Shown here: one piece after another, positions 1 to 34,123 of the stretch
How the letters are laid out: each line of letters starts with the position of its first letter
Numbering within the stretch: position 1 is the stretch's first letter
Virus genome (UHGV): UHGV-1338014
Strand: one strand, 5' to 3'
Length of the DNA: 34,123 nucleotides
DNA from: a virus
Made by a program: the position numbers and the translations under genes
Notes under the pieces: generated by a model
What the model was told of the DNA's origin: nothing
Databases searched by the model: none
What the model saw: only the letters and a program-made list of their open reading frames with translations

Positions 1-47
1 GTTCATATCTGTTCATATTCTGCCGTAAGCCGTTCATCCTGACCAGT

Positions 48-52
48 GCCGC
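48..52. repeat. Left copy of 5-bp target-site duplication (GCCGC)
   Basis: GCCGC directly abuts the TG of the left terminus and is repeated after the right-end CA at 34052..34056; Mu transposition is known to make 5-bp duplications. Confidence 0.85.
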
Positions 53-230
53 TGTATTGATTCACGTGAAGTACGAAAAAAACCGGGAGGACATTGGATT
101 ATTCGGGATTTGGCGGGATTAGATTTAGTGGGGCTTGCAAGCCTGTAGGATAGATTTTAGCCGTTACATCTTGAAACGCGAAAGATTGTTGGAAACAGCT
201 TTTGATTCATTAAAGACACGAAAAGCAATT
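53..230 (+). promoter_or_regulatory. Left end (attL) with putative transposase-binding sites L1-L3
   Basis: Repeated CGAAA(A)-containing motifs at about 61-82 (TTCACGTGAAGTACGAAAAAA), 160-180 (TTGAAACGCGAAAGATTG) and 199-221 (TTCATTAAAGACACGAAAAGC), spaced as Mu L1/L2/L3; exact site boundaries are approximate. Confidence 0.7.
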
Positions 231-391
231 ACTTCACGCATCATTTCAAGTACAGCTTCAAAAATGCTTCAAAAACGGTAACAACCAGGCTTTCAGCAAG
301 TGCTGTGTGTCAAAAACAATCATCACTGTTTGGGTATCTTACATATGTAATAACCTGGAGTGAAGTTTATGTCTTAGCCATTACCTGGTTG

Positions 392-916
392 TTATACAGC
401 CTTCTTTACATCGTTTTCTCTTACAGGGAAATTATGTTCTTTGCCTTCATACTGAGACAAAATCTCTCTCACTTTTTCCGGTGGTAATGCCTGAAGAGTT
501 TGCAGGGTTTTCTGTTGCTCCACAGTAATCCCTAATGCCTCTAATGCCTTATCTTTACTGACAATTGTAGGCATAAGTCCTTTAATCCCTGCTACACGAA
601 TGATCTCCACAGCTGCGGCCTGCTCATCTGGTGTTAAGAAGCTCATTGCATAAATTAGCCTCTCATCAACTGTATGGGCGATTGATGTATGCACTGGTTT
701 ATCAGAAAGTGAGGCTCCTTTAATGGCCCTGCGTGTTTCTTCTGGCAGACTGTTGATGTGATACTCATAAGCGACACCTTTCCCACCGTGACGCTGACGT
801 TTTACCCAATCTTCCGCCACAGCTTTCCTGGTAATGTTAGTCGCCAACTTTGGTACACCAGGCATCCCTTCCAGCTCTTTCGCATTAAACCATTCTTTGA
901 TTTCAAAAGACATCAT
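392..916 (-). CDS. c: Prophage repressor c (Mu/D108 family, 174 aa)
   Basis: Minus-strand ORF divergent from ner at the left end. Its N-terminus ([26 protein letters not shown]) parallels the N-terminal DNA-binding region of the transposase encoded at 1331 ([26 protein letters not shown]), the known repressor/transposase relationship in Mu-like phages. Confidence 0.85.
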   Translation of the reverse strand: MMSFEIKEWFNAKELEGMPGVPKLATNITRKAVAEDWVKRQRHGGKGVAYEYHINSLPEETRRAIKGASLSDKPVHTSIAHTVDERLIYAMSFLTPDEQAAAVEIIRVAGIKGLMPTIVSKDKALEALGITVEQQKTLQTLQALPPEKVREILSQYEGKEHNFPVRENDVKKAV

Positions 917-1101
917 TTAAAATCCTAGTGATTTCAATAGAGATAAAATAAATTCATATAAAAATCATACCGTTATGCAAAATTGCGGCAAATCCTATCA
1001 AATCACTATTGATTTGAAAGTGATTCCACACTACATTGCACGATATGCCGTGAGCTACTTTATAGCGTAGCTCACGGGGGAATCTGAAAGGATTACATGA
1101 A
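917..1101. promoter_or_regulatory. Divergent early control region (operators, early and repressor promoters, probable transposition enhancer)
   Basis: AT-rich spacer between divergent c and ner; repeated TGATTTCAA / TGATTTGAAAGTGATT motifs and a perfect inverted repeat at 1048..1077. The operator/enhancer role is by position, from Mu biology. Confidence 0.6.
1048..1077. promoter_or_regulatory. Perfect 11-bp inverted repeat CCGTGAGCTAC-N8-GTAGCTCACGG, candidate Ner operator (D108 type)
   Basis: Seen directly in the sequence just upstream of the ner start. I recall the D108 Ner site being described as 11-bp inverted repeats with an 8-bp AT-rich spacer, but this is from memory. Confidence 0.55.
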
Positions 1102-1323
1102 ATGCATATGAATAAAAGAACTAACAGCCAAGATTGGCACAGAGCTGACATCGTTGCAGCGCTACGAAAACGCAATATGTCACTAGCTGAATTGGGAAGA
1201 TCTAATCATCTTTCGTCTTCAACATTAAAAAATGCTTTGGATAAGAGATATCCGAAAGCGGAGAAAATCATTGCAGATGCACTGGGAATGACACCGCAAG
1301 ATATTTGGCCGTCTCGATACTAG
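1102..1323 (+). CDS. ner: Ner-like early transcriptional regulator (73 aa)
   Basis: Small ORF just upstream of the transposase gene; sequence [24 protein letters not shown]...IWPSRY fits the Ner/Nlp HTH family; AGGA-like RBS upstream. Confidence 0.85.
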
Positions 1324-1330
1324 GTGCGCT

Positions 1331-3319
1331 ATGAAAGAATGGTATACAGCAAAAGAGTTGCTCGGTTTGGCAGGTTTACCAAAGCAAGCCACTAACATTA
1401 CACGTAAGGCACAAAGAGAAGGCTGGGAGTTCAGGCAGGTTGCAGGAACTAAAGGTGTATCATTTGAATTCAATATCAAATCATTTCCTGTCACATTACG
1501 TGCTGAAATTCTGTTGCAACAAGGGAGAATTGAAACAAGCCAAGGGTATTTTGAAATCGCCCGCCCCACGCTGGAAGCCCACGATTATGATCGCGAGGCG
1601 CTGTGGAGCAAATGGGATAACGCCAGCGATTCCCAGCGCAGACTTGCTGAAAAATGGTTGCCTGCGGTTCAGGCTGCAGACGAAATGCTGAACCAGGGGA
1701 TTTCAACGAAAACGGCTTTTGCGACCGTTGCAGGGCATTACCAGGTCAGCGCATCCACTTTGCGGGACAAGTATTACCAGGTACAGAAGTTTGCGAAACC
1801 TGACTGGGCGGCTGCACTTGTTGATGGACGTGGAGCATCCCGTCGCAATGTTCACAAAAGTGAATTTGACGAGGATGCCTGGCAGTTTCTGATTGCAGAT
1901 TATCTGCGACCGGAAAAGCCCGCCTTCCGCAAATGTTATGAGCGTCTGGAACTGGCAGCCCGCGAGCATGGCTGGAGTATTCCCTCCCGTGCCACGGCCT
2001 TTCGCCGGATTCAGCAACTGGACGAGGCAATGGTTGTTGCCTGTCGTGAAGGTGAACATGCACTGATGCATCTGATACCAGCACAGCAGCGAACTGTGGA
2101 ACACCTGGACACCATGCAGTGGATCAACGGCGACGGTTATCTGCATAACGTCTTTGTACGCTGGTTTAACGGTGATGTGATCCGTCCAAAAACATGGTTC
2201 TGGCAGGATGTGAAAACCCGAAAAATTCTGGGCTGGCGCTGCGATGTGAGCGAGAACATTGATTCAATTCGCCTCTCGTTCATGGATGTTGTGACTCGCT
2301 ACGGTATCCCGGAGGATTTTCACATCACCATTGATAACACCCGTGGTGCTGCGAATAAATGGCTGACGGGAGGCGCGCCCAATCGCTACCGCTTTAAGGT
2401 AAAAGAGGACGATCCAAAAGGACTGTTTTTACTGATGGGTGCGAAAATGCACTGGACAAGCGTTGTTGCCGGTAAAGGCTGGGGCCAGGCAAAACCTGTT
2501 GAACGTGCTTTCGGTGTTGGTGGGCTTGAGGAATACGTTGATAAGCATCCGGCACTGGCTGGTGCATATACGGGGCCAAATCCGCAGGCAAAACCTGATA
2601 ACTATGGCGACCGCGCTGTTGATGCAGAGCTGTTTCTGAAAACCCTTGCCGAAGGTGTGGCGATGTTCAATGCCAGAACAGGCCGTGAAACAGAAATGTG
2701 CGGGGGCAAACTCTCGTTTGATGATGTTTTCGAGCGTGAATACGCCAGAACGATTGTGCGTAAGCCAACCGAAGAACAAAAACGGATGCTGTTACTGCCT
2801 GCCGAGGCGGTGAACGTTTCACGCAAAGGCGAGTTTACGCTTAAAGTTGGCGGCTCCCTTAAAGGCGCGAAAAACGTTTATTACAACATGGCGTTAATGA
2901 ATGCCAATGTGAAAAAAGTTGTGGTCAGGTTTGATCCACAGCAGTTACACAGCACGGTTTATTGTTACACCTTGGATGGTCGGTTTATATGTGAAGCGGA
3001 ATGTCTGGCACCTGTTGCATTTAATGATGCTGCGGCAGGCCGCGAATATCGCCGCCGCCAGAAACAACTGAAATCTGCAACTAAAGCAGCCATTAAGGCG
3101 CAGAAGCAAATGGACGCGCTGGAAGTTGCTGAACTGCTGCCGCAGATAGCCGAACCAGCAGCGCCAGAATCAAGGGTTGTTGGTATTTTCCGGCCTTCCG
3201 GTAACACGGTGCAGGTGAAATACCAGGAACCCGATGATGAATATGAAACTGATCGTGATGAATATCTGAATCATTCGCTGGATATTCTGGAACAGAACAG
3301 ACGTAAAAAAGCCATTTAA
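1331..3319 (+). CDS. A: DDE transposase MuA (662 aa)
   Basis: Size and position as Mu A; N-terminal winged-helix end-binding region, central DDE core region, C-terminal basic tail; translation closely resembles Mu A as I recall it. Confidence 0.95.
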
Positions 3320-3357
3320 TTAACGTTTAAACAAAATTTAATTACGAGGTTATTCAG

Positions 3358-4296
3358 ATGAATATTTCCGATATTCGCGCAGGACTGCGCACGCTTGTAG
3401 AAAGTGAAAAAGCGACTTATGCACAAATTGCACGCGAGTCTGGCGTGGCCGCAGGAACGTTAAGCGCATTCGTGAATAACAAGTACAACGGCGACAATGA
3501 ACGTGTTGCGCAGACGCTGGAACGCTGGCTGGAGAACTATCACCGTGCCGCAGAGCTGCCAGAACCACCACGTTTTGTGGAAACCAGAACAGCACGCCAA
3601 ATCTGGACGAGTATGCGTTTTGCCAGCCTGACTGAAAGTATTTCTGTTATCTGCGGTAATCCAGGTGTGGGAAAAACTGAAGCGGCCCGCGAATTTCGTC
3701 GCACCAATAACAATGTCTGGATGATCACCATTACCCCATCCTGTGCCAGTGTTCTGGAATGCCTGACTGAACTGGCTTATGAACTGGGAATGAATGACGC
3801 ACCACGCCGTAAGGGGCCACTCTCCCGCGCTTTGAGACGCCGTCTTGAAGGTACGCAGGGGCTGGTCATTATCGACGAAGCTGATCATCTTGGCGCTGAG
3901 GTTCTGGAAGAACTCCGCCTGTTACAGGAGTCCGCCCGTATTGGCCTTGTTCTGATGGGGAATCACCGCGTTTATTCAAACATGACCGGTGGTAACAGAA
4001 CGGTTGAATTTGCCCGACTGTTTTCCCGTATTGCCAAACGGACGGCAATCAATAAAACCAAAATTGATGATGTAAAGGCCATTGCGGATGCCTGGCAGAT
4101 TACCGGCGAAAATGAGCGGGAATTATTACAGCAGATTGCGCAAAAACCAGGTGCGCTTCGCATCCTGAACCACTCGCTGCGCCTTGCGTCCATGACCGCC
4201 CACGGCAAAGGTGAACGTGTTAATGAAGATTATCTGCGTCAGGCTTTCCGTGAATTAGACCTGGACGTTGATATTTCAACTCTGCTGCGCACGTAA
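3358..4296 (+). CDS. B: Transposition target-DNA activator MuB (AAA+ ATPase, 312 aa)
   Basis: Directly downstream of A; Walker A motif GNPGVGKT and Walker B-like VIIDEAD; length as Mu B. Confidence 0.93.
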
Positions 4297-4309
4297 GGAG
4301 AGCGAAATC

Positions 4310-4537
4310 ATGATGTCACGGAATATCAAAATGGCAACGGAAGTAAAGACCTGGTTACAGGAGCACGGCAGCCACGTCAACGAATCCTGGCTGGGCGTAG
4401 CCCGCCCGGTACTTGAAATCACGTGCCCACCACCGGAGCTGGTCAGAAACGCTGTCAGGATTATGGAGCATAAATCAGGGGTTGCCCGTTCCGTATGGAC
4501 GGCCCGCCTTAATGGTTGCCAGATTATCTGGCGTTAA
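4310..4537 (+). CDS. kil: Small early protein in the position of Mu kil (75 aa)
   Basis: First gene after B; the start at ATG 4310 is preceded by AGGAG, so the upstream extension in the ORF track is probably not translated. Assignment is by synteny only. Confidence 0.55.
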
Positions 4538-4569
4538 TAACGGCTTATTTATTTGTGAGGAATAACAAA

Positions 4570-4833
4570 ATGGCAAAAGTCATTATCGAAATCAAAAATG
4601 CGACATCTGAAGTTAAAGGGCAGCGTTTACGTACCAGTATTAACGTAGAACACAGTGCAGAGCTGGACGGCGATGAATGTACACTCGCTGGCATGGTAGC
4701 GTTACTGGTTCTGGAAAAAAGTCGGGATATTGTTTGCGAGTCAACCCATGAGGCCATTGAAATTCTGAAAAATGACGGCGTCATCACGGGTGGCAGTGTC
4801 ACAAAAACGACAGTTGAAGGAACACGTCACTGA
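4570..4833 (+). CDS. Hypothetical early protein (87 aa)
   Basis: ORF with GAGGA RBS 9 nt upstream of ATG 4570; semi-essential early region; function unknown. Confidence 0.55.
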   Translation: MAKVIIEIKNATSEVKGQRLRTSINVEHSAELDGDECTLAGMVALLVLEKSRDIVCESTHEAIEILKNDGVITGGSVTKTTVEGTRH

Positions 4834-4847
4834 AAGGAACGCTGACA

Positions 4848-5267
4848 ATGAACGCCAGAATCAGAAACGAAATCCAGGCATTAATTCGAATCAAAATGCG
4901 TAATAACAATGGCGGAGACTTACGCGAGTTTATTTGCGCGCGCGAAGTTGAGGGGTATGGCGAAAAGACTTACCTGATTGCATTTGACCATTACAGCATT
5001 TGTGCGCGTTATTGCGGAGAGGCGGTATTCCGCGCCATTACGTTTGGCAATGCTTTCAATGTGGATTTATGGGAATACGTCATGGACCGCGAATACATCA
5101 GCGCGTCAGACCCGGACGCACGGGAGCAGTGGCAGAACATCTGGCGCGATTACCGGCGAATGGCGAATGGCTGGACGCAGGGGACGTATTCTTCCCTTGC
5201 CCTGAAAGCGGTTCAGTTATCGCTGCGGCATATTCCGGCATCACTGCGCGCCCCCCTGTTGTACTGA
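4848..5267 (+). CDS. Hypothetical early protein (139 aa)
   Basis: ORF with AAGGA RBS; tightly packed in the early operon; no recognisable motif. Confidence 0.55.
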   Translation: MNARIRNEIQALIRIKMRNNNGGDLREFICAREVEGYGEKTYLIAFDHYSICARYCGEAVFRAITFGNAFNVDLWEYVMDREYISASDPDAREQWQNIWRDYRRMANGWTQGTYSSLALKAVQLSLRHIPASLRAPLLY

Positions 5268-5567
5268 GTGGTGACCGGAATGATGTGTAAGCGTAAACGC
5301 TGGTCACGCGAAGACCGGGAATTTATCGAAGCCAGTGTCGGGAAAATGACCGTCGAGGAAATGGCGAAAAAACTGAACGTTGCCACAACCGCTCTCCGGG
5401 CACATGCCAGAAGGTACGGAATATCGTTGTGTGTTTACCGAATCAGTGAGCACGACAAATATTTGTGTCGTGAACTTTATAAAGAAGGGCTGGCTATTCA
5501 TGTCATTGCCCAAAAGATGGAATTAAGCAATCGTGCTGTATCCAGTATTGTATACAGCGAATATTAA
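5268..5567 (+). CDS. Hypothetical small protein with helix-turn-helix-like segments (99 aa)
   Basis: ORF beginning at GTG 5268 (alternative ATG 5280); the segment MTVEEMAKKLNVATTALRAHARRYGIS looks like an HTH. Confidence 0.5.
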   Translation: MVTGMMCKRKRWSREDREFIEASVGKMTVEEMAKKLNVATTALRAHARRYGISLCVYRISEHDKYLCRELYKEGLAIHVIAQKMELSNRAVSSIVYSEY

Positions 5568-5587
5568 TTAACAGGAGCTTTATTTAT

Positions 5588-6112
5588 ATGGCTAAGTCAG
5601 CAAAACGAATCAGGAACGCCGCAGCGACTTATGTTCCGCAATCCCGAGATGCCGTGGTATGTGATATCCGCCGGATTGGTGACCTGCAACGCGAAGCAGC
5701 ACGACTTGAAACGGAAATGAATGACGCTATCGCCGAGATTACAGAAAAATACGCCTCACAGATTGCGCCACTTAAAACCAGTATTGAAACCCTTTCAAAA
5801 GGCATTCAGGGATGGTGTGAAGCGAACCGTGACGAACTGACGAACGGCGGCAAGGTGAAGACGGCAAACCTGGTAACCGGTGATGTGTCATGGCGTCAGC
5901 GCCCACCATCAGTAAGTATTCGCGGTGTGGATGCGGTAATGGAAACGCTGGAGCGTCTTGGCCTGCAACGTTTTATTCGCACGAAACAGGAAATCAACAA
6001 GGAAGCGATTTTACTGGAGCCGAAAGCGGTCGCAGGTGTTGCCGGAATTACAGTTAAATCGGGCATTGAAGATTTTTCTATTATTCCATTTGAACAGGAA
6101 GCCGGTATTTAA
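5588..6112 (+). CDS. gam: Gam host-nuclease inhibitor / DNA-end-binding protein (174 aa)
   Basis: Length and position as Mu Gam; translation resembles Mu Gam as I recall it (Ku-like end-binding protein). Confidence 0.85.
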   Translation: MAKSAKRIRNAAATYVPQSRDAVVCDIRRIGDLQREAARLETEMNDAIAEITEKYASQIAPLKTSIETLSKGIQGWCEANRDELTNGGKVKTANLVTGDVSWRQRPPSVSIRGVDAVMETLERLGLQRFIRTKQEINKEAILLEPKAVAGVAGITVKSGIEDFSIIPFEQEAGI

Positions 6113-6210
6113 TACCACCATTAATATTTAATTAATTCACACTCTTTTAATTATGGCGCGATGCGTCAGGGGATTGCTCGCGCCTGAATCTGATATCTGA
6201 GAAATAAAAA

Positions 6211-6741
6211 ATGATTGATGCAAAAATTCTGAACGGTGTCAGCACATTACTACGGGCTTACGGGCGTCTGACCTGTGGCGTTCTGGCTGAAAAAATGAAG
6301 ATGCCTCCCTCGTCAATGGTGTATTTCCTGCGTGATGCAGTTGATGCCGGAATGCTGACAGAATGCAACGGATTTTATGACGTTCCGCGCCCTCGTCCGA
6401 CGCCGCCAGTAAGACGAAACGCAACAACGGAACATCCCGATGTTGATGATGCTCGATGGTGCGCGTTCCGCCGCTCTTTGCCCTGGCTGGAAGGCAATGC
6501 TATTCCGGCACTGGCAAAAGAATTTGCGACAGGCGTACTGACCTGCGAGTCGGTTTACATCGTTGCAGAAGTGGGCGACGAGATGTGCAAACAGGGAATG
6601 CCCCGTTTTGTGATGGCGTATATCGATATCCGGCAGGGACGTTTTATTTGTGGCTCCAGTGGCAGGAATATCACCGACCACGTCCTGCGCTATCTCATTC
6701 TTGATTATTCACCGGCTCCGGTAGCGGTTGGCATCCAGTGA
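6211..6741 (+). CDS. Hypothetical protein with N-terminal winged-helix-like region and Pro-rich linker (176 aa)
   Basis: ORF with RBS; not recognisable as a canonical Mu early gene; function unknown. Confidence 0.5.
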   Translation: MIDAKILNGVSTLLRAYGRLTCGVLAEKMKMPPSSMVYFLRDAVDAGMLTECNGFYDVPRPRPTPPVRRNATTEHPDVDDARWCAFRRSLPWLEGNAIPALAKEFATGVLTCESVYIVAEVGDEMCKQGMPRFVMAYIDIRQGRFICGSSGRNITDHVLRYLILDYSPAPVAVGIQ

Positions 6742-6770
6742 AATCTTTTATTGCGAAGAGGTATTACGAA

Positions 6771-7160
6771 ATGAATAACGCAGAGAAAAATGAAATTCAA
6801 TCCACATCTGTCACTACCAGAAAACATCTTTATGATTTTTATGTCGCCTATAACCAGTGGTTAAAAAATGGTGCACCAGAAACAGAGGGGGAATTATTTG
6901 TCCGGTATTTTGGATTATGTAGCAATGCTTATAGTTATTTCGAATCCATCGGAGCATACGGCGAAGATGCAGCAGAACAATTGCGCACAGATTTTATCGC
7001 GAACGGACTGGATGAATTATTGCCTTTCAATGAGGACAGCGCGCACTACAAGGAAGAGTGCAGGTTTGAAAGGTGTCACCTGAATCTTGGTCGTGTGGCA
7101 TGGGTGGAAAAACACTGCATGAAGGAGATGGGGCAAAATGAGTCGCACATCCCTGATTAA
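6771..7160 (+). CDS. Hypothetical protein, AT-rich gene (129 aa from ATG 6771; frame open from GTG 6738)
   Basis: Visibly lower GC than neighbours; GAAGAGG RBS before ATG 6771; 3' end overlaps the gemA start. Confidence 0.5.
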   Translation: MNNAEKNEIQSTSVTTRKHLYDFYVAYNQWLKNGAPETEGELFVRYFGLCSNAYSYFESIGAYGEDAAEQLRTDFIANGLDELLPFNEDSAHYKEECRFERCHLNLGRVAWVEKHCMKEMGQNESHIPD

Positions 7161-7689
7161 ATTAATTCATGTCGCCCGGCGTGATCTACAACTCGACGAT
7201 GACACTTACCGCGCCTTTCTGGTGCAGTTCACGGGCAAAACCAGTTGCCGCGAGCTGACCGTCGCACAACTGGAACAGGTGCTCGATGCCATGAAAGAGC
7301 GCGGTTTTAAGAAGCAGAAAAAACATCCCCGCCGTCGCTTTAAGGGGCATGTCACACCGCGTGAGAAGATTTATAAAATCTGGCAGCAGATGTTTCAGGA
7401 TGGCTTTGTCGCTGATGGCAGTGATGCTGCGCTGGACAAATACGTTGCACGCCTGACGGCCAGACGTAATGGCGGTCAGGGTGTTTCCACGCTGGCCTGG
7501 TGTCACGGGGAATCGTTGCATGTTGTGCTCGAAACGCTCAAACAGTGGCATATGCGCTGCATCCGGGACGCCTTTGCCCGACATGGTGTGCCTTTACCTG
7601 TGAGCGAAACCGGGCGGGAGCTGCGCGGCTATGATGCACTGACCAGTGCGTATGCCCGCGCACGAAACAGCGGGAGAATTGCTGTATGA
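7138..7689 (+). CDS. gemA: GemA-like early protein (183 aa)
   Basis: Length matches Mu GemA and it sits immediately upstream of the Mor/C-family gene with start/stop overlap. Confidence 0.75.
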   Translation: MSRTSLIKLIHVARRDLQLDDDTYRAFLVQFTGKTSCRELTVAQLEQVLDAMKERGFKKQKKHPRRRFKGHVTPREKIYKIWQQMFQDGFVADGSDAALDKYVARLTARRNGGQGVSTLAWCHGESLHVVLETLKQWHMRCIRDAFARHGVPLPVSETGRELRGYDALTSAYARARNSGRIAV

Positions 7690-8096
7690 AACAGATGAAA
7701 GAGCAGGATTTATTCGAAGACTTCCGGGACGACAGTGTTCTGGAATATCTTCACGATTATCAGGAAAAATATGTTTACCCGGCGCTACTTTCAGAGCTGA
7801 ATGCTCTGCTGCGACAGGAACTGATAAGGCTTGGTGTTAACCCTGCCCACTCTCTTGAGCTGGTAGTGGCAATTTGCAATCATATCGGAGGGATTCAGGT
7901 ATATGTTCCGAAAGGGAAAATACTGGAAAATCTGATCAGAGACATGCGCATCTGGCGTGATTTTGATGGAAAAAACGTAGCAGAGTTGGTGCAGCGTTAC
8001 AAAGTGACCTACAAAACGGTATATCAGGCCATCAAAAGAATGCGAAGGCTGGAGCGTGGAAAATATCAAATGCAACTATTTAAGGATGAGCCATGA
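7686..8096 (+). CDS. mor: Mor/C-family transcriptional activator (136 aa)
   Basis: C-terminal region (HSLELVVAICNHIGGIQVYVPKG...NVAELVQRYKVTYKTVYQAIKRMRR) fits the Mor/C activator family; called mor rather than C because it directly follows gemA. Confidence 0.7.
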   Translation: MKQMKEQDLFEDFRDDSVLEYLHDYQEKYVYPALLSELNALLRQELIRLGVNPAHSLELVVAICNHIGGIQVYVPKGKILENLIRDMRIWRDFDGKNVAELVQRYKVTYKTVYQAIKRMRRLERGKYQMQLFKDEP

Positions 8097-8572
8097 AATA
8101 CTTTCCTCTTATGTTTTTACTGAGCGTATTTTGCGCTAATGCGGCAAAGCTGCCCTCTGAAGAGGTAATCAAAAAACGCCTGGCCGAAAAAGACCTCATT
8201 GCACTAAATAGCTGGAAGCCTCTTAAAGGGGGCGATTCAATTAAGAACGGTGGAACCGAAACTGCTCACAGCAAGTTTGGATTGTTTATGATTAATAATA
8301 AGGTCGTTAGTTCAACGACGACTGTAAAAGATTTTGATGATAATCCTGTAGGCGCTCTGCCCTCCTTTGCTGCATGTTCGCGGGTTGTTGAATCTGTAAT
8401 TGGTCAATTAACTGAAGAACAGCAGGAACGAGTTATTGACATGGTGGCTTCCGCAGCAAAAGTTAAAGGTTACGGACTAACGTATAAGATTCTGGGCTTT
8501 CACATTCAGACAAAGTTTCTCCCTATGGGGAAAAATATGATGATAGATTGCTCCATCAAAGGTGATGAGTAG
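8093..8572 (+). CDS. Secreted or periplasmic protein of unknown function (159 aa), AT-rich gene
   Basis: N-terminus MKYFPLMFLLSVFCANA|AK is a classical signal peptide (basic residue, hydrophobic core, A-x-A site); the ATG overlaps the stop of the upstream activator gene; followed by a strong intrinsic terminator. Confidence 0.6.
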   Translation: MKYFPLMFLLSVFCANAAKLPSEEVIKKRLAEKDLIALNSWKPLKGGDSIKNGGTETAHSKFGLFMINNKVVSSTTTVKDFDDNPVGALPSFAACSRVVESVIGQLTEEQQERVIDMVASAAKVKGYGLTYKILGFHIQTKFLPMGKNMMIDCSIKGDE

Positions 8573-8593
8573 TCATCTTTTTTAATTCAATGA

Positions 8594-8616
8594 AGCCGGT
8601 AAATCCGGCTTTTTTT
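8594..8616 (+). terminator. Rho-independent terminator (AGCCGG-TAAAT-CCGGCT plus T7)
   Basis: GC stem, 5-nt loop and a run of seven T directly after the stop of the 8093..8572 ORF; an identical copy lies at 16155..16177. Confidence 0.75.
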
Positions 8617-8671
8617 ATGCCTCCGGCACTATGAAGCAGACCACGTTTAAATCTGCTTCACAGGTGCTTTT

Positions 8672-9268
8672 ATGGAAAATCAAAAATTCTCCCCGGCCTT
8701 TGAACATGCGCTGAATTTTATTCAGCGTCCCGATATCGAAGGCGTCTATGTCAATGACCCCACTGACCGTGGCGGCGAAACCAAATACGGCATTTCTGAC
8801 CGCCGCGACGGTGTGATTGACGGCAAAACCGATGTCAGCGGCGACGGTAAACCGGATACCCGCATCAGGGATTTAACCCGCGAACAGGTCGCGCAGATTT
8901 ACTGGCGCGATTACTGGCTGCCTGCCGGATGTGATCAGTGGCCTGATGGCGTGGCGATCTTTGTGTTCGATGCAGCCGTTCAGCATGGCGTTAAAAAAGC
9001 TATCAGGATTTTGCAGGAAGCCGCTGATGTGGATGCTGACGGCATCATCGGCCCGCGTACCCGTAAGGCCGTGAGTCTGTCCACCCCGGACTGGTTGCTG
9101 GCCCGCTGCATTGTCCGTCGTTCCCGCTTTTATGCCGACATCATCAAGTCAAAACCCGCCCAGGGTAAATACCTGAACGGCTGGTTTAACCGCATGGAAA
9201 AGCTGACCGACGCCTGTCTGGAAATCATCGATACCCCTTTAGGCATCATGTCCGCCACGCGGGGGTGA
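8672..9268 (+). CDS. lys: Putative endolysin (GH108-like lysozyme domain plus peptidoglycan-binding domain, 198 aa)
   Basis: N-terminal DPTDRGGETKYGI and C-terminal DGIIGPRT motifs are typical of the GH108 / PG_binding_3 architecture; first gene after the terminator, in the Mu lys position. Confidence 0.7.
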   Translation: MENQKFSPAFEHALNFIQRPDIEGVYVNDPTDRGGETKYGISDRRDGVIDGKTDVSGDGKPDTRIRDLTREQVAQIYWRDYWLPAGCDQWPDGVAIFVFDAAVQHGVKKAIRILQEAADVDADGIIGPRTRKAVSLSTPDWLLARCIVRRSRFYADIIKSKPAQGKYLNGWFNRMEKLTDACLEIIDTPLGIMSATRG

Positions 9269-9269
9269 T

Positions 9270-9497
9270 ATGGGTAAAGGCTGGGATGCCTCGCTGAGAG
9301 CCGGGCGGCGTGACCGCCTGCGTCAGGAGGTTTTACATCGTATGGCCGGAGGTCCGCCGCCAGAGCCGGTGGACTATACCGGTCATGACGGTACACACGC
9401 CAGCTACTACATGCGTGGCTGGAACTCCGTGGATACACGGGACATTTTCTGGCAGTGCCAGAAGTACAAGGAAAAACTCAATGCACAGAATGAATAG
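9270..9497 (+). CDS. Hypothetical small protein (75 aa), lysis region
   Basis: ORF starting 1 nt after the lys stop; no transmembrane segment; function unknown. Confidence 0.4.
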   Translation: MGKGWDASLRAGRRDRLRQEVLHRMAGGPPPEPVDYTGHDGTHASYYMRGWNSVDTRDIFWQCQKYKEKLNAQNE

Positions 9498-9891
9498 TCT
9501 TTTTGTTCGCGTTATTTACTCCCGCTTTATGTTGTGCCAGTGGTCGTTTCTGGGACTGTCGGCAGTACTTTTTCTGGCAAGCTGTTTTGCCGGATGGCGG
9601 GCGTTTGCGGTCATGGTGCTGGCATACGGCGCGACACTCTGCCTGATTCACAGTTTCTCGCTGGGCAACGTACCTAATCGCCTGCAACCCAAAAGGCGTT
9701 TCCGGGCCGCCTCCCTTCGAATTGTCGGGTGGTCATGGGTGGTCTGGGCCGTTGGTCTTTTCATGCTGACATTCGGCCTTCTTTATCTGAAGGAGCCTTA
9801 TCAGCTGGCGTTCTGGCTGGGCGGTATCTTTTGCGCGGCACTTTATAAACATCAGCGCAGTTTTCATAAGGGGGATTCATGGATCCGTTAA
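9481..9891 (+). CDS. Putative multi-pass membrane protein (holin-like candidate, 136 aa)
   Basis: Internal ATG 9481 with AAGGA RBS; about four hydrophobic helices (FLGLSAVLFLASCFAGW, AVMVLAYGATLCLIHSF, GWSWVVWAVGLFMLTFGLL, LAFWLGGIFCAALY). The upstream part of the 9310 ORF looks untranslated. Confidence 0.5.
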   Translation: MHRMNSLFVRVIYSRFMLCQWSFLGLSAVLFLASCFAGWRAFAVMVLAYGATLCLIHSFSLGNVPNRLQPKRRFRAASLRIVGWSWVVWAVGLFMLTFGLLYLKEPYQLAFWLGGIFCAALYKHQRSFHKGDSWIR

Positions 9892-10487
9892 CCCTTTCAG
9901 GCATCGCCTCTGTTCTGCTGAAAGCCGGGCCGGGGCTGATTCGTTCCGTCGGGCGCTGGTTTGGTGGTAGCACATCTGCCGCCGCTGACTCGGTGGCCGG
10001 TATGGTGGAAAGCGTCCGGGAAAGCCTGCCGGTTACCGAACAGCAACGCATTCTGGAACAACAACTGACGGCGTTGTCACCGGAGCAACTGATGCAACTG
10101 GAAACGCTGAAAGTCCAGTTACAACAGCTTGAGGTGGAACGGCAGAAGCTGGTGCTGGCTGACGAGCAGGCCGCGCATCACGAACAGCAGGAAACCATCC
10201 GCAATGGTGACAACGCTGCGGACAGCTATGTGCGCCAGACGCGCCCGCTGCTGGCCCGTCTTTCCTGTTACAGCAGTCTGACCTATGTGCTGTTGCTCTC
10301 CTGTGGCCAGATTGCCGGAGCCATTGCCGGTGCCAGAGGTATCACACTGCATATGCCGTCACCGGACTGGGATATCACGCTGATGTTGCTTACCCCGGCG
10401 CTGGGCTATCTCGGAGTAAGAACCATGGACGGCTTTGCCCGGTACAGCAAATCGAGCCGTCACAAAATCTCTGCGGGGCCGAAATGA
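9879..10487 (+). CDS. Hypothetical protein with coiled-coil middle region and C-terminal hydrophobic segments (202 aa)
   Basis: ORF overlapping neighbours in the lysis/early-late region; possibly lysis-associated. Confidence 0.5.
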   Translation: MDPLTLSGIASVLLKAGPGLIRSVGRWFGGSTSAAADSVAGMVESVRESLPVTEQQRILEQQLTALSPEQLMQLETLKVQLQQLEVERQKLVLADEQAAHHEQQETIRNGDNAADSYVRQTRPLLARLSCYSSLTYVLLLSCGQIAGAIAGARGITLHMPSPDWDITLMLLTPALGYLGVRTMDGFARYSKSSRHKISAGPK

Positions 10488-10711
10488 CCGACGAAATCGA
10501 CCGCATCAGTGAAGTGGTTATGAACGAACGTCAGAGCGTCGTTAACGCCTGGCAGACGCGGACAAAAGAAGCGCCCCATAGTCGGGGCTGCTGCAATGAC
10601 TGTGGGAACGTTATTCCGGCACAACGCCTTGCGGCGCTGCCGGATGTGGTGACCTGTATTGACTGTCAGCATATTCGGGAACGCAGGAGGAAAACGTGTC
10701 CTGGGAAATGA
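10484..10711 (+). CDS. TraR/DksA-family C4 zinc-finger protein (75 aa)
   Basis: CNDCGNVIPAQR...CIDCQ four-cysteine motif characteristic of phage TraR/DksA-like proteins. Confidence 0.7.
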   Translation: MTDEIDRISEVVMNERQSVVNAWQTRTKEAPHSRGCCNDCGNVIPAQRLAALPDVVTCIDCQHIRERRRKTCPGK

Positions 10712-11001
10712 TCAGAGCCAACTGGCCCATTCTGTGGGCATTGCTGATGACAGGAATAAACCTGCTTCAGTTGATACTGGCGAAAACCTACGTCAAACGT
10801 GAAGAGTTTGATTCACTCCGTTCCCGCGTGTCGGTGATGGAAAGCCAGGTACACCATTTACCTGACCGTGATGAGTTCCACCGCCTGCAACTGGATATCA
10901 GCAATCTGCGGGGAGAAATCAAAGAACTGGGGCCATCCATCCGCCAGGTATCCCGCATCAGCGATTTGTTATTAGAGAACGAGTTAAAGGAAAAAAATTA
11001 A
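10696..11001 (+). CDS. Membrane-anchored coiled-coil protein (101 aa)
   Basis: N-terminal hydrophobic helix (WPILWALLMTGINLLQLIL) followed by a predicted coiled coil; function unknown (could be a spanin-like or assembly protein). Confidence 0.5.
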   Translation: MSWEMIRANWPILWALLMTGINLLQLILAKTYVKREEFDSLRSRVSVMESQVHHLPDRDEFHRLQLDISNLRGEIKELGPSIRQVSRISDLLLENELKEKN

Positions 11002-11294
11002 TGGCGATGAAAGAGATCCTCACTGAAGACCGTCGTCTGGTGTTACTGCGTTCCCTGCTGGACTGTGGCGACAGCGCGAATGAATCCGTGTTGCAGACCT
11101 GCCTTCAGGCTTACGGTCATAAGGTATCCCGTGATGTGGTGCGCACTCAGCTTGCATGGCTTCGCGAGCAGGGGCTGGTTCGTCTGTCTGATGTGGGCGG
11201 CTGTTACGTGGCTGAAATCACCGGCAGCGGCGAGGATGTGGCAAACGGCCTGTCCAGCGTTCCGGGCGTTAAAAAACCCCGTGCGAGGGACTGA
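11001..11294 (+). CDS. Hypothetical protein, possible winged-helix fold (97 aa)
   Basis: ORF with start overlapping the upstream stop; function unknown. Confidence 0.5.
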   Translation: MAMKEILTEDRRLVLLRSLLDCGDSANESVLQTCLQAYGHKVSRDVVRTQLAWLREQGLVRLSDVGGCYVAEITGSGEDVANGLSSVPGVKKPRARD

Positions 11295-11296
11295 GC

Positions 11297-11584
11297 ATGG
11301 CCCGAAAACTGAAGCCGTTAAGTCGCGGAGAACGGGCCGTCGTGCGGCAACTGGCGTACTGCCTTGTGCTGGCAGATATTGAGCAAAACGCCATTGTCCG
11401 TGCATACGAAAAACAGACAGGAAAGCCCTGGAACCCGGATGCACCGGATACCCCCATGAAACGCGCCCTGCGATCATCACCGGCATGTGCGCGGCTGTGG
11501 AAGCTGTTAAGTAAGGATATTCAGTCCGTTCGTGAAGAAATATACGCCGGTCTGAAAACGCAGAGGTCTGAAGATGGAAAATGA
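11297..11584 (+). CDS. Hypothetical protein (95 aa)
   Basis: ORF immediately upstream of the small terminase gene. Confidence 0.5.
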   Translation: MARKLKPLSRGERAVVRQLAYCLVLADIEQNAIVRAYEKQTGKPWNPDAPDTPMKRALRSSPACARLWKLLSKDIQSVREEIYAGLKTQRSEDGK

Positions 11585-12155
11585 ACAACGCCCCACCCGT
11601 GGCCGTCTTTCCAAAGTGGATTTACTCCCGGACAGCATCCGGGAGCAGTTACATCAGATGCTGCGGGAAAAGCGGCACACGCAGGAAGAAATCCGCGAAG
11701 CCATCAACACCCTGATTGACGAACACAACCTGCCGGAAGAGATGCAGTTAAGCCGGACGGGCTTAAACCGCTATGCCAGCCGTATGGAAAAAGTCGGGGC
11801 CAAAATCCGCGCCTCCCGCGAGATGGCCGAGGTCTGGGCGGCAAAGCTGGGTTCCGCGCCGACGTCAGACGTCGGCAAGCTGCTGATGGAGTTTGTAAAA
11901 ACGCTGGCCTTTGAAACGTCCATGTCGATGGCAGAAGACGACAAGCCCGTTGCACCGAAGGCGCTGGGCCAACTGGCGCTGGTTGCCCAGCGTCTGGAAG
12001 CAGCCGCCATGACCAGCCATAAACGCGAGAAAGCGATCCGCGATGCGTTTGCGCAGGAGATGGCAGAAAAAACCGAAGAGCTGGTCAGAACGGGCGGTCT
12101 GTCAGGCGGTGCGGCTGACACCATCAAACGGGACATTCTGGGGATTAGCGCATGA
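11574..12155 (+). CDS. Terminase small subunit, Mu gp27-like (193 aa)
   Basis: Position immediately upstream of large terminase with overlap; size and charged helical composition typical of Mu-like small terminase. Confidence 0.7.
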   Translation: MENEQRPTRGRLSKVDLLPDSIREQLHQMLREKRHTQEEIREAINTLIDEHNLPEEMQLSRTGLNRYASRMEKVGAKIRASREMAEVWAAKLGSAPTSDVGKLLMEFVKTLAFETSMSMAEDDKPVAPKALGQLALVAQRLEAAAMTSHKREKAIRDAFAQEMAEKTEELVRTGGLSGGAADTIKRDILGISA

Positions 12156-13687
12156 CACAGATGAACACGTTCAGTGAATCCGATGTTCTGCTGCCGTATC
12201 AGAAACGCTGGGTTGCGGATGATTCAAAACTGAAAATCGCCGAGAAATCCCGCCGTACCGGTTTAACCTGGGCAGAAGCGGCAGATGCGGCACTGACCGC
12301 ATCACTGAAGAAGGAAAACGGCGGGAGCGATCACTTTTATATCGGTTCGAATAAGGAGATGGCCCGCGAATTTATCGACGCCGTGGCAATGTGGGCGAAA
12401 GCGTTTAATGCGGCAGCAGAAGAAATCCGCGAGGAAGTGATCACCGACGAAGACAAGGACATTCTGACGTTCGTCGTGTACTTCGCCAGCGGATTTAAGG
12501 TCAAGGCGCTGTCCAGTAATCCGGGCAACATTCGCGGGATGCAGGGGAATGTCACCATCGACGAGGCGGCGTTTCATGAACAACTGGATGAGGTACTCAA
12601 GGCGGTCACACCACTGACCACGTGGGGCGGTAAGGTTCGCCTTATCTCTACCCATGACGGCGTGGACAACCCGTTTAACCAGCTGATTCAGGAAAGCCGC
12701 GCAGGCAAAAAAGATTACCGTATTCACACCATCACGCTGGATGATGCCTGCAATGACGGGCTGTACCGGCGTATCTGTCAGGTGCGCGGCATGGTGTGGT
12801 CACCGGAGGCCGAGGCGGAATGGAAAGAAGGTCTGCTGAGAAATACCGCCACCCGCGAAGACGCCCTGGAGGAATACTACTGCGTCCCGAAAAACGGCGG
12901 CGGCACGTATATCCCTCGCTCACTGCGTGAACGTGCGGCCCGTGGCACCGGGAAAGTGTTGCGCTTTACCGGCACACCGGAATTTAACGCACTGACAGAA
13001 AGCCAGCGCCGGGCAGAAATCCGGGAATGGCTGGAGACGGTGGTGCGCCCCGAGCTGGAAAAACTCCCGAAGAACCTGCGCCACTGTCTGGGGGAAGACT
13101 TTGCGCGTTCGGGTGACCTGACCGTACTGGCCCCTGTGACGGTGAACGATGACACCACCCGCGAGGTGCCGTTCCTGGTTGAGCTTGGCAATGTGCCGTT
13201 TAAACAGCAGGAGCAGGTGCTGTTCTGGCTTTGCGATCGTCTGCCCCGTCGTGACGGTATCAAAATGGATGCACGGGGGAATGGTCAGTATCTGGCAGAA
13301 CAGGCGGCGGAGCGGTACGGCGATGAGGTGGAACAGGTGATGCTGTCCGTGGCGTTCTACCGCGAAAACATGCCCCGTTTCCGTGCAGCGTTTGAAGATG
13401 ATGAGCTGATCCTTCCGAAGCATGAAGACGTGATCAATGACCTCGGGGCCATTCAGTTACTGCGTGGTGTTCCCGGCATTGACGATGCCCGTACTAAAGG
13501 TAGCGATGGCCGCAAGCGTCACGGCGATGCCGCTGTGGCCATTTTCCTGGGCTTCCTTGCCAGCAAGGATGACTGCCACCGTTACGAGCTGCACCGCCTG
13601 AACCGCCCGGCGAAACCGGAAGAAGGCAACACGCGCCGCCAGATGAAACTGACACGCGGCCTGAAAAATGAGGGAGGTTTACTGTGA
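12152..13687 (+). CDS. Terminase large subunit, Mu gp28-like (511 aa)
   Basis: Size and position; N-terminal ATPase region and C-terminal nuclease-like region with acidic residues (GEDFARSGDLTVL). Confidence 0.85.
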   Translation: MTQMNTFSESDVLLPYQKRWVADDSKLKIAEKSRRTGLTWAEAADAALTASLKKENGGSDHFYIGSNKEMAREFIDAVAMWAKAFNAAAEEIREEVITDEDKDILTFVVYFASGFKVKALSSNPGNIRGMQGNVTIDEAAFHEQLDEVLKAVTPLTTWGGKVRLISTHDGVDNPFNQLIQESRAGKKDYRIHTITLDDACNDGLYRRICQVRGMVWSPEAEAEWKEGLLRNTATREDALEEYYCVPKNGGGTYIPRSLRERAARGTGKVLRFTGTPEFNALTESQRRAEIREWLETVVRPELEKLPKNLRHCLGEDFARSGDLTVLAPVTVNDDTTREVPFLVELGNVPFKQQEQVLFWLCDRLPRRDGIKMDARGNGQYLAEQAAERYGDEVEQVMLSVAFYRENMPRFRAAFEDDELILPKHEDVINDLGAIQLLRGVPGIDDARTKGSDGRKRHGDAAVAIFLGFLASKDDCHRYELHRLNRPAKPEEGNTRRQMKLTRGLKNEGGLL

Positions 13688-15255
13688 ACCTGAAACAACT
13701 GGCCGGAGCCGTTCGCCGTCTGCTGAACCCGGCAACCGGTGAGGAAGATACGCTGAAAAAAGAGAGGCTCGATGAAGTACAGGCCCGTCCGCGTCAGGCA
13801 GGTGTGCGCTCGGCCTCGCCGGGCATCAGTATCGCTTCCGGGCTGAATCCCGGCAGGCTGGCAGGTATTCTGCGCAATGCTGCCGACGGTATCACACGTG
13901 ATTTTTTTATCCTTGCCGAAGAGATGGAAGAACGCGATTTGCATTACGCTTCGGTGTTGCGCACCCGCAAGCTGACGGTAGCCGGTATCGAACCGGTGGT
14001 GGTTGCCGCCAGTGATGACGATGCCGACGTGCAGCTGGCGGACGCCATCCGGGCGCTGATGGACGCTCCGCAAATTCCCGAACTGTTGTTTGATTTGCTC
14101 GACGGGCTGGGAAAAGGTGTGGCGGTCTGTGAAATTCTCTGGAACACCCGCAACAACCACTGGGTGCCCCGTGATTATGAGTGGGTTGATCCCCGTTTTC
14201 TGAAAGCCGAAAAGCCCACGCTGCGCCAGTTCCGCCTGCTGACTGACGATGAGCCGGTGGATGGCGTACCGCTGACACCGGGAAAATTCATTGTTCACCA
14301 GCCGCGTCTGAAATCCGGTCTGCCGCTGCGTAACGGTCTGGCCCGTCTGGTGGCGGTAATGTACATGCTGAAATCCTTTACCGTACGTGACTGGTGGGCA
14401 TTTGCGGAAAAATTCGGCATTCCGGTCACGGTGGGGAAATACGGCCCCAACGCCACGGAGGAGCAAATCCGCGTGCTGATTGACGCGATTGCCTCCATTG
14501 CCTCGGATGCCGGGTGTGCCATTCCGCAGTCCATGCAACTGGAGATGCAGGAAACCGCCAGCCGGAATAACGGCGGTGCACTGTTCCGTGAAATGGCGGA
14601 ATGGTGTGATGCGCAAATCAGTAAGGCTGTGCTGGGGCAGACCATGACCACGGATAACGGCAGTTCGCGTTCACAGGCGGACGTGCACAATCAGGTGCGC
14701 ATGGACATTGTGCGCTGGGATGCGCGGCAGCTGGCTAACACGCTGAACGAATATCTGGTACGTCCCTACATCGAGGCCAACTACGGGCCACAGGCGCACT
14801 ACCCCCGTGTTGTTCTGCGTATCAGTGAAGCAGAAGATCTGAAGGCGCTGACAGACGCCGTCGTGCCGCTGATTGACCGGGGGCTGCGGGTTCAGGAATC
14901 GGAGCTGCGGGACCGGTTCGGTTTTGCTGAACCGGATGAAGGGGCGGAAGTTCTGCATCCTGTGTCTGCCGGGGTGCCAGGTGATATGGCGATGAACCGT
15001 GAGCGCGTCGCCCTGAACCGGGAACACCCCGACGAACTGGCACAGATGGTGGATGATGCCCTGCGTGACTGGCAGAAAACCGGCGAGGCGTTCACGAACC
15101 CGGTGCTGACACTGGCGCAGGAATGCGACAGTTTTGATGACTTTCTGAAACGCCTGCCTGAGCTTCAGGAAACGCTGAACGCGGACGACTTTGCCCTGCA
15201 ACTGGCAGAGGTGTGCTTTAAGGCGCGAGCACTGGGAGACACTGCTCATGCGTGA
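13684..15255 (+). CDS. Portal protein, Mu gp29-like (523 aa)
   Basis: Size and position directly after large terminase with overlap. Confidence 0.85.
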   Translation: MNLKQLAGAVRRLLNPATGEEDTLKKERLDEVQARPRQAGVRSASPGISIASGLNPGRLAGILRNAADGITRDFFILAEEMEERDLHYASVLRTRKLTVAGIEPVVVAASDDDADVQLADAIRALMDAPQIPELLFDLLDGLGKGVAVCEILWNTRNNHWVPRDYEWVDPRFLKAEKPTLRQFRLLTDDEPVDGVPLTPGKFIVHQPRLKSGLPLRNGLARLVAVMYMLKSFTVRDWWAFAEKFGIPVTVGKYGPNATEEQIRVLIDAIASIASDAGCAIPQSMQLEMQETASRNNGGALFREMAEWCDAQISKAVLGQTMTTDNGSSRSQADVHNQVRMDIVRWDARQLANTLNEYLVRPYIEANYGPQAHYPRVVLRISEAEDLKALTDAVVPLIDRGLRVQESELRDRFGFAEPDEGAEVLHPVSAGVPGDMAMNRERVALNREHPDELAQMVDDALRDWQKTGEAFTNPVLTLAQECDSFDDFLKRLPELQETLNADDFALQLAEVCFKARALGDTAHA

Positions 15256-16012
15256 AACCCTCATCCCGAAAGAGGTGCTGGCGTGGCTGAAGGCGAAGAA
15301 GCTGCGCCCCGGTTTTGATTACCGGGATGTGTGGCGGGAAGAACACCGGAACAGCTTCACCGTGGCAAAAATGCTGCAACTGGATTTGTTGTCGGATGTG
15401 AAAGCCCTTGTGGAAGACGCCCTGCAAAGCGGGCAGACGTTCAGTGAGTTCCGGGAGGCGCTGCAACCGCTGCTGATAAAACGCGGATGGTGGGGCGTAC
15501 AGGAGATGGATGATCCGCTGACAGGAGAAACGCGCACCGTACAGCTGGGCAGCGACCGCCGCCTCCGCACGATTTTTGATACCAACATGCGCACCGCCCG
15601 CGCAGCGGGCCAGTGGGAACGCATTCAGCGGACAAAACGGGCCATGCCGTATCTGATTTACGAGCTGGGGCCATCCCGCGAGCACCGGGCGGAGCATGTG
15701 AAATGGGCGCGTCTGTGTCTGCCGGTAGATCATCCGTTCTGGCAGACGCATTTTGCCCCTAACGGCTGGGGCTGTAAATGCACCATCCGTCAGGTCAGCC
15801 GTGGTGAATATGCGCAACTGGCGGCACAGGGCACCATTCACACCGAAGCGCCGGAAATCAGAACTGTCCGCTGGGTGAACAAACGCACGGGCGAAGAGGA
15901 AGATGTGCCGGAAGGGATTGATCCGGGCTGGAACTACAATCCCGGCATAAACCGTGAGCAGGAGCTGGCGCGCCAGCTGGCGACAAAACAGGCCCGTTTT
16001 GACAGTGAATAA
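15248..16012 (+). CDS. F: Head morphogenesis protein, Phage_Mu_F domain (about 255 aa)
   Basis: Motif REHRAEHVKWARLCLPVDHPFWQTHFAPNGWGCKCTIRQV fits the Mu F / SPP1 gp7 family; ATG 15248 overlaps the portal stop. It looks shorter than I would expect for Mu F, which I cannot verify. Confidence 0.75.
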   Translation: MRETLIPKEVLAWLKAKKLRPGFDYRDVWREEHRNSFTVAKMLQLDLLSDVKALVEDALQSGQTFSEFREALQPLLIKRGWWGVQEMDDPLTGETRTVQLGSDRRLRTIFDTNMRTARAAGQWERIQRTKRAMPYLIYELGPSREHRAEHVKWARLCLPVDHPFWQTHFAPNGWGCKCTIRQVSRGEYAQLAAQGTIHTEAPEIRTVRWVNKRTGEEEDVPEGIDPGWNYNPGINREQELARQLATKQARFDSE

Positions 16013-16226
16013 CCCTCCCGCCGTAAATCCCCCTGAAATGCATCAGAAACGCGTTTTTTATTCTGATGGCATGAATGTGCATTCTGACGTTTTTGAAGGC
16101 GCTGTGGCGTTTTTGAAGGGGTTTTGAAGGGGGTATTCTTCCCGTTTTCAGTGAAGCCGGTAAATCCGGCTTTTTTTCTGCCTTCCGCATACTGACCGTC
16201 AGTAACCCCAAACGACGGAGACTGAC
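16013..16226. promoter_or_regulatory. Central non-coding spacer: inverted repeat, three tandem (T)TTTGAAGG repeats, terminator, then late promoter region for gene I; candidate strong gyrase site
   Basis: No ORF; IR CATCAGAA-N12-TTCTGATG at 16041..16068; CGTTTTTGAAGG / CGTTTTTGAAGG / GTTTTGAAGG between about 16091 and 16134; terminator at 16155..16177. The gyrase-site idea rests only on position near the genome centre. Confidence 0.45.
16155..16177 (+). terminator. Rho-independent terminator, identical copy of the 8594..8616 hairpin
   Basis: Same AGCCGGTAAATCCGGCTTTTTTT sequence, downstream of F and upstream of I. Confidence 0.75.
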
Positions 16227-17189
16227 ATGCAACCGGAACTGCTGGCGCTGTGTTTTTCCCTGCCAGAACCCATCAATGAGCTGACACCCGCTCAACTGCC
16301 GGAATGGCTTGAACTCGTCCCTGCGGGTGAGTTCACCGGGCGCGATGGCCGGACGTGGATTAACCGCAATCCACATGAGGTGGTTGCCCGTTCGTCCGAC
16401 ATCAAAATTCCGGTGGACATTGAACACGCCACCGAAATTAAAGGCCCGCGGGGTGAAGATGCTCCGGCGTATGGCTGGGTGGAGGAACTGCGGGTGACGG
16501 ACAGCAGCACCATTGAAGGCCGTGTTGTCTGGAGTGAGTCCGCCCGGTGGATGCTGAGCGAGCGCCGCTACCGCTATTACAGCCCGGCGTTTTTCTTTGA
16601 CGCGGACGGTGCGGTGACACGCCTGTCCAGCGTCGGGCTGACCAACAAACCTAACCTGGATTTTCCTGCACTGAATACGGAGAAAAACCCGATGACAGTA
16701 CCTGTGCAAATCACCGGCCTGCTTGGGCTGGCTGAATCCGCCACGGTGGACGATACCGTGGCCGCCATTAAACAACTTCAGGAGAACGAACAGGTGGCGC
16801 TGAACCGCGCACAGACACCTGATCTGACGAAGTTTGTGCCGGTGGAAACCCACAATCTGGCACTGAACCGTGCCGAAACCGCAGAACAACGCCTTCAGCA
16901 ACTGGAAGCTAAGGAAGCAGAAGCGCTTGTGGATGCGGCCATCGAAGCCGGAAAAGTGGCCCCGGCAAACCGTGACATGTTCCTTGCCACCTGCCGTACG
17001 GAAGAAGGCCGCAAACAGTTTGCGGAGTACACCAGAGGTGCACAGCCGCTGGTGAACAACGACAAGCCCAGCCAGGGCAAGGATAAACCCGCGCAGACAC
17101 TGACCGACGCCGAACTGGCGATGTGCCGCAGCATGGGTATTACCGGGGAAGAGTTCCTCGCCGCTAAACCAAAACAGGAGAATAACTGA
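16227..17189 (+). CDS. I: Head maturation protease / scaffold, Mu I-like (320 aa)
   Basis: Position before the major head gene; Ala/Glu-rich coiled-coil C-terminal half typical of scaffold. Confidence 0.8.
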   Translation: MQPELLALCFSLPEPINELTPAQLPEWLELVPAGEFTGRDGRTWINRNPHEVVARSSDIKIPVDIEHATEIKGPRGEDAPAYGWVEELRVTDSSTIEGRVVWSESARWMLSERRYRYYSPAFFFDADGAVTRLSSVGLTNKPNLDFPALNTEKNPMTVPVQITGLLGLAESATVDDTVAAIKQLQENEQVALNRAQTPDLTKFVPVETHNLALNRAETAEQRLQQLEAKEAEALVDAAIEAGKVAPANRDMFLATCRTEEGRKQFAEYTRGAQPLVNNDKPSQGKDKPAQTLTDAELAMCRSMGITGEEFLAAKPKQENN

Positions 17190-18091
17190 TGGGAGCAGTC
17201 ACTTCCGAAGTCCTTCACGCGCTGACCACCTGTCTGAGCGCCGCTTATACCCGTGGTCTGAGTGGTGTCACCCCACAGTGGCAGCGTATCGCCTCTGAAA
17301 TCCCGAGTTCGTCCGCCTCCAATACCTACGGCTGGATGAAGGATTTACCGGAGATTAAAGAATGGGTCAGCGCCCGTCAGATGGCAACGCTGGACGGTTA
17401 TGGTTACACCCTTGCGAACAAAACCTGGGAAAGTTCGATCCGCGTTAAACGCGAACACATTGAAGACGATCAGATTGGTCAGTACAGCATTATCGCTGAA
17501 CGCTATGGCCGCCAGACGTCGGAGTTCCCGGACAAGCTGTGTTACCCCCTGCTGTGTGCCGGGTTTAACACCCTGTGTTTTGACGGTCAGAACTTCTTTG
17601 ATGAAGACCACCCGCTGGGCGACGGCACCTGCAGCAACGTTGTCGGCACCCCGGCATCAGACCAGGGAGAACCGTGGTTCCTGATTGATGATTCTCAGGT
17701 ACTGAAACCCATCATCTGGCAGACGCGACGCGCCTTTAAGTTTGAAGCCCTGGATGATCTGAACAGCGAGCACACCTTCAAGAATAACGAGTTCCTTTAC
17801 GGGGTGGACGGTCGCTGCAATGCGGGCTTTGGCTTCTGGCAGACCGCCGTCGGTTCCCGTGCGGCACTGACAGCGGAGAACTACGAGAAGGCCAGCAATC
17901 TGCTGCTGGGTATGAAGACCACCAACGGTGAACCGCTGGGCATCCGCCCGACCACCCTTGTGGTGGGACCGAAAAATCGCGCGGCTGCGAAGCGCATCAT
18001 TGACGCCATGCTGGTAAACGGCGGCGATTCCAACATCTGGTACAAGGATGTGGACATCGTGGTCAGTCCGTTCATCACCACCCCGGCATAA
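17189..18091 (+). CDS. T: Major head (capsid) protein, Mu T-like (300 aa)
   Basis: Size and position after protease/scaffold; start overlaps the I stop. Confidence 0.85.
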   Translation: MGAVTSEVLHALTTCLSAAYTRGLSGVTPQWQRIASEIPSSSASNTYGWMKDLPEIKEWVSARQMATLDGYGYTLANKTWESSIRVKREHIEDDQIGQYSIIAERYGRQTSEFPDKLCYPLLCAGFNTLCFDGQNFFDEDHPLGDGTCSNVVGTPASDQGEPWFLIDDSQVLKPIIWQTRRAFKFEALDDLNSEHTFKNNEFLYGVDGRCNAGFGFWQTAVGSRAALTAENYEKASNLLLGMKTTNGEPLGIRPTTLVVGPKNRAAAKRIIDAMLVNGGDSNIWYKDVDIVVSPFITTPA

Positions 18092-18117
18092 CCCGTCATC
18101 CGTAATCTGTAACCCGC

Positions 18118-18149
18118 AGTTAAAAGGCGCTATGAATGCCCTTTTAACT
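18118..18149 (+). terminator. Stem-loop downstream of major capsid gene (AGTTAAAAGG...CCTTTTAACT)
   Basis: 10-bp inverted repeat about 27 nt after the T stop, followed by TTTTAAAA; possible attenuator or mRNA-stabilising hairpin. Confidence 0.4.
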
Positions 18150-18169
18150 GCCTTTTAAAAGGCAGAGTC

Positions 18170-18481
18170 ATGAGTGAAAAAGCAGGAACCAAAGGCGCGA
18201 AAGCCGCAAAGAACAGCGCAGCACAGGAAAACCCGGCACCGCTGGCAGACGTTATTGTGGCTGACGGTCAGGCGAATGAACCACGTCCGGCTGAAGCCCC
18301 GGCTGCTGTACAGGGTGACGTCCCTGTCCGGCTGAACGTCCGGGCCGTGTCTAAAAACGGGTTCTGGCGCTGTGGCCGTTTCTGGTCACATGCCGGTGAG
18401 GATGTGGCGGTGACCGCTGCGGTTGCCACCCGCCTGATGGCTGAACCGAATCTGATTGTCCGGGAAGCGGAGAAAGGCTGA
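18170..18481 (+). CDS. Hypothetical head-associated protein (103 aa)
   Basis: ORF with RBS directly downstream of the capsid gene; Ala/Pro-rich N-terminus. Confidence 0.55.
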   Translation: MSEKAGTKGAKAAKNSAAQENPAPLADVIVADGQANEPRPAEAPAAVQGDVPVRLNVRAVSKNGFWRCGRFWSHAGEDVAVTAAVATRLMAEPNLIVREAEKG

Positions 18482-18918
18482 TGGGGTATATCACGCAGGA
18501 AGACCTGTTACGCGCGGACGGCAATCTTGTCTGGAACATGGCGATTAACCGGGAAACCAACGAACTGGATGAAGACAAAATCCGTCAGGCCATCAGTGAT
18601 GCCGAAGCGGAAATTGATTCGTTTCTGTCCCGCCGCTACCCGCTGCCGCTGGGAGTGACGGAAATCCCGCGCCCGCTGCAACGCGTGGCGGTATCGCTGG
18701 CGTTTTACTGGTTGTCAGAGCGTGACAATCAAATCACGGAGCTGATCCAGAAACGCTACGACGACGCCATTAAAACCCTGCGTGAGATGGCGAACGGCAC
18801 CCGTGACCTGGGTCTGCCGACGTATGCCACCCCGGCAGAAACCGACCACGGGAAGATCATTGTGGTGGGTGCCAATGCCCGGCTGTTCACCCGTAACAAC
18901 CTGAAAGGGGTGCTGTGA
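18481..18918 (+). CDS. Head-tail connector/adaptor-like protein, Mu gp36-like (145 aa)
   Basis: Position and size; start overlaps upstream stop (TGATG). Confidence 0.6.
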   Translation: MGYITQEDLLRADGNLVWNMAINRETNELDEDKIRQAISDAEAEIDSFLSRRYPLPLGVTEIPRPLQRVAVSLAFYWLSERDNQITELIQKRYDDAIKTLREMANGTRDLGLPTYATPAETDHGKIIVVGANARLFTRNNLKGVL

Positions 18919-19460
18919 TGGGGATTTCTGTACAGGTCAGCGGTGACCAGCGGCTGGAGGATATCCGCCGTGCCGTTGAAAAGCTGGCAGATGGTTCATT
19001 GCAGGCAGAGCTGCTGGAAAGCATCGGTGCGGTGGTGGAATCACAGACCCGCCGCCGCATCATCGATGAGAAAACCAGTCCGGGTGGCGAACGCTGGCCG
19101 GACTGGTCTGACGGGTACAAAAAGACCCGCCACGGCAACCAGAGTCTGCTGCGCGGTGAAGGTCATCTGCTGGAGAGTATCCAGTACATTGTGGAAAACC
19201 GCGTGGTGCGCATCGGTTCACCGCTGGATTATGCCCGCATCATGAATGACGGCTTTTCCGGCAGTGTGCCGGTCAGCGCCCACAAACGGCTTATCTCGCA
19301 GTGTTTCGGGCGGGCGCTGAAATATCCGGTCTGGCAGACCGTCGGCGCACATAACCGCATGATGAATATTCCACAACGTGAATTTCTGGGGCTGTCTTCT
19401 GCCAACCAGCAGGAGCTGCAACAGGTTATCAGTCATTTCTGGAAGGAGGTTCTGCCATGA
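18915..19460 (+). CDS. Phage virion morphogenesis / tail completion family protein (181 aa)
   Basis: Motifs SPGGERWPDW, IGSPLDYARIMNDG and REFLGLS resemble the virion-morphogenesis (P2 gpS-like) family. Confidence 0.65.
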   Translation: MMGISVQVSGDQRLEDIRRAVEKLADGSLQAELLESIGAVVESQTRRRIIDEKTSPGGERWPDWSDGYKKTRHGNQSLLRGEGHLLESIQYIVENRVVRIGSPLDYARIMNDGFSGSVPVSAHKRLISQCFGRALKYPVWQTVGAHNRMMNIPQREFLGLSSANQQELQQVISHFWKEVLP

Positions 19461-20068
19461 CAGAACAACGCCCTGAACTGCGCACACCGGGGAGCACAGT
19501 TGCGGCCGCAGAGCGCATTGTGGCCTGGCTGAAAACAGCGCTTCAGGGAAACACCCCTGACCGGGCCGACGTGGTGGAGCGTCACATCGGCCAGTTCAAC
19601 AGCCCCGATGAAGTGAAACGCTATCTGTCCGGTCGCACCGGCTGTATCCGGGTAGCTGCCCTGCGCGTCCGGGATATTAACCCGCGCGGCGGGCTGTCCG
19701 GTCTGGTCACCTGGGTGGCTTACATCATGGCGACGGATTCGTGGGGGTACTCCCGCGACGTGCGCTGTGAAGTGCTGGCCGGGAAGGTGATCAAACGTCT
19801 GCTGTCGTCAGATGCCACAGCGGGCATGGGGGCTGAACGCATGGCTGCTGACGTGCGGGCAGACAACATTTACTCCGCCAGCCTCGACGGGCTGGGCGTC
19901 ACCATGTGGGCGGTGACGTGGGAGCAGGAATTTCAGCTGGATGAAGAGATTGATCTCGCCGCGCTCCCGGACTTCCTGCGCCTCGGGACAACGCTGCGTA
20001 GCGGTGAACATACTGAGATTAACGACGTGATCCATGTACGGGGTGACGATGGAACAGAAACTGATTAA
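19457..20068 (+). CDS. Mu gp38-like structural protein (203 aa)
   Basis: Position between tail-completion gene and sheath gene; overlapping start. Confidence 0.6.
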   Translation: MTEQRPELRTPGSTVAAAERIVAWLKTALQGNTPDRADVVERHIGQFNSPDEVKRYLSGRTGCIRVAALRVRDINPRGGLSGLVTWVAYIMATDSWGYSRDVRCEVLAGKVIKRLLSSDATAGMGAERMAADVRADNIYSASLDGLGVTMWAVTWEQEFQLDEEIDLAALPDFLRLGTTLRSGEHTEINDVIHVRGDDGTETD

Positions 20069-20234
20069 GCCAGCGCGGGAAAGCGTTCGTGTCCGTAAAC
20101 CGGATGGCGCGCATTTATCCCCGGAAGGGGAACGTCTCGATGTCTGCGCTTACTGGCTGCGCCGTGAAGCCGAGGGAGATGTGGAAATAACCACACTTCC
20201 GAAAAATAACAACAAAACCAGAGGGAAAAAATAA
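20034..20234 (+). CDS. Small hypothetical protein (61-66 aa)
   Basis: Short ORF whose stop overlaps the sheath start codon; may start at ATG 20049. Confidence 0.4.
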   Translation: MYGVTMEQKLIKPARESVRVRKPDGAHLSPEGERLDVCAYWLRREAEGDVEITTLPKNNNKTRGKK

Positions 20235-21709
20235 TGTCGCTGGGTTCAATTCCTGATGATATCCGCGTCCCGCTTGTCTGGATCGATATCGACAATTCAC
20301 AGGCGCTGGATGGTGCATCCGCGCAAAGCCGAAAAATTCTGGTCATGGGCCATGCGGTATCGTCCGGTAGCGCAGACGCTCTGTCACTGACCCGCATCAC
20401 CAGTGACAGCCAGGCAGACCAGCTTTATGGCAAAGGGTCGATGCTGGCTGAAATGCTCAAAATGCTGCGCCGTGCCAACACGTACACGGAAACCTGGGCA
20501 ATGCCGGTTGCCGCGCCTGAAGGCGCTGCCGCAAAAGCCACGCTGACCGTGCTGGGTACGGCGACCAACGCCGGAACGGTGGCACTGCTGATTAACGGTG
20601 TGTCCGTTCAGGTGAGCGTGAGCGCCGGGGATACGAAGGAAAACATTGCAAAAGCCATTGCTGATGCGGTGACGAAAAAGCCTGCCACGCAGGTGGCTGC
20701 TGCGGTGAAGGATGATGCCACGGATACCGTGGAGCTGACCATGAACTGGCACGGCGTCACCGGCAACGGTGCCGACGTTCGCCTGAACTACTACACCGGC
20801 GAAGCTTTCCCGGCAGGTGTGAAGGTGACCGCAACCGCGTTTACCGGCGGCACCGGGACACCGGAAATGGCAGGCGCCGTTGCGGCCATCGGCCCGGAGT
20901 GGTTTACCGATATCATCGCCCCGTTTACCGACACGAAAAGCCTGAACACCCTGCGTGATGAACTACTGAACCGCTGGGGGCCGCTCAAAATGATGGAGGC
21001 GCAGCTGTGGACAGCGTTTCGTGGCACGCACGGGGAAACCGGCACGTTTGGTGAAACCCGCAATGACTGGCTGATTAGCTGTATCGGCACCAACCTGTCA
21101 CCGCACCCGGCGTGGATGTGGGCCGCGTCATACGGCGCAACGGCAGCGTATCACCTTGCCATTGACCCGGCGCGTCCGCTTCAGACGCTGGTTCTGACCG
21201 GCATTCTGCCGCCTGCGCGTAATGTTCGCTGGGATATGCCGGAACGTAACCTGCTGCTGCATGACGGCATTGCCACGCACATGGTGGACGCCGGGGATAA
21301 CGTCTGCATCGAGCGTGAAATCACCATGTACCGGGTTAATCAGTACGGTGATGCGGATGTGTCGTACCTGGATGTGCAGTCACCCGCCACGCTGGGCCGT
21401 ATCCGTTACATCATCAAGAACCGTTTCACGAACCGTTATCCGCGCCACAAGCTGGCGGACGATGACGTGCTGGACTCGCTGGATGCGGGGCAGCCGGTGA
21501 TGACGCCGAAGCTGTGCACCGCAGAGCTGCTGGATATCTGCCAGACCGAACTCCTCCCGGCGGGCCTTGTGGAGAACTTCAGCGATTACAGGGACACGCT
21601 TCAGGTGACACGCGACAGCAGTGATAAAAACCGCCTGAACTTTATCTGCCACCCGAATCTGGTGAACCAGCTGCGTGTGCTGGCAGGCCTGATTCAGTTC
21701 AAACTTTAA
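20234..21709 (+). CDS. L: Contractile tail sheath protein, Mu L-like (491 aa)
   Basis: Size and position upstream of tube gene. Confidence 0.85.
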   Translation: MSLGSIPDDIRVPLVWIDIDNSQALDGASAQSRKILVMGHAVSSGSADALSLTRITSDSQADQLYGKGSMLAEMLKMLRRANTYTETWAMPVAAPEGAAAKATLTVLGTATNAGTVALLINGVSVQVSVSAGDTKENIAKAIADAVTKKPATQVAAAVKDDATDTVELTMNWHGVTGNGADVRLNYYTGEAFPAGVKVTATAFTGGTGTPEMAGAVAAIGPEWFTDIIAPFTDTKSLNTLRDELLNRWGPLKMMEAQLWTAFRGTHGETGTFGETRNDWLISCIGTNLSPHPAWMWAASYGATAAYHLAIDPARPLQTLVLTGILPPARNVRWDMPERNLLLHDGIATHMVDAGDNVCIEREITMYRVNQYGDADVSYLDVQSPATLGRIRYIIKNRFTNRYPRHKLADDDVLDSLDAGQPVMTPKLCTAELLDICQTELLPAGLVENFSDYRDTLQVTRDSSDKNRLNFICHPNLVNQLRVLAGLIQFKL

Positions 21710-21718
21710 GGGGGCCGC

Positions 21719-22075
21719 ATGGCAAAAATTCTTGGGATGGCGACCATTCGCGTGAATGGCCGCGAAATTAAAACCGAGGGGAAATCCATACTGAATCCGG
21801 GCGGCTTCAGCCGCACCCAGCATATGGGCGGCGGCAAGGTCTGGGGCATCTCCAGCAAGATGGCCTCACCGTCCATCAAAGTGACCATTGCGGCAGCAGC
21901 GGATATGGACGTGATTGAAATCAGCAGCTGGGAAGACGTCACGGTGATGTTCTACGGCGACAACGGCCTGAACTACATGATGACGGGTTCAGCCACGGAT
22001 AACCCGGCGGAGCTGGACGAGGATTCCGGCACCATCAGTGCGAACTTTATCGGTGAAAAATGCGTGAAGGTGTGA
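21719..22075 (+). CDS. Tail tube protein, Mu M / gp40-like (118 aa)
   Basis: Size and position directly after sheath. Confidence 0.8.
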   Translation: MAKILGMATIRVNGREIKTEGKSILNPGGFSRTQHMGGGKVWGISSKMASPSIKVTIAAAADMDVIEISSWEDVTVMFYGDNGLNYMMTGSATDNPAELDEDSGTISANFIGEKCVKV

Positions 22076-22076
22076 C

Positions 22077-22472
22077 ATGGCCGCAATGGAATTTGAACTG
22101 AAACACGGGCTTCTGACCGGCAAAGGCACGGCAGATGAAACCCTGCATAAAACCGTGAAACTGCGCGAACTGACCGCCAGTGACGTGATTGATGCGCAAC
22201 TGGCCGCAGAACGCGTCGTCATGGGCGGGAACGGAAAGGCGGTGGCTTACTGCTCGGAAGTGCTGATGGGGCTGGAGATGATGCGCCGTCAGGTTGCGTC
22301 AATCGGTAATATCCCCGGCCCGCTGGACATGAAACAGCTGCGAATGCTCCACCCGGCAGACCTTGAACTTATCAGCACGAAAGCCGCTGCGCTGGATGAA
22401 ATGCTTGAGGAGGTGGCAACGCGGGGGCGAACTGATGCCGCTGGCGGCGGCACTGATGAACCTGCTGGTTAA
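22077..22472 (+). CDS. Tail assembly chaperone, Mu gp41 / P2 gpE-like (131 aa)
   Basis: Position between tube and tape measure; an overlapping ORF in another frame (22363..22572) suggests a possible frameshift extension. Confidence 0.65.
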   Translation: MAAMEFELKHGLLTGKGTADETLHKTVKLRELTASDVIDAQLAAERVVMGGNGKAVAYCSEVLMGLEMMRRQVASIGNIPGPLDMKQLRMLHPADLELISTKAAALDEMLEEVATRGRTDAAGGGTDEPAG

Positions 22473-22558
22473 CCTGTCTTCGCGATTCAGCATTCAGTAC
22501 CTGGAACAGCTGCCCCTGCGGCAGCTGTTCCGCCTGATAAAGCAACTGGAGAAACAGC

Positions 22559-24415
22559 ATGGCAACAGGTAACCGTCTCAGCACGGAAATCATGATCAAC
22601 CTTGCCGGGAACCTGACCGCCAAAGCCCGGCAATACGGCGCAAACATGTCGCAGTTCGCCCGGAACCATCAGAAGGCTATGCGCCTTGTTAAAGCCACTA
22701 CGGAATCTGCCACACGTGGCCTCGACGTGCTGGGTAACCGCTACACGGCAATGATAGCCGGGCTTGGCAGTAGTCTTACTATCAAACAGGTTGCCGATTT
22801 TGATGCGCAGATGCGCCGGATGGGTACGGATGCCCAGTTAACCACTGAACAGGTAAAGGCGCTTCACGACAAAATCAGGGATGTATCGAACCAGAAAGAT
22901 ATTCGTATTGATGCCTCTGCGCTTGGTCAGGGGGCCAGCGAACTTCTGGGGAAAACCGGTGATTATCAGTATGTGGTGGACAACCTCCGCAACATGGGGT
23001 TGATGATGCAGGCGTTCGGTGTTGACGGACAGGTTGCAGCCGGGCTGATGGCCCAGTTCTGGGAAAAAAACGTTCGGGGTGCTGATGCGGTCAATAACAT
23101 GATGGACAGGCTGTATTCGCAGTTCGCAGTGGGGTCTGTCAGCGTTGCCGATGTTGCCCGCGCTGCCCCGAAACTGTTTTCCATCATTCAGGATCAGGGA
23201 CCGGAAGCCATTGCCCAGATGGGGGCATTTGCTCAGGTGTTCGCCAAAAACAAAGGCAGCATTGATGAGACGGTAACCAGTATTCAGGCCATGTATGCCT
23301 CCCTGTCGGACAAAAAGAACATTGAGTTCCTGAAAAAAAACGGCATTGACGTTTTTGTCAAAGGCACAAAAGACATCAAAAAGCCCTATGAGCTGATGAT
23401 GGAAATCCTTAAACGGGCCAAATACGACCCGCTGAAACTTCAGGATGTGTTTGATCTGACCGGGATGCAGGGGATTAAGGCGCTGCTCAACCCTGAAAAC
23501 CGGCAACTGATGGAACAAATGATTTACGGCACGATTGATCTGGGTTCCACGCAAAAGGCCGCACAGACCAATGCCGAAGGCTTTAATGCTGCAATGCAAT
23601 CACTGAATAACGAATGGCAACGTTTTGCTGAAGGACAACTGGCAAAGCCCGTTCAGGAACTGGCTGATGCGCTCAACAGCGTGGACCAGAACACTGTCCA
23701 GAACTGGTTGCAGGTCGGTAAGTATATGGCGATCGCGCTGGGTGGCATTATCGCCATCAGAAAGACGTACCAGTTCGGTAAAACCATTCACGACATCATG
23801 AATCCCAAAGAGAAAGGCAAAGGGATACCCGGCGGCATTACGGATGTTTTCGGCTCCGGTGTGATGCCGGTTTATGTGGTCAATATGGGCAGTGGCGGGA
23901 TGAAGGGTAATACCGGTGGTCTGCCGGATGCGCCGGATTCATCGCGCAATCCCCGTAACTCCCGCAATCCACAAGGTCCGGGGAACCGTGGAGGAAAGGC
24001 AGGTAAAGGTGCAGGCATCATTGCTGCTGGTCTGGAATTTTACGATTTTCTGACCACGCAACACGCCCTGCCGGGCGAGGTTGACACGCTCACTAAATCC
24101 GTTGCCGGTGCCACTGACGCCAGCCCGTGGGAGCGCGAGTTCGCGCAACAAAGCCAGGACAACCAGAAAGCACTGGAATCCGTCTGGCGTAAGGTAACAG
24201 ACTGGTTCAATTCGCTGGGTGACAAGAACATTGCCGACCCGCGACCGTGGGCAGGTATGCAACCCACACAGAATTATCCTTTCCTTCCGCAGCAATTGCA
24301 GGGGGAAATCCGTGTGGTGGTGGAAGGTGACGCCCGCGTGAAAAGCGTCAGAGTGGATCAACCCGGCGTCAGACTCAGTGCGCAGGCTGGCGTCACCAGC
24401 GTGGAGCAAGGGTAA
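22559..24415 (+). CDS. Tail tape measure protein (618 aa)
   Basis: Largest tail gene; Ala/Gln/Gly-rich helical protein with C-terminal Gly-rich region. Confidence 0.85.
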   Translation: MATGNRLSTEIMINLAGNLTAKARQYGANMSQFARNHQKAMRLVKATTESATRGLDVLGNRYTAMIAGLGSSLTIKQVADFDAQMRRMGTDAQLTTEQVKALHDKIRDVSNQKDIRIDASALGQGASELLGKTGDYQYVVDNLRNMGLMMQAFGVDGQVAAGLMAQFWEKNVRGADAVNNMMDRLYSQFAVGSVSVADVARAAPKLFSIIQDQGPEAIAQMGAFAQVFAKNKGSIDETVTSIQAMYASLSDKKNIEFLKKNGIDVFVKGTKDIKKPYELMMEILKRAKYDPLKLQDVFDLTGMQGIKALLNPENRQLMEQMIYGTIDLGSTQKAAQTNAEGFNAAMQSLNNEWQRFAEGQLAKPVQELADALNSVDQNTVQNWLQVGKYMAIALGGIIAIRKTYQFGKTIHDIMNPKEKGKGIPGGITDVFGSGVMPVYVVNMGSGGMKGNTGGLPDAPDSSRNPRNSRNPQGPGNRGGKAGKGAGIIAAGLEFYDFLTTQHALPGEVDTLTKSVAGATDASPWEREFAQQSQDNQKALESVWRKVTDWFNSLGDKNIADPRPWAGMQPTQNYPFLPQQLQGEIRVVVEGDARVKSVRVDQPGVRLSAQAGVTSVEQG

Positions 24416-25689
24416 TGACAACAAGCAAAGGCAAATGGGACGGGCTGCGCGACGCCTCGTTTCGCGGTGTCCCTTTTTTTCTGGTGGATACGGAAGGCAC
24501 AGGTGGCCGTCGTGCCATTCCCCGTGCTTATCCCCGGCGTGAAACCGCCTGGACGGATGATAACGGGGCCGTTCCGGGGCAACAGCAGATTAACGCGAAG
24601 CTGTTGGGTAGCAACTTCCAGGCTGATTTAAACGCCCTTTTAGATGCGCTCAATACCCCCGGCCCCGGCGAGCTTATCCATCCGTGGTTCGGGATACAGA
24701 CCGTACAGGTTGGCAAGGTCACCCATCGCCTCAGCACGGAGGAAGACGGCATTGCGTATGTCACATTTGAAGTGTTTGAGGCAGGCGAGCGTCTGTTCCC
24801 GTCTGCGGCGGATAACACGCAGCAGGAAGTGCTGACGGGCATTGATGCGGTAAAAGCGGCCATTGACGATGGCAACTGGTTCGGTGCACCTGACGGGCTG
24901 GGTGAGATGGCCGACAGCTTTCTGGCCGATATGGAAAACCTTGTGGCCAACCTGCCCACGTTACCGACGGCACTGAATCAGTGGATGGACAGGCTGAACC
25001 ATTTTAAGGAGATGGCCGGAACCATTATTGCCACGCCGGGTCGTCTGGTCAGTGAGCTGTCCTTGCTCATTGACGGCGTGGTTGATCTGGTGACGGAATC
25101 ACCCGAAGCACTGGCGGTTTACACGACATTACGCAACCAGTGGGCCGGAGAACGCGCCCGACAGGTTGCCACTGGCGCACTGCCGGAAGATATCACCGTG
25201 AAGCCCGGCAGCGTGGCAGACGGTGAAATCGGCTTTGCCATCGGGCTGTCAGCGGATTATCAGCCGGTATCTGACAGCCTGCAGAAGAACATTGACGACT
25301 TCCGCCAGGTGGTTGTGCTGGAAACCCTGCTGGGACAGGCCAGTGCCGTGGCCTCGATGACGTTCGATACCAGTGATGCGGCATTATCTGCCGGTGACGC
25401 GCTGGCGGCTGAACTGCATGAGCAGTCGGTCGCGGCGGTGGAAAATAACCAGCGGGCATTGTGGCGAACGCTGCGTGATTTACGGCAGGCCGTGATTACG
25501 GATGCCCGCGAGCGTGCCGCCCGTCTGCCGGAAACCCGGCAGGTGACGCTGACCACAACCACATCTGCCGCATTGCTGGCATGGCGCGAGCATGGTGACA
25601 CCAGCCGACGGGATGAAATCGTGCAGCGTAACCGCCTGCGCCATCCGTCATTCATACTGCCAACGCAACCTGTGGAGATTACCGACTGA
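24415..25689 (+). CDS. N: DNA circularisation protein N-like tail protein (424 aa)
   Basis: Position immediately after tape measure, as Mu N. Confidence 0.7.
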   Translation: MTTSKGKWDGLRDASFRGVPFFLVDTEGTGGRRAIPRAYPRRETAWTDDNGAVPGQQQINAKLLGSNFQADLNALLDALNTPGPGELIHPWFGIQTVQVGKVTHRLSTEEDGIAYVTFEVFEAGERLFPSAADNTQQEVLTGIDAVKAAIDDGNWFGAPDGLGEMADSFLADMENLVANLPTLPTALNQWMDRLNHFKEMAGTIIATPGRLVSELSLLIDGVVDLVTESPEALAVYTTLRNQWAGERARQVATGALPEDITVKPGSVADGEIGFAIGLSADYQPVSDSLQKNIDDFRQVVVLETLLGQASAVASMTFDTSDAALSAGDALAAELHEQSVAAVENNQRALWRTLRDLRQAVITDARERAARLPETRQVTLTTTTSAALLAWREHGDTSRRDEIVQRNRLRHPSFILPTQPVEITD

Positions 25690-26762
25690 TGGGCTCCGTG
25701 ATTCTTACCGTTGACGGCAAATTGTGGGAAGGCTGGACGGAAATGTCCGTCAGTCGTTCCCTGAAGGCGATTGCCGGTGAGTTTGATCTCAGTGTGACAA
25801 CCCGCTGGTCAGCGGCGGCACCGCGCGTGATTCGTGAGGGGCAACCCTGCACGGTCAGGCTGGGCGCGGATACCGTGCTGACGGGGTATATCGATGATTT
25901 TATTCCCAGCTATGACGCAGAAAACGTGGAGATTCGCGTCATGGGGCGCGACAAAACCGGTGACCTGGTGGACTGCTCTGTGGTGCATTCGTCCGGGAAA
26001 TGGAAAGGCGTGCGGCTTGAACAGGTGGCGGCTGATGTCTGCCGCCCGTTCGGGATAACCGTCATCACGGAAACCCCGACCGGGGAGGCGTTTGCGTCTG
26101 TCGTTCTGGAACAGGGTGAAACGGGCTTTGAACTGCTCGACCGGCTGGCAAAACAGCGCGGCGTTCTGCTGACGTCTGACGGAGGGGGTAACCTGATTAT
26201 CACCCGCGCCTCTTCCGTTCGCGCAGGTGTCTCACTGGTGCTGGGAAAAAATATCCTCGCCGCCCGTGGGCGCTTCAGCTGGCGGGAGCGTAACAGTCAG
26301 TACATCATCAAGGGCACCACCAGTGCCGGTGGCAAACTGTGGGACAGCCAGCCTGCCTCGATGGTGGGCGGTCGCCAGTACATCACCGAAGACCCGGAAA
26401 TTAACCGTTACCGCCCGCGCATTCTGGTCAATGAAGACAGTCTGACCGTGGGTGGAGCCAGCATTCGCGGGGAATGGTTCAAGGCCCGGATGCTGGGAGA
26501 GGCCCGCACGACGGAAATCACGGTGGCAGGCTGGCGCGAACAGGGCGACAGCGGCCCGCTGTGGCAGACCAACCGCCTTGTTGATATCGACGACAGTATT
26601 CAGAACCTGAAAACCACCTGGTTGATATCCGGGGTGACCTGGACGGATGGTGCACAGGGGCGGATAACGGTTCTGGCGCTGGTTCCGCCTGAATCACTGG
26701 ACATGCCGGAAATGAAAGTGAAAACGAAGAAATCAGCAAAAGCGGTGGTCACATGGGATTAA
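25689..26762 (+). CDS. P: Baseplate hub protein, Mu P / P2 gpD-like (357 aa)
   Basis: Position and size. Confidence 0.7.
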   Translation: MGSVILTVDGKLWEGWTEMSVSRSLKAIAGEFDLSVTTRWSAAAPRVIREGQPCTVRLGADTVLTGYIDDFIPSYDAENVEIRVMGRDKTGDLVDCSVVHSSGKWKGVRLEQVAADVCRPFGITVITETPTGEAFASVVLEQGETGFELLDRLAKQRGVLLTSDGGGNLIITRASSVRAGVSLVLGKNILAARGRFSWRERNSQYIIKGTTSAGGKLWDSQPASMVGGRQYITEDPEINRYRPRILVNEDSLTVGGASIRGEWFKARMLGEARTTEITVAGWREQGDSGPLWQTNRLVDIDDSIQNLKTTWLISGVTWTDGAQGRITVLALVPPESLDMPEMKVKTKKSAKAVVTWD

Positions 26763-27289
26763 GCGCAATTACCCGCCGTCTGCGGCTGATGGTTGACCGT
26801 GCCATTGTCCGCATGGTGTCTGACAGTCTGGAGCGGCAGAACCTGCAAATCCAGACGCTGGCAGATGCCACCGATGACGACGTGGAACGCTTCCAGAATT
26901 ACGGTTTTACTTCCGTTCCGCCGGAAGGTTCTGAAGCCATAGTGCTGGCCGTTGGCGGACGGCGTGACGGGCTGGTTGCCATCGCAGTGGAGGACAAGCG
27001 ATGTCGCCCTAAAGGCCTGTCTCCCGGCGACGTCCGACTGTATCACCGGGACGGAAAATCACACATCACCCTGAAGGAAAACGGCGTTATTGAAATAACA
27101 GGGGAACAATTAGACGTTTCAGGGACAACGGTAAATCTCACCGCCGACGAATTGCTGAATATTATCGGTAAACAAATGAAATTCGTCGGTCCCTGTGAAT
27201 TTACTGAAGATGTCACCATCAACGGTAAATCTTTCAGCAATCATATTCATAAGGACGGCGACAATGAGAAGACATCACCGCCCGTATGA
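26753..27289 (+). CDS. Baseplate spike / assembly protein V-like, Mu gp45 (178 aa)
   Basis: Size, position and beta-rich composition typical of gpV-like spike proteins. Confidence 0.65.
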   Translation: MGLSAITRRLRLMVDRAIVRMVSDSLERQNLQIQTLADATDDDVERFQNYGFTSVPPEGSEAIVLAVGGRRDGLVAIAVEDKRCRPKGLSPGDVRLYHRDGKSHITLKENGVIEITGEQLDVSGTTVNLTADELLNIIGKQMKFVGPCEFTEDVTINGKSFSNHIHKDGDNEKTSPPV

Positions 27290-27738
27290 CGACAGGAATC
27301 CGCTGGAATAACATGCTCTCACGGGGTGACATCACCGTCACCCATAACGGCCTCTCACGGGATGAGGGGCTGGTCACTCAGGTTCTTATCTGCCTTTTCA
27401 CCGATGCCCGCGCTGATGACGATGATGTCATCCCTGATGGTTCCGGCGACCCGCGTGGCTGGCCGGGCGACACATACAGCGATTTTTCGTGGGGTTCCCG
27501 CCTGTGGCTGCTTGAGCGTGAAAAGCTGACGGAAGATGTCCGCCTGCGCGTGGAAGATTACGCACGGCTGTCCATGCAACCGCTGCTGCGGGCCGGTTAC
27601 GCCCGTAACGCCACTGTCACGGCCAGAATCATCGCCCCTGACTGTATTGCCTTTCAGGTGGTGTTAACCCGCCCGGACAAAACCACGCTCACAATCGAAA
27701 TCACCCGTCGATGGGAGGCCACCATTAATGCCGTATGA
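27286..27738 (+). CDS. Baseplate protein gpW / gp25-like, Mu gp46 (150 aa)
   Basis: Size and position. Confidence 0.65.
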   Translation: MTTGIRWNNMLSRGDITVTHNGLSRDEGLVTQVLICLFTDARADDDDVIPDGSGDPRGWPGDTYSDFSWGSRLWLLEREKLTEDVRLRVEDYARLSMQPLLRAGYARNATVTARIIAPDCIAFQVVLTRPDKTTLTIEITRRWEATINAV

Positions 27739-28804
27739 AATCCCCACGCTGGGCAAACTGATTGCCGACGGCGAAAAAGATATTGCGTATGAACTCGGCC
27801 TGCAAAAGCTGCCGCCTGTCAGTGTTGAGCAGGCGCTGAACGTGTCATTCAGCAGTCAGGTCCGGGATTTATACGACCATCAGAGCTGGATTAAGGACCA
27901 GATAATCCCGTCCACCACGTCTGATGATGAAACCATTATCAAAACAGCAACGTATGAAGGGGTTATCCGCAAACAGGCCACCTTTGCCAGCGGGCCGGTG
28001 ACCTTCACCAGTCAGTCTCTCCTTCCGGCTGAAACACGGATGCAGTCCGACACGAATCAGGTGTACCAGGTGCTCACATCCGGTGAGGTACGGGACGGCG
28101 AGGTCACCGTCATTGTGCAGGCTGAAGAAGCCGGGGTGGCGGGTAATCTTGCTGCCGGTGCCGTGCTGACCCTGTTATCTCCGCTGCCCGGAACGGCCAG
28201 TGCAGGCGTGGTGGCTGAAGGTGGCATCACCGGTGGCGCAGACACTGAATCCATCGCGGAGCTGCTGGACCGTCTGCTGTATGTGCGTCGCAATCCCCCG
28301 GTGGGCGGTGCTCTGCATGATTACGTCATCTGGGCTCGCGAAGTGGCTGGCGTCAGCCGCGCGTGGGCGTGGGATGCGTGGCACGGCCCCGGCACGGTCG
28401 GACTGGCATGGCTTTACGATGACCGTGAAGATATTGTACCGACCCGCAAAGACCTGAAGACAATGGAGCAGTATCTGTTCTGCCACAAACACCCGGCCAC
28501 TGGGGTTATGGTGGGCAAACCGGGCGGCATTGAGGTCTGGCCGGTTCAGGTCAGGCTGAAGAAAGTCGACCTGTCCATCCGTCTGACACCGGACGGCCAG
28601 GCAAACAGGAACGCCGTCCGGGCAAACCTGACCGCATTACAGAAAACGCTGGCCCCTGGTCAGATGCTGCCGGTGTCCTCGCTGCGCACGGCCATCGGTA
28701 TGACATCCGGCATTACAGATTACTTTCTCAACATCGGGGAAGACACCACCAGTGATGTGGATGAGCTTATCACCATCGGGGAGGTGACATGGCTCACAGC
28801 GTGA
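27728..28804 (+). CDS. Baseplate J-like protein, Mu gp47 (358 aa)
   Basis: Size and position. Confidence 0.7.
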   Translation: MPYEIPTLGKLIADGEKDIAYELGLQKLPPVSVEQALNVSFSSQVRDLYDHQSWIKDQIIPSTTSDDETIIKTATYEGVIRKQATFASGPVTFTSQSLLPAETRMQSDTNQVYQVLTSGEVRDGEVTVIVQAEEAGVAGNLAAGAVLTLLSPLPGTASAGVVAEGGITGGADTESIAELLDRLLYVRRNPPVGGALHDYVIWAREVAGVSRAWAWDAWHGPGTVGLAWLYDDREDIVPTRKDLKTMEQYLFCHKHPATGVMVGKPGGIEVWPVQVRLKKVDLSIRLTPDGQANRNAVRANLTALQKTLAPGQMLPVSSLRTAIGMTSGITDYFLNIGEDTTSDVDELITIGEVTWLTA

Positions 28805-29763
28805 CGGAATGGCTGACCGCACTGCAACAGGTCATGCCACGGGGTAAAGCATGGACGCGTGATAACGACGCGGATTTAAACCGTTTTTTAAGGGCGCTTG
28901 CAGCGCGTTTAACCCGCATTGAATACGACGCCTCGCGTCTGCATGTGGAGATGCGCCCGGAAACCATGCTCCAGCTGCTGCCGGAGTGGGAGCAGTATCT
29001 GGCGCTGCCGGAATGCGGAATTGCCGCCACCACAACGGAAGCCCGCCGTCGTGCCGTGGTGGAGAAATACCGCCGCAAGGGTGGGCTGGCAACCTGGCAG
29101 ATTGAAGCCGCTGCTGCGGCGCTGGGCTTCACCATCAAGGTGACGGCCGTTCTGCCGCATCACTGCCTGCGCGACTGCATGTACCCGCTGCATCCGGCGC
29201 GGTATCGCTGGCTGCTGAAAGTGGAGGTTCAGGACAGCGACGCCGGGCGTTTTACCTGTGTTGATGATGTCATGACACCATTAATCAGCGGACGCACCCG
29301 CGAGCTGGAATGTCTCCTGAAAAATTACCGCATGGGTGGAACAGGGTATGAGTTTTTTTACACCGATGGTAACGATGAGGCTGTGTCCGGTCCGCCATTA
29401 TCCGTTAATCGCATACAGATTCAGGCCGGATATAAACCAGAAGAACCGTTAACGGTTAACTGTGCAGGGCTGCATTTTGCACTTGTTCCGGCACTGACAG
29501 GTAAGCCGCTGACAATTAACCGGATTAACTTTTATGCCGCCCGTCCGACGGCAGAACCACTGGTACTCAGCAGGGCGCAATTGCACTCAGGTCTGCCGAC
29601 AACGGACCCCATGACCATGAGCAGCGCACAGTTGCAGACGGGATACAGGACCCGCTCCCCCGTACCGGTTAACAGTATGCAGTTGCAGACAGCCAACAGA
29701 ACCCGTGAACCGTTATTGATTAATCACCCGGGACTGCATTTTGCTGTGGTCACGTCCGAATGA
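28789..29763 (+). CDS. Tail protein, Mu gp48 / P2 gpI-like N-terminal domain with a C-terminal repeat extension (324 aa)
   Basis: About 190 aa gpI-like region, then about 130 aa made of degenerate peptide repeats (…N-R-I-Q-I-Q-A-G-Y… / …A-Q-L-Q-T-G-Y… / …M-Q-L-Q-T-A-N…) and two copies of HPGLHFA-like ends. Confidence 0.65.
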   Translation: MAHSVTEWLTALQQVMPRGKAWTRDNDADLNRFLRALAARLTRIEYDASRLHVEMRPETMLQLLPEWEQYLALPECGIAATTTEARRRAVVEKYRRKGGLATWQIEAAAAALGFTIKVTAVLPHHCLRDCMYPLHPARYRWLLKVEVQDSDAGRFTCVDDVMTPLISGRTRELECLLKNYRMGGTGYEFFYTDGNDEAVSGPPLSVNRIQIQAGYKPEEPLTVNCAGLHFALVPALTGKPLTINRINFYAARPTAEPLVLSRAQLHSGLPTTDPMTMSSAQLQTGYRTRSPVPVNSMQLQTANRTREPLLINHPGLHFAVVTSE

Positions 29764-29786
29764 CATAAAATAAAAGGAGAGCCGCT

Positions 29787-30845
29787 TTGAATATTATTAA
29801 ACTCGAAAGTTTTCGACAAATTCCGGCGAATGAGGGATTGTGCGAGAACTATTATTCAACAAATATTATTTCAGCACTGAACGAAAACGGTGTCACGCTT
29901 ATCAATGATATGTCCGGTTCTGTAACATCCGTCTGTCGTGGCACTCAGGCCGTAAATACTGTAGAAAGAACGGGGCTGATTTTTACGACACCCTCATATG
30001 TCACACTGTACAGCACACTTCCGGACTTAAAAGCCTCAGCTGTACAGCTGGGATTTCGTCTGACATTAAGTGCGGGAAAGAAATATTCATCTTCGCCATC
30101 CCACATCAGGATTAATGGCTATTCATTTACAACCCCGTATCCTGATGAAGCAGCCAGTTATTACTATGAAATTTTCGCAACGCGAAACGAAAACGGCTAT
30201 GTCTCAGCCAGTCTGTACTGCAACCGCTCATTAGTTGGAAATGCATCGTTTTATGTATCAGATGACCGGACTGACAAAATTCAGGTGAGTATTGGTAGTG
30301 GTGACAATATTTTTTCATCGGGTGCATCCGGCACGTTAATGCTGGGTGATATGTACTGTGGAACAGTGGCATACGGAAAAAATAACAGCGCGGAACCCGC
30401 CCTGCTCGGAAGTATTGAGGTCAGATACAGCCCGGTAACGGCATTTACCGGTGGAAGCGCCAAAAACTCACTGAATAAAGATATTGTCACGGGGCTGAAC
30501 ACCTCTGACAGCGAGGCCGGATATCTGATGCTCTCGCCGTCCCTGAATGCAGCACAGGCCACGTTTGGTGCGGTGGATAACAGCAACAGTGATGTTGTGG
30601 CTGTTATGGCCTCGGTCACTTACCGCGGTGCTGATGCCCCCAATAACCGCCTGGCCTGGAAAGTGAAAAATGGCAGCCATGCAGGCGCAACGATTACAGA
30701 GAATGGCGTACAAAGCGACACAAACAGCTGGACGACTGTCTCACAGAGTTTTATGACCCAACCAGGAGGGAACACTCCCTTCGCTAAGGGTGAGCTGACT
30801 TTTACAGCGGAGTTGTTTAATCAGGCAAGGAGCGCTACTGAATAA
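29787..30845 (+). CDS. Hypothetical Ser/Thr/Asn/Gly-rich protein, probable tail-fibre or receptor-binding component (352 aa, TTG start)
   Basis: AAAGGAGA RBS 6 nt upstream of TTG 29787; lower GC than flanking genes; beta-rich composition. Confidence 0.55.
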   Translation: MNIIKLESFRQIPANEGLCENYYSTNIISALNENGVTLINDMSGSVTSVCRGTQAVNTVERTGLIFTTPSYVTLYSTLPDLKASAVQLGFRLTLSAGKKYSSSPSHIRINGYSFTTPYPDEAASYYYEIFATRNENGYVSASLYCNRSLVGNASFYVSDDRTDKIQVSIGSGDNIFSSGASGTLMLGDMYCGTVAYGKNNSAEPALLGSIEVRYSPVTAFTGGSAKNSLNKDIVTGLNTSDSEAGYLMLSPSLNAAQATFGAVDNSNSDVVAVMASVTYRGADAPNNRLAWKVKNGSHAGATITENGVQSDTNSWTTVSQSFMTQPGGNTPFAKGELTFTAELFNQARSATE

Positions 30846-30887
30846 TAAATATCTCTGTATACACAATATCAGGAGAAATAATCAGAT

Positions 30888-31958
30888 ATGTTTCACATTG
30901 ATAATAATACTGGCGTGCCGGTTATGCCGCCCGTCGCGGCTGAATACAGTAAAACGACGCTTTATTTCACCGAAGGAGGGAACGGTATTCCACCCACGTA
31001 TCCGGGGCCGGACTGGTTTAATATCGTGCAGTCCGAAATGCTGGAAATTCTCCGGCAGGCAAATATCAAACCGGACAAAAACACGACCAACCAGATTATG
31101 ACGGCGCTGAAAAAGCTGTTTATCACTAACAGTGGTTCAGCCGGGGCTATTGCCGAATTAACCGGTCAGAATAATACGTTCCCGTATTTTACGGGCGAAG
31201 ACACAATGTCATTAACGCCACTCAGTGCGTTTGTGCGCAGTATTCTCGGCAAAGAAAGTGCAACAGATTTTGCAGATGCACTGAAAGTCATAAAACAATC
31301 AGGCGACACGATGACAGGAGAGTTGAAAATCCGTGGTGTTAATGCGCTGAGGATTTTCGACGAAGCCTTTGGCCTGATTTTTCGTCGTTCGGAAGAGTGC
31401 CTGCACCTTATCCCTACCAGTGAAGGTCAGGGCGAGAATGGCGATATTGGTCCACTTCGCCCGTTCGCTATTAATCTGCGGACGGGTGAAATATCCATGT
31501 CGCATAAAGTGTCTGTTGGCGGTGGTTCGCAGGTCAATGGTGCGCTGGGTATCGGCGTTCAGAACGCGCTGGGCGGAAACTCAATTGCTTTCGGGGATAA
31601 CGATACCGGCCTGAAACAGAATGGTGACGGCATTCTGGATGTTTATGCGAATAACCAGCATGTGCTGCGTTTTCAGAGTGACAGCATTCAGAGCAATAAA
31701 GCAGTAAACGTTACAGGGCGGGTAACACCGTCAGACTACGCAAATTTTGATGCCCGCTATAAGCAGAGGACGGAGGGCGTGGAGGATATCCGGCTGGGAG
31801 GCCAGAGGGTCGACGGACACTATGATGATGATTTTACCGTTCCTTCAGGGTATGTCGTGGTTGGTGGTGATGTGCATCCTTCAACGTCATTAAAGCTGTA
31901 CTCAAGACCCCTTCAGAAATTAATTAATGGCACCTGGTATAACGCGGCGAGTGTATAA
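30888..31958 (+). CDS. Tail fibre protein (356 aa)
   Basis: N-terminus MFHIDNNTGVPVMPP...GIPPTYPGPDWFNIVQSEMLEIL resembles the conserved N-termini of enterobacterial phage side tail fibres; followed by a tail-fibre assembly gene. Confidence 0.7.
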   Translation: MFHIDNNTGVPVMPPVAAEYSKTTLYFTEGGNGIPPTYPGPDWFNIVQSEMLEILRQANIKPDKNTTNQIMTALKKLFITNSGSAGAIAELTGQNNTFPYFTGEDTMSLTPLSAFVRSILGKESATDFADALKVIKQSGDTMTGELKIRGVNALRIFDEAFGLIFRRSEECLHLIPTSEGQGENGDIGPLRPFAINLRTGEISMSHKVSVGGGSQVNGALGIGVQNALGGNSIAFGDNDTGLKQNGDGILDVYANNQHVLRFQSDSIQSNKAVNVTGRVTPSDYANFDARYKQRTEGVEDIRLGGQRVDGHYDDDFTVPSGYVVVGGDVHPSTSLKLYSRPLQKLINGTWYNAASV

Positions 31959-31960
31959 CA

Positions 31961-32506
31961 ATGCTTCATTTAAAAAATATTACTGCGGGTAATCCGAAAA
32001 CGGCAGAGCAATATCAGATGACAAAGCGGCATAGTATTGTCTGGCTTTTTTCGGAAGATGGCAAAAACTGGTATGAAGAACAGAAGAATTTTGCCAGCGA
32101 CACCATAAAAGCAGCCTATAACGACAGCGGGCGCGTGGTGTGGGTCGGTAAGGATGTGACAGGTATCGAACCCACTAACGTCAGTATCATTGAACTCCCG
32201 GATATTACTGCTAACCGCCGCATCACCGTACCGGGATACTGGTTTTACCGCAATGATGAATTTGTTTTTGATTACAAATTAAAAGCAGAAGACGAGCGTG
32301 ATACCCTGTTACAACAGACCAGCATCATGACCAGCGAATGGGAAAAAGACCTGCTGTTGGGATTAATCAGCGACGAAGACAGGGAAAAGCTGAAAGCGTA
32401 CCGTATTTACGCAAAGGCGTTGCAGGCGATGGATTTAAGCACCATCACCGATAAAACCACATATAACGCCATTAACTGGCCGGAGCGTCCCGATGCCGCA
32501 GCTTAA
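31961..32506 (+). CDS. Tail fibre assembly chaperone (Tfa / Mu U-like, 181 aa)
   Basis: Typical Tfa size and position immediately 3' of the fibre gene. Confidence 0.75.
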   Translation: MLHLKNITAGNPKTAEQYQMTKRHSIVWLFSEDGKNWYEEQKNFASDTIKAAYNDSGRVVWVGKDVTGIEPTNVSIIELPDITANRRITVPGYWFYRNDEFVFDYKLKAEDERDTLLQQTSIMTSEWEKDLLLGLISDEDREKLKAYRIYAKALQAMDLSTITDKTTYNAINWPERPDAAA

Positions 32507-32963
32507 AGGTGTGATTAAAACGCCCACAGGAGAACCGCTGGGCGGCACAACCATCACGCTGACCTCCCTGCACAACCGTGCAGGGATTCTGAAAGGTGTT
32601 TTCAGCCACGTCACTACACAGAGCGGGGAGTACGACTTCCCCGTTCTGCCGGGCGTGTACAGTGTTCGCCTGACACAGAGCGCACAGCGCCTTTCAGAAA
32701 TCGGCATCATTCGCGTTTATGAAGATTCACAGGACGGTTCGCTTAACGATTTTTTGTCGGTGACAGATGCAGATTTGCGCCCTGAATCTCTTAAAAAGTT
32801 CGAAGAGATTGCAATGCAGATACAAAAAAGTGCGGAAAGTGTCAGATTATATGCAGAGGAGGTGAAACGGGATTGCGCAATTACCCTCGAAAACAGAAAA
32901 CAGACAGAGAGACTGCTGTCCCTGATAGCAGAGCCTCTTTCTCAGAGTGCCGCAGAAAGCTGA
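32493..32963 (+). CDS. Stand-alone prophage tail-fibre N-terminal domain protein (156 aa), likely remnant of a second fibre gene
   Basis: IRVYEDSQDGSLNDFLSVTDADLRPE matches the hallmark motif of the lambda-type side-tail-fibre N-terminal domain; the ORF stops after about 156 aa with no fibre shaft. Confidence 0.6.
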   Translation: MPQLKGVIKTPTGEPLGGTTITLTSLHNRAGILKGVFSHVTTQSGEYDFPVLPGVYSVRLTQSAQRLSEIGIIRVYEDSQDGSLNDFLSVTDADLRPESLKKFEEIAMQIQKSAESVRLYAEEVKRDCAITLENRKQTERLLSLIAEPLSQSAAES

Positions 32964-33003
32964 CTCAAAAAAGGTTAATAATTAAGCGTTTTGTATAGAT
33001 TAT

Positions 33004-33100
33004 GACGATCGATACCATCATATCGATCGTCGTTTTACATCATGTGTGGTTAAATATCCCCAGCCCTCCGGGTGGTCGTATCTGGTTATTACACAGGGGG
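33004..33100 (+). promoter_or_regulatory. com-mom regulatory region with a perfect 11-bp palindrome carrying two GATC sites
   Basis: GACGATCGATA-N6-TATCGATCGTC at 33004..33031 (GATC at 33007..33010 and 33025..33028), followed by the promoter region and the com RBS. Mu mom is known to be controlled by Dam methylation upstream of its promoter. Confidence 0.6.
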
Positions 33101-33104
33101 AATC

Positions 33105-33290
33105 ATGGACTCTGTTCGCTGTAAAAACTGCAATAAGTTACTGTTTAAAGGAGGTTTTAAGCATATAGAAATTAAATGCCCTCGCTGTAAACGTTACATT
33201 GTCATATCGAATGCCAAAGAGCATCCCACGGAGCTGTATTGTGGGAAAAGAGAAGAAATCACGCATTCTGACAAAACCCTGCGTTATTGA
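33105..33290 (+). CDS. com: Com, zinc-finger translational activator of mom (61 aa)
   Basis: CKNC...CPRC zinc-finger motif; small ORF overlapping the 5' end of mom; AGGGGG RBS before ATG 33105. Confidence 0.85.
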
Positions 33291-33936
33291 GTATGAAGGC
33301 CGGATTGTCGGCTATGGTTCAAAGGAGTTGCGCGTTGAAACCATATCCTGCTGGCTGGCCCGCACAATCATTCAGACAAAGCATTATTCCCGCCGTTTTG
33401 TGAATAACTCCTACCTGCATCTGGGCGTATTCAGCGGACGTGATCTGGTTGGCGTTCTTCAGTGGGGATATGCCCTTAATCCCAACTCAGGGCGTCGTGT
33501 CGTGCTTGAAACAGATAACCGGGGTTACATGGAACTGAACCGCATGTGGTTACACGACGACATGCCCCGCAATTCTGAATCACGGGCCATCAGCTACGCG
33601 CTGAAAACCATCAGGTTACTGTATCCGTCAGTGGAGTGGGTTCAGTCCTTTGCAGACGAACGCTGCGGGCGTGCTGGCGTGGTATATCAGGCGTCGAATT
33701 TTGATTTTATTGGTAGCCATGAAAGCACATTCTACGAACTGGACGGCGAGTGGTATCACGAGATAGCGATGAACGCGATTAAGCGCGGAGGTCAACGAGG
33801 CGAGTATTTGCGGGCTAATAAGGAACGGGCAGTGGTACACAAATTTAATCAATATCGCTACATCAGGTTCCTGAACAAGCGCGCAAGAAAACGCCTAAAC
33901 ACCAAACTATTCAGGGTTCAGCCATACCCGAAGTGA
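33199..33936 (+). CDS. mom: Mom DNA-modification protein (anti-restriction adenine modification)
   Basis: Last gene before the right end, overlapping com. The frame is open from 33199, but the real start may be the internal GTG at 33241, which would give 231 aa. Confidence 0.85.
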
Positions 33937-33957
33937 CCCCACGTTATGAATAAAAAA

Positions 33958-33984
33958 ACAGCGGTTAATGCCGCTGTTTCGTTT
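33958..33984 (+). terminator. Terminator-like hairpin after mom (ACAGCGG-TTAATG-CCGCTGT, A-run upstream and T-rich downstream)
   Basis: 7-bp GC-rich stem about 22 nt after the mom stop, flanked by A7 and TTTCGTTT. Confidence 0.6.
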
Positions 33985-34051
33985 GAAGCACGAAAATTAA
34001 AGTTTTCGCATTTATCGTGAAACGTTTTCGCGTTTTTCGTGCGCCGCTTCA
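33975..34051 (+). promoter_or_regulatory. Right end (attR) with putative transposase-binding sites R1-R3
   Basis: CGAAA-containing repeats (TTCGTGCTTCAAAC complement, TTTCGCATTTATCGTGAAACG, TTTCGCGTTTTTCGTGCGCCGCTTCA) terminating in ...CA at 34051. Confidence 0.7.
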
Positions 34052-34056
34052 GCCGC
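34052..34056. repeat. Right copy of 5-bp target-site duplication (GCCGC)
   Basis: Identical pentamer to 48..52, immediately after the terminal ...CTTCA. Confidence 0.85.
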
Positions 34057-34123
34057 TGTTCATATTTACTCATTAAGATCGCTTCACTAAACCATAATTT
34101 TACAGGGGCTATTATGCGGAAAC

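Follow-up and report, generated by a model that had tools for sequence, protein, structure and literature searches.

The DNA analysed here (the window, 34,123 nucleotides, UHGV-1338014) consists almost entirely of one element, positions 53-34051 (33,999 bp; first letters TGTATTGATTCAC, last letters GCGCCGCTTCA). Its termini can be read directly from the letters, the left at 53 (TGTATTGATTCACGTGAAGTACGAAAAAAACC...) and the right at 34051 (...CGTTTTTCGTGCGCCGCTTCA), with a terminal TG at 53-54 and a terminal CA at 34050-34051. As an earlier note on this DNA had stated, both ends are present and are bracketed by GCCGC. The host DNA on either side carries the following features:

1-52, no strand: left host flank, torR-torC intergenic DNA (empty-site mapping and tor box sequences)
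1-8, left flank: tor box 1, partial
9-18, left flank: tor box 2, CTGTTCATAT
30-39, left flank: tor box 3, CCGTTCATCC
48-52, no strand: target-site duplication, left copy GCCGC (direct reading and empty site)
34052-34056, no strand: target-site duplication, right copy GCCGC (direct reading and empty site)
34056-34123, plus: right host flank with tor box 4, torC promoter region and torC start (mapping, PMC9239176)
34056-34065, right flank: tor box 4, CTGTTCATAT

The tor box sequences were taken from a published source (PMC9239176) and then read in both flanks. The torC start codon is at 34114, torR lies on the minus strand farther left, beyond the window, and the last C of the right GCCGC copy is also the first base of tor box 4. 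Host DNA in the window is limited to 52 nt on the left and 72 nt on the right, which, joined and reduced by one GCCGC copy, give an empty-site query of 119 nt. Two pentamers match by chance at 1/1,024, and the empty site was taken as the decisive test. Among 5,426 complete E. coli genomes, 5,416 carry the query without interruption, the best matches being 119/119 nt at 100% identity. It maps to the torR-torC intergenic region, the insertion falling between tor boxes 3 and 4. The single Mu-type insertion proposed earlier is thus borne out by an uninterrupted host sequence. Homology to the left module starts at query position 53 in ~44 E. coli genomes; in a few it starts at 46-51, which fits chance identity of the flanks.

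The left part of the element holds the immunity and transposition genes:

53-391, plus: attL, D108-type left end (alignment to D108, repeat cores)
83-108, within attL: conserved block shared with phage Kp4866-3, candidate pac
392-916, minus: c repressor, 174 aa (protein comparison, Pfam HTH_Tnp_Mu_1)
917-1101, no strand: c-ner intergenic control region (within a 93.65% HSP to D108)
1102-1323, plus: ner, 73 aa (97% to D108 Ner)
1331-3319, plus: transposase A, 662 aa (98% to D108 A)
3358-4296, plus: MuB-type AAA+ target-capture ATPase, 312 aa (89% to Mu/D108 B)
4310-4537, plus: kil, 75 aa (DNA and protein comparison)

The left 300 bp are nearly identical to D108 and contain the transposase-binding repeat cores L1 (68-79), L2 (173-184) and L3 (213-224). 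With those of the right end, six cores are intact in the Mu arrangement, R3 being inverted. The repressor has 99% identity with D108 c against 29% with Mu c, and Ner is 49% identical to that of Mu. By homology to D108, the c-ner region probably carries the operators/enhancer (IAS) and the early promoter. Compared with MuA, the transposase is 46% identical in domain I-alpha, 100% in the end-binding domain I-beta-gamma, 99% in II and 93% in III; its DDE triad (D268/D335/E391) is intact and its Pfam domains (HTH_Tnp_Mu_1, HTH_Tnp_Mu_2, DDE_2, Mu-transpos_C) are all present. Since c, Ner and A are nearly identical to their D108 counterparts (99%, 97% and 98%), the element has the immunity type and the enhancer-binding specificity of D108. 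MuB, Gam, GemA, Mor, Com and Mom are each matched by their own Pfam families.

The early genes and the late activator follow:

4570-7160, plus: semi-essential early genes (comparison to Mu, Pfam)
4570-4833, plus: gp7-like
4848-5267, plus: gp8-like
5280-5567, plus: gp9-like
5588-6112, plus: gam
6211-6741, plus: gp11-like
6771-7160, plus: ORF without Mu counterpart
7138-7689, plus: gemA/gp16, 183 aa (81% to Mu GemA)
7686-8096, plus: Mor/C-family transcription activator, 136 aa (protein comparison, Pfam)
8093-8572, plus: 159-aa ORF, phrog_38744 (PHROG assignment)

The gp7-, gp8- and gp9-like proteins, Gam and the gp11-like protein have 73-91% amino acid identity to those of Mu, and the 159-aa ORF has no Mu counterpart, Pfam match or PADLOC match. 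Mu has Mor plus C as late activators, whereas the element has one Mor/C-family protein, in single copy, which has 60% identity with Mu Mor and 32% with Mu C. No MuC orthologue was found in the element by protein comparison, and MuC-type sites (TTAT-N5-6-ATAA) are absent from its operon-start gaps.

The lysis, head and tail genes occupy most of the remainder:

8592-8622, plus: 31-nt cassette copy 1, terminator-like hairpin GAAGCCGGTAAATCCGGCTTTTTTT and TGCCT (repeat search)
8672-10711, plus: lysis/small-gene cluster in place of Mu lys/gp23 (comparison, domains)
8672-9268, plus: GH108 endolysin with PG-binding domain
9270-9497, plus: gp18-like ORF
9481-9891, plus: ORF in the lysis cluster
9879-10487, plus: holin-like ORF (weak GTA_holin_3TM match; TatA/TatE according to PGAP)
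10484-10711, plus: TraR/DksA-like ORF, lysis cluster
10696-11001, plus: DUF2730 (Pfam, comparison)
11007-11294, plus: gp26-like (comparison)
11297-11584, plus: ORF between the gp26-like and gp27-like genes
11574-12155, plus: gp27-like small terminase/DUF3486 (46% to Mu gp27)
12152-13687, plus: large terminase (50% to Mu gp28)
13684-15255, plus: Mu-type portal (31% to Mu)
15248-16012, plus: Mu F-like head morphogenesis protein (34% to Mu)
16013-16226, plus: largest internal non-coding gap, 0.9 kb left of the element centre (17052)
16227-17189, plus: protease I-like, head/neck genes
17189-18091, plus: major head, gpT-like (37% to Mu T)
18170-18481, plus: ORF in the head/neck block
18481-18918, plus: gp36-like, head/neck genes
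18918-19460, plus: Phage_tail_S/G-like, head/neck genes
19457-20068, plus: ORF, phrog_490, head/neck genes
20034-20234, plus: DUF2635, head/neck genes
20234-29763, plus: contractile tail and baseplate genes (comparison, Pfam)
20234-21709, plus: sheath (41% to Mu L)
21719-22075, plus: tube
22077-22472, plus: tail chaperone
22559-24415, plus: tape measure
24415-25689, plus: DNA-circularisation N-like
25689-26762, plus: P-like hub
26753-27289, plus: gp45
27286-27738, plus: gp46
27728-28804, plus: gp47
28789-29763, plus: gp48/YmfQ-like with extra C-terminal part (324 aa vs 180 in Mu)

Late-gene order is syntenic with Mu, the proteins from mor to the tail fibres having 27-60% amino acid identity, and gp27, portal, F, I, T, N and gp48 have Mu-specific Pfam matches. 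The F-like protein has 254 aa against 439 in Mu, and the GH108 endolysin is of a type unlike that of Mu. Copy 1 of the 31-nt cassette precedes the lysis genes; copy 2 (16153-16183) lies in the 16013-16226 gap together with three GTTTT(T)GAAGG repeats (16089, 16109, 16120). This gap may hold a late promoter and/or correspond in position to the Mu strong gyrase site (SGS), on which efficient replication of Mu depends (PMC3820752). Nothing resembling the SGS was detected in the element, and the gap itself shows no significant similarity to it.

The right part carries the fibre genes, com-mom and the right end:

29787-32963, plus: fibre region, one strand throughout (comparison, PHROG)
29787-30845, plus: 352-aa ORF, phrog_8291
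30888-31958, plus: tail fibre
31961-32506, plus: tail-fibre assembly protein (43% to Mu U')
32493-32963, plus: ORF of a tail-fibre N-terminal fragment, relic
32964-33104, plus: region upstream of com (GATC cluster)
33105-33290, plus: com (73% to Mu Com)
33199-33936, plus: mom (97% to Mu Mom)
33937-34051, plus: attR, Mu-type right end (alignment to Mu, repeat cores)

Neither gin nor G-type inverted repeats were found in the fibre region (29787-32963), and its last, conserved ORF is a recombination relic, called a pseudogene by PGAP in relatives. Upstream of com, GATC sites cluster within ~33005-33030 in a region (32964-33104) that does not align with the Pmom region of Mu. The right 150 bp align to Mu, including R3 (33985-33996, inverted), R2 (34003-34014) and R1 (34025-34036), and attR lacks D108 gene 56. 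Alignment of the ends to Mu-family termini, left to D108 and right to Mu, agrees with the earlier note, as does an undegraded element: each of the 49 ORFs is open, and every length that was compared agrees with the PGAP call in relatives.

The element is a natural mosaic. Positions 53-4537 match D108 at 93.65% DNA identity, 4305-33932 the E300082 prophage at 99.0% in a continuous 29.6-kb match to a finished chromosome, and 33115-34051 Mu at 87.9%. A crossover inside kil (~4400-4425) joins the D108/RIVM-type left module to the E300082-type body. Part 1 is a D108-type immunity/transposition module (attL, c, ner, A; 97-99% at the amino acid level) with a Mu-type B, part 2 the Mu-like early genes and part 3 the Mu-type com-mom-attR right end; the enclosed ~25 kb, mor to tail fibres, belong to a different Mu-like lineage. 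The Mu-family reading first proposed is supported in the wide, Mu-like sense, with a true D108 transposition module.

D108 (NC_013594, Muvirus; 37.2 kb against 34.0 kb) shares the L1-L3 layout and a 97% identical mom. Its mor-to-tail-fibre ~25 kb, however, are not alignable to the element, with proteins 27-60% identical or unrelated, and the element lacks gin, the G segment, C, gene 56, Mu-type lysis genes and gp12-15. Mu (NC_000929) shares MuA domains I-beta-gamma, II and III (93-100%), B (89%), the right end with R1-R3 and com-mom (88% DNA identity), the 5-bp duplication, target preference and gene order throughout. It differs in immunity (c, ner and A domain I-alpha at the low identities given above), and the element is without MuC sites in operon-start gaps, a detectable SGS homologue or an invertible G segment. 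The nearest sequenced phage for the late module is Klebsiella phage Kp4866-3 (OK490420, an unverified record, 33.1 kb), colinear from mor to gp48, with amino acid identities of 71% for portal, 70% for large terminase, 73% for major head, 76% for sheath and 82% for tube. It shares the GH108 endolysin, the holin-like gene and the conserved left-end block, but has a transposase only 26% identical, other ends (…AAATCATTTGATA…) and other fibres, and carries no homologue of gam, com or mom. The portals that come next in similarity (51-57% aa) are those of Vibrio phage martha 12B12 and related marine Mu-like myoviruses and of Shewanella phage MuM16-2, a distant group with other hosts, in which DNA-level similarity was not detected.

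This type of prophage is already widespread in E. coli genomes. The E300082 and RIVM-type prophages belong to one late-module lineage with the element. The E300082 prophage, which lies in mhpA, differs from the element in having its own transposition module (695-aa transposase, other c/ner/B, other ends). In prophages of the RIVM/NCCP/JNE type, the left module and most late genes show 99.4-99.5% identity to the element and the termini are identical, but several early genes and the distal fibre/assembly cassette differ; the RIVM_C019217 copy sits between yehR and yehQ. None of the E300082 and RIVM-type prophages is at tor. Near-identical elements occupy at least 13 other loci. In five close relatives at five loci, both junctions were read; termini are identical, and 5/5 carry their own perfect 5-bp duplication (CCCGC, CAGAT, TTGCA, TTAGG, ACGAG). 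The left terminus is also the same in eight further copies, which lie at eight more loci and encode an identical transposase; this 662-aa protein is indexed in 246 blocks of public assemblies. The Mu target consensus is 5'-CYSRG (PMC7350765), and 9 of 14 target pentamers fit its Y-S-R core (binomial P = 8e-6). One small ORF in the relatives is named a VpaChn25_0724-family protein by PGAP.

Positions 53-34051 very probably constitute one intact, temperate, mosaic prophage of Mu type inserted in the E. coli torR-torC region. It evidently entered the chromosome by MuA-type DDE transposition, a staggered 5-bp cut at the intergenic GCCGC and its repair giving the present duplication. On the model of Mu and D108, the D108-type repressor would keep the early promoter off, and derepression would lead to synthesis of Ner, A and B. 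A would use its I-beta-gamma domain, identical to that of Mu, to bind L1-L3 and R1-R3, and its D108-type I-alpha domain to bind the D108-type operator/enhancer, and the genome would be copied by replicative transposition. The single Mor-family activator would switch on the lysis, head and tail operons, the heterologous terminase would package headfuls from a pac signal near the left end, and Mom would modify the DNA. A question of compatibility arises because a terminase 46-50% identical to that of Mu and a single non-Mu late activator (60% to Mu Mor) both have to function together with a D108/Mu-type left end and a Mu-type mom operon.

The modules may accordingly fail to cooperate, making the element structurally complete but functionally defective, a dead-end recombinant inherited only vertically as a cryptic prophage. 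The divergent small terminase, the tail-fibre relic and the failure to detect MuC, MuC-type sites in operon-start gaps or an SGS-like sequence count in this direction and against an intact prophage. We nevertheless consider it improbable: all ORFs are intact, and many different loci in unrelated E. coli hold elements that have this architecture and encode an identical transposase, with fresh termini and target duplication wherever both junctions were read. So many loci require recent mobility, and the prophages most plausibly spread between strains as virions. The conserved block ~30 nt inside the left end, common to the terminase-donor lineage, offers a route to packaging compatibility.

A strain variant of Mu/D108 (species Muvirus mu, genus Muvirus) with a ~2.7 kb deletion would explain the aligning ends and the high identities of attL, c, ner, A, B and mom. 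The identity-weighted alignment to D108, however, amounts to ~7.9 kb, or ~23% of the element at the nucleotide level; the element is thus Mu-like in a wide sense, but its nucleotide identity puts it outside the genus Muvirus. Any one phage record covers at most 35% of either query half. The head, tail and lysis proteins either have no counterpart in Mu or share 27-50% identity with it, and the element is without gin, the G segment, C, lys and gp12-15. Such a variant is refuted and highly unlikely; the element is distinct from Mu, as had been claimed, although the 2.7-kb size gap offered as the reason is a symptom. That the pentamers match by coincidence or that the window is an assembly chimera has in its favour only the 1/1,024 prior, and is refuted to the point of being negligible by the exact empty site in 5,416 complete genomes, by finished genomes of different laboratories in which identical termini go together with independent duplications, and by the 29.6-kb match and the 99.4-99.5% left module in other chromosomes.

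In the host, the 34-kb insertion of the intact prophage leaves tor boxes 1-3 on one side and box 4 with the torC promoter on the other. This separation should abolish or strongly reduce TorR-dependent TMAO induction of torCAD, the operon for TMAO respiration. The torR side retains boxes 1-3, and read-through from the mom side may run towards torC.

The first 52 nt of the window are host DNA ending in GCCGC (48-52). The element starts at 53 with TGTATTGATTCACGTGAAGTACGAAAAAAACC and ends at 34051 with ...TTTTTCGTGCGCCGCTTCA, and a second GCCGC (34052-34056) follows directly. By this direct reading of both junctions, the coordinates that an earlier note had given for the element and its flanking pentamers are exact. 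The left flank was joined to the right flank minus one GCCGC, giving a 119-nt query for the empty site. The joined sequence is contiguous and uninterrupted in 5,416 of 5,426 complete E. coli genomes, the top matches covering 119/119 nt at 100% identity; the claim of a Mu-type insertion is therefore not refuted. The contiguous empty site excludes a chance match of the pentamers, and an assembly artefact is refuted by the empty site together with independent finished genomes. The element is a Mu-type insertion, with a 5-bp target duplication and a precise empty site elsewhere.

The left 4.3 kb of the element are present in about 44 complete E. coli genomes at 94-99.5% identity. Homology begins at query position 53 in all of them (46-51 in a few, which fits chance identity of the flank). 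In five relatives both junctions were fetched, and all five have the same termini, at five loci, each with its own perfect 5-bp duplication:

Target duplications of the five relatives
CCCGC, within an SDR oxidoreductase gene
CAGAT, within a tail-fibre gene of another prophage
TTGCA, upstream of pduA
TTAGG, between irp1 and irp2
ACGAG, between yehR and yehQ

An index of public assemblies has the exact 662-aa transposase in 246 blocks. At the eight places listed the flanking genes all differ and the left terminus is the same, which with the window and the five relatives makes 14 different insertion loci. The Mu target consensus is 5'-CYSRG (PMC7350765). Its Y-S-R core is matched by 9 of the 14 target pentamers (binomial P = 8e-6, since the chance expectation for the core is 1 in 8), so that insertion is near-random with the weak consensus of Mu-type elements. 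These results show that this type of element is mobile in nature and picks its targets as Mu does. Prophages of the type are common in public E. coli assemblies and are routinely annotated. The tor locus is not among the eight listed loci of the identical transposase, none of the approximately 44 complete E. coli genomes with a related left module has the tor insertion, and the exact tor junction was not found among species-representative genomes.

Annotation of an empty site places the end of torR 21 nt to the left of the query, and the start of torC corresponds to window position 34114. TorR binds the torCAD promoter at tor boxes, of which boxes 1, 2 and 4 read CTGTTCATAT and box 3 reads CCGTTCATCC (PMC9239176). 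The boxes located in the window are as follows:

Tor boxes flanking the element
9-18, left flank, tor box 2
30-39, left flank, tor box 3
34056-34065, right flank, tor box 4 (its first base is the last C of the right GCCGC copy)

The insertion point thus falls between boxes 3 and 4, with the torC start codon 58 nt downstream, and 34 kb of prophage now keep boxes 1-3 apart from box 4 and the promoter. To bind at box 3, TorR likely depends on box 4 (PMC9239176). The late genes and mom of the prophage are directed toward torC, and read-through toward torC may occur. Since the boxes are separated, box 3 likely needs box 4, and the upstream boxes also contribute to torCAD activation, TMAO induction of torCAD is predicted to be lost or strongly reduced. 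The element is a clean, fully verified Mu-type insertion in a natural isolate, at a well-studied promoter whose regulation it would be expected to disturb.

Alignment of both ends to the Mu-family termini bears out the family assignment of the earlier note. The left 300 bp are almost identical to D108 and clearly further from Mu; the right 150 bp align to Mu and not to D108, whose right end has an extra gene, 56, that is absent from the Mu-type right end of the element. The annotation of D108 gives a transposase-binding consensus, and a search with its core located three repeats at each end:

Transposase-binding repeats
68-79, L1, same orientation as L2 and L3
173-184, L2, same orientation as L1 and L3
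213-224, L3, same orientation as L1 and L2
34025-34036, R1, adjoining R2
34003-34014, R2, adjoining R1
33985-33996, R3, inverted

The termini are 5'-TG...CA-3', with L1, a spacer, L2 and L3 on the left and adjacent R1 and R2 followed by the inverted R3 on the right, an arrangement of the Mu type. At the amino acid level the c repressor is 99% identical to its D108 counterpart, as against 29% for Mu. Ner shares 97% and the transposase A 98% of residues with D108, and for B the identity is 89% with either phage.

Compared with MuA, A is 46% identical in the enhancer/operator-binding domain I-alpha, which is of the D108 type, 100% identical in the end-binding domain I-beta-gamma, 99% in the catalytic domain and 93% in domain III. 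The DDE triad (D268/D335/E391) is intact and aligns with D269/D336/E392 of MuA, and B is a MuB-type AAA+ partner. Pfam matches include DDE_2, HTH_Tnp_Mu_1, HTH_Tnp_Mu_2, Mu-transpos_C and Phage-MuB_C, and every expected Mu family was found for c, Ner, A, B, Gam, GemA, Mor, Com and Mom. The c and ner genes, A domain I-alpha, the left end and the operator region are all of the D108 type. The element works like Mu, with immunity and enhancer specificity like those of D108.

Mosaicism among transposable phages is well known, and a map built from local blastn divides the element among three matches:

Matches by region
53-4537, D108 1-4487, 93.65% DNA identity
4305-33932, prophage of E. coli E300082, 99.0% DNA identity
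33115-34051, Mu 35778-36717, 87.9% DNA identity

On the left, the crossover falls within kil (about 4400-4425). The E300082 prophage, which interrupts mhpA, has its own repressor, Ner, 695-aa transposase, B and ends, all unlike those of the window. Relatives of the E300082 type (comparison sequences L001, about 2385-2410, L015, L025 and L028) appear to start with TATRRAGAGGTAAATCATTTGATAC and not with the canonical 5'-TG of Mu. Relative to Mu and D108, amino acid identity is 73-91% for the early genes (gp7 to gp11, and gemA), 60% for Mor and 97% for mom. From the lysis genes to the baseplate the gene order is the same but identity is only 27-50%, or there is no Mu counterpart. No counterpart was detectable for Mu gp6, gp12-15, gp19, gp20, C, lys, gp23-25, gp35, gp37 and gin; Mu C matches only the Mor-family ORF (32%), and Mu G gave no tblastn match, although an ORF of the Phage_tail_S family lies at 18918-19460. 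Pfam matches among the late genes are Phage_Mu_Gp27, Portal_Mu, Phage_Mu_F, Mu-like_Pro and Mu-like_gpT, and among the tail genes sheath, DNA_circ_N and Phage_Mu_Gp48. The element thus has a Mu-like gene order, the Mu-specific head genes gp27/portal/F/I/T and a contractile tail. It shows all those traits defining Mu-type transposable phages that could be tested.

The element is 2.7 kb shorter than Mu, which might suggest a plain Mu/D108 variant with a deletion, but that reading is refuted by the divergence of the late module. The shortfall is instead the net result of module replacement: the element has no gin, S'/U', gp12-15 or gp19-C region, other genes are shorter (F, tape measure, N) or longer (the gp48-like gene) than in Mu, and an additional 352-aa ORF is present. 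Steps in GC content (47-49% early, 57% head/tail, 47% fibre/mom) were considered as a sign of chimerism and rejected, because Mu has the same pattern (48/55/46%).

The identity-weighted alignment to D108 (identity x length, summed over non-overlapping HSPs) amounts to about 7.9 kb of 34.0 kb, or about 23% of the element. By ICTV convention similarity at the genus level is about 70% or more, and the value is far below that for the genus Muvirus (Mu, D108, SfMu). In the collection searched, coverage of either half of the element by a phage record nowhere exceeds 35%, there is no close relative among sequenced phage isolates, and no sequenced E. coli phage isolate has the morphogenesis module of the window. 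In the late module, the sequenced phage that comes nearest is the Klebsiella phage Kp4866-3, with amino acid identities of 71% for portal, 70% for large terminase, 73% for major head and 76% for sheath; its transposase is only 26% identical to that of the window, and its ends resemble the E300082 type. Mu-like phages of the marine Vibrio 'martha 12B12' type are next-closest (portal 56-57%). The element shows that the classical D108 transposition/immunity module circulates in E. coli joined to this morphogenesis module. Three features tested for the genus Muvirus are lacking: the genome-wide nucleotide similarity, the invertible G segment and its Gin invertase, and the late cascade from Mor to C. 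For taxonomy and prophage annotation this is a warning that Mu ends and a MuA-type transposase need not mean Muvirus.

Mu activates its late genes through a cascade of Mor and C, whereas the window has a single Mor-family activator and no MuC. MuC sites have the pattern TTAT-N5-6-ATAA (PMC12867686). MuC sites at operon starts were rejected, the gaps at operon starts being without any match and the two matches in the window both lying within coding regions, at chance level; the Mor-then-C late cascade with MuC sites is thus absent. The window has exactly two copies of a 31-nt cassette in which TGCCT comes after a terminator-like hairpin (GAAGCCGGTAAATCCGGCTTTTTTT), one at 8592-8622 preceding the lysis genes and the other at 16153-16183 preceding the protease and capsid genes. 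The similarity of the copies extends into a conserved downstream stretch, and they are possibly paired terminator and late-promoter units.

Efficient replication of Mu needs a central strong gyrase site, the SGS (PMC3820752). The only sizeable central gap in the window (16013-16226, 214 nt) lies 0.9 kb from the centre of the element. Its local alignment to the Mu SGS scored 28, against a maximum of 29 for shuffled sequences; homology was rejected as no better than these controls. SGS function cannot be read from sequence, and the gap may serve this role. Three tandem GTTTT(T)GAAGG repeats (16089-16130) lie in this non-coding gap; the rest of the window has two isolated one-mismatch matches only. 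The repeats may serve to bind an activator or may belong to an equivalent of the gyrase site. As a general late-promoter element GTTTTTGAAGG was rejected, the three tandem copies being confined to the central gap. Upstream of com, a cluster of GATC sites (33005-33030), including two CGATCG motifs, is reminiscent of the stretch before Mu mom that is under Dam/OxyR control, but the sequence there is unalignable to Mu.

All 49 ORFs defined are open and, in every comparison made, of the same length as PGAP calls them in finished-genome relatives, so that the description of the insertion as undegraded holds with a sole exception, the ORF at 32493-32963 (156 aa). This ORF has matches to tail-fibre families of 300-800 aa, confined to their N-terminal ~120 residues; it is conserved across the lineage and is called an incomplete pseudogene by PGAP in relatives; it is probably a relic of fibre-cassette exchange. 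The fibre ORFs are all on one strand. Gin gave no tblastn match, and the fibre region (28.7-33.3 kb) has short imperfect inverted repeats only. An equivalent of the G segment was rejected because there are no long inverted repeats there, nor Gin; the invertible S/U and S'/U' sets of Muvirus are accordingly absent. The distal tail fibre and assembly gene (30888-32506, versus 31790-33144 in comparison sequence L005) differ between prophages that are otherwise 99.5% identical, and the fibre-assembly protein is only 34% identical to its version in the RIVM type, E. coli prophages near-identical to the window in the left module and most late genes. Such differences between near-identical prophages indicate swapping of host-range cassettes in place of G-segment switching. 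In the 28789-30845 region, the gp48-like baseplate protein has 324 aa versus 180 aa in Mu, and the 352-aa ORF that follows its gene (phrog_8291) has no Pfam or PADLOC match; the long protein and this ORF are additional components, of the baseplate or fibre-proximal, that Mu lacks.

At the sequence level the D108/Mu transposition apparatus is intact, with matching cis sites, and is accompanied by a full Mu-like set of morphogenesis genes. By analogy with Mu and D108, the D108-type repressor would silence the early promoter in the c-ner gap, and derepression would yield Ner, A and B and hence replicative transposition. The single Mor-family activator would then switch the late operons on, the heterologous terminase would package by the headful, beginning near the left end, and Mom would be expected to modify the DNA. 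The only live rival is that the recombinant is complete yet non-productive, its modules being mismatched. Against this speaks the large number of independent insertions with the same architecture.

How a working recombinant might arise is suggested by a 26-nt block, CCGGGARGAnnnTGGATnnnnCGGGA, at 83-108, about 30 nt inside the left terminus. The block is also present in E300082-type L001 (about 2420-2445) and in the comparison sequences L014 (about 30-55) and L015-L034. It is common to ends of the Mu/D108, E300082 and Kp4866-3 types, despite their differing terminal transposase-binding sequences, and 20/20 exact matches in IMG/VR viral contigs lie about 30 nt from the left end of a transposable phage. 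Its position presumably coincides with the mapped pac site of Mu, reportedly placed by Groenen and van de Putte in 1985. We tentatively suggest, as a possibility still open to considerable doubt, that the block is a shared pac, that modules are thus freely exchangeable, and that the window is a viable natural product of such exchange. Free exchange would follow in this reading because the candidate pac is shared by three otherwise unrelated end/transposase types. Whole transposition modules (both ends with c/ner/A/B) and morphogenesis modules could then be swapped, and the window would couple D108 transposition machinery to a single Mor-type activator, without SGS or MuC of the Mu type. If true, the family would be a natural experiment on which of the Mu cis-elements (SGS, MuC sites, pac) are indispensable. 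Its members are natural chimeras in which Mu biology could test the requirements for pac, the SGS and the Mor/C cascade, and the element does not overturn current understanding.

No tRNA genes were found, and ten uncharacterised ORFs gave no defence or anti-defence match in PADLOC. The 202-aa ORF at 9879-10487 is called 'TatA/TatE family' by PGAP in relatives, and Pfam gives only a weak GTA_holin_3TM match. A holin is more likely than a Tat component, because the ORF lies within the lysis cluster beside the GH108 endolysin.

Follow-up and report, generated by a model that had tools for sequence, protein, structure and literature searches.

The three small ORFs located between kil and gam in the UHGV-1338014 virus genome are, with near certainty, full-length orthologues of Mu gp7, gp8 and gp9. 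They would encode three separate soluble proteins, namely a Gnarl2-type modifier of the host O-antigen (gp7), a tandem-HTH DNA-binding protein belonging to a conserved backbone (gp9) and a cargo protein that binds a host factor (gp8), a reading to which, taken as a whole, we give a probability of about 0.6. Its bases are of two kinds: orthology, purifying selection, the HTH fold and gene order with its variation were computed, and the O-antigen phenotype of Mu gp7 comes from the literature. Although Mu ranks among the classic model phages, the greater part of its semi-essential early region lacks an assigned function, as papers on Mu also state. The Gnarl2 phenotype affecting the O-antigen, described recently, can now be attached to one gene of this region, represented here by ORF87, and two kinds of genes can be told apart in the region: kil, gp9 and Gam or DUF3164 make up a backbone, while gp6, gp7, gp8 and others are cargo open to exchange. 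This split makes gp9 the candidate for a general role in the early programme, and gp7 and gp8 candidates for host-specific effects. The features concerned are given below by their positions in the window, i.e. the whole 34,123-nt stretch of DNA that was analysed.

4310..4537, + strand: kil, left border of the variable interval; 84% identity to the Kil of Mu, D108 and SfMu
4538..4569, + strand: kil-gp7 junction, empty here; gp6/E5 sits at the equivalent site in Mu, SfMu and D108
4570..4833, + strand: ORF87, orthologue of Mu gp7/E6/Mup07 (Gnarl2); ATG start, GAGGAA 8-9 nt upstream
4848..5267, + strand: ORF139, orthologue of Mu gp8/E7, assigned to the orphan family phrog_3690; ATG start, AAGGAA upstream
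5268..5567, + strand: ORF99, orthologue of Mu gp9/E8, predicted tandem HTH; 99 aa from GTG, 95 aa from the ATG at 5280
5307..5414, + strand: N-terminal HTH module predicted in gp9, residues 10-45 of the 95-aa form
5448..5555, + strand: C-terminal HTH module predicted in gp9, residues 57-92
5588..6112, + strand: gam, right border; Pfam Phage_Mu_Gam with an E-value of 1.3e-43, 90-95% to the Gam of Mu and SfMu

As the earlier note had described, the three ORFs (87, 139 and 99 aa, or 95 aa for the last one) are tightly packed and co-oriented on the + strand at 4570-5567, and the successive intergenic gaps from kil to gam amount to 32, 14, 0 (or 12) and 20 nt. Good ribosome-binding sites precede ORF87 and ORF139. 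For ORF87, the TTG start at 4516 given by a mechanical ORF list was rejected in favour of the ATG at 4570, which corresponds to the start of Mu gp7. For gp9, the ATG at 5280, preceded by GGTGAC, is invariant in the five phages that were aligned (Mu, SfMu, D108, E. coli TD225-C4 and UHGV-1338014), the codon at 5268 is GTG in UHGV-1338014, SfMu and TD225-C4 and ATG in Mu and D108, and database relatives are mostly called at 95 aa. All three products are predicted to be soluble and are devoid of a membrane-spanning hydrophobic stretch; ORF87 is acidic (predicted pI 5.3), and values of 8.5 and 9.4 are predicted for ORF139 and ORF99, respectively.

All three ORFs are under purifying selection, with dN/dS values against Mu and SfMu of 0.15-0.19 for gp7, 0.15-0.21 for gp8 and 0.17-0.25 for gp9 at dS of 0.19-1.2; for comparison, those of B, kil and gam range from 0.06 to 0.12. 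That at least one of these ORFs is a chance reading frame or a decaying remnant, and no real gene, might be suspected from the fact that ORF87 and ORF139 fall into no curated family and that the model obtained for gp8 is poor, but this substitution pattern, kept at dS up to 1.2, refutes it. The ribosome-binding sites, the conservation of the three ORFs at full length in ca. 50 Muvirus loci and in 92 E. coli genomes, and the phenotype observed when the Mu gp7 protein was expressed likewise render such a reading scarcely credible.

Positions ~53-7637 of the window match the genus Muvirus, at 91% for D108 and ca. 89% for SfMu and Mu. The annotated genomes of Mu, SfMu and D108 each contain four ORFs between kil and gam, which correspond to gp6/E5, gp7/E6, gp8/E7 and gp9/E8. 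The genes of UHGV-1338014 are thus rightly placed by the earlier note in the early semi-essential region of Mu, although its numbering (gp6-gp8) was off by one, since the ORFs present are gp7, gp8 and gp9 and the missing one is gp6, a 76-aa zinc-ribbon gene. DNA alignment indicates that the ca. 210 bp corresponding to gp6 are cleanly absent between the kil stop codon and the gp7 ribosome-binding site. The same arrangement is seen elsewhere in nature, E. coli TD225-C4 (97.5% identity) being one example, and the kil-to-gp8 interval measures 313-325 nt in 15 of ca. 50 Muvirus loci, UHGV-1338014 included, versus 512-538 nt in the others. E6, E7 and E8 have been in the Mu sequence record (M64097) for decades, and UHGV-1338014 adds new alleles but no new kind of element: this part of the window carries an ordinary set of known Mu genes and nothing beyond known Mu biology.

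ORF87 displays 74% identity with Mu gp7/E6 (NP_050611.1) over all 87 residues (E 3e-40), and belongs to phrog_10252 (E 1.5e-40, positions 1-87 of 87), a family that also includes Mu gp7. As Mu gp7 does, it follows kil (or gp6) and precedes gp8 within the early operon. Neither Pfam nor NCBIfam provided a name for ORF87, and no match to a defence system was detected with PADLOC. A function for Mu gp7 has nevertheless been approached experimentally: according to the supplement of Silas et al. (Nat Commun 2025, PMC12373910), gnarl2 (orf63, UDP0063) corresponds to NP_050611.1, i.e. to Mup07 at 4784..5047 of NC_000929. When Mu gnarl2 was expressed in wild E. coli, O-antigen bands were downshifted in ECOR1 and ECOR22 and infection by T5 increased 10^5-6-fold, the phenotype being specific to the host strain (PMC12373910). 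The same authors proposed that the small Gnarl proteins act on host O-antigen enzymes and are not enzymes themselves, and their AP-MS data gave no clear pattern for Gnarl2 and no clear host partner of any kind (PMC12373910); in the later literature, no paper resolving its direct target was found.

By analogy with the tested Mu protein, ORF87 would be a Gnarl2-type effector, that is a non-enzymatic binder of a host factor involved in O-antigen synthesis or modification, and its binding may result in an altered lipopolysaccharide in the infected or lysogenic cell. The two proteins have in common their size, their place before gp8 and their phrog family, and they differ by 26% of their residues and by the occurrence of gp6 upstream in Mu. 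We infer that the variant found here keeps Gnarl2 activity, a conservation that is presumed rather than proven because of these divergent positions and of the host-strain specificity of the phenotype. Gnarl1 and Gnarl3, the latter of which binds GalU and had galU identified for it through a multicopy-suppressor screen, represent the same kind of effect, in which a small non-enzymatic phage protein alters O-antigen and phage sensitivity; the three Gnarl proteins were named after this common phenotype and not after any sequence kinship, and AP-MS revealed an enrichment of the UDP-glucose pathway for Gnarl3 but no such partner for Gnarl2 (PMC12373910). The earlier view that the three ORFs have no recognisable function therefore does not apply to ORF87, through which clear homology to a characterised Mu gene exists for part of the interval, and it holds for ORF139, which is unassignable.

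ORF139 is a full-length homologue of Mu gp8/E7, with which it shares its length (139 aa) and position, and displays 83% identity with the Mu protein and 89% with that of SfMu. Its family, phrog_3690 (E 8e-86), is annotated as of unknown function. Searches against Pfam and PADLOC yielded no match, the sole NCBIfam match was far under its cut-off (14 of 40 bits) and sequence searches of the PDB returned nothing below an E-value of 0.2. Two profile matches, to the MuA subdomain 2ezh (E 1.1) and to katanin (E 0.24), were judged to be due to chance. When 5.8 billion proteins were searched, only copies in Muvirus prophages were found (72-93% identity), and a profile compared to 1.84 billion representatives retrieved one full-length cluster and one distant relative (P0058, 31% identity) that is flanked by MuB and Kil on a Mu-like contig. 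A further candidate for distant homology (P0024) was discarded as a frameshifted copy, and a scan of genome contigs for gp8 found nothing, while the loci fetched for gp9 yielded three more relatives (27-30% identity) in the same position between B and kil. The conserved core extends from residue 1 to ca. 108 and the 30 C-terminal residues are confined to Muvirus. The profile and structure-prediction searches suggested by the earlier note had a different outcome for two of the ORFs, with a tandem HTH for ORF99 (see below) and, for ORF139, an AF2 model of pLDDT 39 on a shallow alignment of 9 sequences that is of no use. ORF139 is a true orphan, restricted to its lineage. Its context suggests that gp8 belongs to the cargo of the variable kil-gp9 interval and would most likely bind a host protein, in host takeover or counter-defence.

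ORF99 is 89% identical to Mu gp9/E8 and occupies the same place just before gam. It matches phrog_323, 'transcriptional regulator, D5-like' (E 2e-27), which is also the RefSeq name of Mu gp9/E8, an annotation transferred by profile similarity. Our literature searches found no paper on Mu gp8, gp9, E7 or E8 and no experimental report on Mu gp9; a transposon-sequencing preprint that was considered as a source for gp8 and gp9 concerns other phages. The HTH-like segments that the earlier note had seen in this protein are real, and the AF2 model (pLDDT 81) predicts two three-helix HTH bundles in a tandem, or bipartite, arrangement, with helices at residues 10-19, 25-32 and 36-45 in the N-terminal module and 57-68, 73-80 and 84-92 in the C-terminal one (pLDDT 85-91). 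The best Pfam match, HTH_Tnp_1 (PF01527, residues 6-50, E 7.8e-5), scores 23.3 bits for a gathering cut-off of 24.1, which leaves gp9 outside that family, and the C-terminal module has weak matches to GerE, HTH_23 and Sigma70_r4. Against PADLOC, only HTH-level matches were obtained (E 0.003-0.007), which does not make ORF99 a member of a defence protein family, and, over all the PDB sequence searches, neither the individual sequences nor three profiles had a match below an E-value of 0.04.

Structural comparison of the gp9 model with the PDB using Foldseek gave as best match the bipartite DNA-binding domain of the Tc3 transposase (E 0.011), followed by Cbp1, IstA, a resolvase and RcsB. Among predicted viral structures, 15 matches below an E-value of 1e-3 were found, mostly to unnamed small phage proteins or to DNA-binding modules of endonucleases or transposases, and overall the fold most resembles transposase DNA-binding modules and GcrA. 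The Tc3 (1u78), IstA (8b4h) and Mos1 transposases and Cbp1 (2lvs), a tandem-HTH protein that binds CRISPR repeats, all have a linker between two three-helix HTH bundles, as in gp9, and their single modules superpose on those of gp9 at 0.6-1.9 Å over 38-47 residues; however, sequence identity is only 9-22%, gp9 has no catalytic domain, and it scores 20 bits for a Cbp1 cut-off of 140 bits in NCBIfam. As for the DNA-binding domain of GcrA (5yiu, PF07750), no Pfam GcrA match was detected in gp9 at E-values up to 1, and the C-terminal sigma-70-binding domain of GcrA is absent from gp9, which ends after the second HTH.

Such a generic fold supports DNA binding but names no target. The model suggests that ORF99, as a basic protein, would bind DNA through both HTH bundles. 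The earlier note had also stated that no family could be assigned to these ORFs, which stands insofar as no curated family names a function, but for ORF99 a molecular activity, tandem-HTH DNA binding, can be proposed from the model, though not a biological role. Among the points that count against our overall reading are two on gp9: its fold matches are all to generic HTH modules, with a whole-protein E-value against the PDB no better than 0.011, and no DNA site for gp9 was found in the 4200-6300 region.

Gene order was further compared among relatives. Genes similar to gp9 were found in 85 IMG/VR loci and also in Klebsiella, Raoultella and Pluralibacter genomes, in which identity is only 42-54%. 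Of the 28 divergent Mu-like loci, 25 retain the backbone B-kil-gp9-(Gam or DUF3164), which is partly visible in the other three. The order B-kil-gp9-DUF3164 followed by a 165-aa gene accounts for 23 of these loci and B-kil-gp9-Gam for 3, two of which also have the 165-aa gene; in one of the 28, B and kil are separated by a gp8-like gene, and two are short contigs that begin at gp9. Apart from the latter two, kil directly precedes the gp9-like gene (26/28). Extra small genes occur in three slots: zinc ribbons and gp8-like genes between B and kil, phrog_1518 ('host nuclease inhibitor') or, in Muvirus, gp6, gp7 and gp8 between kil and gp9, and an 83-aa protein (phrog_18464) between gp9 and Gam. 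It is this variation that designates gp9 as part of the backbone and gp7 and gp8 as exchangeable cargo, and because of its membership in the conserved backbone, gp9 would most likely serve the early programme, through regulation or the handling of DNA, and is less likely to have a role tied to particular hosts.

Gene order also bears on whether gp8 and gp9 are obligate partners in a two-protein unit, for instance a DNA-binding subunit with its effector or modulator. The gp8 stop codon abuts the gp9 start, an arrangement suited to translational coupling, and the two genes are adjacent throughout Muvirus. However, 24 of the 28 divergent loci have a gp9-like gene but no gp8, and gp8-like genes are found either between B and kil, where kil separates them from the gp9-like gene, or on a contig devoid of gp9 (L007, L120, L125 and L128), making an obligate pair quite unlikely.

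Rfam families, terminator-like sites and RNA elements were searched for in the 4000-6300 region, and + strand promoter-like sites and operator-like inverted repeats, by consensus scans, in 4200-6300; none was found. This fits the published view of the Mu semi-essential region as a segment of a long transcript made early from Pe and, by analogy with Mu, the three ORFs would be translated from such a transcript, also carrying A, B, kil and gam. In lysogens of Mu, transcription at a low level arises from Pe and Pe*. The same scans bear on the possibility that gp9 is an Aca-like autoregulator of the upstream counter-defence genes gp6, gp7 and gp8, the whole forming one regulated module. In its favour are the location of a conserved HTH gene after a hypervariable accessory interval, the abutting of gp8 and gp9 and their adjacency in every surveyed Muvirus locus in which both were detected. 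Yet in most of the divergent loci the gp9-like gene comes right after kil with no accessory gene, no promoter-like site on the + strand and no operator-like inverted repeat, which Aca-type autoregulators have upstream of their accessory genes, was detected by the consensus scans before ORF87 or kil, and the description of the region in Mu as part of the long Pe transcript also speaks against a module of this type, which we regard as decidedly improbable.

Further indications on gp9 came from the comparison of UHGV-1338014 with a Klebsiella Mu-like prophage (L008, 6001-6288), in which the C-terminal module of gp9 is 76% identical, the same value as for MuB, versus 26% for MuA, 43% for Kil and 41% for the N-terminal module of gp9. 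That the C-terminal HTH is as conserved as MuB suggests that its recognition target is conserved across phages having very different transposases. The number of modules itself varies, since in the gp9 homologue of Pluralibacter gergoviae (P0047, 153 aa; L010, 6001-6462) the conserved C-terminal module is preceded by two copies of the N-terminal HTH module. In E. coli STEC388 (L005, 1993-2817), RefSeq reports an internal stop in gp9 and a frameshift in gam, indicating that some resident prophage copies are decaying.

A role for gp9 as an accessory factor of transposition or replication, which would bind Mu DNA or work with MuB, was also considered. Against it, MuA, MuB, HU and IHF are sufficient to reconstitute Mu transposition in vitro, phages deleted for the semi-essential region are viable and still grow, the HTH fold is generic, and the low conservation of MuA argues against the binding of phage-specific ends. 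On the other hand, the closest folds to gp9 are DNA-binding modules of the transposase type (IstA, Tc3, mariner and resolvase), its score falls just under the HTH_Tnp_1 cut-off, it is always located two genes after B, and its C-terminal module is conserved to the same degree as MuB and more than MuA and kil. The factor could then correspond to cim or arm, two classical genetic functions that, to our knowledge, have never been tied to an ORF, and that are listed among the functions of the region (PMC4553209). Overall this role appears doubtful. The account of three separate proteins is stronger than the Aca-like regulator, the transposition helper and the obligate pair. A broader combination, in which gp8 would found a new fold family devoted to host takeover or counter-defence and confined to Mu-like phages, gp9 would carry an old Mu function (immunity control or modulation of replication) through its conserved C-terminal HTH, and the Mu- and D108-type gp7 cassettes would be interchangeable effectors for different host surface chemistries, is unlikely to hold in all its parts together.

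Within Muvirus (loci L001-L055), the kil-to-gp8 interval behaves as a two-position cassette site. The first position is occupied by the gp6 zinc ribbon (phrog_3786), by an unrelated 70-aa protein starting with MMVINIHD... (phrog_3375) or by nothing, and the second by a gp7 of either the Mu type (phrog_10252) or the D108 type (phrog_2230), copies of the latter being 39-100% identical. The two gp7 types have only their first ten codons in common, and homology between them is not supported, as the hhalign probability of 66-69% obtained with the first 10 residues drops to 0.5% without them. A third type, the 83-aa protein beginning with 'MAKQIITI' that is found between gp9 and gam, aligns to either gp7 type over the first 7-9 residues only. 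These otherwise unrelated small proteins all start with MAK(V/Q)(I/V)I (window positions 4570-4600; L003, L005, L138 and L139), a common start suggestive of a conserved 5' junction at which cassettes are exchanged.

Proteins of phrog_1518 (E 1e-34; 85-100 aa, with the motif ITAYAWASGLIEFG) occupy the slot between kil and the gp9-like gene in L116, L120, L122, L127, L129 and L133-L135, and in L139 the corresponding gene sits between the gp9-like gene and gam; carriers also have Gam or DUF3164 downstream. In UHGV-1338014, an 18-nt direct repeat, GGAATA(T/A)CAAAATGGCAA, was detected at 4320-4337 inside kil (codons R-N-I-K-M-A) and at 4559-4576, over the ribosome-binding site and start of ORF87. 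It could be due to chance, correspond to an internal kil start or mark a recombination point where gp6 is missing.

Finally, the window corresponds to a mosaic prophage. Its left end is Muvirus-like through part of gemA (53-7637), while from ca. 7637 rightward no close relative was found among 50,697 phage records, the best being Klebsiella phage Kp4866-3 with 72.5% over 14%. This right part (7637-34123) includes mor, a 159-aa ORF with a signal peptide (8093-8572), a GH108-type lysin (8672-9268) and the whole late region. Its GC content is 55-60%, versus 41-51% in the early region, and gene order after mor resembles that of two Mu-like prophages, L008 from Klebsiella and L010 from Pluralibacter.

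What the first reader, a model, noticed from the sequence alone, without database searches (positions are those of the whole stretch)
6113..7160. Accessory two-gene module with low GC between gam and gemA
The interval between gam and gemA appears much shorter than I would expect from Mu and holds only two ORFs. One is a 176-aa protein with a winged-helix-like N-terminus and Pro-rich linker. The other is a distinctly AT-rich 129-aa ORF, suggesting recent horizontal acquisition. The module is preceded by an AT-rich spacer and a 7-bp-stem hairpin (6155..6184) that could be its own promoter/terminator unit. Such early-region cargo is a good candidate for an uncharacterised anti-defence or host-modulation function.
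Basis: partly seen in the sequence, partly recalled or inferred. Interest (0 to 1): 0.7.

Follow-up and report, generated by a model that had tools for sequence, protein, structure and literature searches.

The report
Mu gp11 plus a swapped-in accessory gene
The stretch between gam and gemA of this Mu-like prophage holds one conserved Mu early gene (gp11) and one swapped-in gene from a widespread, unstudied family of small phage proteins, an ordinary case of phage mosaicism and not a self-contained imported module.

Summary
The sequence features are real: a 1025-bp gam-gemA interval (Mu has 1907 bp), two ORFs of 176 and 129 aa, a 7-bp-stem hairpin at 6155-6184, and ORF2 at 42% GC between neighbours at 53-55%. 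The "two-gene module" reading fails.

- **ORF1** is the orthologue of Mu gp11 (87% identity, Pfam Gp11_C). It is a function-unknown gene kept in nearly all Mu-like prophages examined.
- **The AT-rich spacer and hairpin** are 96% identical to Mu. The hairpin follows the gam stop in all 15 Mu-like loci examined, whatever gene comes next, so it belongs to gam's 3' flank.
- **ORF2** is the only real cargo. It occupies the slot that holds gp14/gp15 in Mu. Its boundaries lie at the gp14 start codon and exactly at the gemA ATG.

ORF2 belongs to a ~100-aa all-helical domain family with no Pfam entry, no annotation and no solved structural relative. The family has 682 representative clusters, forms tandem paralogue arrays in lytic phages, and is sometimes fused to zinc ribbons, once to a Lar-type one. 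ORF2 is under purifying selection (dN/dS 0.30) but evolves faster than its neighbours.

The interval is a recombination hot spot, with at least 12 length classes in E. coli genomes. Function is inferred only: most likely an early accessory protein that binds a host factor, possibly for anti-restriction or anti-defence. Interest is modest.

The parts
5588..6112 (+). gam (host-nuclease inhibitor), the left anchor of the interval
   Evidence: Pfam PF07352 1.3e-43. It is 86% nt identical to Mu gam-gp11 over 5588-6728.
6113..6210 (+). 98-bp gam-gp11 spacer, AT-rich (36.7% GC), conserved core Mu sequence
   Evidence: Same length as in Mu and 96% mean column identity across Mu and three E. coli prophages. 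GC.
6155..6184 (+). Conserved hairpin (7-bp GC-rich stem plus inner pairs) linked to the 3' side of gam; role unknown; no T-run after it
   Evidence: Fold energy -17.6 kcal/mol, z -2.42. Exact stem arms occur 43 bp after the gam stop in all 15 Mu-like loci, whatever gene follows. Not called as a terminator. No Rfam match.
6211..6741 (+). ORF1 = orthologue of Mu gp11 (Mup11), 176 aa. Putative winged-helix N-domain, Pro-rich disordered linker, beta-rich Gp11_C domain. Function unknown.
6722..6734 (+). Deletion/recombination joint at the 3' end of gp11. Relative to STEC388-type prophages, 163 bp are missing (the 60-aa gene), which gives this gp11 an aberrant C-terminus (…VAVGIQ).
   Evidence: BLAST blocks: window 5588-6721 and 6735-7689 match L003 1001-2123 and 2287-3241. 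C-terminal difference seen in alignment A5.
6771..7160 (+). ORF2, 129 aa, acidic (pI 4.9). A single ~100-aa five-helix domain (residues ~15-118) of an unannotated phage family; this is the variable cassette.
   Evidence: - Family size: phrog_6418 4.5e-43 and phrog_2510 4.8e-28; 682 representative clusters at E <= 1e-3.
- No annotation: no Pfam, NCBIfam or PDB sequence match.
- Selection: dN/dS 0.30.
- Translation signal: SD-like AAGAGG 9 nt upstream of the ATG (sequence).
7123..7160 (+). 3' end of ORF2. It carries the gemA Shine-Dalgarno sequence (AAGGAG, 7123-7128) and overlaps gemA by 23 nt. The last 7 ORF2 codons (NESHIPD) are read from the gemA 5' end in another frame.
   Evidence: Sequence. 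Homology to Mu and cS51a resumes exactly at 7137/7138. Unrelated 111-aa cassettes in STEC1575 and SA53-3 end in the same ...NEPHIPD tail. Residues 123-129 are disordered in the model.
7138..7689 (+). gemA, the right anchor of the interval
   Evidence: PF06252 1.6e-34. 81% nt identity to Mu gemA starting at its ATG.

Best explanation
The interval is the hypervariable part of the Mu semi-essential early region, here in its shortest observed form. Three things occupy it.

1. **gp11.** A near-universal Mu early gene of unknown function. It has a probable winged-helix N-domain, a disordered Pro-rich linker and the Gp11_C domain. The conserved gam-proximal spacer and hairpin precede it.

2. **A single swapped-in cassette, ORF2.** It sits in the slot that holds gp14, gp15 and the semi-early promoter region in Mu. 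gp12 and gp13 are absent, and a 163-bp deletion has removed the 60-aa gene found in the closest relatives. The cassette was exchanged by recombination at gene boundaries: the left joint is at the gp14 start and the right joint is exactly at the gemA ATG.

3. **Expression (inferred).** ORF2 is read from the long early Pe transcript. It is translated from its own SD, and its 3' end supplies the SD for gemA and overlaps the gemA start, so gemA translation would be coupled to it.

**Function of ORF2 (inferred, not shown).** It is a 15-kDa acidic five-helix protein. It most likely acts stoichiometrically early in infection or induction by binding a host protein. It is not needed for the Mu core cycle, since Mu lacks it. 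My single most likely target class is a restriction or other nucleic-acid-directed defence system (about 0.35). Modulation of some other host DNA-metabolism factor is next (about 0.3).
For: **Identity of gp11**
- 87% identity to Mu gp11.
- PF25754 scores 126.9 bits against a cutoff of 27.
- More than 220 homologous clusters, all carrying Gp11_C.

**Spacer and hairpin are core Mu**
- Alignment with Mu and three prophages.
- Exact stem arms in all 15 Mu-like loci.

**Mosaic slot**
- Gene-family table of the interval in ten Mu-like genomes, four more variants, and at least 12 span classes from 2102 to 3567 bp.
- Junction coordinates.
- The shared NE(S/P)HIPD tail of unrelated cassettes.
- dS between ORF2 alleles is 0.48, against 0.16 in adjacent gemA, which indicates allele exchange.

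**ORF2 is a real folded protein**
- dN/dS 0.30.
- AF2 pLDDT 89, five helices.
- 682 representative clusters.

**Accessory, host-interaction character**
- Members lie in arrays of small early genes: the lambdoid nin-like region, the early region of an N4-like contig, and phAPEC8.
- Tandem paralogue arrays: 4 in 8.3 kb of phAPEC8 and 7 on one 10.3-kb locus (5 of them in tandem).
- ORF2 evolves faster than gam, gp11 and gemA (0.30 against 0.10-0.18).
- pI 4.88.
- Fusion to a Lar-type restriction-alleviation zinc ribbon in P0026, and to other zinc ribbons in the JCKP02 231-aa protein, P0071 and P0174.

**Operon expression**
- All genes are on one strand with overlaps, and promoter-like and terminator-like hits do not exceed the shuffle expectation.
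- Pe is known to drive a long early transcript through the semi-essential region (PMC3820752).
Against: - There is no functional evidence of any kind for ORF2 or its family. Every source name is 'hypothetical' or 'prophage protein'.
- The Lar fusion is one protein, barely above Pfam's cutoff (29.3 against 28.6 bits), inside promiscuously shuffled lambdoid mosaic proteins. It is a weak guilt-by-association clue.
- An invariant Cys (C50), N105 and R108 could point to catalysis or ligand binding and not to simple protein binding.
- No anti-defence HMM library was available to test membership.
- Transcription through the interval was not measured. A weak internal promoter cannot be excluded.
Confidence: 0.6

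Rival explanations
1. ORF2 serves the phage's own DNA transactions or regulation and not host defences. It could be an 'arm'-like helper of transposition-replication, or a partner or modulator of GemA/Mor, whose translation it is coupled to.
For: - It lies between gam and gemA in the region where classical replication-enhancing and gem functions map (own knowledge of the Mu literature).
- It overlaps gemA by 23 nt and carries the gemA SD.
- Family members are fused to zinc ribbons, which often bind nucleic acids.
Against: - Mu, D108, SfMu and most Mu-like prophages lack ORF2. Only 14 of 5426 E. coli genomes carry it.
- Other, unrelated cassettes occupy the same gemA-overlapping position, so the coupling belongs to the slot and not to ORF2.
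- The family is common in non-transposing lytic phages: phAPEC8-like, N4-like and others.
Confidence: 0.15
2. ORF2 benefits the lysogen as a prophage-encoded exclusion or defence function, expressed at a low level from the prophage.
For: - Low-level Pe transcription across semi-essential genes in Mu lysogens has been reported, with the suggestion that some of these genes benefit the host (PMC3820752).
- It sits in a variable accessory position with lower GC, like a moron.
Against: - The family is abundant in strictly lytic phages, often in multiple copies.
- There is no PADLOC defence match beyond noise (E 0.043).
- It has no promoter of its own by the scan.
- In this phage the Mu semi-early promoter region upstream of gemA is absent.
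Confidence: 0.1
3. One reading: ORF1, ORF2, the spacer and the hairpin form one recently acquired two-gene accessory module with its own promoter/terminator.
For: - The interval is short and its composition is uneven.
- A hairpin and an AT-rich stretch do precede ORF1.
Against: - ORF1, the spacer and the hairpin are conserved in Mu itself at 86-96% identity.
- The hairpin follows gam whatever gene comes next.
- ORF1 has typical early-region GC (52.7%).
- The recombination joints flank ORF2 only.
- No promoter or terminator is called.
Confidence: 0.03
4. ORF2 is a decaying remnant or a spurious ORF with no function.
For: - The surrounding interval shows deletions (the 163-bp loss, the altered gp11 C-terminus).
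- Some related prophages are degraded: STEC388 has a frameshifted gam and internal stops.
Against: - dN/dS is 0.30 at dS 0.48.
- The intact 129-aa frame is kept in alleles of 75-81% identity.
- The exact protein occurs on 213 contigs.
- The AF2 fold is confident.
- 682 homologous clusters exist.
Confidence: 0.02

Closest known systems
Bacteriophage Mu gp11 (Mup11; Pfam PF25754 Gp11_C; PHROG 1949)
   Same: ORF1 has the same length (176 aa), 87% identity, the same position directly after the gam spacer, and the same domain layout.
   Different: The last ~6 residues differ (…VAVGIQ instead of …AAVQEVA) because of a downstream deletion joint. The function of the family is itself unknown.
Mu gp12-gp15 block and Mu_54 / semi-early promoter region (Mu 6954-8232)
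   Same: It occupies the same interval between gp11 and gemA on the same strand. The ORF2 start codon aligns with the gp14 start codon of the cS51a-type prophage, and about 36 nt are shared there.
   Different: There is no protein similarity between ORF2 and gp12 (BLASTP E 0.77), and ORF2 does not cluster with gp14 or gp15 at BLASTP E <= 1e-5. gp12, gp13, gp14, gp15 and the annotated promoter region are all absent from the window.
PHROG 6418 / PHROG 2510 (phage proteins of unknown function) and the 231-aa protein of the E. coli JCKP02 Mu-like prophage
   Same: They share the ~100-aa helical domain with the motifs FYxAYxxWxxxGA, GLCxN, PFN and (C)HxNxxRxxWV. The JCKP02 protein lies in the same gam-gemA interval (61% identity over 108 aa).
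   Different: ORF2 is the bare domain plus short tails. The JCKP02 protein adds a 57-aa N-extension and a C-terminal zinc ribbon identical in type to Mu gp13. Other members are tandem repeats of the domain or mosaic lambdoid proteins.
Lar (Rac prophage restriction-alleviation protein, Pfam PF14354) and lambda Ral-type early anti-restriction proteins
   Same: They are small, non-essential, early-expressed prophage accessory proteins. One ORF2-family member (P0026) carries a Lar-type domain at its C-terminus.
   Different: ORF2 itself has no Lar domain and no zinc ribbon. There is no sequence or fold similarity, and the link is by fusion in a single protein only.
Acidic DNA-mimic anti-restriction proteins (Ocr, ArdA)
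   Same: Small, acidic (pI 4.9), early, non-essential.

Membership tests
Mu gp11 family (PF25754 Gp11_C / PHROG 1949), tested for ORF1 | Sequence match to the Gp11_C model above Pfam's gathering score | tested here: met
   126.9 bits against a cutoff of 27, covering model positions 1-78 of 78. phrog_1949 3.6e-98.
Mu gp11 family (PF25754 Gp11_C / PHROG 1949), tested for ORF1 | Full-length orthology to Mu Mup11 | tested here: met
   150 of 173 residues identical (87%), with one 1-aa gap.
Mu gp11 family (PF25754 Gp11_C / PHROG 1949), tested for ORF1 | Synteny: the first gene after gam and its conserved 98-bp spacer | tested here: met
   In SfMu, JCKP02 and YpM_3 one extra gene is inserted before it.
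Unannotated ~100-aa helical phage domain (PHROG 6418/2510), tested for ORF2 | Profile match over the whole domain, with the conserved motifs (F23, W30, G48-L49-C50, P85-F86, N105, R108, W111) | tested here: met
   phrog_6418 4.5e-43. HMMER profile search and alignments A3 and A4.
Unannotated ~100-aa helical phage domain (PHROG 6418/2510), tested for ORF2 | Shared fold with other members | tested here: met
   Foldseek against BFVD gave 14 phage proteins at E <= 1e-3, TM 0.65-0.73, all uncharacterised.
Mu gp12 / gp14 (the genes ORF2 replaces) | Protein sequence similarity | tested here: not met
   BLASTP against gp12 gives E 0.77. ORF2 does not cluster with the gp14 (E) or gp15 (F) families at E <= 1e-5.
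Lar restriction-alleviation family (PF14354) | Match to the Lar zinc-ribbon model | tested here: not met
   ORF2 has no Pfam hit at E <= 1. Only the fusion protein P0026 has the Lar domain, outside the ORF2-like part.
Known anti-phage defence proteins (PADLOC-DB) | Match to a defence-system model | tested here: not met
   Only a noise-level hit for ORF2 (HEase, E 0.043, 11.3 bits). None for gp11.
Known anti-defence protein families (Ocr, ArdA, Acr, Tad, Gad and others) | Sequence or fold match to a characterised anti-defence protein, or demonstrated inhibition of a defence system | tested here: inconclusive
Intrinsic terminator / sigma-70 promoter (for the hairpin and spacer) | GC-rich stem followed by a T-run; or -35/-10 hexamers with correct spacing | tested here: not met
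   No site was called in 6113-6210. The stem is followed by TGAATCTGATATCTG.

The most novel reading that the evidence does not exclude
The ORF2 domain would define a large, unnamed family of phage counter-defence (for example anti-restriction) proteins. The features consistent with this reading are:
- no Pfam entry and no solved relative;
- 682 representative clusters;
- tandem paralogue arrays in lytic phages;
- recurrent fusion to zinc ribbons, including one of Lar type.

On this reading, Mu-like prophages swap ORF2 in and out of the gp14 slot as their hosts' defences change.
Probability: 0.25. Interest if true: 0.65.

Novelty: new member of a known kind. Interest (0 to 1): 0.3.

Why it matters
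It matters modestly.

The analysis shows at base-pair resolution how the semi-essential early region of Mu-like phages is rebuilt. Cassettes are exchanged at fixed joints (the gp14 start and the gemA ATG), around a constant gam-hairpin-gp11 core.

It also flags a widespread ~100-aa phage domain that no curated library searched here names or assigns a function. The domain behaves like a fast-diversifying host-interaction module. If a family member were shown to block a defence system, hundreds of hypothetical phage proteins would gain a function.

The specific locus is otherwise an ordinary variant of a well-known phage region.

Tried and rejected
**Annotation of ORF2**
- Pfam, NCBIfam and PADLOC scans of ORF2 and of 46 family members gave nothing.
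- PDB sequence searches, single and profile, found nothing for either protein.

**Structure searches**
- afdb50 Foldseek was not available.

**RNA and regulatory signals**
- Rfam on 5400-7800 gave only a noise hit.
- Folding the whole spacer gave z -0.78. Only the isolated hairpin stands out.

**Literature leads**
- I considered that ORF2 might be the published anti-Tmn protein (Dhillonvirus). I rejected this because that protein has a C-terminal beta-sheet and a restricted distribution (PMC11846954).
- I checked the T4 TadIV-1 sponge paper and the polyvalent-protein paper for links. There were none.

**Other ideas tested**
- Metal binding by the C50/C102/H103 residues: rejected, because positions 102 and 103 vary across the family.
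- Mu gp13 as a Lar homologue: it gives only sub-threshold generic zinc-ribbon hits.
- The 140-aa GTG start for ORF2: rejected in favour of ATG 6771. That codon aligns with the gp14 start codon of relatives, has an SD, and is the RefSeq call.

Full report
**Context**

The window is a Mu-like prophage read from its left end. The Mu attL terminal sequence TGTATTGATTCACgTGAAGTACG lies at 53-75. It is followed by:
- a repressor-like gene on the minus strand;
- ner, A (1331-3319) and B (3358-4296);
- small early genes;
- gam (5588-6112), the two ORFs of the finding, gemA (7138-7689) and mor (7686-8096).

The closest public relatives over 5588-7689 are the prophages of E. coli E300082 and TD225-C4 (98.6-98.7% identity, full length). 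Mu and D108 match at 85%, but only over gam-gp11 and gemA.

**Checking the observation**

- *Interval length.* The gam-gemA interval is 1025 bp here and 1907 bp in Mu.
- *ORFs.* It contains two sense ORFs, 6211-6741 (176 aa) and 6771-7160 (129 aa). RefSeq annotates the same two genes in E300082.
- *Hairpin.* It is real: GGCGCGA at 6155-6161 pairs with TCGCGCC at 6178-6184. Alone it folds at -17.6 kcal/mol with z = -2.42. The whole spacer is unremarkable (z = -0.78).
- *Composition.* ORF2 is 42.3% GC, against 52.7% (gp11) and 55.1% (gemA). The early region as a whole averages 48.0% (sd 4.9), and ner, mor and the ORF after mor are equally low. ORF2 is at the 16th percentile of its own region and the 5th of the whole window. 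So it has a lower GC than its neighbours but is not a striking outlier.

**ORF1 is Mu gp11**

- It is 87% identical to Mup11 over its whole length.
- It hits Pfam Gp11_C at 126.9 bits (cutoff 27) and PHROG 1949 at 3.6e-98.
- It has more than 220 homologous clusters in E. coli and Salmonella, all carrying the same Pfam domain and all unnamed.
- dN/dS against Mu is 0.10-0.13, like gam (0.11) and gemA (0.135).

The AlphaFold model is weak overall (pLDDT 58.6). It shows three N-terminal helices (4-45), a disordered region at 56-89 that contains PRPRPTPPV, and a better-defined beta-rich C-domain (pLDDT about 80).

**The spacer and hairpin are core Mu, tied to gam**

The 98-bp spacer has the same length as in Mu. 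It shows 96% mean column identity across Mu and three E. coli prophages.

The exact hairpin arms occur in all 15 Mu-like loci I fetched, always 43 bp after the gam stop. This holds whether the next gene is gp11, a 184-aa gene annotated DUF5420 (SfMu, JCKP02, YpM_3) or a 76-aa ORF (SA53-3).

No promoter or terminator is called there, and no T-run follows the stem. It is therefore not a private regulatory unit of a downstream module. Its role is unknown. A 3' stabiliser or processing site for gam mRNA is a reasonable guess.

**The interval is a recombination hot spot, and the window has its minimal form**

Clustering the annotated genes of ten Mu-like genomes gives these arrangements:

| Genome | Genes between gam and gemA |
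|---|---|
| window | gp11, ORF2 |
| STEC388, RM9088 | gp11, 60-aa gene, ORF2 |
| cS51a | gp11, 60-aa gene, gp14, gp15(-) |
| Mu | gp11, gp12, gp13, gp14, gp15(-) |
| D108 | gp11, gp12, gp13, gp14 |
| YpM_5 | gp11, gp12, gp13, G-family 102-aa gene, gp14, gp15(-) |
| SfMu | 184-aa gene, gp11, gp13, G-family 102-aa gene, gp14, gp15(-) |
| YpM_3 | 182-aa gene, gp11, gp13-like 63-aa gene, G-family 102-aa gene, gp14 |
| JCKP02 | 184-aa gene, gp11, 231-aa ORF2-domain protein, G-family 77-aa gene, gp14 |

Four further E. coli variants add other combinations. They include a DUF2513 gene, G-family 111-aa cassettes, and one genome (SA53-3) without gp11.

Across the 90 E. coli genomes with a match, the span from the gam start to the gemA end ranges from 2102 bp to at least 3567 bp, in at least 12 classes. 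The 2102-bp window type occurs in two genomes.

**Junctions**

- Homology to Mu ends at 6728 and resumes exactly at the gemA ATG, 7138.
- Relative to STEC388, the window lacks 163 bp (the 60-aa gene). This also gives its gp11 an odd C-terminus.
- Window 6735-6806 matches the cS51a sequence that spans the end of its 60-aa gene and the start of gp14. ATG 6771 therefore aligns with the gp14 start codon.
- The last seven ORF2 codons (NESHIPD) are read from the 5' end of gemA in another frame. Unrelated G-family cassettes at the same position end in …NEPHIPD for the same reason. These residues are disordered in the model.
- The ORF2 3' end also supplies the gemA Shine-Dalgarno sequence (AAGGAG, 7123-7128).
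- The region annotated in Mu as a semi-early promoter (8151-8217) has no counterpart here.

**What ORF2 is**

It has no Pfam, NCBIfam, PADLOC or PDB sequence match. It does match PHROGs 6418 and 2510, both of unknown function.

An exhaustive HMMER search found 682 representative clusters (140 at E <= 1e-10) sharing a ~100-aa domain, corresponding to ORF2 residues ~15-118.
- Invariant or near-invariant positions are F23, Y27, W30, G48-L49-C50, P85-F86, N105, R108 and W111.
- None of 46 members hits any Pfam family.
- The AlphaFold model is confident (pLDDT 89, pTM 0.80) and shows five helices.
- It matches only uncharacterised proteins of Achromobacter, Burkholderia, Rhizobium, Delftia, Klebsiella, Pectobacterium and E. 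coli phages in BFVD.
- tblastn finds the family in 243 phage records, with 3-5 copies in phAPEC8-like phages.

*Architecture.* Of 185 members examined, 133 are single-domain proteins and about a dozen are tandem duplications or triplications. The rest are mosaic proteins, mostly lambdoid and some annotated DUF551. They include one fused to a dATP/dGTP pyrophosphohydrolase domain, one fused to a Lar restriction-alleviation zinc ribbon (29.3 bits against a cutoff of 28.6), and several fused to other short zinc ribbons. The JCKP02 protein is an ORF2 domain fused to the Mu gp13 zinc ribbon.

*Genomic context.* Members lie in runs of small early genes:
- the nin-like region of a lambdoid prophage;
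- the early region of an N4-like contig, between gp2 and RNAPII;
- arrays of 4 paralogues in 8.3 kb of phAPEC8, and 7 on a 10.3-kb locus of a metagenomic phage contig, five of them in tandem.

*Selection and abundance.* ORF2 alleles show dN/dS 0.30 with dS 0.48, while adjacent gemA has dS 0.16 between the same two prophages. This means purifying selection, faster protein evolution than the neighbours, and allele exchange. The protein is acidic (pI 4.88). The exact sequence is already public on 213 contigs as 'hypothetical' or 'prophage protein'. Only 14 of 5426 complete E. coli genomes carry the gene.

**How it most likely works**

*Shown:*
- gene identity for ORF1;
- the cassette structure and its joints;
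- a real, constrained, folded ORF2 protein;
- membership in a large unannotated phage family with paralogue arrays and zinc-ribbon fusions.

*Inferred:*
- expression from the Pe early transcript, which is known to run through the semi-essential region (PMC3820752);
- translational coupling to gemA;
- a non-essential, stoichiometric host-binding role.

My preferred target class is restriction or other nucleic-acid-directed defence (about 0.35), then other host DNA-metabolism modulation (about 0.3). A phage-internal role linked to replication or gem is about 0.15, and a lysogen-benefiting exclusion function is about 0.1. Nothing here demonstrates any of these.

**Verdict**

The finding is a correct description of the sequence with an over-reaching grouping. 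One of the two genes and the upstream spacer and hairpin are ordinary conserved Mu. The other gene is an uncharacterised cassette in a region long known to hold dispensable genes of largely unknown function, and shown here to be variable. It is a new member of a known kind, and interest is about 0.3. The most useful by-products are the unnamed domain family and the fixed recombination joints.

Noticed in passing
window 6155-6184; also L001 2068-2097, L009 3068-3097, L017 668-697 and others: A hairpin with invariant arms (GGCGCGA…TCGCGCC) lies 43 bp after the gam stop in all 15 Mu-like loci, whatever gene follows. It has no T-run and no Rfam match. It may be a processing or stability element for gam mRNA.
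   Followed up: partly
window 7138-7160; L014 1743-1765; L017 1771-1793: Unrelated cassettes upstream of gemA (ORF2; the 111-aa G-family proteins of STEC1575 and SA53-3) all end in …NE(S/P)HIPD. Their last 7 codons are read from the 5' end of gemA in another frame. This marks a fixed recombination joint at the gemA ATG.
   Followed up: yes
L007 4822-5517 (E. coli JCKP02 Mu-like prophage): A 231-aa protein in the same gam-gemA interval is a fusion of a unique 57-aa N-terminus, an ORF2-type domain, and the Cys-rich zinc ribbon that is the separate 60-aa gp13 in Mu.
   Followed up: partly
P0026 (230 aa, lambdoid mosaic protein); P0071, P0174: ORF2-type domains are repeatedly followed by C-terminal zinc ribbons. 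One of these passes Pfam's Lar restriction-alleviation cutoff (29.3 against 28.6 bits).
   Followed up: partly
L005 (phAPEC8 10764-19081); L020 (metagenomic phage contig) 1260-5315: The ORF2 family forms paralogue arrays: four copies within 8.3 kb of phAPEC8, and seven copies on one 10.3-kb locus of another phage contig, five of them in tandem.
   Followed up: partly
window 6722-6741: This prophage's gp11 ends …VAVGIQ, instead of the …QEVA or …QEVSEHD of its relatives. A 163-bp deletion that removed the downstream 60-aa gene explains the difference.
   Followed up: yes
L017 720-950 (E. coli SA53-3): One Mu-like prophage has an unrelated 76-aa ORF in place of gp11, so gp11 is near-universal and not strictly universal.
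   Followed up: no
window 7000-7137 compared with Mu 8151-8217: The region annotated in Mu as the semi-early promoter upstream of gemA has no counterpart here, and ORF2 coding sequence abuts gemA. gemA and mor may depend entirely on read-through from Pe in this phage.
   Followed up: no
window 8093-8572 and 8672-9268: After mor, Mu's gp18-gp20 are replaced by a 159-aa ORF with a hydrophobic, signal-like N-terminus and low GC (41.7%). It is followed by an ORF that RefSeq annotates as a glycoside hydrolase family 108 protein in E300082. This looks like another variable slot.
   Followed up: no
L003 (E. coli STEC388): The closest relative carrying gp11 + 60-aa gene + ORF2 is a decaying prophage. 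Its gam is frameshifted, and the gp9-like gene and the lysozyme have internal stops. ORF2 nevertheless remains intact.
   Followed up: no
window 53-75: The Mu left-end terminal sequence is present with one mismatch. Bases 1-52 are therefore host flank, and the window starts at the prophage attL.
   Followed up: yes

What the first reader, a model, noticed from the sequence alone, without database searches (positions are those of the whole stretch)
7686..8096. Only one Mor/C-family activator is recognisable
Mu uses two paralogous activators in a cascade: Mor for the middle promoter and C for the late promoters. In this window I find a single Mor/C-type protein, following gemA. The slot between it and lys, where I would expect the second activator by position, holds an unrelated secreted-protein gene. 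Either late activation is done by one protein, or the second activator has diverged beyond recognition.
Basis: inference. Interest (0 to 1): 0.5.

Follow-up and report, generated by a model that had tools for sequence, protein, structure and literature searches.

The report
Single Mor activator, two Pm-type late promoters
This complete Mu-like E. coli prophage really has only one Mor/C-type activator, and copies of the DNA site that Mor uses in phage Mu sit directly in front of its lysis and head operons, so it most likely runs a two-step cascade that is common among Mu relatives rather than Mu's three-step one.

Summary
ORF 7686..8096 is a Mor-family protein (Pfam PF08765, E 6.7e-30; 59% identical to Mu Mor, about 31% to Mu C). 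No other stretch of the window matches a Mor/C profile, in any of the six frames. The window contains the whole prophage (53..34052, 5-bp target duplication), so no C gene lies just outside it.

The likely reason is a shorter cascade. A 43-nt element occurs twice, at 8586-8628 before lys and at 16147-16189 before I. It matches Mu's middle promoter Pm: the mapped 16-bp Mor site (13/16 and 14/16 identical), the T-tract, and a -10 hexamer at the same 23-nt spacing. The lys operon also carries a homologue of Mu gp18, the first gene of Mu's middle operon. No C-type boxes (TTAT-N5-6-ATAA) lie at late promoters.

The layout is widespread. All 12 other loci of this GH108-endolysin type that span the region (seven genera) have one Mor/C gene and the element after it. 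Mu, the E. coli W prophage and Yersinia phage vB_YpM_5 have Mor plus C.

So this is an ordinary two-tier variant, not a hidden activator. Expression of the tail genes and com/mom, which have no Mor box, remains unresolved.

The parts
7138..7689 (+). gemA homologue, the gene before the activator in the early operon
   Evidence: Pfam GemA PF06252, E 1.6e-34. 81% identical to Mu gp16.
7686..8096 (+). The only Mor/C-family activator gene, a Mor orthologue of 136 aa
   Evidence: PF08765, E 6.7e-30. 59% identical to Mu Mor and about 31% to Mu C. Family-invariant G68 G69 Y73 P75 G77 are present. N-terminal half acidic (pI 4.8), C-terminal half basic (pI 10.1). It is the sole hit of the Mor/C HMM in six frames.
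8093..8572 (+). Last gene of the early transcript: 159-aa protein with a signal-peptide-like N-terminus. It is overlapped with the mor stop codon (ATGA) and occupies the slot where Mu has Pm, gp18-20 and C.
   Evidence: Sequence. phrog_38744, unknown function. No Mor/C similarity. In related loci this slot is variable: either a 160-171-aa signal-peptide protein or a ~110-aa membrane protein.
8586..8634 (+). Pm-type promoter and terminator element 1 (predicted lys promoter). Mor box 8589-8604 AATGAAGCCGGTAAAT; hairpin plus T7 at 8592-8616; -10 CACTAT at 8627-8632; predicted start near 8640.
   Evidence: Exact 25-nt repeat, 0 expected by chance. 43-nt repeat at 91% identity. 13/16 identical to the Mu Pm Mor site and 32/45 over box to -10. 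Pm numbering taken from the primer table of PMC4390567. nhmmer E 2.6e-19 with a model built without the window's own copies. Hairpin -12.6 kcal/mol, z -4.3.
8672..9268 (+). Endolysin (GH108 plus peptidoglycan-binding domain), first gene after element 1
   Evidence: PF05838, E 1.8e-23, and PF09374, E 2.8e-17.
9270..9497 (+). Homologue of Mu gp18, the first gene of Mu's middle operon
   Evidence: 70% identity over 69 aa to Mu gp18, E 1e-35. This ties the operon to Mu's Pm operon.
10484..10711 (+). TraR/DksA-type zinc-finger gene in the lys operon, a candidate accessory regulator. This role is not shown.
   Evidence: PF01258, E 1.9e-10. phrog_54. Present in 12 of 12 single-Mor loci that span the slot and absent from the three Mor+C genomes examined.
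16147..16195 (+). Pm-type promoter and terminator element 2 (predicted I promoter). Mor box 16150-16165 AGTGAAGCCGGTAAAT; hairpin plus T7 at 16153-16177; -10 CATACT at 16188-16193; predicted start near 16201.
   Evidence: (E 4.7e-19). 14/16 identical to the Mu Pm Mor site. The core from -10 to +1 aligns with Mu's PI, while Mu has a C box where this element has a Mor box.
16227..17189 (+). Head protease/scaffold gene (I), first gene after element 2. It begins a nearly gapless 16.7-kb run of head and tail genes ending at 32963.
   Evidence: ORF map. PGAP calls the 99%-identical gene in strain TD225-C4 a 'phage protease'. No consensus sigma-70 promoter or strong + strand terminator lies in 17900..33936.
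32964..33104 (+). com/mom upstream region. It is homologous to Mu's Pmom Dam/OxyR segment, but Mu's C box is replaced and there is no Mor box. How it is regulated is unresolved.
   Evidence: Alignments. PWM and nhmmer scans negative. No TTAT-N5-6-ATAA here.
33105..33936 (+). com (33105..33290) and mom (33211..33936)
   Evidence: phrog_13819, E 4e-43, and phrog_1384, E 3e-83. Mom is 97% and Com 73% identical to Mu's.

Best explanation
The prophage runs a two-tier lytic cascade. The early transcript (ner, A, B ... gemA, mor, 8093..8572) makes a single Mor-type activator and then stops at a hairpin plus T-tract at 8592-8616. The left arm and loop of that hairpin form a 16-bp Mor box. Together with a -10 hexamer 23 nt downstream and no -35 element, it makes up an activator-dependent sigma-70 promoter of the same design as Mu's Pm. 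The element occurs twice: before the lysis/packaging/head-assembly operon (lys to F, predicted start near 8640) and before the head/tail operon (I onwards, predicted start near 16201). Mor therefore switches on late genes directly, with no C tier. Each element probably also terminates the transcript arriving from upstream, so that downstream expression depends on Mor.

Shown here: there is one Mor/C gene, there are two Pm-type elements, and both the elements and the single-activator layout are conserved in relatives. Inferred: that Mor binds and activates at these sites, the start sites, that termination occurs, and that the I transcript reads through to the tail genes and perhaps com/mom.
For: Single activator. 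The prophage is complete within the window.

The Mor site in Mu Pm is experimentally defined as a 16-bp dyad at -51..-36 (PMC4287176, PMC4390567). The primer table in PMC4390567 fixes it as AGTAAAGCCGGTTAAT (sequence). The window carries AATGAAGCCGGTAAAT at 8589-8604 and AGTGAAGCCGGTAAAT at 16150-16165. Both are followed by CCGGC-T7 and then by CACTAT or CATACT exactly where Pm has TATCCT.

A profile built from relatives, without the window's own copies, finds exactly these two sites (E about 1e-19) and nothing else.

Among the 15 distinct promoter copies, taken from Mu and 11 related prophage loci, the box, the T-tract and the A and T of the -10 hexamer are invariant, while the neighbouring positions vary. 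In all five phage sequences where both copies are seen, the two copies share the same right half-site variant, TAAAT or TTAAT.

The first element always lies after mor plus one variable small gene and before a GH108 endolysin. Where the fetched flank reaches that far and a copy was found, the second lies before I.

The operon after element 1 contains a gp18 homologue (70% identity), as Mu's Pm operon does. Element 2 shares its -10/+1 core with Mu PI but carries a Mor box where Mu has a C box.

No C-type boxes lie at late promoters. Published work reports that Mor does not activate C promoters and C does not activate Pm (PMC4287176). A Mor-type protein paired with Mor-type boxes is therefore the coherent combination.
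Against: There is no experimental evidence for this phage: no mapped transcription start and no binding data.

The element is also a good intrinsic terminator (-12.6 kcal/mol), so part of its conservation could reflect termination alone.

No Mor box was found for the tail genes or com/mom, and Mu uses separate promoters for both. One activator with two promoters may therefore not be the whole late programme.

The -10 hexamers are weak: CACTAT matches the consensus at 3 of 6 positions.

A lineage-specific TraR/DksA-like gene co-occurs perfectly with the single-Mor layout and could be a further regulator.
Confidence: 0.78

Rival explanations
1. A second-tier regulator exists but is not a Mor/C homologue. 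The TraR/DksA-type zinc-finger protein (10484..10711), made from the Mor-dependent lys operon, would act on RNA polymerase to turn on the late units that lack a Mor box (tail genes, com/mom). It would thereby fill the role of C.
For: PF01258, E 1.9e-10, and phrog_54. It is present in 12 of 12 single-Mor loci that span the slot and absent from Mu, the E. coli W prophage and Yersinia vB_YpM_5, all of which have C. No Mor box lies upstream of P or com. Mu's C box at Pmom is replaced by a different conserved block.
Against: From my own knowledge, TraR/DksA proteins bind the RNA polymerase secondary channel and are not known to select specific promoters. The co-distribution may simply reflect shared ancestry of the lysis module, because the GH108 lys, DUF2730 and 11297 ORFs co-vary in the same way. 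The 16.7-kb I-to-tail run has no gaps, no consensus promoters and no strong + strand terminators, so read-through is sufficient to explain its expression.
Confidence: 0.12
2. A second Mor/C paralogue is present but has diverged beyond recognition by sequence.
For: None found. Several small ORFs of unknown function exist (4268, 4516, 4848, 6738, 11297).
Against: The Mor+C HMM finds nothing else in six frames. Pfam at E<=1 finds nothing. hhalign probabilities are about 1% or less for six candidates. The HTH-bearing ORFs 5268 and 11001 have Mu homologues, gp9 at 89% and gp26 at 61%, so they are not replacements for C. There are no C-type DNA boxes. Both recognisable late promoters carry the Mor-type box.
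Confidence: 0.03
3. The two repeats are only intrinsic terminators or insulators, and late genes are expressed by some other route such as read-through, antitermination or unrecognised promoters. Alternatively, the prophage is a defective remnant that lost C.
For: The hairpin plus T7 is a textbook terminator. The Klebsiella Kp4866-3 copy before I keeps a hairpin despite sequence changes.
Against: Positions irrelevant to a terminator are conserved: the loop T(A/T)AAT, the bases 5' of the stem, and a -10-like hexamer with invariant A and T at a fixed 23-nt distance. The element matches Mu's experimentally mapped Mor site base for base. The prophage has intact ends, a target duplication and uninterrupted ORFs. 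The same layout recurs in seven genera and in a record deposited as a complete Klebsiella phage genome, flagged UNVERIFIED.
Confidence: 0.05

Closest known systems
Bacteriophage Mu Mor protein and its middle promoter Pm
   Same: The protein is 59% identical and sits in the same position after gemA. It has the same acidic-N/basic-C layout and the family-invariant GG..Y.P.G linker. The DNA box is 13-14 of 16 identical to the mapped Mor site. The T-tract and the -10 spacing are the same, and the box overlaps a terminator hairpin as it does at Pm. A gp18 homologue lies downstream, as in Mu's middle operon.
   Different: In Mu there is one Pm, and it drives a short middle operon (gp18, gp19, gp20, C). 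Here the element occurs twice and drives the lysis/head and head/tail operons directly. Left half-site position 4 is G here and A in Mu, and the recognition helix reads TYKTVY here and TFNTVY in Mu. The C-terminus ends QMQLF, resembling the QPDLF clamp-binding motif reported for MuC (PMC12867686), rather than Mu Mor's QPSLL.
[quoted passage not shown]
   Same: It has the same functional role, switching on lysis and morphogenesis genes. It belongs to the same protein family. The activator site lies at the same position (-51..-36) relative to a -10 hexamer with no -35. The core of PI is homologous between Mu and this phage.
   Different: The protein is only about 31% identical to C. There are no TTAT-N5-6-ATAA boxes at late promoters. 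Two promoters are recognisable, not four. The C box at com/mom is replaced by unrelated sequence.
Single-Mor Mu-like prophages of Enterobacterales with a GH108 endolysin (E. coli TD225-C4 prophage in rlmB; loci in Raoultella, Pluralibacter, Serratia, Klebsiella, Kluyvera and Brenneria; Klebsiella phage Kp4866-3)
   Same: They share the layout gemA, mor, one variable small gene, Pm-type element, GH108 lys, gp18-like gene, and so on through a TraR-like gene to I, with one Mor/C gene. A second Pm-type copy before I was found in 6 of the 12, including one weak (Kp4866-3) and one variant (L005) copy. The late region of TD225-C4 is 99% identical to the window.
   Different: The window combines this late region with an early region that is Mu/D108-like (84-87% nucleotide identity across 4.5-7.6 kb of the window). 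TD225-C4 has a different transposase and repressor.
Yersinia phage vB_YpM_5 (MT374853)
   Same: It has the same gemA, mor and Pm, followed by a GH108 homologue (74%) and a gp18 homologue.
   Different: It then carries C and a Mu-type lysozyme, so it has two Mor/C genes and one Pm. It is a mosaic between the two architectures.

Membership tests
[quoted passage not shown] | Sequence match to the family profile above the curated threshold | tested here: met
   103.7 bits against a cut-off of 24.9, E 6.7e-30, covering 105 of 107 profile positions.
[quoted passage not shown] | Small protein (about 100-150 aa) with an acidic N-terminal half, a basic C-terminal half and an HTH near the C-terminus (PMC2582627) | tested here: met
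   136 aa. Residues 1-68 have pI 4.8 and residues 69-136 pI 10.1. Weak HTH_28 and HTH_23 hits fall at residues 94-121.
[quoted passage not shown] | Invariant beta-strand linker residues (C: G70 G71 Y75 P77 G79; PMC2582627) | tested here: met
   G68, G69, Y73, P75 and G77 are invariant in alignment A1, which includes Mu Mor and Mu C.
[quoted passage not shown] | Binds a 16-bp dyad centred at -43.5 and activates sigma-70 RNA polymerase | not testable with these tools
   Only cognate-looking sites were found. Binding and activation need experiments.
Orthologue of Mu Mor rather than Mu C | Closer in sequence to Mor than to C, and encoded immediately after gemA in the early operon | tested here: met
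   phmmer 9e-49 against Mor and 2e-14 against C. 59% versus about 31% identity. The gemA stop overlaps the mor start.
Orthologue of Mu Mor rather than Mu C | Its target promoter drives a middle operon that encodes C | tested here: not met
   There is no C gene anywhere in the complete prophage. The Pm-type promoters precede lys and I.
Pm-type (Mor-dependent) promoter | Mor dyad at -51..-36, no -35 hexamer, T-tract, and a -10 hexamer at -13..-8 | tested here: met
   13/16 and 14/16 identity to the Mu box, identical CCGGC-T7, and CACTAT or CATACT at the Pm -10 position. The architecture is conserved in the 15 distinct promoter copies from Mu and 11 related loci.
Pm-type (Mor-dependent) promoter | Transcription depends absolutely on Mor | not testable with these tools
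   Needs reporter fusions or transcription-start mapping.
Mu-type three-tier cascade (early, then Mor/middle, then C/late) | Two Mor/C paralogues in one genome | tested here: not met
   One hit only. The positive controls Mu, E. coli W prophage and vB_YpM_5 each give two annotated or detected copies.
Mu-type three-tier cascade (early, then Mor/middle, then C/late) | C boxes (TTAT-N5-6-ATAA; PMC12867686) at four late promoters: lys, I, P and mom | tested here: not met
   There are only two matches in the window, both inside early-operon coding sequence (4461 and 8286) and at about the chance level. The Pmom C box is replaced.

The most novel reading that the evidence does not exclude
In this lineage the C tier was not simply lost. 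It was replaced by a non-homologous regulator, the TraR/DksA-type zinc-finger protein (10484..10711). This protein is made from the Mor-dependent lys operon and co-occurs with the single-Mor layout in 12 of 12 loci, against 0 of 3 Mor+C phages. Acting through the RNA polymerase secondary channel, it would control the late units that have no Mor box. These are the tail genes and the com/mom module, whose Mu C box has been replaced by a different conserved block.
Probability: 0.1. Interest if true: 0.6.

Novelty: new variant of a known kind. Interest (0 to 1): 0.35.

Why it matters
Mu's early, middle and late cascade is a textbook example, and Mor and C are under active structural and mechanistic study (cryo-EM complexes; dependence on the sliding clamp).

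This prophage and its many relatives show a simpler wiring that appears more common among the relatives sampled here. One Mor-type protein is paired with two combined terminator/promoter elements. The lys promoter matches Mu's Pm, and the I promoter corresponds to Mu's PI with a Mor box where Mu has a C box.

Mu's middle tier may therefore be an addition made by inserting C and swapping activator boxes at existing promoters. The direction of that change is inferred, not shown.

The system also offers natural material for asking what determines Mor versus C specificity, and for asking why Mu needs an extra delay step. For genome annotation, the practical message is that a missing C gene in a Mu-like prophage is normal and is not a sign of decay.

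Tried and rejected
1. Single-sequence phmmer searches with Mu Mor, Mu C and the window protein against six-frame fragments found no second hit.
2. Two Mor/C HMMs (53 sequences, and Mor+C+window only) found no second hit.
3. Pfam at E<=1 on 20 ORFs gave no second hit. hhalign of the family alignment against ORFs 4848, 5268, 6738, 10484, 11001 and 11297 gave probabilities of about 1% or less.
4. I looked for a third and fourth Pm-type site upstream of P and com. I used nhmmer, a full 49-column PWM and a reduced PWM (box plus -10 only). Nothing rose above the shuffle maxima. The three 3-mismatch matches to the 16-mer (5230-, 11308+, 29515-) lie inside genes and lack the T-tract and -10, so I treat them as chance.
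5. A search for C-type boxes TTAT-N5-6-ATAA gave only two matches, inside early-operon coding sequence and at about the chance level.
6. I tried to read the conserved block upstream of com as a Mor box. Only a TAAAT lies 23 nt before T(A/G)TC(T/C)(G/T), with no left half-site and no convincing -10. I rejected it as unproven.
7. I first thought the Kp4866-3 copy before I had lost its hairpin, which would have separated promoter from terminator function. Folding showed that a hairpin is retained, so I dropped that argument.
8. Mu gp24 occupies the same slot as the TraR-like gene but is not DksA-like.
9. PMC145667 (Artsimovitch and Howe 1996) is not held in the library. I recovered the Pm numbering from the primer table of PMC4390567 instead.
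10. A consensus sigma-70 promoter and terminator scan of 17900-34123 found fewer promoter-like sites than in shuffled sequence and about as many terminator-like sites, so it did not help.
Full report
**What the window is.** The window holds a complete Mu-type transposable prophage. The Mu left end (TGTATTGATTCAC...) starts at 53 and the right end (...GCCGCTTCA) finishes at 34052. A 5-bp direct repeat, GCCGC, flanks it. The early region is close to Mu, SfMu and D108, with 84-87% nucleotide identity across 4.5-7.6 kb of the window. The late region is of another type and is 99% identical to a prophage inserted in rlmB of E. coli TD225-C4. About 93 of 5,426 complete E. coli genomes match the 7000-10700 segment, 38 of them over at least 80% of its length.

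**Checking the observation.**
- ORF 7686..8096 (136 aa) matches Pfam Mor, PF08765, at E 6.7e-30.
- It is 59% identical to Mu Mor and about 31% to Mu C.
- It has the family's invariant GG..Y.P.G linker and the acidic-N/basic-C charge pattern.
- It follows gemA with overlapping stop and start codons.
A Mor+C HMM against all 784 six-frame stop-to-stop fragments of at least 25 aa returns this ORF at 1e-69 and nothing else below E = 1.
- Pfam at E<=1 on 20 early and lysis ORFs gives no second candidate. Profile-profile comparison with six small ORFs gives probabilities of about 1% or less.
- PGAP also annotates a single Mor-family protein in the near-identical late region of TD225-C4.
- The ORF between mor and lys (8093..8572) begins with a signal-peptide-like segment and belongs to a PHROG of unknown function.

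Because the prophage ends lie inside the window, the missing C gene is not a window-edge artefact.

**What explains it.** The longest meaningful repeat in the window is a 43-nt element present twice on the + strand. One copy is at 8586-8628, just before lys, and the other at 16147-16189, just before I. The copies are 91% identical with an exact 25-nt core, where chance predicts none.

The element is essentially Mu's middle promoter Pm:

| Promoter | Sequence from the Mor box to the -10 hexamer |
|---|---|
| Mu Pm | AGTAAAGCCGGTTAAT CCGGC TTTTTTT ACGTCCTCAA TATCCT |
| window, before lys | AATGAAGCCGGTAAAT CCGGC TTTTTTT ATGCCTCCGG CACTAT |
| window, before I | AGTGAAGCCGGTAAAT CCGGC TTTTTTT CTGCCTTCCG CATACT |

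(Sequences.)

Published work defines the Mor site as a 16-bp dyad at -51..-36, made of 5-bp inverted repeats around a G/C-rich hexamer. Pm has a -10 hexamer and no -35 (PMC4390567, PMC4287176). The primer table in PMC4390567 places -51 at the A of AGTAAAGCC. That makes AGTAAAGCCGGTTAAT the Mor site and TATCCT the -10 at -13..-8.

By the same numbering, the window's boxes are 8589-8604 and 16150-16165. The -10 hexamers are 8627-8632 and 16188-16193, and the predicted starts fall near 8640 and 16201. The starts are inferred.

The box overlaps a stable hairpin followed by seven T residues (-12.6 kcal/mol, z about -4). The same is true at Mu Pm, where the GenBank record annotates a predicted terminator. 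The element should therefore both stop incoming transcription and start Mor-dependent transcription. That dual role is inferred.

**Comparative support.**
- A scan of species-representative genomes with the Mor alignment returned 14 loci. Ten of these carry close relatives of the window's Mor with long flanks, from Raoultella, Pluralibacter, Serratia, Klebsiella, Kluyvera and Brenneria. An eleventh long-flank locus, L017, is a distant relative (40% identity) from a metagenome-assembled genome.
- Each of the 11 has exactly one Mor/C hit within the fetched flanks. The same is true of the complete Klebsiella phage Kp4866-3 record, which is flagged UNVERIFIED.
- In the ten close loci, TD225-C4, a short Trabulsiella contig and Kp4866-3, the same element sits 330-560 bp downstream of mor. 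It follows one variable small gene and precedes a GH108 endolysin. No element was found in L017.
- A second copy before I, some 7.6-8.7 kb further on, was found in 6 of the 12 other loci of this type. These include a weak Kp4866-3 match (E 0.012) and a variant box in L005. Some flanks stop short of I.
- Across the 15 distinct promoter copies from Mu and 11 related loci, the box, the T-tract and the A and T of the -10 hexamer are invariant, while the neighbouring positions vary. A terminator alone would not need the loop sequence or a downstream hexamer at a fixed 23-nt distance.
- A profile built without the window's own copies finds just these two sites in the window (E about 1e-19). A reduced model (box plus -10 only) finds nothing else above shuffle level.
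- Genomes with both Mor and C have only one Pm-type element, directly after mor. These are Mu, the E. coli W prophage and Yersinia phage vB_YpM_5.

**Orthology of the promoters.** The gene after lys (9270..9497) is 70% identical to Mu gp18, the first gene of Mu's middle operon. The window's lys promoter is therefore the positional and sequence counterpart of Pm, and the operon it drives runs straight on into lysis, packaging and head genes.

The I promoter aligns with Mu's PI across the -10/+1 core (CGCA[A/T]ACTGAC). Where Mu has its C box, the window has a Mor box at the same distance.

Yersinia phage vB_YpM_5 is a mosaic of the two layouts: Pm, a GH108 homologue, gp18, C, then a Mu-type lysozyme.

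No C-type boxes (TTAT-N5-6-ATAA; PMC12867686) occur at late promoters in the window. Published work shows that Mor does not activate C promoters and C does not activate Pm (PMC4287176). A Mor-type protein with Mor-type boxes is thus the consistent pairing.

**Most likely mechanism.** The cascade has two tiers.
1. The early transcript makes Mor and ends at element 1.
2. Mor then recruits sigma-70 RNA polymerase at element 1 (lys through F) and at element 2 (I onwards).
3. From I to 32963 the genes are nearly gapless, with no consensus promoter or strong + strand terminator. One long transcript could therefore serve the head and tail genes. This step is inferred.

I put about 0.78 on direct Mor activation of the two operons. 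I am less sure that this is the entire late programme.

**What remains open.** Mu has separate C-dependent promoters for P and mom, and I find no counterpart here.

The com upstream region (32964-33104) is homologous to Mu's Pmom Dam/OxyR segment. It has two GATC sites and a leftward promoter-like site reminiscent of momP2. Mu's C box, however, is replaced by another block, TGTG(G/A)TTAAATA(T/C)CCCCAGCCCTCCGGG. That block is conserved in five E. coli prophages and is not a Mor box. Mom itself is 97% identical to Mu's, and Com 73%.

A TraR/DksA-type zinc-finger gene (10484..10711) lies in the lys operon of all 12 single-Mor loci that span that slot. It is absent from the three Mor+C genomes examined. 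It may be a further regulator, or it may simply travel with that lysis module.

[quoted passage not shown] It fails only one Mor criterion: its promoter does not drive a C gene. The circuit is not Mu's three-tier cascade, since two defining features were tested and not met.

A single Mor gene next to structural genes is also how other transposable phages are annotated. KS10 has gp27 Mor directly before the protease gene (PMC2628397). In the Pseudomonas D3112-like phages, GemA and Mor are core ORFs (PMC4378225). The lack of C is therefore not surprising to a specialist.

A side note: the protein's C-terminus ends QMQLF. This resembles the QPDLF clamp-binding motif shown to be needed for MuC function. 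Mu Mor ends QPSLL (PMC12867686; alignments). The resemblance is from sequence only.

**Verdict.** What is new is modest:
- the two explicit Pm-type terminator/promoter elements;
- their conservation across genera;
- the correspondence to Mu's Pm and PI, which suggests that Mu's middle tier is an insertion into a simpler ancestral circuit.

I rate this a new variant of a known kind, with interest about 0.35.

Noticed in passing
window 48-57 and 34048-34057: The prophage is complete within the window. The Mu-type left end is at 53 and the right end at 34052, flanked by a 5-bp direct repeat GCCGC (48-52 and 34053-34057). This is the target-site duplication expected from Mu-type transposition.
   Followed up: partly
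window 16013-16149: The gap between F and I contains three copies of GTTTT(T)GAAGG (at 16089, 16109 and 16121), just upstream of promoter element 2. Mu has its strong gyrase site at the same place in the genome, annotated at AF083977 17879. Whether this is the equivalent site was not tested.
   Followed up: no
window 32964-33104: The com upstream region is homologous to Mu's Pmom Dam/OxyR segment. It has GATC sites at 33007 and 33025 and a leftward promoter-like site at 33026..32999 resembling Mu momP2. Mu's C-binding box is replaced by a different block that is conserved in five E. coli prophages. The activator of this promoter, if there is one, is unknown.
   Followed up: partly
window 33105-33936: Mom is 97% identical to Mu Mom at the protein level, but Com is only 73% identical and the promoter differs. 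This suggests a recombination junction inside the com/mom module.
   Followed up: no
window 10484-10711: A TraR/DksA-type zinc-finger gene occupies the slot where Mu has gp24, which is not DksA-like. It is present in all 12 single-Mor loci that span the slot and absent from the three Mor+C genomes examined.
   Followed up: partly
L018 (Yersinia phage vB_YpM_5, MT374853) 9940-11950: This phage has a mosaic arrangement: Pm, a GH108 endolysin homologue (74% identical to the window's lys), a gp18 homologue, C, and then a Mu-type lysozyme. It therefore carries two different endolysin-type genes and links the two regulatory architectures.
   Followed up: partly
window 8093-8572 and the equivalent slot in L004-L014: The gene between mor and the Pm-type element is a variable cargo slot. 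It holds either a 160-171-aa protein with a signal-peptide-like start or a ~110-aa multi-pass membrane protein. It is co-transcribed with the early genes, and its function is unknown.
   Followed up: partly
window 30888-32963: There is no gin invertase or invertible G segment. The ORF at 32493-32963 corresponds to what PGAP calls a truncated tail-fibre N-terminal domain pseudogene in the TD225-C4 prophage.
   Followed up: no
window 5268-5567: This 99-aa early protein has two HTH-like segments (phrog_323, 'D5-like transcriptional regulator') and is 89% identical to Mu gp9. Because Mu has it too, it is not a substitute for C.
   Followed up: partly

What the first reader, a model, noticed from the sequence alone, without database searches (positions are those of the whole stretch)
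8591..8616. Two identical copies of the same intrinsic terminator precede two late operons
The 26-bp sequence TGAAGCCGGTAAATCCGGCTTTTTTT occurs at 8591..8616 and again at 16152..16177, with near-identical flanks (CAATGAAGCC versus CAGTGAAGCC). One copy is upstream of lys and the other upstream of I. Exact duplication of a non-coding element 7.5 kb apart suggests a modular terminator-promoter cassette or a recombination-prone repeat.
Basis: seen in the sequence. Interest (0 to 1): 0.45.

Follow-up and report, generated by a model that had tools for sequence, protein, structure and literature searches.

The report
Duplicated Mor-dependent promoter with built-in terminator
The two identical "terminators" are two copies of the phage Mu middle-promoter module (an activator-binding site overlapping a terminator hairpin), used in this Mu-like E. 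coli prophage, which lacks Mu's second activator C, to switch on both late gene blocks directly.

Summary
The 26-mer occurs exactly twice (8591-8616, 16152-16177; 0 expected by chance), inside a 43-nt block that is 91% identical.

The window is a whole Mu-like prophage. The repeat is homologous to Mu's middle promoter Pm. Transferring Mu's numbering, each copy holds a Mor site (-51..-36), a hairpin 3' arm plus T7, and an nAnnnT -10 at Mu's spacing.

The prophage has one Mor gene, just upstream of copy 1, and no C gene.

- In relatives found through the Mor protein alone, the mor-proximal copy keeps a perfect hairpin and T-run in 11/11 loci.
- The copy upstream of I keeps the Mor site and -10 in 9/9 loci, but an intact terminator in only 3/9.
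- The TAAAT/TTAAT variant inside the Mor site matches between the two copies of one phage in 39/39 loci, despite several switches on the Mor tree.
- Phages that have C (Mu, vB_YpM_5) have a single Pm-type site.

So these are activator-dependent promoters with an overlapping terminator, in a two-tier cascade. No deletion between the copies was found in 46 E. coli genomes.

A lineage-specific inverted repeat spanning the predicted start site at both promoters remains unexplained.

This is a variant of a known kind and of moderate interest.

The parts
7686..8096 (+). mor: the only Mor/C-family activator gene of the prophage and the presumed reader of both sites
   Evidence: Pfam PF08765 Mor, E=6.7e-30. 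It is 60% identical to Mu Mor and 32% to Mu C, and tblastn finds no second homolog in the window. The near-identical prophage in E. coli TD225-C4 is annotated with a single Mor-family gene.
8093..8572 (+). orf159, the last gene of the early operon; its stop codon lies 20 nt before the copy-1 hairpin
   Evidence: ORF list; no Pfam match; phrog_38744, function unknown.
8586..8628 (+). Copy 1 of the 43-nt repeated block (Pm positions about -54 to -12)
   Evidence: Repeat family D2, 91% identity; three-way alignment with Mu Pm.
8589..8604 (+). Copy 1 predicted Mor-binding site AATGA-AGCCGG-TAAAT (-51..-36)
   Evidence: Same register as Mu Pm AGTAA-AGCCGG-TTAAT (Mu 9173-9188), 13/16 identical. Mu site coordinates come from PMC4287176 and PMC4390567. 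Site matrix score 25.3 bits.
8592..8616 (+). Copy 1 terminator hairpin GAAGCCGG-TAAAT-CCGGCTTT (8592-8612), its T7 run ending at 8616; presumed terminator of the early transcript
   Evidence: A perfect stem and T-run are kept at this position in 11/11 protein-anchored relatives; by eye, 13/13.
8627..8632 (+). Copy 1 predicted -10 hexamer CACTAT; predicted transcription start near 8640 (A)
   Evidence: Same distance from the Mor site (22 nt) as Mu's TATCCT. Relatives carry nAnnnT hexamers at this place.
8632..8660 (+). Inverted repeat TGAAGCAGA...TCTGCTTCA spanning the predicted start site, ending just before the AGGTG ribosome-binding site; function unexplained
   Evidence: An inverted repeat of at least 6 bp starts at -8..-4 in 33/44 distinct lys-type sequences, against 1.8 expected from shuffles.
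8672..9268 (+). GH108 endolysin gene, first gene of the lysis/packaging operon driven by copy 1
   Evidence: Pfam Glyco_hydro_108 and PG_binding_3.
16147..16189 (+). Copy 2 of the 43-nt repeated block
16150..16165 (+). Copy 2 predicted Mor-binding site AGTGA-AGCCGG-TAAAT (-51..-36)
   Evidence: 14/16 identical to the Mu Pm site; matrix score 25.5 bits. A site of this kind lies about 90 nt upstream of I in 9/9 protein-anchored relatives.
16153..16177 (+). Copy 2 terminator hairpin (16153-16173), its T7 run ending at 16177; presumed terminator of the lys-to-F transcript
   Evidence: At this position relatives keep an intact stem plus T-run in only 3/9 protein-anchored loci and 5/18 distinct sequences.
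16188..16193 (+). Copy 2 predicted -10 hexamer CATACT; predicted transcription start near 16201 (A)
   Evidence: CATACT or CACACT is conserved upstream of I in diverged relatives.
16196..16217 (+). Inverted repeat CCGTC...GACGG spanning the predicted start site; its 3' arm overlaps the GGAG ribosome-binding site of I
   Evidence: 13/19 distinct I-type sequences have such a repeat, against 0.5 expected from shuffles; in close relatives it is 6 bp, CCGTCG/CGACGG.
16227..17189 (+). I (head protease/scaffold) gene, first gene of the head-tail operon driven by copy 2
   Evidence: Pfam Mu-like_Pro, E=2.4e-44.

Best explanation
Each copy is a composite regulatory module homologous to phage Mu's middle promoter Pm.

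On the DNA, the 16 bp A(A/G)TGA-AGCCGG-TAAAT (-51..-36) is the binding site for the prophage's own Mor protein. Mor recruits sigma-70 RNA polymerase to a promoter that has a weak -10 (CACTAT or CATACT) and no -35. Predicted starts are near 8640 and 16201.

In RNA made from upstream, the same stretch plus its 3' arm and T7 folds into an intrinsic terminator. Copy 1 would stop the early transcript just before the endolysin gene. Copy 2 would stop the lys-to-F transcript.

Because this prophage has no C gene, Mor drives both late operons directly, giving a two-tier cascade instead of Mu's three tiers. The two copies stay alike because the same protein reads both. Their exact identity across the 3' arm and T-run probably also reflects selection for termination, short-patch gene conversion, or both.

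Shown here: the identity of the copies, their homology and register with Mu Pm, the conservation and co-variation patterns, and the absence of C.

Taken from the Mu literature: where and how Mor binds and activates.

Inferred: that this Mor binds these sites, and that the hairpins terminate transcription.
For: 1. The Mu sequence just after mor, CAGTAAAGCCGGTTAATCCGGCTTTTTTTACGTCCTCAATATCCT, aligns without gaps to both copies. The stated bases -57G and -54A (PMC4390567) fix Mu's +1 at 9224. That places the published Mor site (-51..-36, centre -43.5; PMC4287176) on AGTAAAGCCGGTTAAT and the -10 on TATCCT. A Pm cloning primer in PMC9239132 carries the same sequence.

2. The Mor gene lies 0.5 kb upstream of copy 1, and no second Mor/C homolog exists.

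3. All 125 exact occurrences in viral contigs fall in three contexts: Mor to GH108 lys (88), F to I (22) and Mu-type Mor to gp18/19 (13).

4. In protein-anchored relatives, the copy at I keeps the -51..-36 block and a CAyACT -10 in 9/9 loci, but an intact stem plus T-run in only 3/9. The mor-proximal copy is intact in 11/11. My hypergeometric calculation gives p of about 0.002.

5. The TAAAT/TTAAT variant, which is the right half-site of the Mor site, is the same in both copies of a phage in 39/39 loci. The variants are interleaved on the Mor tree, and Mor position K117 (K versus R) partly tracks them.

6. Phages with C (Mu, vB_YpM_5) have one Pm-type site and none at I. The C-less Klebsiella phage Kp4866-3 has two.

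7. A site matrix scores 25.5 and 25.3 bits for the two copies, and 17 bits for the next best hit.
Against: - There is no transcript or binding data for this prophage.
- The left half-site differs from Mu's (AATGA or AGTGA versus AGTAA), and the -10 hexamers are weak.
- The com/mom operon at the right end has no detectable Mor-type or C-type site, so the single-activator model does not yet explain every late gene.
- An inverted repeat across the predicted start site is not accounted for, and it could mean the start site differs from the Mu geometry.
- The matching variants between copies could partly come from gene conversion rather than selection by Mor.
Confidence: 0.8

Rival explanations
1. 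They are simply two copies of an intrinsic terminator with no promoter function. Late genes would be expressed from other promoters or by read-through.
For: The hairpin plus T7 is a textbook terminator motif. It is perfectly conserved after the early operon in relatives.
Against: Upstream of I, relatives lose the 3' arm and T-run but keep the 5' arm, the loop and a -10 at fixed spacing. The sequence is homologous to an experimentally defined promoter. No other promoter candidate lies between the hairpins and the genes. The loop sequence, which is irrelevant to a terminator, co-varies between the copies.
Confidence: 0.07
2. The identity of the two copies reflects recombination. The repeat would be a hot spot for deletion or inversion, or it is kept identical only by gene conversion, without shared function.
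For: A 43-nt direct repeat 7.5 kb apart could support rare RecA-dependent events. In Brenneria, the I-copy of L154 resembles its own lys copy over -44..-14, while its close relative L156 differs. That fits short-patch conversion.
Against: 0 of 46 E. coli genomes carry the deletion junction. A deletion would remove terminase and portal genes. In phages where the 3' halves of the copies have diverged, the Mor-site variant still matches, which conversion alone does not explain.
Confidence: 0.08
3. It is a small mobile or repetitive palindromic element (REP- or MITE-like) that happened to land twice.
For: It is short, palindromic and repeated.
Against: All 125 occurrences in viral contigs are in Mu-like phages, in the same orientation, and in only three gene contexts. 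There are no further copies in the window, and Rfam has no match.
Confidence: 0.02

Closest known systems
Phage Mu middle promoter Pm (Mor-dependent), with the hairpin and T-run that immediately follow mor
   Same: The core sequence is nearly the same (AAGCCGGT(T/A)AATCCGGCTTTTTTT). The position right after the mor-containing early operon is the same for copy 1. The spacing from the Mor site to the -10 is the same, there is no -35, and an A/T-rich stretch lies upstream (PMC4287176, PMC4390567).
   Different: In Mu there is one copy, and it drives the middle operon (gp18-20 and C). Here there are two copies. They drive the endolysin/packaging operon and the head-tail operon directly, and C is absent. 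The half-sites differ slightly (AATGA or AGTGA and TAAAT, versus AGTAA and TTAAT).
Phage Mu C-dependent late promoters Plys and PI
   Same: They sit at the same genomic positions (before the lysis gene and before I) and follow the same logic: a -10 without a -35, and an activator dyad centred near -43.5 (PMC2582627). Mu's Plys is also preceded by a hairpin directly after C.
   Different: Those are read by C, with consensus TTAT-N5-6-ATAA (PMC12867686). No such site lies at either copy, and there is no C gene. Mu has no Pm-like element upstream of I.
Rho-independent (intrinsic) terminators
   Same: A G+C-rich 8-bp stem, a 5-nt loop and T7, located after the last gene of the upstream operon.
   Different: The stem and loop double as an activator-binding site and the T-run as promoter spacer. 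At the I position the terminator part is dispensable in most relatives.
IS10/Tn10 fold-back inhibition of externally initiated transcripts (recalled from memory; compared only with the unexplained start-site inverted repeat)
   Same: The 5' arm of an inverted repeat lies upstream of the element's own transcription start. A hairpin next to or over the ribosome-binding site could therefore form only in read-through transcripts.
   Different: This is untested here. At the lys copy the ribosome-binding site lies next to the stem rather than inside it. A function at the DNA level cannot be excluded.

Membership tests
Mu Pm-type, Mor-dependent promoter | A 16-bp imperfect dyad (5-bp arms with a G/C-rich 6-bp spacer) homologous to Mu Pm -51..-36 | tested here: met
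   Copy 1 AATGAAGCCGGTAAAT (13/16) and copy 2 AGTGAAGCCGGTAAAT (14/16) against Mu AGTAAAGCCGGTTAAT, in the same register. Site definition from PMC4390567 and PMC4287176.
Mu Pm-type, Mor-dependent promoter | A -10 hexamer at Pm spacing and no recognisable -35 | tested here: met
   CACTAT and CATACT lie 22 nt after the site, where Mu has TATCCT. The -35 region is CCGGCT. The sigma-70 consensus scan finds no promoter here.
Mu Pm-type, Mor-dependent promoter | A cognate Mor-family activator encoded by the same phage | tested here: met
   7686-8096: Pfam Mor, E=6.7e-30, 60% identical to Mu Mor.
Mu Pm-type, Mor-dependent promoter | An A/T-rich stretch just upstream of the Mor site (partial UP element for alpha-CTD) | tested here: inconclusive
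   Copy 1 has TTTTTTAATTC (8578-8588). Copy 2 has CCCGTTTTC, which is less A/T-rich.
Mu Pm-type, Mor-dependent promoter | Mor binding and Mor-dependent transcription initiation | not testable with these tools
   Needs footprinting or EMSA, reporter fusions and 5'-end mapping.
Intrinsic (Rho-independent) terminator | A stable G+C-rich stem-loop directly followed by a U-tract | tested here: met
   8-bp stem with 5 G-C pairs, loop of 5, T7. Folding energy -12.6 and -12.8 kcal/mol, z -3.2 and -3.5.
Intrinsic (Rho-independent) terminator | Structure conserved in relatives at the same position | tested here: met
   This applies to copy 1: 11/11 protein-anchored loci are intact (13/13 by eye). For copy 2's position only 3/9 loci are intact, with two compensatory stems (L148, L156) that lack a good T-run. 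So the terminator is conserved at mor and optional at I.
Intrinsic (Rho-independent) terminator | Transcript 3' ends map to the U-tract | not testable with these tools
   Needs Term-seq or 3'-RACE.
Mu C-dependent late promoter (Plys/PI/PP/Pmom) | A C-binding dyad TTAT-N5-6-ATAA near -43.5 | tested here: not met
   The window has only two pattern matches (4461, 8286), neither at a late operon start. The strict pattern recovers only Pmom among Mu's four late promoters, so its sensitivity is limited.
Mu C-dependent late promoter (Plys/PI/PP/Pmom) | A C activator gene present in the phage | tested here: not met
   The Mu C query in tblastn hits only the mor gene, at 32% identity. The RefSeq annotation of the near-identical prophage lists a single Mor-family gene.

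The most novel reading that the evidence does not exclude
The module has a third, undescribed layer. A lineage-specific inverted repeat starts right after the -10 and ends at the ribosome-binding site, at both Mor-dependent promoters and in most lineages. Its 5' arm lies upstream of the predicted start, so the hairpin would form only in transcripts that read through from upstream. Those transcripts would then be silenced or processed. Late genes, including the endolysin, would be guarded three ways: by a terminator, by activator dependence, and by fold-back of read-through RNA. In parallel, the TAAAT/TTAAT site variant and Mor residue K117/R may form a simple specificity code that keeps co-resident Mu-like phages from cross-activating each other.
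Probability: 0.2. Interest if true: 0.55.

Novelty: new variant of a known kind. Interest (0 to 1): 0.4.

Why it matters
Mu's three-step early, middle, late cascade (Mor, then C) is a textbook case. These data indicate that a widespread clade of Mu-like phages uses a shortened two-step version. The clade was seen in Escherichia, Klebsiella, Raoultella, Serratia, Kluyvera, Pluralibacter, Brenneria and Trabulsiella. In it, the Pm module is duplicated and Mor alone drives the late operons.

It is also a compact example of one DNA stretch carrying two functions, a protein-binding site on DNA and a terminator in RNA. Comparing the two positions shows which function is under selection where.

In practice, annotating these hairpins as plain terminators would miss the late promoters of these prophages. 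The paired sites and the Mor variants give a ready system for testing activator specificity.

Tried and rejected
- Rfam scan of the whole window: no family matched.
- Search for a third or fourth copy, as equivalents of Mu's PP and Pmom: mismatch searches and a site matrix found nothing convincing. The best extra hit is 17 bits, on the wrong strand and without a -10. A 13-bit site at 27121 is too weak to call.
- Deletion between the copies: the junction query found no such prophage.
- C-type sites: none are relevant, and the strict pattern is insensitive even in Mu.
- Wobble-asymmetry test, to decide whether the start-site inverted repeat acts as RNA or DNA: uninformative, because the stems are almost perfectly Watson-Crick.
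- Older primary papers (Artsimovitch and Howe 1996; Mathee and Howe 1990) were not held, and a search for 't9.2' found nothing. My recollections that Mu's early transcript ends at this hairpin, and that Mu's lys transcript terminates between G and I, therefore remain unverified memory.
- The single-protein locus search with I returned mostly near-identical relatives. The unbiased sample came from a Mor alignment instead and holds only 13 loci.

Full report
**1. Observation**

The 26-mer TGAAGCCGGTAAATCCGGCTTTTTTT is present exactly at 8591-8616 and 16152-16177. No further match appears with up to 3 mismatches, and none in 100 shuffles. The similarity extends to 43 nt (8586-8628 and 16147-16189, 39/43 identical).

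Both copies are called terminator-like: an 8-bp stem with 5 G-C pairs, a 5-nt loop and T7. They fold at -12.6 and -12.8 kcal/mol, with z-scores of -3.2 and -3.5.

**2. Context**

The window is essentially a complete Mu-like prophage. Its genes are:
- Repressor region, then MuA (1331-3319) and MuB (3358-4296).
- GemA (7138-7689) and a Mor-family activator (7686-8096).
- orf159 (8093-8572), followed by copy 1.
- GH108 endolysin (8672-9268), a homolog of Mu gp18, a DUF2730 releasin-like gene and gp27.
- Terminase, portal and F (15191-16012), followed by copy 2.
- I protease (16227-17189), T capsid and the tail genes.
- Com and Mom (about 33105-33936).

A prophage whose 7600-9400 segment is 100% identical sits inside rlmB in E. 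coli TD225-C4, bounded by host genes. It is annotated with a single Mor-family gene. tblastn with Mu C finds only mor, at 32% identity. This phage therefore has Mor but no C.

**3. Homology to Mu Pm**

Directly after Mu's mor gene lies CAGTAAAGCCGGTTAATCCGGCTTTTTTTACGTCCTCAATATCCT. It aligns without gaps to both window copies.

The Howe-lab papers describe Pm as follows:
- A Mor dimer binds a 16-bp imperfect dyad at -51..-36, centred at -43.5, with 5-bp arms and a G/C-rich 6-bp spacer.
- There is a -10 but no -35.
- alpha-CTD binds an A/T-rich stretch just upstream (PMC4287176, PMC4390567).

A 2025 preprint reports tetrameric binding across two adjacent major grooves (10.1101/2025.05.02.651988).

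Using the stated bases -57G and -54A, Mu's +1 is position 9224. The Mor site is then AGTAA-AGCCGG-TTAAT (9173-9188) and the -10 is TATCCT. A published Pm cloning primer contains the same sequence.

In the same register the window gives:

| | Mor site (-51..-36) | -10 hexamer | Predicted +1 |
|---|---|---|---|
| Copy 1 | 8589-8604, AATGAAGCCGGTAAAT | 8627-8632, CACTAT | about 8640 |
| Copy 2 | 16150-16165, AGTGAAGCCGGTAAAT | 16188-16193, CATACT | about 16201 |

So the 5' stem arm is the spacer of the Mor dyad and the hairpin loop is its right half-site. The 3' arm plus T7 fill the -35 and spacer region.

**4. Distribution**

An exact scan of viral contigs with AAGCCGGTWAATCCGGCTTTTTT gave 125 occurrences, in only three contexts:
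- Mor (with or without orf159) followed by GH108 endolysin: 88.
- F followed by I: 22.
- The canonical Mu arrangement, Mor followed by gp18/19: 13.

The flanks are very diverse. Even so, an nAnnnT hexamer sits at a fixed distance: TATCCT, TATTCT, CACTAT, CACCAT, CATACT or CAAAAT. Only the Mu-type loci carry a second Mor/C-family gene, which is C.

**5. Unbiased test of what is conserved**

That scan required the hairpin to be exact, so loci were also collected through proteins.

The I protein search found diverged relatives (I 52-62% identical, GH108 endolysin, no C). Upstream of I these always keep the -51..-36 block and a CAyACT -10, but they often lose the 3' arm and T-run. One example is L055, AGTGAAGCCGGTTAATCCACCTGAGTCCCC.

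A Mor-alignment search of bacterial genomes returned 13 loci from Raoultella, Pluralibacter, Serratia, Klebsiella, Kluyvera, Brenneria and Trabulsiella.
- The mor-proximal element has a perfect hairpin and T7-8 in every one: 13/13 by eye, 11/11 by script.
- All 9 loci that reach I have a Pm-like element about 90 nt upstream of it, but only 3/9 keep an intact stem plus T-run. My hypergeometric calculation gives p of about 0.002.
- Two I-copies have compensatory stems, AACCGG/CCGGTT and GGCGG/CCGCC, but poor T-runs.

The reading is that termination is essential after the early operon, because the next gene is the endolysin. Before I it is optional, because the upstream genes are also late genes. 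Promoter function is required at both places.

**6. Co-variation**

The TAAAT or TTAAT variant, the right half-site of Mor, is identical in the two copies of the same phage in 39/39 loci (27 TAAAT, 12 TTAAT). L107 is also concordant by eye.

The variants are interleaved on a Mor neighbour-joining tree, so there were several switches. One recognition-helix-region position (window K117) is K in 32/32 TAAAT phages and R in 25/31 TTAAT phages. It lies next to the residue aligned with C R120, a reported DNA contact.

A terminator loop has no reason to co-vary in this way. A shared protein reader does, although gene conversion may contribute. In Brenneria, the I-copy of L154 resembles its own lys copy over -44..-14, unlike its relative L156.

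**7. Link to C**

Mu and the Muvirus vB_YpM_5 have Mor plus C, a single Pm-type site, and nothing Pm-like upstream of I. The C-less Klebsiella phage Kp4866-3 has two sites, and its I copy lacks a terminator.

In the window, the site matrix gives 25.5 and 25.3 bits for the two copies and 17 bits or less elsewhere.

**8. Rivals**

- A pure terminator is contradicted by points 5 and 6.
- A recombination hot spot: no deletion junction was found in 46 E. coli genomes.
- A mobile palindromic element: the contexts and orientation are fixed.
- Rfam has no match.

**9. Unexplained**

An inverted repeat starts right after the -10, at -8..-4, and ends at or just before the ribosome-binding site. In copy 1 it is TGAAGCAGA/TCTGCTTCA, 8632-8660. 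In copy 2 it is CCGTC/GACGG, 16196-16217.

It is present in 33/44 distinct lys-type sequences and 13/19 I-type sequences, against 1.8 and 0.5 in shuffles. Its sequence is lineage-specific and differs between the two promoters of one phage.

By the Mu geometry, its 5' arm is not in the promoter's own transcript. Three readings remain open:
- It could act only in read-through RNA.
- It could act on DNA.
- It could mean the start site differs from the prediction.

The wobble test could not decide between these.

It is also unclear how com/mom is activated without C.

**10. Verdict**

The terminator reading is half the story. The element is a duplicated Pm-type, Mor-dependent promoter with an overlapping terminator, in a C-less two-tier Mu-like cascade. 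This is a variant of a well-known system, supported by comparative evidence but with no direct transcript or binding data.

Noticed in passing
window 8632-8660 and 16196-16217; also the same position in most loci L002-L159: A lineage-specific inverted repeat begins immediately after the -10 hexamer and ends at or next to the ribosome-binding site, at both Pm-type promoters. It occurs in 33/44 and 13/19 distinct sequences, against about 1.8 and 0.5 in shuffles. Its 5' arm lies upstream of the predicted +1, so its function is unclear: fold-back of read-through RNA, a DNA dyad, or a shifted start site.
   Followed up: partly
window 16085-16135: Phased repeats of TTTTTGAAGG/TTTTGAAGG lie between F and I. 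Relatives carry TTTTAAACG repeats at the same place. Mu has GATTTTTTAAAACGCGCCACGGGATTTTTAAACC just right of its annotated strong gyrase cut site at 17879. This is probably the counterpart of Mu's central strong gyrase site.
   Followed up: no
window 32964-33936: A Com-like zinc-finger ORF (start about 33105) and a Mom-like gene are preceded by a GATC cluster, GACGATCGATACCATCATATCGATCGTCG, resembling Mu's Dam/OxyR-controlled mom region. No C-type or Mor-type site was detected upstream. How mom is activated in a phage without C is open.
   Followed up: partly
window 10484-10711: A TraR/DksA-type C4 zinc-finger protein (Pfam zf-dskA_traR, E=1.9e-10) is encoded inside the Mor-driven lysis/packaging operon. 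It might be an RNA-polymerase-binding modulator of late transcription.
   Followed up: no
window 27121-27136: A weak Mor-site-like sequence, AGGGACAACGGTAAAT (13.4 bits), lies inside the baseplate V-like gene, with TATTAT at promoter-like spacing downstream. It is possibly a weak internal promoter analogous to Mu's PP, or it is chance.
   Followed up: no
window 33955-33980: A strong hairpin, AAAACAGCGGTTAATGCCGCTGTTTC, follows mom at the right prophage end. On the minus strand it is followed by T7. It is likely a terminator that blocks host transcription from entering the prophage end. Its loop is again TTAAT.
   Followed up: no
L162 (Yersinia phage vB_YpM_5) 13801-16201: This looks like an intermediate architecture. 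Mu-type Mor and Pm are followed by a GH108 endolysin homolog and a gp18 homolog, then C, then the Mu-type lysozyme. The phage thus carries both endolysin types and both activators, which hints at how the C-less arrangement and Mu's arrangement are related.
   Followed up: partly
window 18092-18169 and 22473-22558: Intergenic hairpins follow the major capsid gene (TTAAAAGGCAG.../CTGCCTTTTAA-type) and the tail tube/chaperone genes (GGAACAGCTGCC...GGCAGCTGTTCC). Neither has a clear T-run. They may be transcript-stabilising or attenuating structures within the long head-tail operon.
   Followed up: no

What the first reader, a model, noticed from the sequence alone, without database searches (positions are those of the whole stretch)
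16013..16226. Repeat-rich non-coding spacer near the genome centre: candidate strong gyrase site or late regulatory element
The 214-bp spacer lies at about 47 percent of the prophage length. It contains an inverted repeat (CATCAGAA-N12-TTCTGATG, 16041..16068), three tandem copies of CGTTTTTGAAGG / GTTTTGAAGG (about 16091..16134) and the terminator. Mu is known to require a centrally located strong gyrase site for efficient replication, and as I recall it lies just upstream of the protease gene. This spacer is the positional equivalent, and the repeats could also be activator sites for the late I promoter.
Basis: partly seen in the sequence, partly recalled or inferred. Interest (0 to 1): 0.55.

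Follow-up and report, generated by a model that had tools for sequence, protein, structure and literature searches.

The report
Central strong gyrase site of a Mu-like prophage
The spacer is this E. coli Mu-like prophage's counterpart of phage Mu's central strong gyrase site, followed by a late promoter; this is a known kind of element that helps the two prophage ends meet for replication, here found in a lineage where it had not been described.

Summary
The window holds an intact Mu-like prophage (53..34051, 5-bp target duplication). The F–I spacer lies at 47% of its length.

The main interpretation holds up. An 84-nt block (16066-16149) aligns without gaps to the Mu strong gyrase site (SGS). 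It is the single best of 73,268 registers in the Mu genome (47/84 identical).

I rebuilt an E. coli gyrase cleavage motif from published Topo-Seq data, using no Mu sequence. Its best site among all 33,994 positions of the window has the 4-nt overhang at 16073-16076. That is exactly the column homologous to the Mu cleavage overhang.

The "three tandem repeats" are the phased T-tract units of the SGS right arm. They are conserved in Mu-like prophages from Escherichia to Marinomonas.

The "terminator" hairpin has a second role. It matches the Mor-activator box of the Mu middle promoter and recurs exactly upstream of the endolysin gene. This phage has Mor but no C, so Mor probably drives its late promoters directly.

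The repeats are therefore not activator sites. Gyrase cleavage and an effect on replication remain untested. Verdict: a new member of a known kind, of modest interest.

The parts
16010..16139 (.). Predicted 130-bp gyrase binding and wrapping site (motif positions -63..+66).
   Evidence: The rebuilt Topo-Seq motif scores 11.78 here, rank 1 of 33,994 positions (window mean -0.59, sd 2.99). Contributions: left arm 3.99, core 2.96, right arm 6.30.
16073..16076 (.). Predicted 4-nt staggered cleavage overhang GAAT. The top strand would be cut at 16072/16073 and the bottom strand at 16076/16077.
   Evidence: The motif maximum falls here. It is the same alignment column as the Mu overhang AATC at 17876-17879 and as the top-scoring sites of 11 related loci and of phage Kp4866-3.
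16041..16068 (.). Inverted repeat CATCAGAA-N12-TTCTGATG, lying in the left arm and G-segment of the predicted gyrase site (positions -32..-5). Its loop holds the T6 tract at -19..-14.
   Evidence: It is invariant (0 of 28 columns vary) in six E. coli relatives that are 93-97% identical, but it is not conserved in more distant phages.
16086..16149 (.). SGS right arm. It holds three phased units (16089-16099, 16109-16119, 16120-16130; T tracts at +17, +37, +49), then TATT at +61, then CCCGTTTT (16141-16148).
   Evidence: Gapless alignment to the Mu right arm. This is the most conserved part of the family profile: 0.89 bit per column against 0.34-0.56 elsewhere, with AT periodicity peaking at 10.5 bp. 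AT periodicity is in the top 0.2-1.7% of the window. Positions 16090-16135 are 95.7% identical to the G-I spacer of a Mu-organised prophage.
16150..16167 (+). Mor-type activator box AGTGAAGCCGGTAAATCC of the late promoter of gene I.
   Evidence: It matches the Mu middle promoter Pm (AGTAAAGCCGGTTAATCC). The Mor site is described as 5-bp inverted repeats around a G/C-rich hexamer centred at -43.5 (PMC4390567). The box occurs twice in the window, upstream of the endolysin gene and of I, against 0.02 expected. A Mor orthologue is present and C is absent.
16153..16177 (+). Hairpin plus T7: an intrinsic terminator for transcription coming from the head genes. It overlaps the Mor box, as at Mu Pm.
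   Evidence: An exact 25-nt copy lies at 8592-8616. Mu Pm carries the same terminator-in-promoter arrangement. 0 of 30 columns vary in close relatives.
16188..16193 (+). Candidate -10 hexamer CATACT of promoter P_I, 20 nt after the AATCC of the box.
   Evidence: The same 20-nt spacing is seen in Mu Pm and in the four Mu late promoters. It aligns with the Mu P_I sequence CAAACT. This assignment is inferred, not mapped.
16196..16226 (+). Leader hairpin (CCGTC 16196-16200 with GACGG 16214-18, or GTCAGT 16198-203 with ACTGAC 16221-26) overlapping the Shine-Dalgarno GGAG at 16217-16220.
   Evidence: A hairpin starting right after the -10 is kept in 13 of 15 Mu-like phages (z < -2), with at least five different stem sequences.

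Best explanation
The spacer is a composite of two known Mu elements.

First element, 16010 to about 16149. This is the homologue of the Mu central strong gyrase site. By analogy with Mu, host gyrase binds here and cleaves with a 4-nt stagger at 16073-16076. It wraps the right arm, with its T-tract units in helical phase, around a GyrA C-terminal domain so that this arm supplies the T segment. Gyrase then supercoils processively. This extrudes the about 34-kb prophage as a plectonemic loop with the site at its apex. The two ends come together for transpososome assembly and fast replicative transposition after induction.

Second element, 16150 to 16226. This is the late promoter of the protease/scaffold and capsid operon. 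It has a hairpin that terminates upstream transcription and at the same time carries the binding box of the phage Mor activator. A -10 hexamer and a structured leader follow.

What is shown: homology, motif rank, conservation and central position. What is inferred from Mu: gyrase cleavage, end synapsis, the effect on replication, and Mor dependence of the promoter.
For: Homology to the Mu SGS
- Window 16066-16149 matches Mu at the SGS register with 47/84 identities. It is the only register of 73,268 (both strands of Mu) that reaches this value (mean 20.9, sd 4.1).
- Local alignment of the two spacers scores 28 against 17.2 ± 2.4 in shuffles; 4 of 1000 shuffles reach it.
- A bridge exists. The Mu G-I region matches the TUM9757/SE11 prophage spacer over 241 nt (71.9%, E = 2e-20). 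Window 16090-16135 is 95.7% identical to that spacer.

Gyrase motif
- I regressed a motif on 618 published cleavage-site scores from W3110 positions 1-274 kb. Cross-validated R2 is 0.74 and no phage DNA was used in training.
- It reproduces the published order of three test fragments: consensus 25.0, Mu SGS 9.8, scrambled 2.0 (published 37, 14.3, 2.5).
- It ranks the Mu SGS 2nd of 36,588 positions in Mu, and window site 16072/73 1st of 33,994 with 11.78.
- The top site of the whole locus falls in the same alignment column in 11 related loci. The same holds for the complete genome of Klebsiella phage Kp4866-3, at 48.0% of its length.

Right arm
- It is the best-conserved segment in the family and has 10.5-bp AT phasing.
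- In close relatives the substitutions fall between the units, not in them.
- In Mu the right arm is the essential part and becomes the T segment.

Context
- The site lies at 47.1% of the prophage; the Mu site lies at 48.7% of the Mu genome.
- The ends, A, B and the early region are 89-91% identical to D108 and Mu, so the transposition machinery that needs the SGS in Mu is the same here.
- The family looks active: up to 3 copies per genome and one copy on a plasmid.

Promoter part.
Against: - No biochemical or genetic data exist for this sequence.
- The motif I used is an approximation (R2 0.74), not the published matrix, which is not held in the library.
- The motif predicts binding and cleavage preference, not biological strength. 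By the review's account, strong sites from other sources did not support Mu replication. The Sp18 site, which did, ranks only 287 of 38,630 with my matrix.
- The core around the predicted cut is the most variable part among close relatives: 6 of 26 columns.
- Identity to Mu is only 56% over the block.
- The promoter start site and its Mor dependence are inferred from sequence only.
Confidence: 0.8

Rival explanations
1. The spacer is an ordinary inter-operon spacer: a terminator for the head-gene transcript plus a promoter for gene I. The repeats and the inverted repeat would be incidental or mere remnants of ancestry, and gyrase would play no special role.
For: A terminator and a promoter are indeed present. 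Mu also has a predicted terminator inside this region. Similarity to Mu could be shared ancestry without retained function.
Against: - The best gyrase-motif score of the whole prophage falls here, at the column homologous to the Mu cut. The same is true in 11 other loci and in Kp4866-3.
- The right arm is more conserved than the flanks across genera. Its units are spared by substitutions in close relatives.
- The module is kept whether the upstream gene is F or G and whether the promoter is of the Mor or the C type.
Confidence: 0.07
2. The three TTTTGAAGG units are chiefly sequence-specific binding sites for a protein other than gyrase. Candidates are a late-promoter co-activator or UP-like element, a nucleoid protein such as IHF, Fis or HU, or a phage protein.
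For: - The units keep a recognisable consensus, TTT(A/G)AAC(G), from Escherichia to Vibrio and Marinomonas. That is more sequence-specific than bendability alone would seem to demand.
- Formation of the Mu domain also needs IHF, Fis and HU.
- An A/T-rich stretch upstream of the Mor box binds the RNA polymerase alpha C-terminal domain at Pm.
Against: - The units are absent from the endolysin promoter, which has the identical Mor box.
- They lie about 60-105 nt upstream of the inferred start site, while mutations upstream of -57 had no effect at Pm.
- Their T tracts coincide with four of the five AT positions in the right arm of the published gyrase consensus. The local variant TTTTGAAGGGG resembles that consensus (CTTTAAGGGGG), so gyrase preference suffices to explain them.
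- In Mu this arm is footprinted by gyrase and is required for SGS function.
Confidence: 0.07
3. The element is a true homologue of the SGS but is a relic here. It is no longer needed for, or able to promote, replication in this lineage.
For: Natural central sites differ in strength, and only one foreign prophage site supported Mu replication. The cleavage core varies among close relatives.
Against: The prophage is intact, has a target duplication, and occurs in several copies per genome. Its motif score is higher than that of Mu itself. The right-arm units are under visible constraint.
Confidence: 0.06

Closest known systems
Bacteriophage Mu central strong gyrase site (SGS), in the G-I intergenic region of AF083977, overhang 17876-17879
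   Same: - Central position: 47.1% here against 48.7% in Mu.
- It lies immediately upstream of the late promoter of protease gene I.
- Gapless homology runs from the cut through the right arm (47/84).
- Both have three phased T-tract units at the same offsets and the trailing CCCGTTTT.
- Both score at the top with the E. coli gyrase motif, with the right arm as the largest contributor.
   Different: - The upstream gene is F, not G; the G homologue sits at 18915-19460.
- The units read TTTTTGAAGG instead of TTTTTAAAAC.
- The left arm is non-coding here and contains a lineage-specific inverted repeat.
- The Mu terminator hairpin lies inside the right arm. Here a strong hairpin lies downstream of it and doubles as the activator box.
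- This sequence has not been tested experimentally.
Central gyrase site of prophage Sp18 of E. coli O157:H7 Sakai. The review PMC10052514 names it as the only foreign site that supported Mu replication. The primary paper, Oram and Pato 2004, is not held in the library.
   Same: It is the central site of a Mu-like prophage of E. coli, at 47.2% of its length, and shares units 2 and 3 of the right arm.
   Different: The two are not close relatives: 32/84 identities in the block. Sp18 lacks unit 1, has the Mu gene order F-G-I, and scores 6.1 (rank 287 of 38,630) with my matrix against 11.8 here. Neither spacer finds the other by BLAST.
Mu middle promoter Pm (Mor-dependent; AF083977 9163-9233)
   Same: The box AGT(A/G)AAGCCGGT(T/A)AATCC, the overlapping hairpin plus T run, and the 20-nt distance to a -10 hexamer with no -35 are all shared. 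The window's Mor is 60% identical to Mu Mor.
   Different: In Mu this promoter drives the middle operon that encodes C, and the late promoters carry C boxes (CCATAACCCC). Here the Pm-type box sits in front of late genes (endolysin, I), and no C gene exists.
Other strong gyrase sites (pSC101, pBR322) and chromosomal sites such as REP/BIME-2
   Same: They are preferred gyrase cleavage sites with phased G/C content in the arms.
   Different: They have no sequence homology to this spacer and are not central in a transposable prophage. According to the review they do not substitute for the Mu SGS.

Membership tests
Mu-type central strong gyrase site | Lies near the centre of a transposable (Mu-like) phage genome. 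| tested here: met
   Prophage 53..34051 with a 5-bp duplication. The predicted cut lies at 47.1% of its length; in Mu it lies at 48.7%. Mu-type A, B, repressor and ends are present.
Mu-type central strong gyrase site | Sequence homology to the Mu SGS, including the right arm that is essential in Mu. | tested here: met
   47/84 gapless identities, the unique best of 73,268 registers in Mu. Bridged through the TUM9757 spacer. Supported by the multiple alignment.
Mu-type central strong gyrase site | Outstanding match to the E. coli gyrase binding and cleavage motif. | tested here: met
   Rank 1 of 33,994 with the rebuilt motif; Mu SGS as positive control ranks 2 of 36,588. The matrix is an approximation (R2 0.74).
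Mu-type central strong gyrase site | An extended set of phased anisotropic bending signals in the right arm. | tested here: met
   T tracts at +17, +37, +49 and +61. AT periodicity at 10-11.2 bp is in the top 0.2-1.7% of the window; the Mu arm is in the top 0.01-0.9% of Mu. The family profile peaks at 10.5 bp.
Mu-type central strong gyrase site | Efficient quinolone-induced cleavage and highly processive supercoiling by gyrase. | not testable with these tools
   This needs in vitro cleavage and supercoiling assays, or Topo-Seq of a lysogen.
Mu-type central strong gyrase site | Required for rapid end synapsis and replication after induction, and able to replace the Mu SGS. | not testable with these tools
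   This needs deletion and replacement genetics. The requirement is known for Mu.
Mor-dependent (Pm-type) promoter | A 16-bp Mor element (5-bp inverted repeats around a G/C-rich hexamer) about 43 bp upstream of the start, a -10 hexamer, and no -35. | tested here: met
   AGTGA-AGCCGG-TAAAT at 16150-16165, against AGTAA-AGCCGG-TTAAT in Mu. CATACT lies 20 nt after AATCC, as in Pm. The start site has not been mapped.
Mor-dependent (Pm-type) promoter | A cognate Mor activator is encoded by the phage. | tested here: met
   ORF 7686-8096 belongs to Pfam family Mor (E = 6.7e-30) and is 60% identical to Mu Mor. It is the only Mor/C family gene in the window.
Mor-dependent (Pm-type) promoter | Transcription depends on Mor. 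| not testable with these tools
   This needs a reporter fusion with and without Mor, and 5' end mapping.
C-dependent Mu late promoter (P_I type) | A C box, CCATAACCCC-like, 20 nt upstream of the -10, and a C gene. | tested here: not met
   The aligned position holds GGTAAATCC inside a Pm-type box. There is no C homologue. The geometry and the -10 region are nevertheless homologous to Mu P_I.

The most novel reading that the evidence does not exclude
Two readings are not excluded by the evidence.

1. The natural variants collected here number about 15 central sites from Escherichia, Klebsiella, Raoultella, Pluralibacter, Kluyvera, Brenneria, Citrobacter, Apirhabdus and Marinomonas. They share a fixed code: a cut, then TTT(A/G)AAC-type units at +16, +36 and +47, then CCCG..GTTT near +68. 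This code could define what makes a gyrase site 'strong' in the biological sense. The module also appears to move between phage lineages as a cassette: a 46-nt stretch is 95.7% identical between phages whose I proteases are only 29% identical.

2. This lineage may run a shortened transcription cascade in which Mor, without C, fires the late promoters.
Probability: 0.25. Interest if true: 0.55.

Novelty: new member of a known kind. Interest (0 to 1): 0.35.

Why it matters
The Mu SGS is the reference substrate for gyrase mechanics and for the idea that a phage can organise itself as a supercoiled domain. Why it works when other strong sites do not is only partly understood.

This window adds a natural variant from a different head-gene lineage. 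It scores even higher than the Mu site on the E. coli gyrase motif. Together with its relatives it gives a comparative series that shows which positions are held constant: the right-arm units and their phasing. It also shows which are free: the cleavage core and the left arm. That series could guide mutational work.

For annotation, the practical point is that the F–I or G–I spacer of Mu-like prophages should be labelled as a gyrase site plus a late promoter, not as an anonymous repeat region. The biological principle itself is already known.

Tried and rejected
- Crude motif proxy. I counted matches to the weak/strong base pattern of the published 133-bp gyrase consensus. It failed the positive control, because the Mu SGS was not among the top sites of Mu, so I discarded it.
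- Published matrix. The position matrix (Table DS10) is cut off in the stored supplement. I therefore regressed a matrix on published per-site scores.
- Matrix variants. An orientation-aware, non-symmetric fit over-fitted (CV R2 0.02-0.39). Reduced weak/strong models were worse (0.62-0.68) than the full symmetric model (0.74).
- BLAST. The spacer alone against phage genomes gives only chance-level hits apart from Kp4866-3. Mu is too diverged to be found that way.
- Primary papers. Oram and Pato 2004 and Oram et al. 2006 are not held. What I say about them rests on reviews and citing papers.
- RNA families. Nothing was found; sroD at E = 0.29 and 18.9 bits against a gathering score of 50 is a chance match to the terminator.
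- Small ORFs in the spacer (57, 23 and 25 aa). They overlap the conserved non-coding module and have no support, so I did not pursue them.
- RNA structure of the repeat region. It folds no better than shuffles (z = +0.8 for 16105-16150; z = -0.7 for 16013-16150).
- Identity with Sp18, the site already tested experimentally. Rejected: 38% identity in the block and a different gene order.

Full report
**What the window is**

The window holds an intact Mu-like prophage of E. coli. Pfam assigns the following genes:
- a Mu-type repressor (392-916, minus strand);
- transposase A (1331-3319) and B (3358-4296);
- Gam, GemA and Mor (7686-8096);
- an endolysin (8672-9268);
- large terminase, a Mu-type portal, and an F-like head morphogenesis protein ending at 16012;
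- an I-type protease (16227-17189) and the T capsid protein (17189-18091);
- a G-like virion morphogenesis protein at 18915-19460;
- Mom (33199-33936).

The Mu-type left end begins at 53 and the right end stops at 34051. Both are flanked by the 5-bp duplication GCCGC, so the prophage is 33,999 bp long.

The phage is a mosaic. From the left end to about 7.6 kb it is 91% identical to D108 and 89% identical to Mu. The rest has no close relative among deposited phage genomes. Prophages with this F-I region at 93% identity or more occur in 46-49 of 5,426 complete E. coli genomes. Some genomes hold up to three copies, and one copy lies on a plasmid.

**Checking the observation**

- the inverted repeat, with arms at 16041-48 and 16061-68;
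- the units GTTTTTGAAGG (16089-99 and 16109-19) and GGTTTTGAAGG (16120-30);
- a hairpin at 16153-73 followed by seven T.

The units are spaced 20 and 11 nt apart, that is two helical turns and one, rather than head to tail. The spacer lies at 47% of the prophage.

**Homology to the Mu site**

- A pairwise alignment shows one long gap-free stretch.
- The 84-nt block 16066-16149 has 47 identities with Mu at the SGS register. Among all 73,268 registers on both strands of Mu the mean is 20.9 and the sd 4.1, and no other register reaches 47.
- A local alignment of the two spacers beats all but 4 of 1000 dinucleotide shuffles.
- An intermediate confirms the link. A prophage with the Mu gene order F-G-I in strains TUM9757, SE11 and PEC422 has a G-I spacer that matches the Mu spacer over its full 241 nt (71.9%, E = 2e-20). 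That spacer is 95.7% identical to window 16090-16135.

**Conservation in other phages**

I fetched loci encoding relatives of the I protease from one genome per species. The 260 nt upstream of I were aligned for 19 phages, anchored at the Mu cut site. The same module appears, without gaps, in E. coli (three lineages), Raoultella, Klebsiella, Pluralibacter, Kluyvera, Brenneria, Citrobacter, Apirhabdus, an Enterobacteriaceae MAG and Marinomonas. It is partly present in Vibrio and in Sp18. The module consists of:
- a cleavage column;
- three T-tract units of the type TTT(A/G)AAC;
- a G/C-rich stretch between units 1 and 2;
- a trailing CCCG..GTTT.

Across 14 distinct sequences the right arm (+20..+66) carries the most information: 0.89 bit per column, against 0.43 in the left arm, 0.56 in the core and 0.34 beyond the arm. 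The A+T profile of the family peaks at a period of 10.5 bp. The module is kept whether the upstream gene is F or G.

Among six E. coli relatives that are 93-97% identical, substitutions in the right arm fall between the units (16099-16103) and after unit 3 (16134-16140). Units 1 and 2 are untouched apart from one G-to-T change that lengthens a T tract. The inverted repeat and the hairpin are invariant. The region around the cut is the most variable part. This fits what is reported for Mu: the left arm can be changed freely, while the right arm is essential and becomes the transported segment.

**An independent test with gyrase data**

Sutormin et al. (PMC6379681) derived a 130-bp motif from thousands of in vivo cleavage sites. 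They reported that it picks out the Mu SGS as the top site of the Mu genome. Their matrix is not held in the library, but the coordinates and motif scores of individual sites are.

How I rebuilt the motif:
- I copied 618 sites from the first 274 kb of the W3110 chromosome.
- I fetched that DNA.
- I fitted a strand-symmetric linear model of score on sequence.
- The fit fixes the coordinate convention: the cut falls after the listed base.
- Five-fold cross-validated R2 is 0.74. No phage DNA entered the fit.

Controls:

| Test | Rebuilt motif | Published |
|---|---|---|
| Consensus fragment | 25.0 | 37 |
| Mu SGS fragment | 9.8 | 14.3 |
| Scrambled fragment | 2.0 | 2.5 |
| Mu SGS within the Mu genome | rank 2 of 36,588; overhang 17876-17879 | one of the two staggered cuts is the GenBank 'cut site' |

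Results:
- In the window the best of all 33,994 positions is the cut after 16072 (overhang GAAT, 16073-16076). It scores 11.78, about 4 sd above the window mean and above every position in the 274 kb of chromosome.
- This is the very column that aligns with the Mu overhang.
- The right arm contributes most: 6.3, against 4.0 for the left arm and 3.0 for the core.
- The top site of the whole 5-6 kb locus falls in the same column in 11 related loci. It is a local maximum in the remaining module-bearing loci.
- In the complete genome of Klebsiella phage Kp4866-3 the top site is again this column, at 48.0% of the genome.
- A cruder measure, A+T periodicity at 10-11.2 bp, puts the window's arm in the top 0.2-1.7% of the window and the Mu arm in the top 0.01-0.9% of Mu.

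**The rest of the spacer is a promoter**

- The 25 nt GAAGCCGGTAAATCCGGCTTTTTTT of the "terminator" recur exactly at 8592-8616, just upstream of the endolysin gene.
- Both copies, with their flanks, match the Mu middle promoter Pm: CAGTAAAGCCGGTTAATCCGGCTTTTTTTACG.... At Pm a Mor dimer binds 5-bp inverted repeats around a G/C-rich hexamer centred at -43.5. A predicted terminator overlaps that promoter.
- The distance from AATCC to a -10-like hexamer is 20 nt in Pm, in all four Mu late promoters, and here (CATACT, 16188-16193).
- The window encodes a Mor orthologue that is 60% identical to Mu Mor and 32% identical to C. No second member of the family is present.
- The phages of the F-I type carry this Mor-type box upstream of I. 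Those with the Mu gene order carry the C box.

The hairpin is therefore best read as a terminator for incoming transcription that is also the activator site of the late I promoter. This lineage probably skips the C step of the Mu cascade. This part is inferred from sequence only.

Downstream of the -10, a hairpin that overlaps the ribosome-binding site is conserved in structure, but not in sequence, in 13 of 15 phages.

**What the inverted repeat is**

It lies at positions -32 to -5 of the predicted gyrase site, and its loop supplies the T6 tract at -19..-14. It is invariant in the close relatives but absent from more distant phages. Those phages have other hairpins just after the F stop codon.

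Its left arm and loop (ATGCATCAGAAACGCGT) resemble the 3' end of gene G in the Mu-order phages (ATGCCATCAGAAAACGCGT). This could be a relic of a recombination event that brought the site in. I cannot assign the inverted repeat a function beyond being part of the left arm.

**Rivals**

- A plain terminator-promoter spacer does not explain the motif rank, the nucleotide-exact agreement with the Mu cut, or the conservation pattern.
- A protein other than gyrase binding the units is not excluded. It is unnecessary, though. The T tracts sit on four of the five A/T positions in the right arm of the published gyrase consensus. The local variant TTTTGAAGGGG resembles that consensus. The units are also missing from the endolysin promoter, which has the same Mor box.
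- A relic without function is unlikely, given the intact and apparently mobile prophage and the constraint on the units.

**Comparison with what is known, and novelty**

Central strong gyrase sites are described for Mu. According to reviews and citing papers they are also described for D108 and for Mu-like prophages, Sp18 of O157 Sakai being the one that could replace the Mu site. Sp18 is a different and more distant version.

This is therefore a new member of a known kind, in a lineage with a different gene order and promoter type. The defining biochemical and genetic properties could not be tested here.

**Verdict**

- The gyrase-site interpretation is supported by homology, an independent motif test, conservation and position.
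- The activator-site idea for the repeats is rejected in favour of the hairpin.
- Interest is modest (0.35).

Noticed in passing
window 7686-8096, 8589-8616, 16150-16177: The phage has a Mor orthologue but no C gene. Boxes of the Mu middle-promoter (Pm) type, with an exact 25-nt repeat, precede the endolysin gene and gene I. This suggests a two-step cascade in which Mor drives the late promoters directly.
   Followed up: partly
window 33046-33100: Upstream of the com/mom genes lies a degenerate box-like sequence, GTGGTTAAATATCC, followed about 20 nt later by TATCTG. It could be a weaker promoter of the same type.
   Followed up: no
window 16196-16226 and the same place in L001-L029: A hairpin starting right after the -10 of the I promoter and overlapping the ribosome-binding site is kept in 13 of 15 Mu-like phages, with at least five different stem sequences. 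It looks like a conserved leader structure of unknown role.
   Followed up: partly
window about 18092-18200; Mu about 20053-20120: The strongest or second-strongest 10-11 bp A+T periodicity in the window lies just downstream of capsid gene T. Mu has one of its top peaks at the same place, downstream of its own T gene.
   Followed up: no
window 16090-16135 compared with L002 2501-2546: This 46-nt stretch of the right arm is 95.7% identical between this phage and a Mu-order prophage (TUM9757, SE11, PEC422) whose I protease is only 29% identical. The site seems to have been exchanged between lineages.
   Followed up: partly
window 16038-16054: ATGCATCAGAAACGCGT resembles the 3' end of gene G in Mu-order phages (ATGCCATCAGAAAACGCGT), although G is elsewhere in this phage (18915-19460). 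It may be a relic of a G-I type ancestor of the spacer.
   Followed up: no
window 8093-8572: A 159-aa ORF sits where Mu has C, directly before the endolysin promoter. It has no Pfam family and matches only a PHROG of unknown function (phrog_38744).
   Followed up: no
window 1-52 and 34052-34123: The prophage is flanked by a 5-bp target duplication, GCCGC. Related prophages occur up to three times per genome and once on a 136-kb plasmid (pCFSAN004178P_01), so the family appears to be transpositionally active.
   Followed up: partly
L042 10971-49729 (Sp18 of O157:H7 Sakai): The G-I spacer of Sp18 keeps only units 2 and 3 of the right arm. With the rebuilt matrix it ranks 287 of 38,630, although it is reported to replace the Mu site. 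Motif score and biological strength are therefore not the same thing.
   Followed up: partly
L044 1915-2043 (D108 record 17914-18042): The D108 record annotates a small ORF ('31.5', 42 aa) across its G-I spacer, over the gyrase site. Given the conserved non-coding module there, this is probably an over-call.
   Followed up: no

Follow-up and report, generated by a model that had tools for sequence, protein, structure and literature searches.

The baseplate wedge protein gp48 of the Mu-like prophage UHGV-1338014 (34,123 nt; this whole stretch is hereafter called the window) carries a C-terminal array of degenerate 17-aa repeats, which recurs on unrelated carrier proteins and is strictly accompanied by a gene for a lectin-like protein of the phrog_8291 family. 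In our preferred interpretation, to which we assign a probability of about 58%, this repeat module works as a tethered adaptor, recruiting a lectin-like protein as an accessory receptor-binding protein, and also provides a homology joint for swapping this partner.

The gp48 Core and Its Genomic Context

The gp48 gene (28789..29763, plus strand) encodes a protein of 324 aa. Its match to the Pfam family PF10076 (Phage_Mu_Gp48) is confined to aa 11-191 (101.3 bits, with a cut-off of 37.4), aa 1-199 are assigned to the baseplate wedge subunits of PHROG 203 (E = 2.6e-60), and the 180-aa gp48 of phage Mu aligns to aa 4-196 with 31% identity. The core of the protein (aa 1-194; 28789..29370, plus strand), which has a pLDDT of ~80-90 in the AF2 monomer model, is thus a bona fide member of the Mu gp48 / YmfQ (PF10076) family. 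The genomic context has the order of a baseplate cluster: gp44, gp45, and gp46 lie upstream of gp47-gp48, and the 5' end of gp48 (28789) overlaps the 3' end of the gp47 / Baseplate_J gene (27728..28804). The length of the protein is atypical for the family (~180-200 aa), as 69 of 74 homologues have between 178 and 200 aa. The sequence-only reading of this DNA had noted an excess of about 130 aa over the Mu gp48 domain, and this estimate agrees with both the end of PF10076 at aa 191 and the length of Mu gp48; the additional segment is outside the family definition.

Architecture of the Repeat Extension

The extension consists of seven units of 17-20 aa that occupy aa 203-324 (aa 203-219, 220-239, 240-256, 257-273, 274-290, 291-307, and 308-324), with the consensus P-L-T-I-N-R-A-Q-L-Q-S-G-Y-R-T-S-E derived from 49 units. 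The periodicity is real and far above chance: the self-diagonal sum at an offset of 17 aa equals 111 (ungapped BLOSUM62), whereas 2000 shuffles yielded a mean of -12 (sd 8) and a maximum of 30, and the sum-of-pairs score of the seven units has z = 15. The degenerate repeats that had been recognized by eye are thereby corroborated.

The core is joined to the repeats by an acidic/glycine linker, NDEAVSGP (aa 195-202; 29371..29394, plus strand), which was read directly from the sequence; comparable low-complexity linkers precede the repeat module in other carriers. Repeat statistics delimit a pre-module (29395..29505, plus strand) composed of unit 1 (PLSVNRIQIQAGYKPEE) and the cap-like unit 2 (PLTVNCAGLHFALVPALTGK). 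It is followed by the core five-unit module (29506..29760, plus strand), in which four 17-aa units end in a hydrophobic C-terminal cap, PLLINHPGLHFAVVTSE, and for which an ungapped alignment was obtained with nine further modules, belonging to three types of carriers. GLHFA is present twice, as CAGLHFALV in unit 2 and as HPGLHFAVV in unit 7. Of the two HPGLHFA-like endings proposed earlier, only the second coincides with the C-terminal end of the protein, the first being the closing element of the two-unit pre-module.

At the level of DNA, the repeat is barely visible, and we consider it a protein-level feature. The matching DNA repeats reported in the sequence-only reading are confirmed in the sense that CTGCATTTTGC, formed by the codons of the two LHFA motifs, is present exactly twice in the window (at 29470, spanning 29470-29480, and at 29734; 0.03 occurrences expected). 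Tandem Repeats Finder detected no tandem repeat, and a repeat search at the DNA level gave a single 26-nt pair, 51 nt apart and 81% identical.

In the AF2 monomer, aa 194-324 have a pLDDT of 27-46 and form short isolated strands; the alignment contains ~7 sequences in this region, and such shallowness may by itself account for the low confidence. A model of this quality speaks neither for nor against the beta-helical fold suggested in the sequence-only reading. The repeat module has no match in Pfam (E <= 10), NCBIfam, or the sequences of PDB (profile and single-sequence searches). Even at E <= 10, the extension does not match PF03406 (Phage_fiber_2), a separate element that precedes the module in Stf carriers. 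The collagen-like adaptor suggested earlier is excluded by the sequence, which contains no G-X-Y runs; its period is 17 residues, beginning with P and having G/A at position 12. The triple beta-spiral shafts of adenovirus and reovirus are built from repeats of the form xPLxVxxxxLxLxxx. They share with the gp48 module a repeat length of ~15-17 residues, a P-L-x-[VI] start, and a second hydrophobic strand, although the searches do not support this likeness: neither Pfam Adeno_shaft (E <= 10) nor the PDB sequences were matched, and the unit matrix reached at most 7 bits (P ~0.06-0.18) on an approximate Ad5 shaft sequence vs. 22-38 bits on its own units. We found nothing in the literature on the gp48 repeat module, which appears to be previously undescribed; the gp48 core family and the docking of a fibre on a gp48 loop are already known (PMC11915804).

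Taxonomic Distribution and Carriers of the Module

Rather than being universal among gp48 homologues, the extension is present in only ~5 of the 74, and the refuting case named in the sequence-only reading, its presence in all homologues, does not hold. The closest homologues of the core, which are 91-92% identical to it, end at 190-194 aa, and the extension should therefore be regarded as an add-on. The same module was found at the C-terminus of four gp48 lineages, of N-terminal stubs of lambdoid Stf proteins (PF08400 + PF03406; P0073, P0079, P0080, L016, and L017), and of a P2 gpH-like stub (PF12571). A truncated ORF for an Stf N-terminus is also present in the window (32493..32963). The wider set of carriers was obtained by exhaustive phmmer searches, the matches of which fall on the core five-unit part; a word-indexed protein search with the extension alone yielded one match. 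Five units are not a constant rule, since L017 has a three-unit version and L015 retains a degenerate remnant of 64 aa.

The family is narrow. It is limited to Escherichia and Raoultella, and among complete E. coli genomes ~1% have it. The INPHARED phages yielded no match to the extension or to the partner, and a scan of species-representative genomes for the partner identified a single locus, in E. albertii. The NCBI PGAP pipeline labels the ETEC6-type and plasmid genes (L001 and L013) as "incomplete, missing C-terminus" and gives no annotation for the module.

The Partner Protein and Its Linkage to the Module

The partner gene (29787..30845, plus strand) encodes a 352-aa phrog_8291 protein, a probable accessory receptor-binding protein. 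It models confidently as a concanavalin-A-like double jelly roll, superimposable on members of the ConA-like lectin/glucanase family at a sequence identity of 6-15%. Among the structures that resemble this lectin/CBM-like fold over the whole length of the protein is one annotated as a phage virion structural protein. Such a ConA-like fold is generic and is no proof of receptor binding. Conservation is fairly even along the protein; the usual division between a conserved end for attachment and a variable one for the receptor is not clearly seen, which counts against the adaptor interpretation.

The association with the module is strict. All 27 evaluable IMG/VR loci have a phrog_8291 gene in the same fibre cluster as the module; in 25 of them the homologue starts 22-30 nt downstream of the module, and in the remaining two it follows the fibre and Tfa genes. 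The individually inspected loci likewise combine the module with phrog_8291, and the two are contiguous in 55 of the 60 complete E. coli genomes with a match. The suggestion that the extension is a fibre-attachment module thus stands in part: it is an added module linked to the fibre region, but its constant companion is the phrog_8291 protein and not the conventional fibre. In the lambdoid loci L003 and L009, a stub and the partner replace the full Stf/Tfa pair without another fibre gene after them, which places the partner in the position of the distal receptor-binding part. The sequences of the module and the partner do not strictly co-vary: modules of the P0079/P0081 type are 36-38% identical to that of the window, yet their partners are 90-99% identical to the window's. 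Hence, any interface must rest on consensus positions, or else the linkage may be partly historical.

The roles of the two proteins could also be reversed. The module itself would then be the functional appendage, perhaps touching the cell surface as a short whisker or fibre shaft, and the 352-aa protein would be a non-virion chaperone dedicated to its folding or assembly, comparable to Tfa or the gp38-type proteins. A gene immediately 3' of the module is placed as fibre chaperone genes are, the module alone does not fold in AF2, and at the lambdoid loci with a stub and a partner there is no Tfa gene, so that the partner could take that role. However, the partner has no Pfam or NCBIfam match, including Caudo_TAP (PF02413), and is unlike any chaperone family; it is a large two-domain lectin-like jelly roll with a neighbour annotated as virion structural. 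Furthermore, the 50-120 polar residues of the module make a poor candidate for a receptor-binding domain, and at L013 the fibre and Tfa genes lie between the module and the partner. We consider this reversal of roles unlikely, though less so than the other alternatives.

Probable Docking of the Conventional Fibre

Downstream of the partner, the window encodes a conventional tail fibre of 356 aa (30888..31958, plus strand; PHROG 6859, Pfam gp37_trimer), whose N-terminus resembles that of Mu gp49 and whose C-terminal part resembles T4 gp37, and a 181-aa tail fibre assembly chaperone Tfa (31961..32506, plus strand; Pfam Caudo_TAP, PHROG 136). This gene order, namely gp48 with the extension, the 352-aa protein, a 356-aa gp37-like fibre, and Tfa, is shared by L001, L005, and L010 and recalls the T4 34-35-36/37-38 arrangement. 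It could mean that the main fibre attaches to the extension, as a literal understanding of the fibre-attachment module in the sequence-only reading would have it, with the 352-aa protein as a hinge or connector; the partner is indeed close in size to T4 gp35. The fibre itself speaks against such a connection. Its N-terminal 132 aa are 89% identical to those of the fibre of a relative lacking both the extension and the partner, and its N-terminus is homologous (38% identical) to that of Mu gp49, which in the cryo-EM structure of Mu sits on loop 133-155 of gp48 (PMC11915804). The aligned segment of the window's gp48 (aa ~148-171; 29230..29301, plus strand) retains the motif DDVMTPL (DNVLTPL in Mu), has a pLDDT below 50 at aa 152-165, and is a candidate docking site. 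Since the N-terminus of the fibre is unchanged in the short-gp48 relative, docking is most likely to take place on this core loop, as in Mu (PMC11915804). In addition, L003, L009, L016, and L017 possess the module and the partner with no fibre gene after them, whereas in L011 and L013 full fibre and Tfa genes come before the partner. A hinge function of the partner is accordingly improbable, more so than a chaperone function.

Cassette Boundaries, Recombination, and Selection

The extension and the partner gene form a cassette of ~1.5 kb (29369..30885, plus strand) that is absent from the short-gp48 relative L004: DNA homology with the latter is lost at ~29369 and regained at ~30885, just before the start codon of the fibre gene (ATG at 30888). 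Compared with the ETEC6 type, positions 29420..30831 are 96.5% identical, with the five-unit part and the partner gene nearly identical, whereas the flanks, including the gp47 and gp48 cores, are unrelated in DNA; a recent recombination joint with this type maps to ~29470-29490. The joints, at the start of the extension and inside it, look like the products of ordinary recombination, whether homologous or illegitimate, at a conserved linker. Recombinational shuffling of fibre genes, as envisaged in the sequence-only reading, is consistent with these joints, but nothing indicates a dedicated site: the region between Tfa and com contains no invertase ORF, and the inverted repeats detected were not significant (at most 18 nt at 72% complementarity).

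The same joints, together with the near identity to ETEC6 between unrelated flanks, might suggest that the extension has no structural role and is retained as a conserved DNA linker promoting the recombinational exchange of downstream host-range genes. The pattern of substitutions makes this very improbable, as the module is under purifying selection at the protein level (dN/dS 0.13-0.30 at dS 0.85-1.36). The dN/dS ratio is 0.30 for the core five-unit module compared with the lambdoid copy in L003; the pre-module, which has dS 1.19 and dN/dS 0.25 relative to ETEC6, is old and also under purifying selection. Protein motifs are kept even among modules that are 34-45% identical, and the module is always at the exact C-terminus of its carrier with a conserved hydrophobic cap. 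Finally, a pseudogene or an artefactual read-through into junk, as implied by the PGAP labels of L001 and L013, is refuted by the intact frames (319-330 aa in these two loci, and also in the 27 IMG/VR loci), by the purifying selection, and by the conservation of the module on unrelated carriers.

A Proposed Tethered Adaptor and Its Significance

According to the tethered adaptor interpretation, gp48 would be a chimera of a wedge core (aa 1-194), a short flexible linker, and a portable C-terminal adaptor of 2 + 5 units that ends in the hydrophobic cap ..GLHFAVVTSE, and the module and the gene at 29787..30845 would constitute one functional cassette. The module would act as a docking element on a tether and keep the lectin-like protein attached to the virion, and each of the six wedges would probably bear, besides the conventional fibre, an accessory receptor-binding protein with a putative carbohydrate ligand. 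An element that becomes ordered on binding would fit both the unfolded state of the module alone in AF2 and the flexible linkers in all carriers. The conserved sequence of the module may in addition provide a homology joint, by which the partner could be exchanged between phages and between tail anchors.

A further, more tentative proposal is that the repeat array with its cap is an anchor-agnostic "plug," in which a single polypeptide segment mounts the lectin-like protein on gp48, on a lambdoid stub, or on a P2-type stub. The anchors are expected to differ in oligomeric state (one copy of gp48 per wedge, trimers for the fibre stubs), and a single docking geometry would need explaining.

Receptor-binding proteins determine the host range of a phage, and the ways in which they are exchanged and mounted matter for phage evolution and for the engineering of phages and tailocins. 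Here, three kinds of tail anchors appear to bear the same lectin-like protein by means of one small, previously undescribed repeat module; among these anchors is a baseplate wedge subunit, which normally lacks an appendage of this kind. Should binding be confirmed, the module would represent a compact transferable docking tag of ~85 residues with its partner fold, and the E. coli prophage genes mislabelled as truncated pseudogenes by the NCBI pipeline would be explained. If the plug proposal is true, it would be a natural plug-and-socket by which a receptor-binding protein could be added to a tail or transferred between those of siphoviruses and myoviruses, with a docking principle and stoichiometry unlike the usual trimer-on-trimer fibre joints, and could be used directly for host-range engineering. 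Given the narrow family and the inferred function, we regard the general significance as moderate.

Comparison with Known Systems

Two-part fibres are known from T2/S16 (gp37 + gp38), T4 (gp34-gp35-gp36-gp37), and the branched tailspike adaptors of the CBA120/G7C type. As in the system proposed here, the anchor ends in a docking region, the next gene encodes the receptor-binding unit, and the pair moves as a cassette. However, they share neither sequence nor fold with the module and its partner, which combine a 17-aa array with a ConA-like double jelly roll, and the same module occurs here both on a monomeric wedge protein and on trimeric fibre stubs. The lambdoid Stf proteins (PF08400 + PF03406), which work with Tfa, are related to this system in another way, since their N-terminal stubs serve as alternative carriers of the module; where they bear it, the module and the phrog_8291 protein take the place of the long shaft, the receptor-binding end, and often Tfa.

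Wedge subunits at the homologous position are also known to recruit other components: the "foot" loops of TssG in T6SS bind TssK, and gp7 of T4 binds gp10. Like gp48, these proteins occupy the gp48/gpI/TssG position and recruit a peripheral component that binds a receptor or a membrane, but they do so through internal loops or large extra domains rather than a C-terminal repeat array, and no homology was detected.

A close parallel is Mu gp48 itself, which, like the gp48 of the window, is encoded after gp47 and has the conserved docking-loop region. Its loop 133-155 is a precedent for the docking of a fibre by a segment of a single gp48 chain, and the principle would be the same, a single wedge chain offering a stretch of peptide as the mount for a receptor-binding protein (PMC11915804). 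Whereas Mu gp48 ends at residue 180, the gp48 of the window adds a linker and seven repeats, which are tied to a second, non-fibre protein.

Repeat Structure of the gp48 Extension

The gp48 gene (28789..29763, plus strand) encodes 324 aa, and its core is an ordinary Mu gp48: the Pfam Phage_Mu_Gp48 match (PF10076) is limited to residues 11-191, PHROG 203 (baseplate wedge subunit) matches residues 1-199, and Mu gp48 (180 aa) aligns to residues 4-196, ending where the extension starts. The linker NDEAVSGP separates the core from residues 203-324, which form seven units: PLSVNRIQIQAGYKPEE, PLTVNCAGLHFALVPALTGK, PLTINRINFYAARPTAE, PLVLSRAQLHSGLPTTD, PMTMSSAQLQTGYRTRS, PVPVNSMQLQTANRTRE, and PLLINHPGLHFAVVTSE. 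The C-terminal repeat extension proposed in the sequence-only reading was confirmed by ungapped self-comparison at an offset of 17 (score 111; 2000 shuffles with mean -12, s.d. 8, maximum 30) and by the unit sum-of-pairs score (z = 15), although the layout suggested there is to be corrected to a period of 17 aa. The GLHFA motif does occur twice, but only the second copy is terminal, the first closing a two-unit pre-module. As to the matching DNA repeats, CTGCATTTTGC is indeed found twice in the window (29470 and 29734; 0.03 expected), because it encodes both LHFA motifs, whereas the overall DNA echo is weak, with a single 26-nt pair spaced by 51 nt and no tandem repeat detected by Tandem Repeats Finder.

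Almost all of the 74 matched gp48 homologues are 178-200 aa long, which contradicts a universal extension; the closest core homologues in a search of 5.8 billion proteins are P0003 (91% identity, 194 aa) and P0004 (92%, 190 aa). The only carriers among the 74 are P0002 (324 aa), P0034, P0036, and P0037 (319-321 aa), and fragments, the cores of P0034, P0036, and P0037 being quite different from that of the window. Judged from these sequences, the extension is an add-on to gp48. It is absent from every phage genome in INPHARED, and the module, as we call the repeat array, matches nothing in Pfam (E ≤ 10), NCBIfam, or PDB sequences; nothing on it was found in the literature searched. A likeness to adenovirus shaft repeats was rejected after failing a position-matrix test.

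Distribution of the Module among Carriers

When the extension was compared exhaustively with 1.84 billion representatives by phmmer, only eight proteins matched, one of them (a giant-virus capsid/RCC1 protein) spurious. In this set, together with P0073, the module always occupies the extreme C-terminus, on three types of carriers: Mu-type gp48, in four lineages (the window type, the ETEC6 type, P0078 with an Ig-like insert, and a plasmid type in L013); the N-terminal stub of a lambdoid side-tail fibre (PF08400 + PF03406; P0073, P0079, P0080, P0077, L016, and L017); and a P2 gpH-like N-terminal stub (PF12571; P0081, in L008, L011, and L028). The L016 carrier, from Raoultella, is an uncalled 314-aa ORF, and that of L017 is a 202-aa stub. 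In E. coli ETEC6 both gp47 and the gp48 core are unrelated to those of the window, and this gp48 runs in frame into the same extension, with the same 350-aa gene next; window positions 29420 to 30831 are 96.5% identical to this locus in DNA.

Most modules contain 5 units, some 2+5 or 3+5, and the L017 module has 3; ten 5-unit modules align gap-free except for two short insertions in P0080. The consensus of 49 units is P-L-T-I-N-R-A-Q-L-Q-S-G-Y-R-T-S-E, the best-kept positions being P1 (44 units), I/V4 (42), N5 (39), L9 (34), Q10 (33), G/A12 (47), and E17 (34). The linker upstream is low-complexity, acidic or proline-rich, in all carriers.

Several atypical loci were also encountered. P0039 (324 aa, from a 1.8-kb Logan contig) joins Baseplate_J (gp47) in frame to linker and module (…LPLTPV|ESGEGQQAALTINSL…) and lacks the gp47 C-terminus and the entire gp48 core; it arose either by natural deletion or as an assembly artefact. 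In L015 a free-standing 64-aa ORF (3794..3988) with a degenerate module-like tail (…LPLVIKHAVVSVGHENVLPVLTGRTWLTYLIQN), possibly a split or decaying adaptor, lies between a module-less Stf stub and the partner homologue of lowest identity (41%). In a degraded Mu-like prophage of E. coli E92 (L002, from NZ_CP119734.1), 163 nt past the gp48 core are left (L002 5001..5163; window 29365..29527) and a mom remnant follows immediately, the remainder of the fibre region being deleted.

Association with the Partner Gene

A homologue (51-99% identity) of the partner, the 352-aa product of the next window gene (29787..30845), accompanies every inspected module-bearing gene. Partner relatives are encoded in 28 IMG/VR loci, and a same-strand ORF ending in the module was present in all 27 evaluable ones (the other starts inside the partner gene). 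The two are 22-30 nt apart in 25 of the 27, whereas fibre and Tfa genes intervene in the other two and in L013. The reverse scan with the module revealed no partner-less locus where downstream DNA was present, and 60 of 5426 complete E. coli genomes match the module-partner junction probe, 55 of them contiguously at 98.8% or more. The plasmid locus, with the unusual order gp48-module, fibre, Tfa, partner, is part of a Mu-type baseplate and fibre cluster (19.4-27.9 kb) adjoining ssb and parB on a 249-kb plasmid (NZ_OZ547097.1).

The partner belongs to PHROG 8291, of unknown function, and has no Pfam or NCBIfam match. Its AF2 model (25 homologues; pLDDT 90.6, pTM 0.89) is all-beta; by Foldseek it resembles legume lectins and the botulinum toxin binding domain in the PDB and, over the full length, phage proteins in BFVD (TM 0.6-0.68), including a "virion structural protein" of Achromobacter phage AchV4. 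This generic fold would fit a carbohydrate-binding or carbohydrate-cleaving virion protein. That the partner is instead a chaperone is unlikely, though more probable than the other alternatives. Lambdoid loci L003 and L009 read J, Lom, stub-module, partner, prophage end, with neither a long fibre nor Tfa.

Cassette Boundaries and the Fibre Region

The prophage in the window is complete, transposable, and Mu-like, with a minus-strand repressor-like gene, MuA, MuB, terminase, Mu portal, gpT capsid, sheath, and DNA-circularisation protein, followed by the gp44 hub, gp45, gp46, gp47, the extended gp48, fibre genes, Com (33072..33290), and Mom (33199..33936). In the short-gp48 relative L004, the contig of P0003, the order is gp47, gp48 (194 aa), 269-aa fibre, Tfa, full Stf-like fibre, DUF4376, Com, Mom. 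DNA homology with this relative is lost at ~29369 (after ...YTDG) and regained at ~30885, directly before the fibre ATG; thus, the extension and the partner gene, ~1.5 kb together, behave like a single inserted cassette. The window phage has a close relative, L017, with a short gp48, in which the cassette resides on an Stf stub between Tfa and Com.

The conventional fibre (30888..31958) shares its N-terminus with L004 (89% over 132 aa) and is 38% identical there to Mu gp49. By cryo-EM, the trimeric gp49 N-terminus of Mu anchors on a loop (residues 133-155) of a single gp48 chain (PMC11915804); the corresponding segment of the window core is conserved, and it is the sole low-confidence part of the AF2 model of this core. 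Therefore, the conventional fibre would not need the extension. The fibre-attachment role suggested earlier, taken literally and with the partner as a hinge for the main fibre, is improbable.

Downstream, the last nucleotides of the Tfa gene (31961..32506) overlap a truncated 156-aa Stf-type ORF (32493..32963, plus strand), which carries a lambdoid PF08400 domain ("prophage tail fibre N-terminal") but no shaft, module, or receptor end. Its position is taken in L004 by a full Stf-like fibre (464 aa) together with a DUF4376 protein, and in L017 by the 202-aa stub with a terminal 3-unit module and then a partner homologue; the window copy has the look of a truncated leftover from a second fibre locus in a Mu-like phage. 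An alpha/beta-hydrolase (Ndr/Hydrolase_4) gene, possibly a moron, lies on the opposite strand directly downstream of the fibre/cassette region in several unrelated prophages (L005 10099..10887, L009 3112..3891, and L014 5957..6490, all minus strand).

Selection and Recombination in the Module

The module is clearly under purifying selection. Compared with the lambdoid copy, its dN/dS is 0.30 in the 5-unit part and 0.13 in the first 2 units; for the latter, comparison with ETEC6 gives 0.25. A pure recombination linker is accordingly a poor explanation of the extension, with a very small probability. Recombination within the module is nonetheless supported, the sequence-only reading having named a site of fibre-gene shuffling as one possibility: against ETEC6, dS is 0 in the 5-unit part and 1.19 in the 2-unit part, and at the first GLHFA motif (~29470-29490) identity, about 55-70% before it, rises to at least 93%, pointing to recent recombination that carried the partner gene along. 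The 5-unit part (29506..29760) differs from ETEC6 by three non-synonymous changes (T>M, S>N, N>S), too few to interpret, and by no synonymous ones, which is unusual beside the dS of the adjoining units.

PGAP treats the genes of ETEC6 (L001 5385..6344) and of the plasmid (L013 1621..2577) as pseudogenes ("incomplete, missing C-terminus"), with no annotation for the module in either; about 35 complete E. coli genomes carry it under the annotation "none". Both genes are intact (319-330 aa), the label on the ETEC6 gene is an annotation artefact, and a pseudogene origin of the long gp48 ORF can practically be dismissed.

A Proposed Tethered Adaptor

The interpretation given in the sequence-only reading is supported in part; the extension is best explained as a tethered adaptor. 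The gp48 wedge core would sit in the baseplate, its loop holding the normal fibre, while the C-terminal module, on a flexible linker, would recruit the lectin-like partner as a second receptor-binding element; the conserved module would also provide homology for swapping the partner between phages and anchors. We infer the binding of the partner by the module, its incorporation into the virion, its ligand, and the stoichiometry. In the AF2 monomer, residues 194-324 form short strands at pLDDT 27-46, where the alignment is shallow, which would be compatible with folding upon binding or oligomerisation. Against the adaptor, modules only 36-38% identical to that of the window pair with nearly identical partners, and the oligomeric state differs among carriers.

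In 31961..33936, unlike in Mu with its G segment and gin, neither an invertase gene nor an invertible fibre segment lies between Tfa and com. Extension and partner together are a variant, not described before and of narrow distribution, on the known theme of modular adaptors for receptor-binding proteins.
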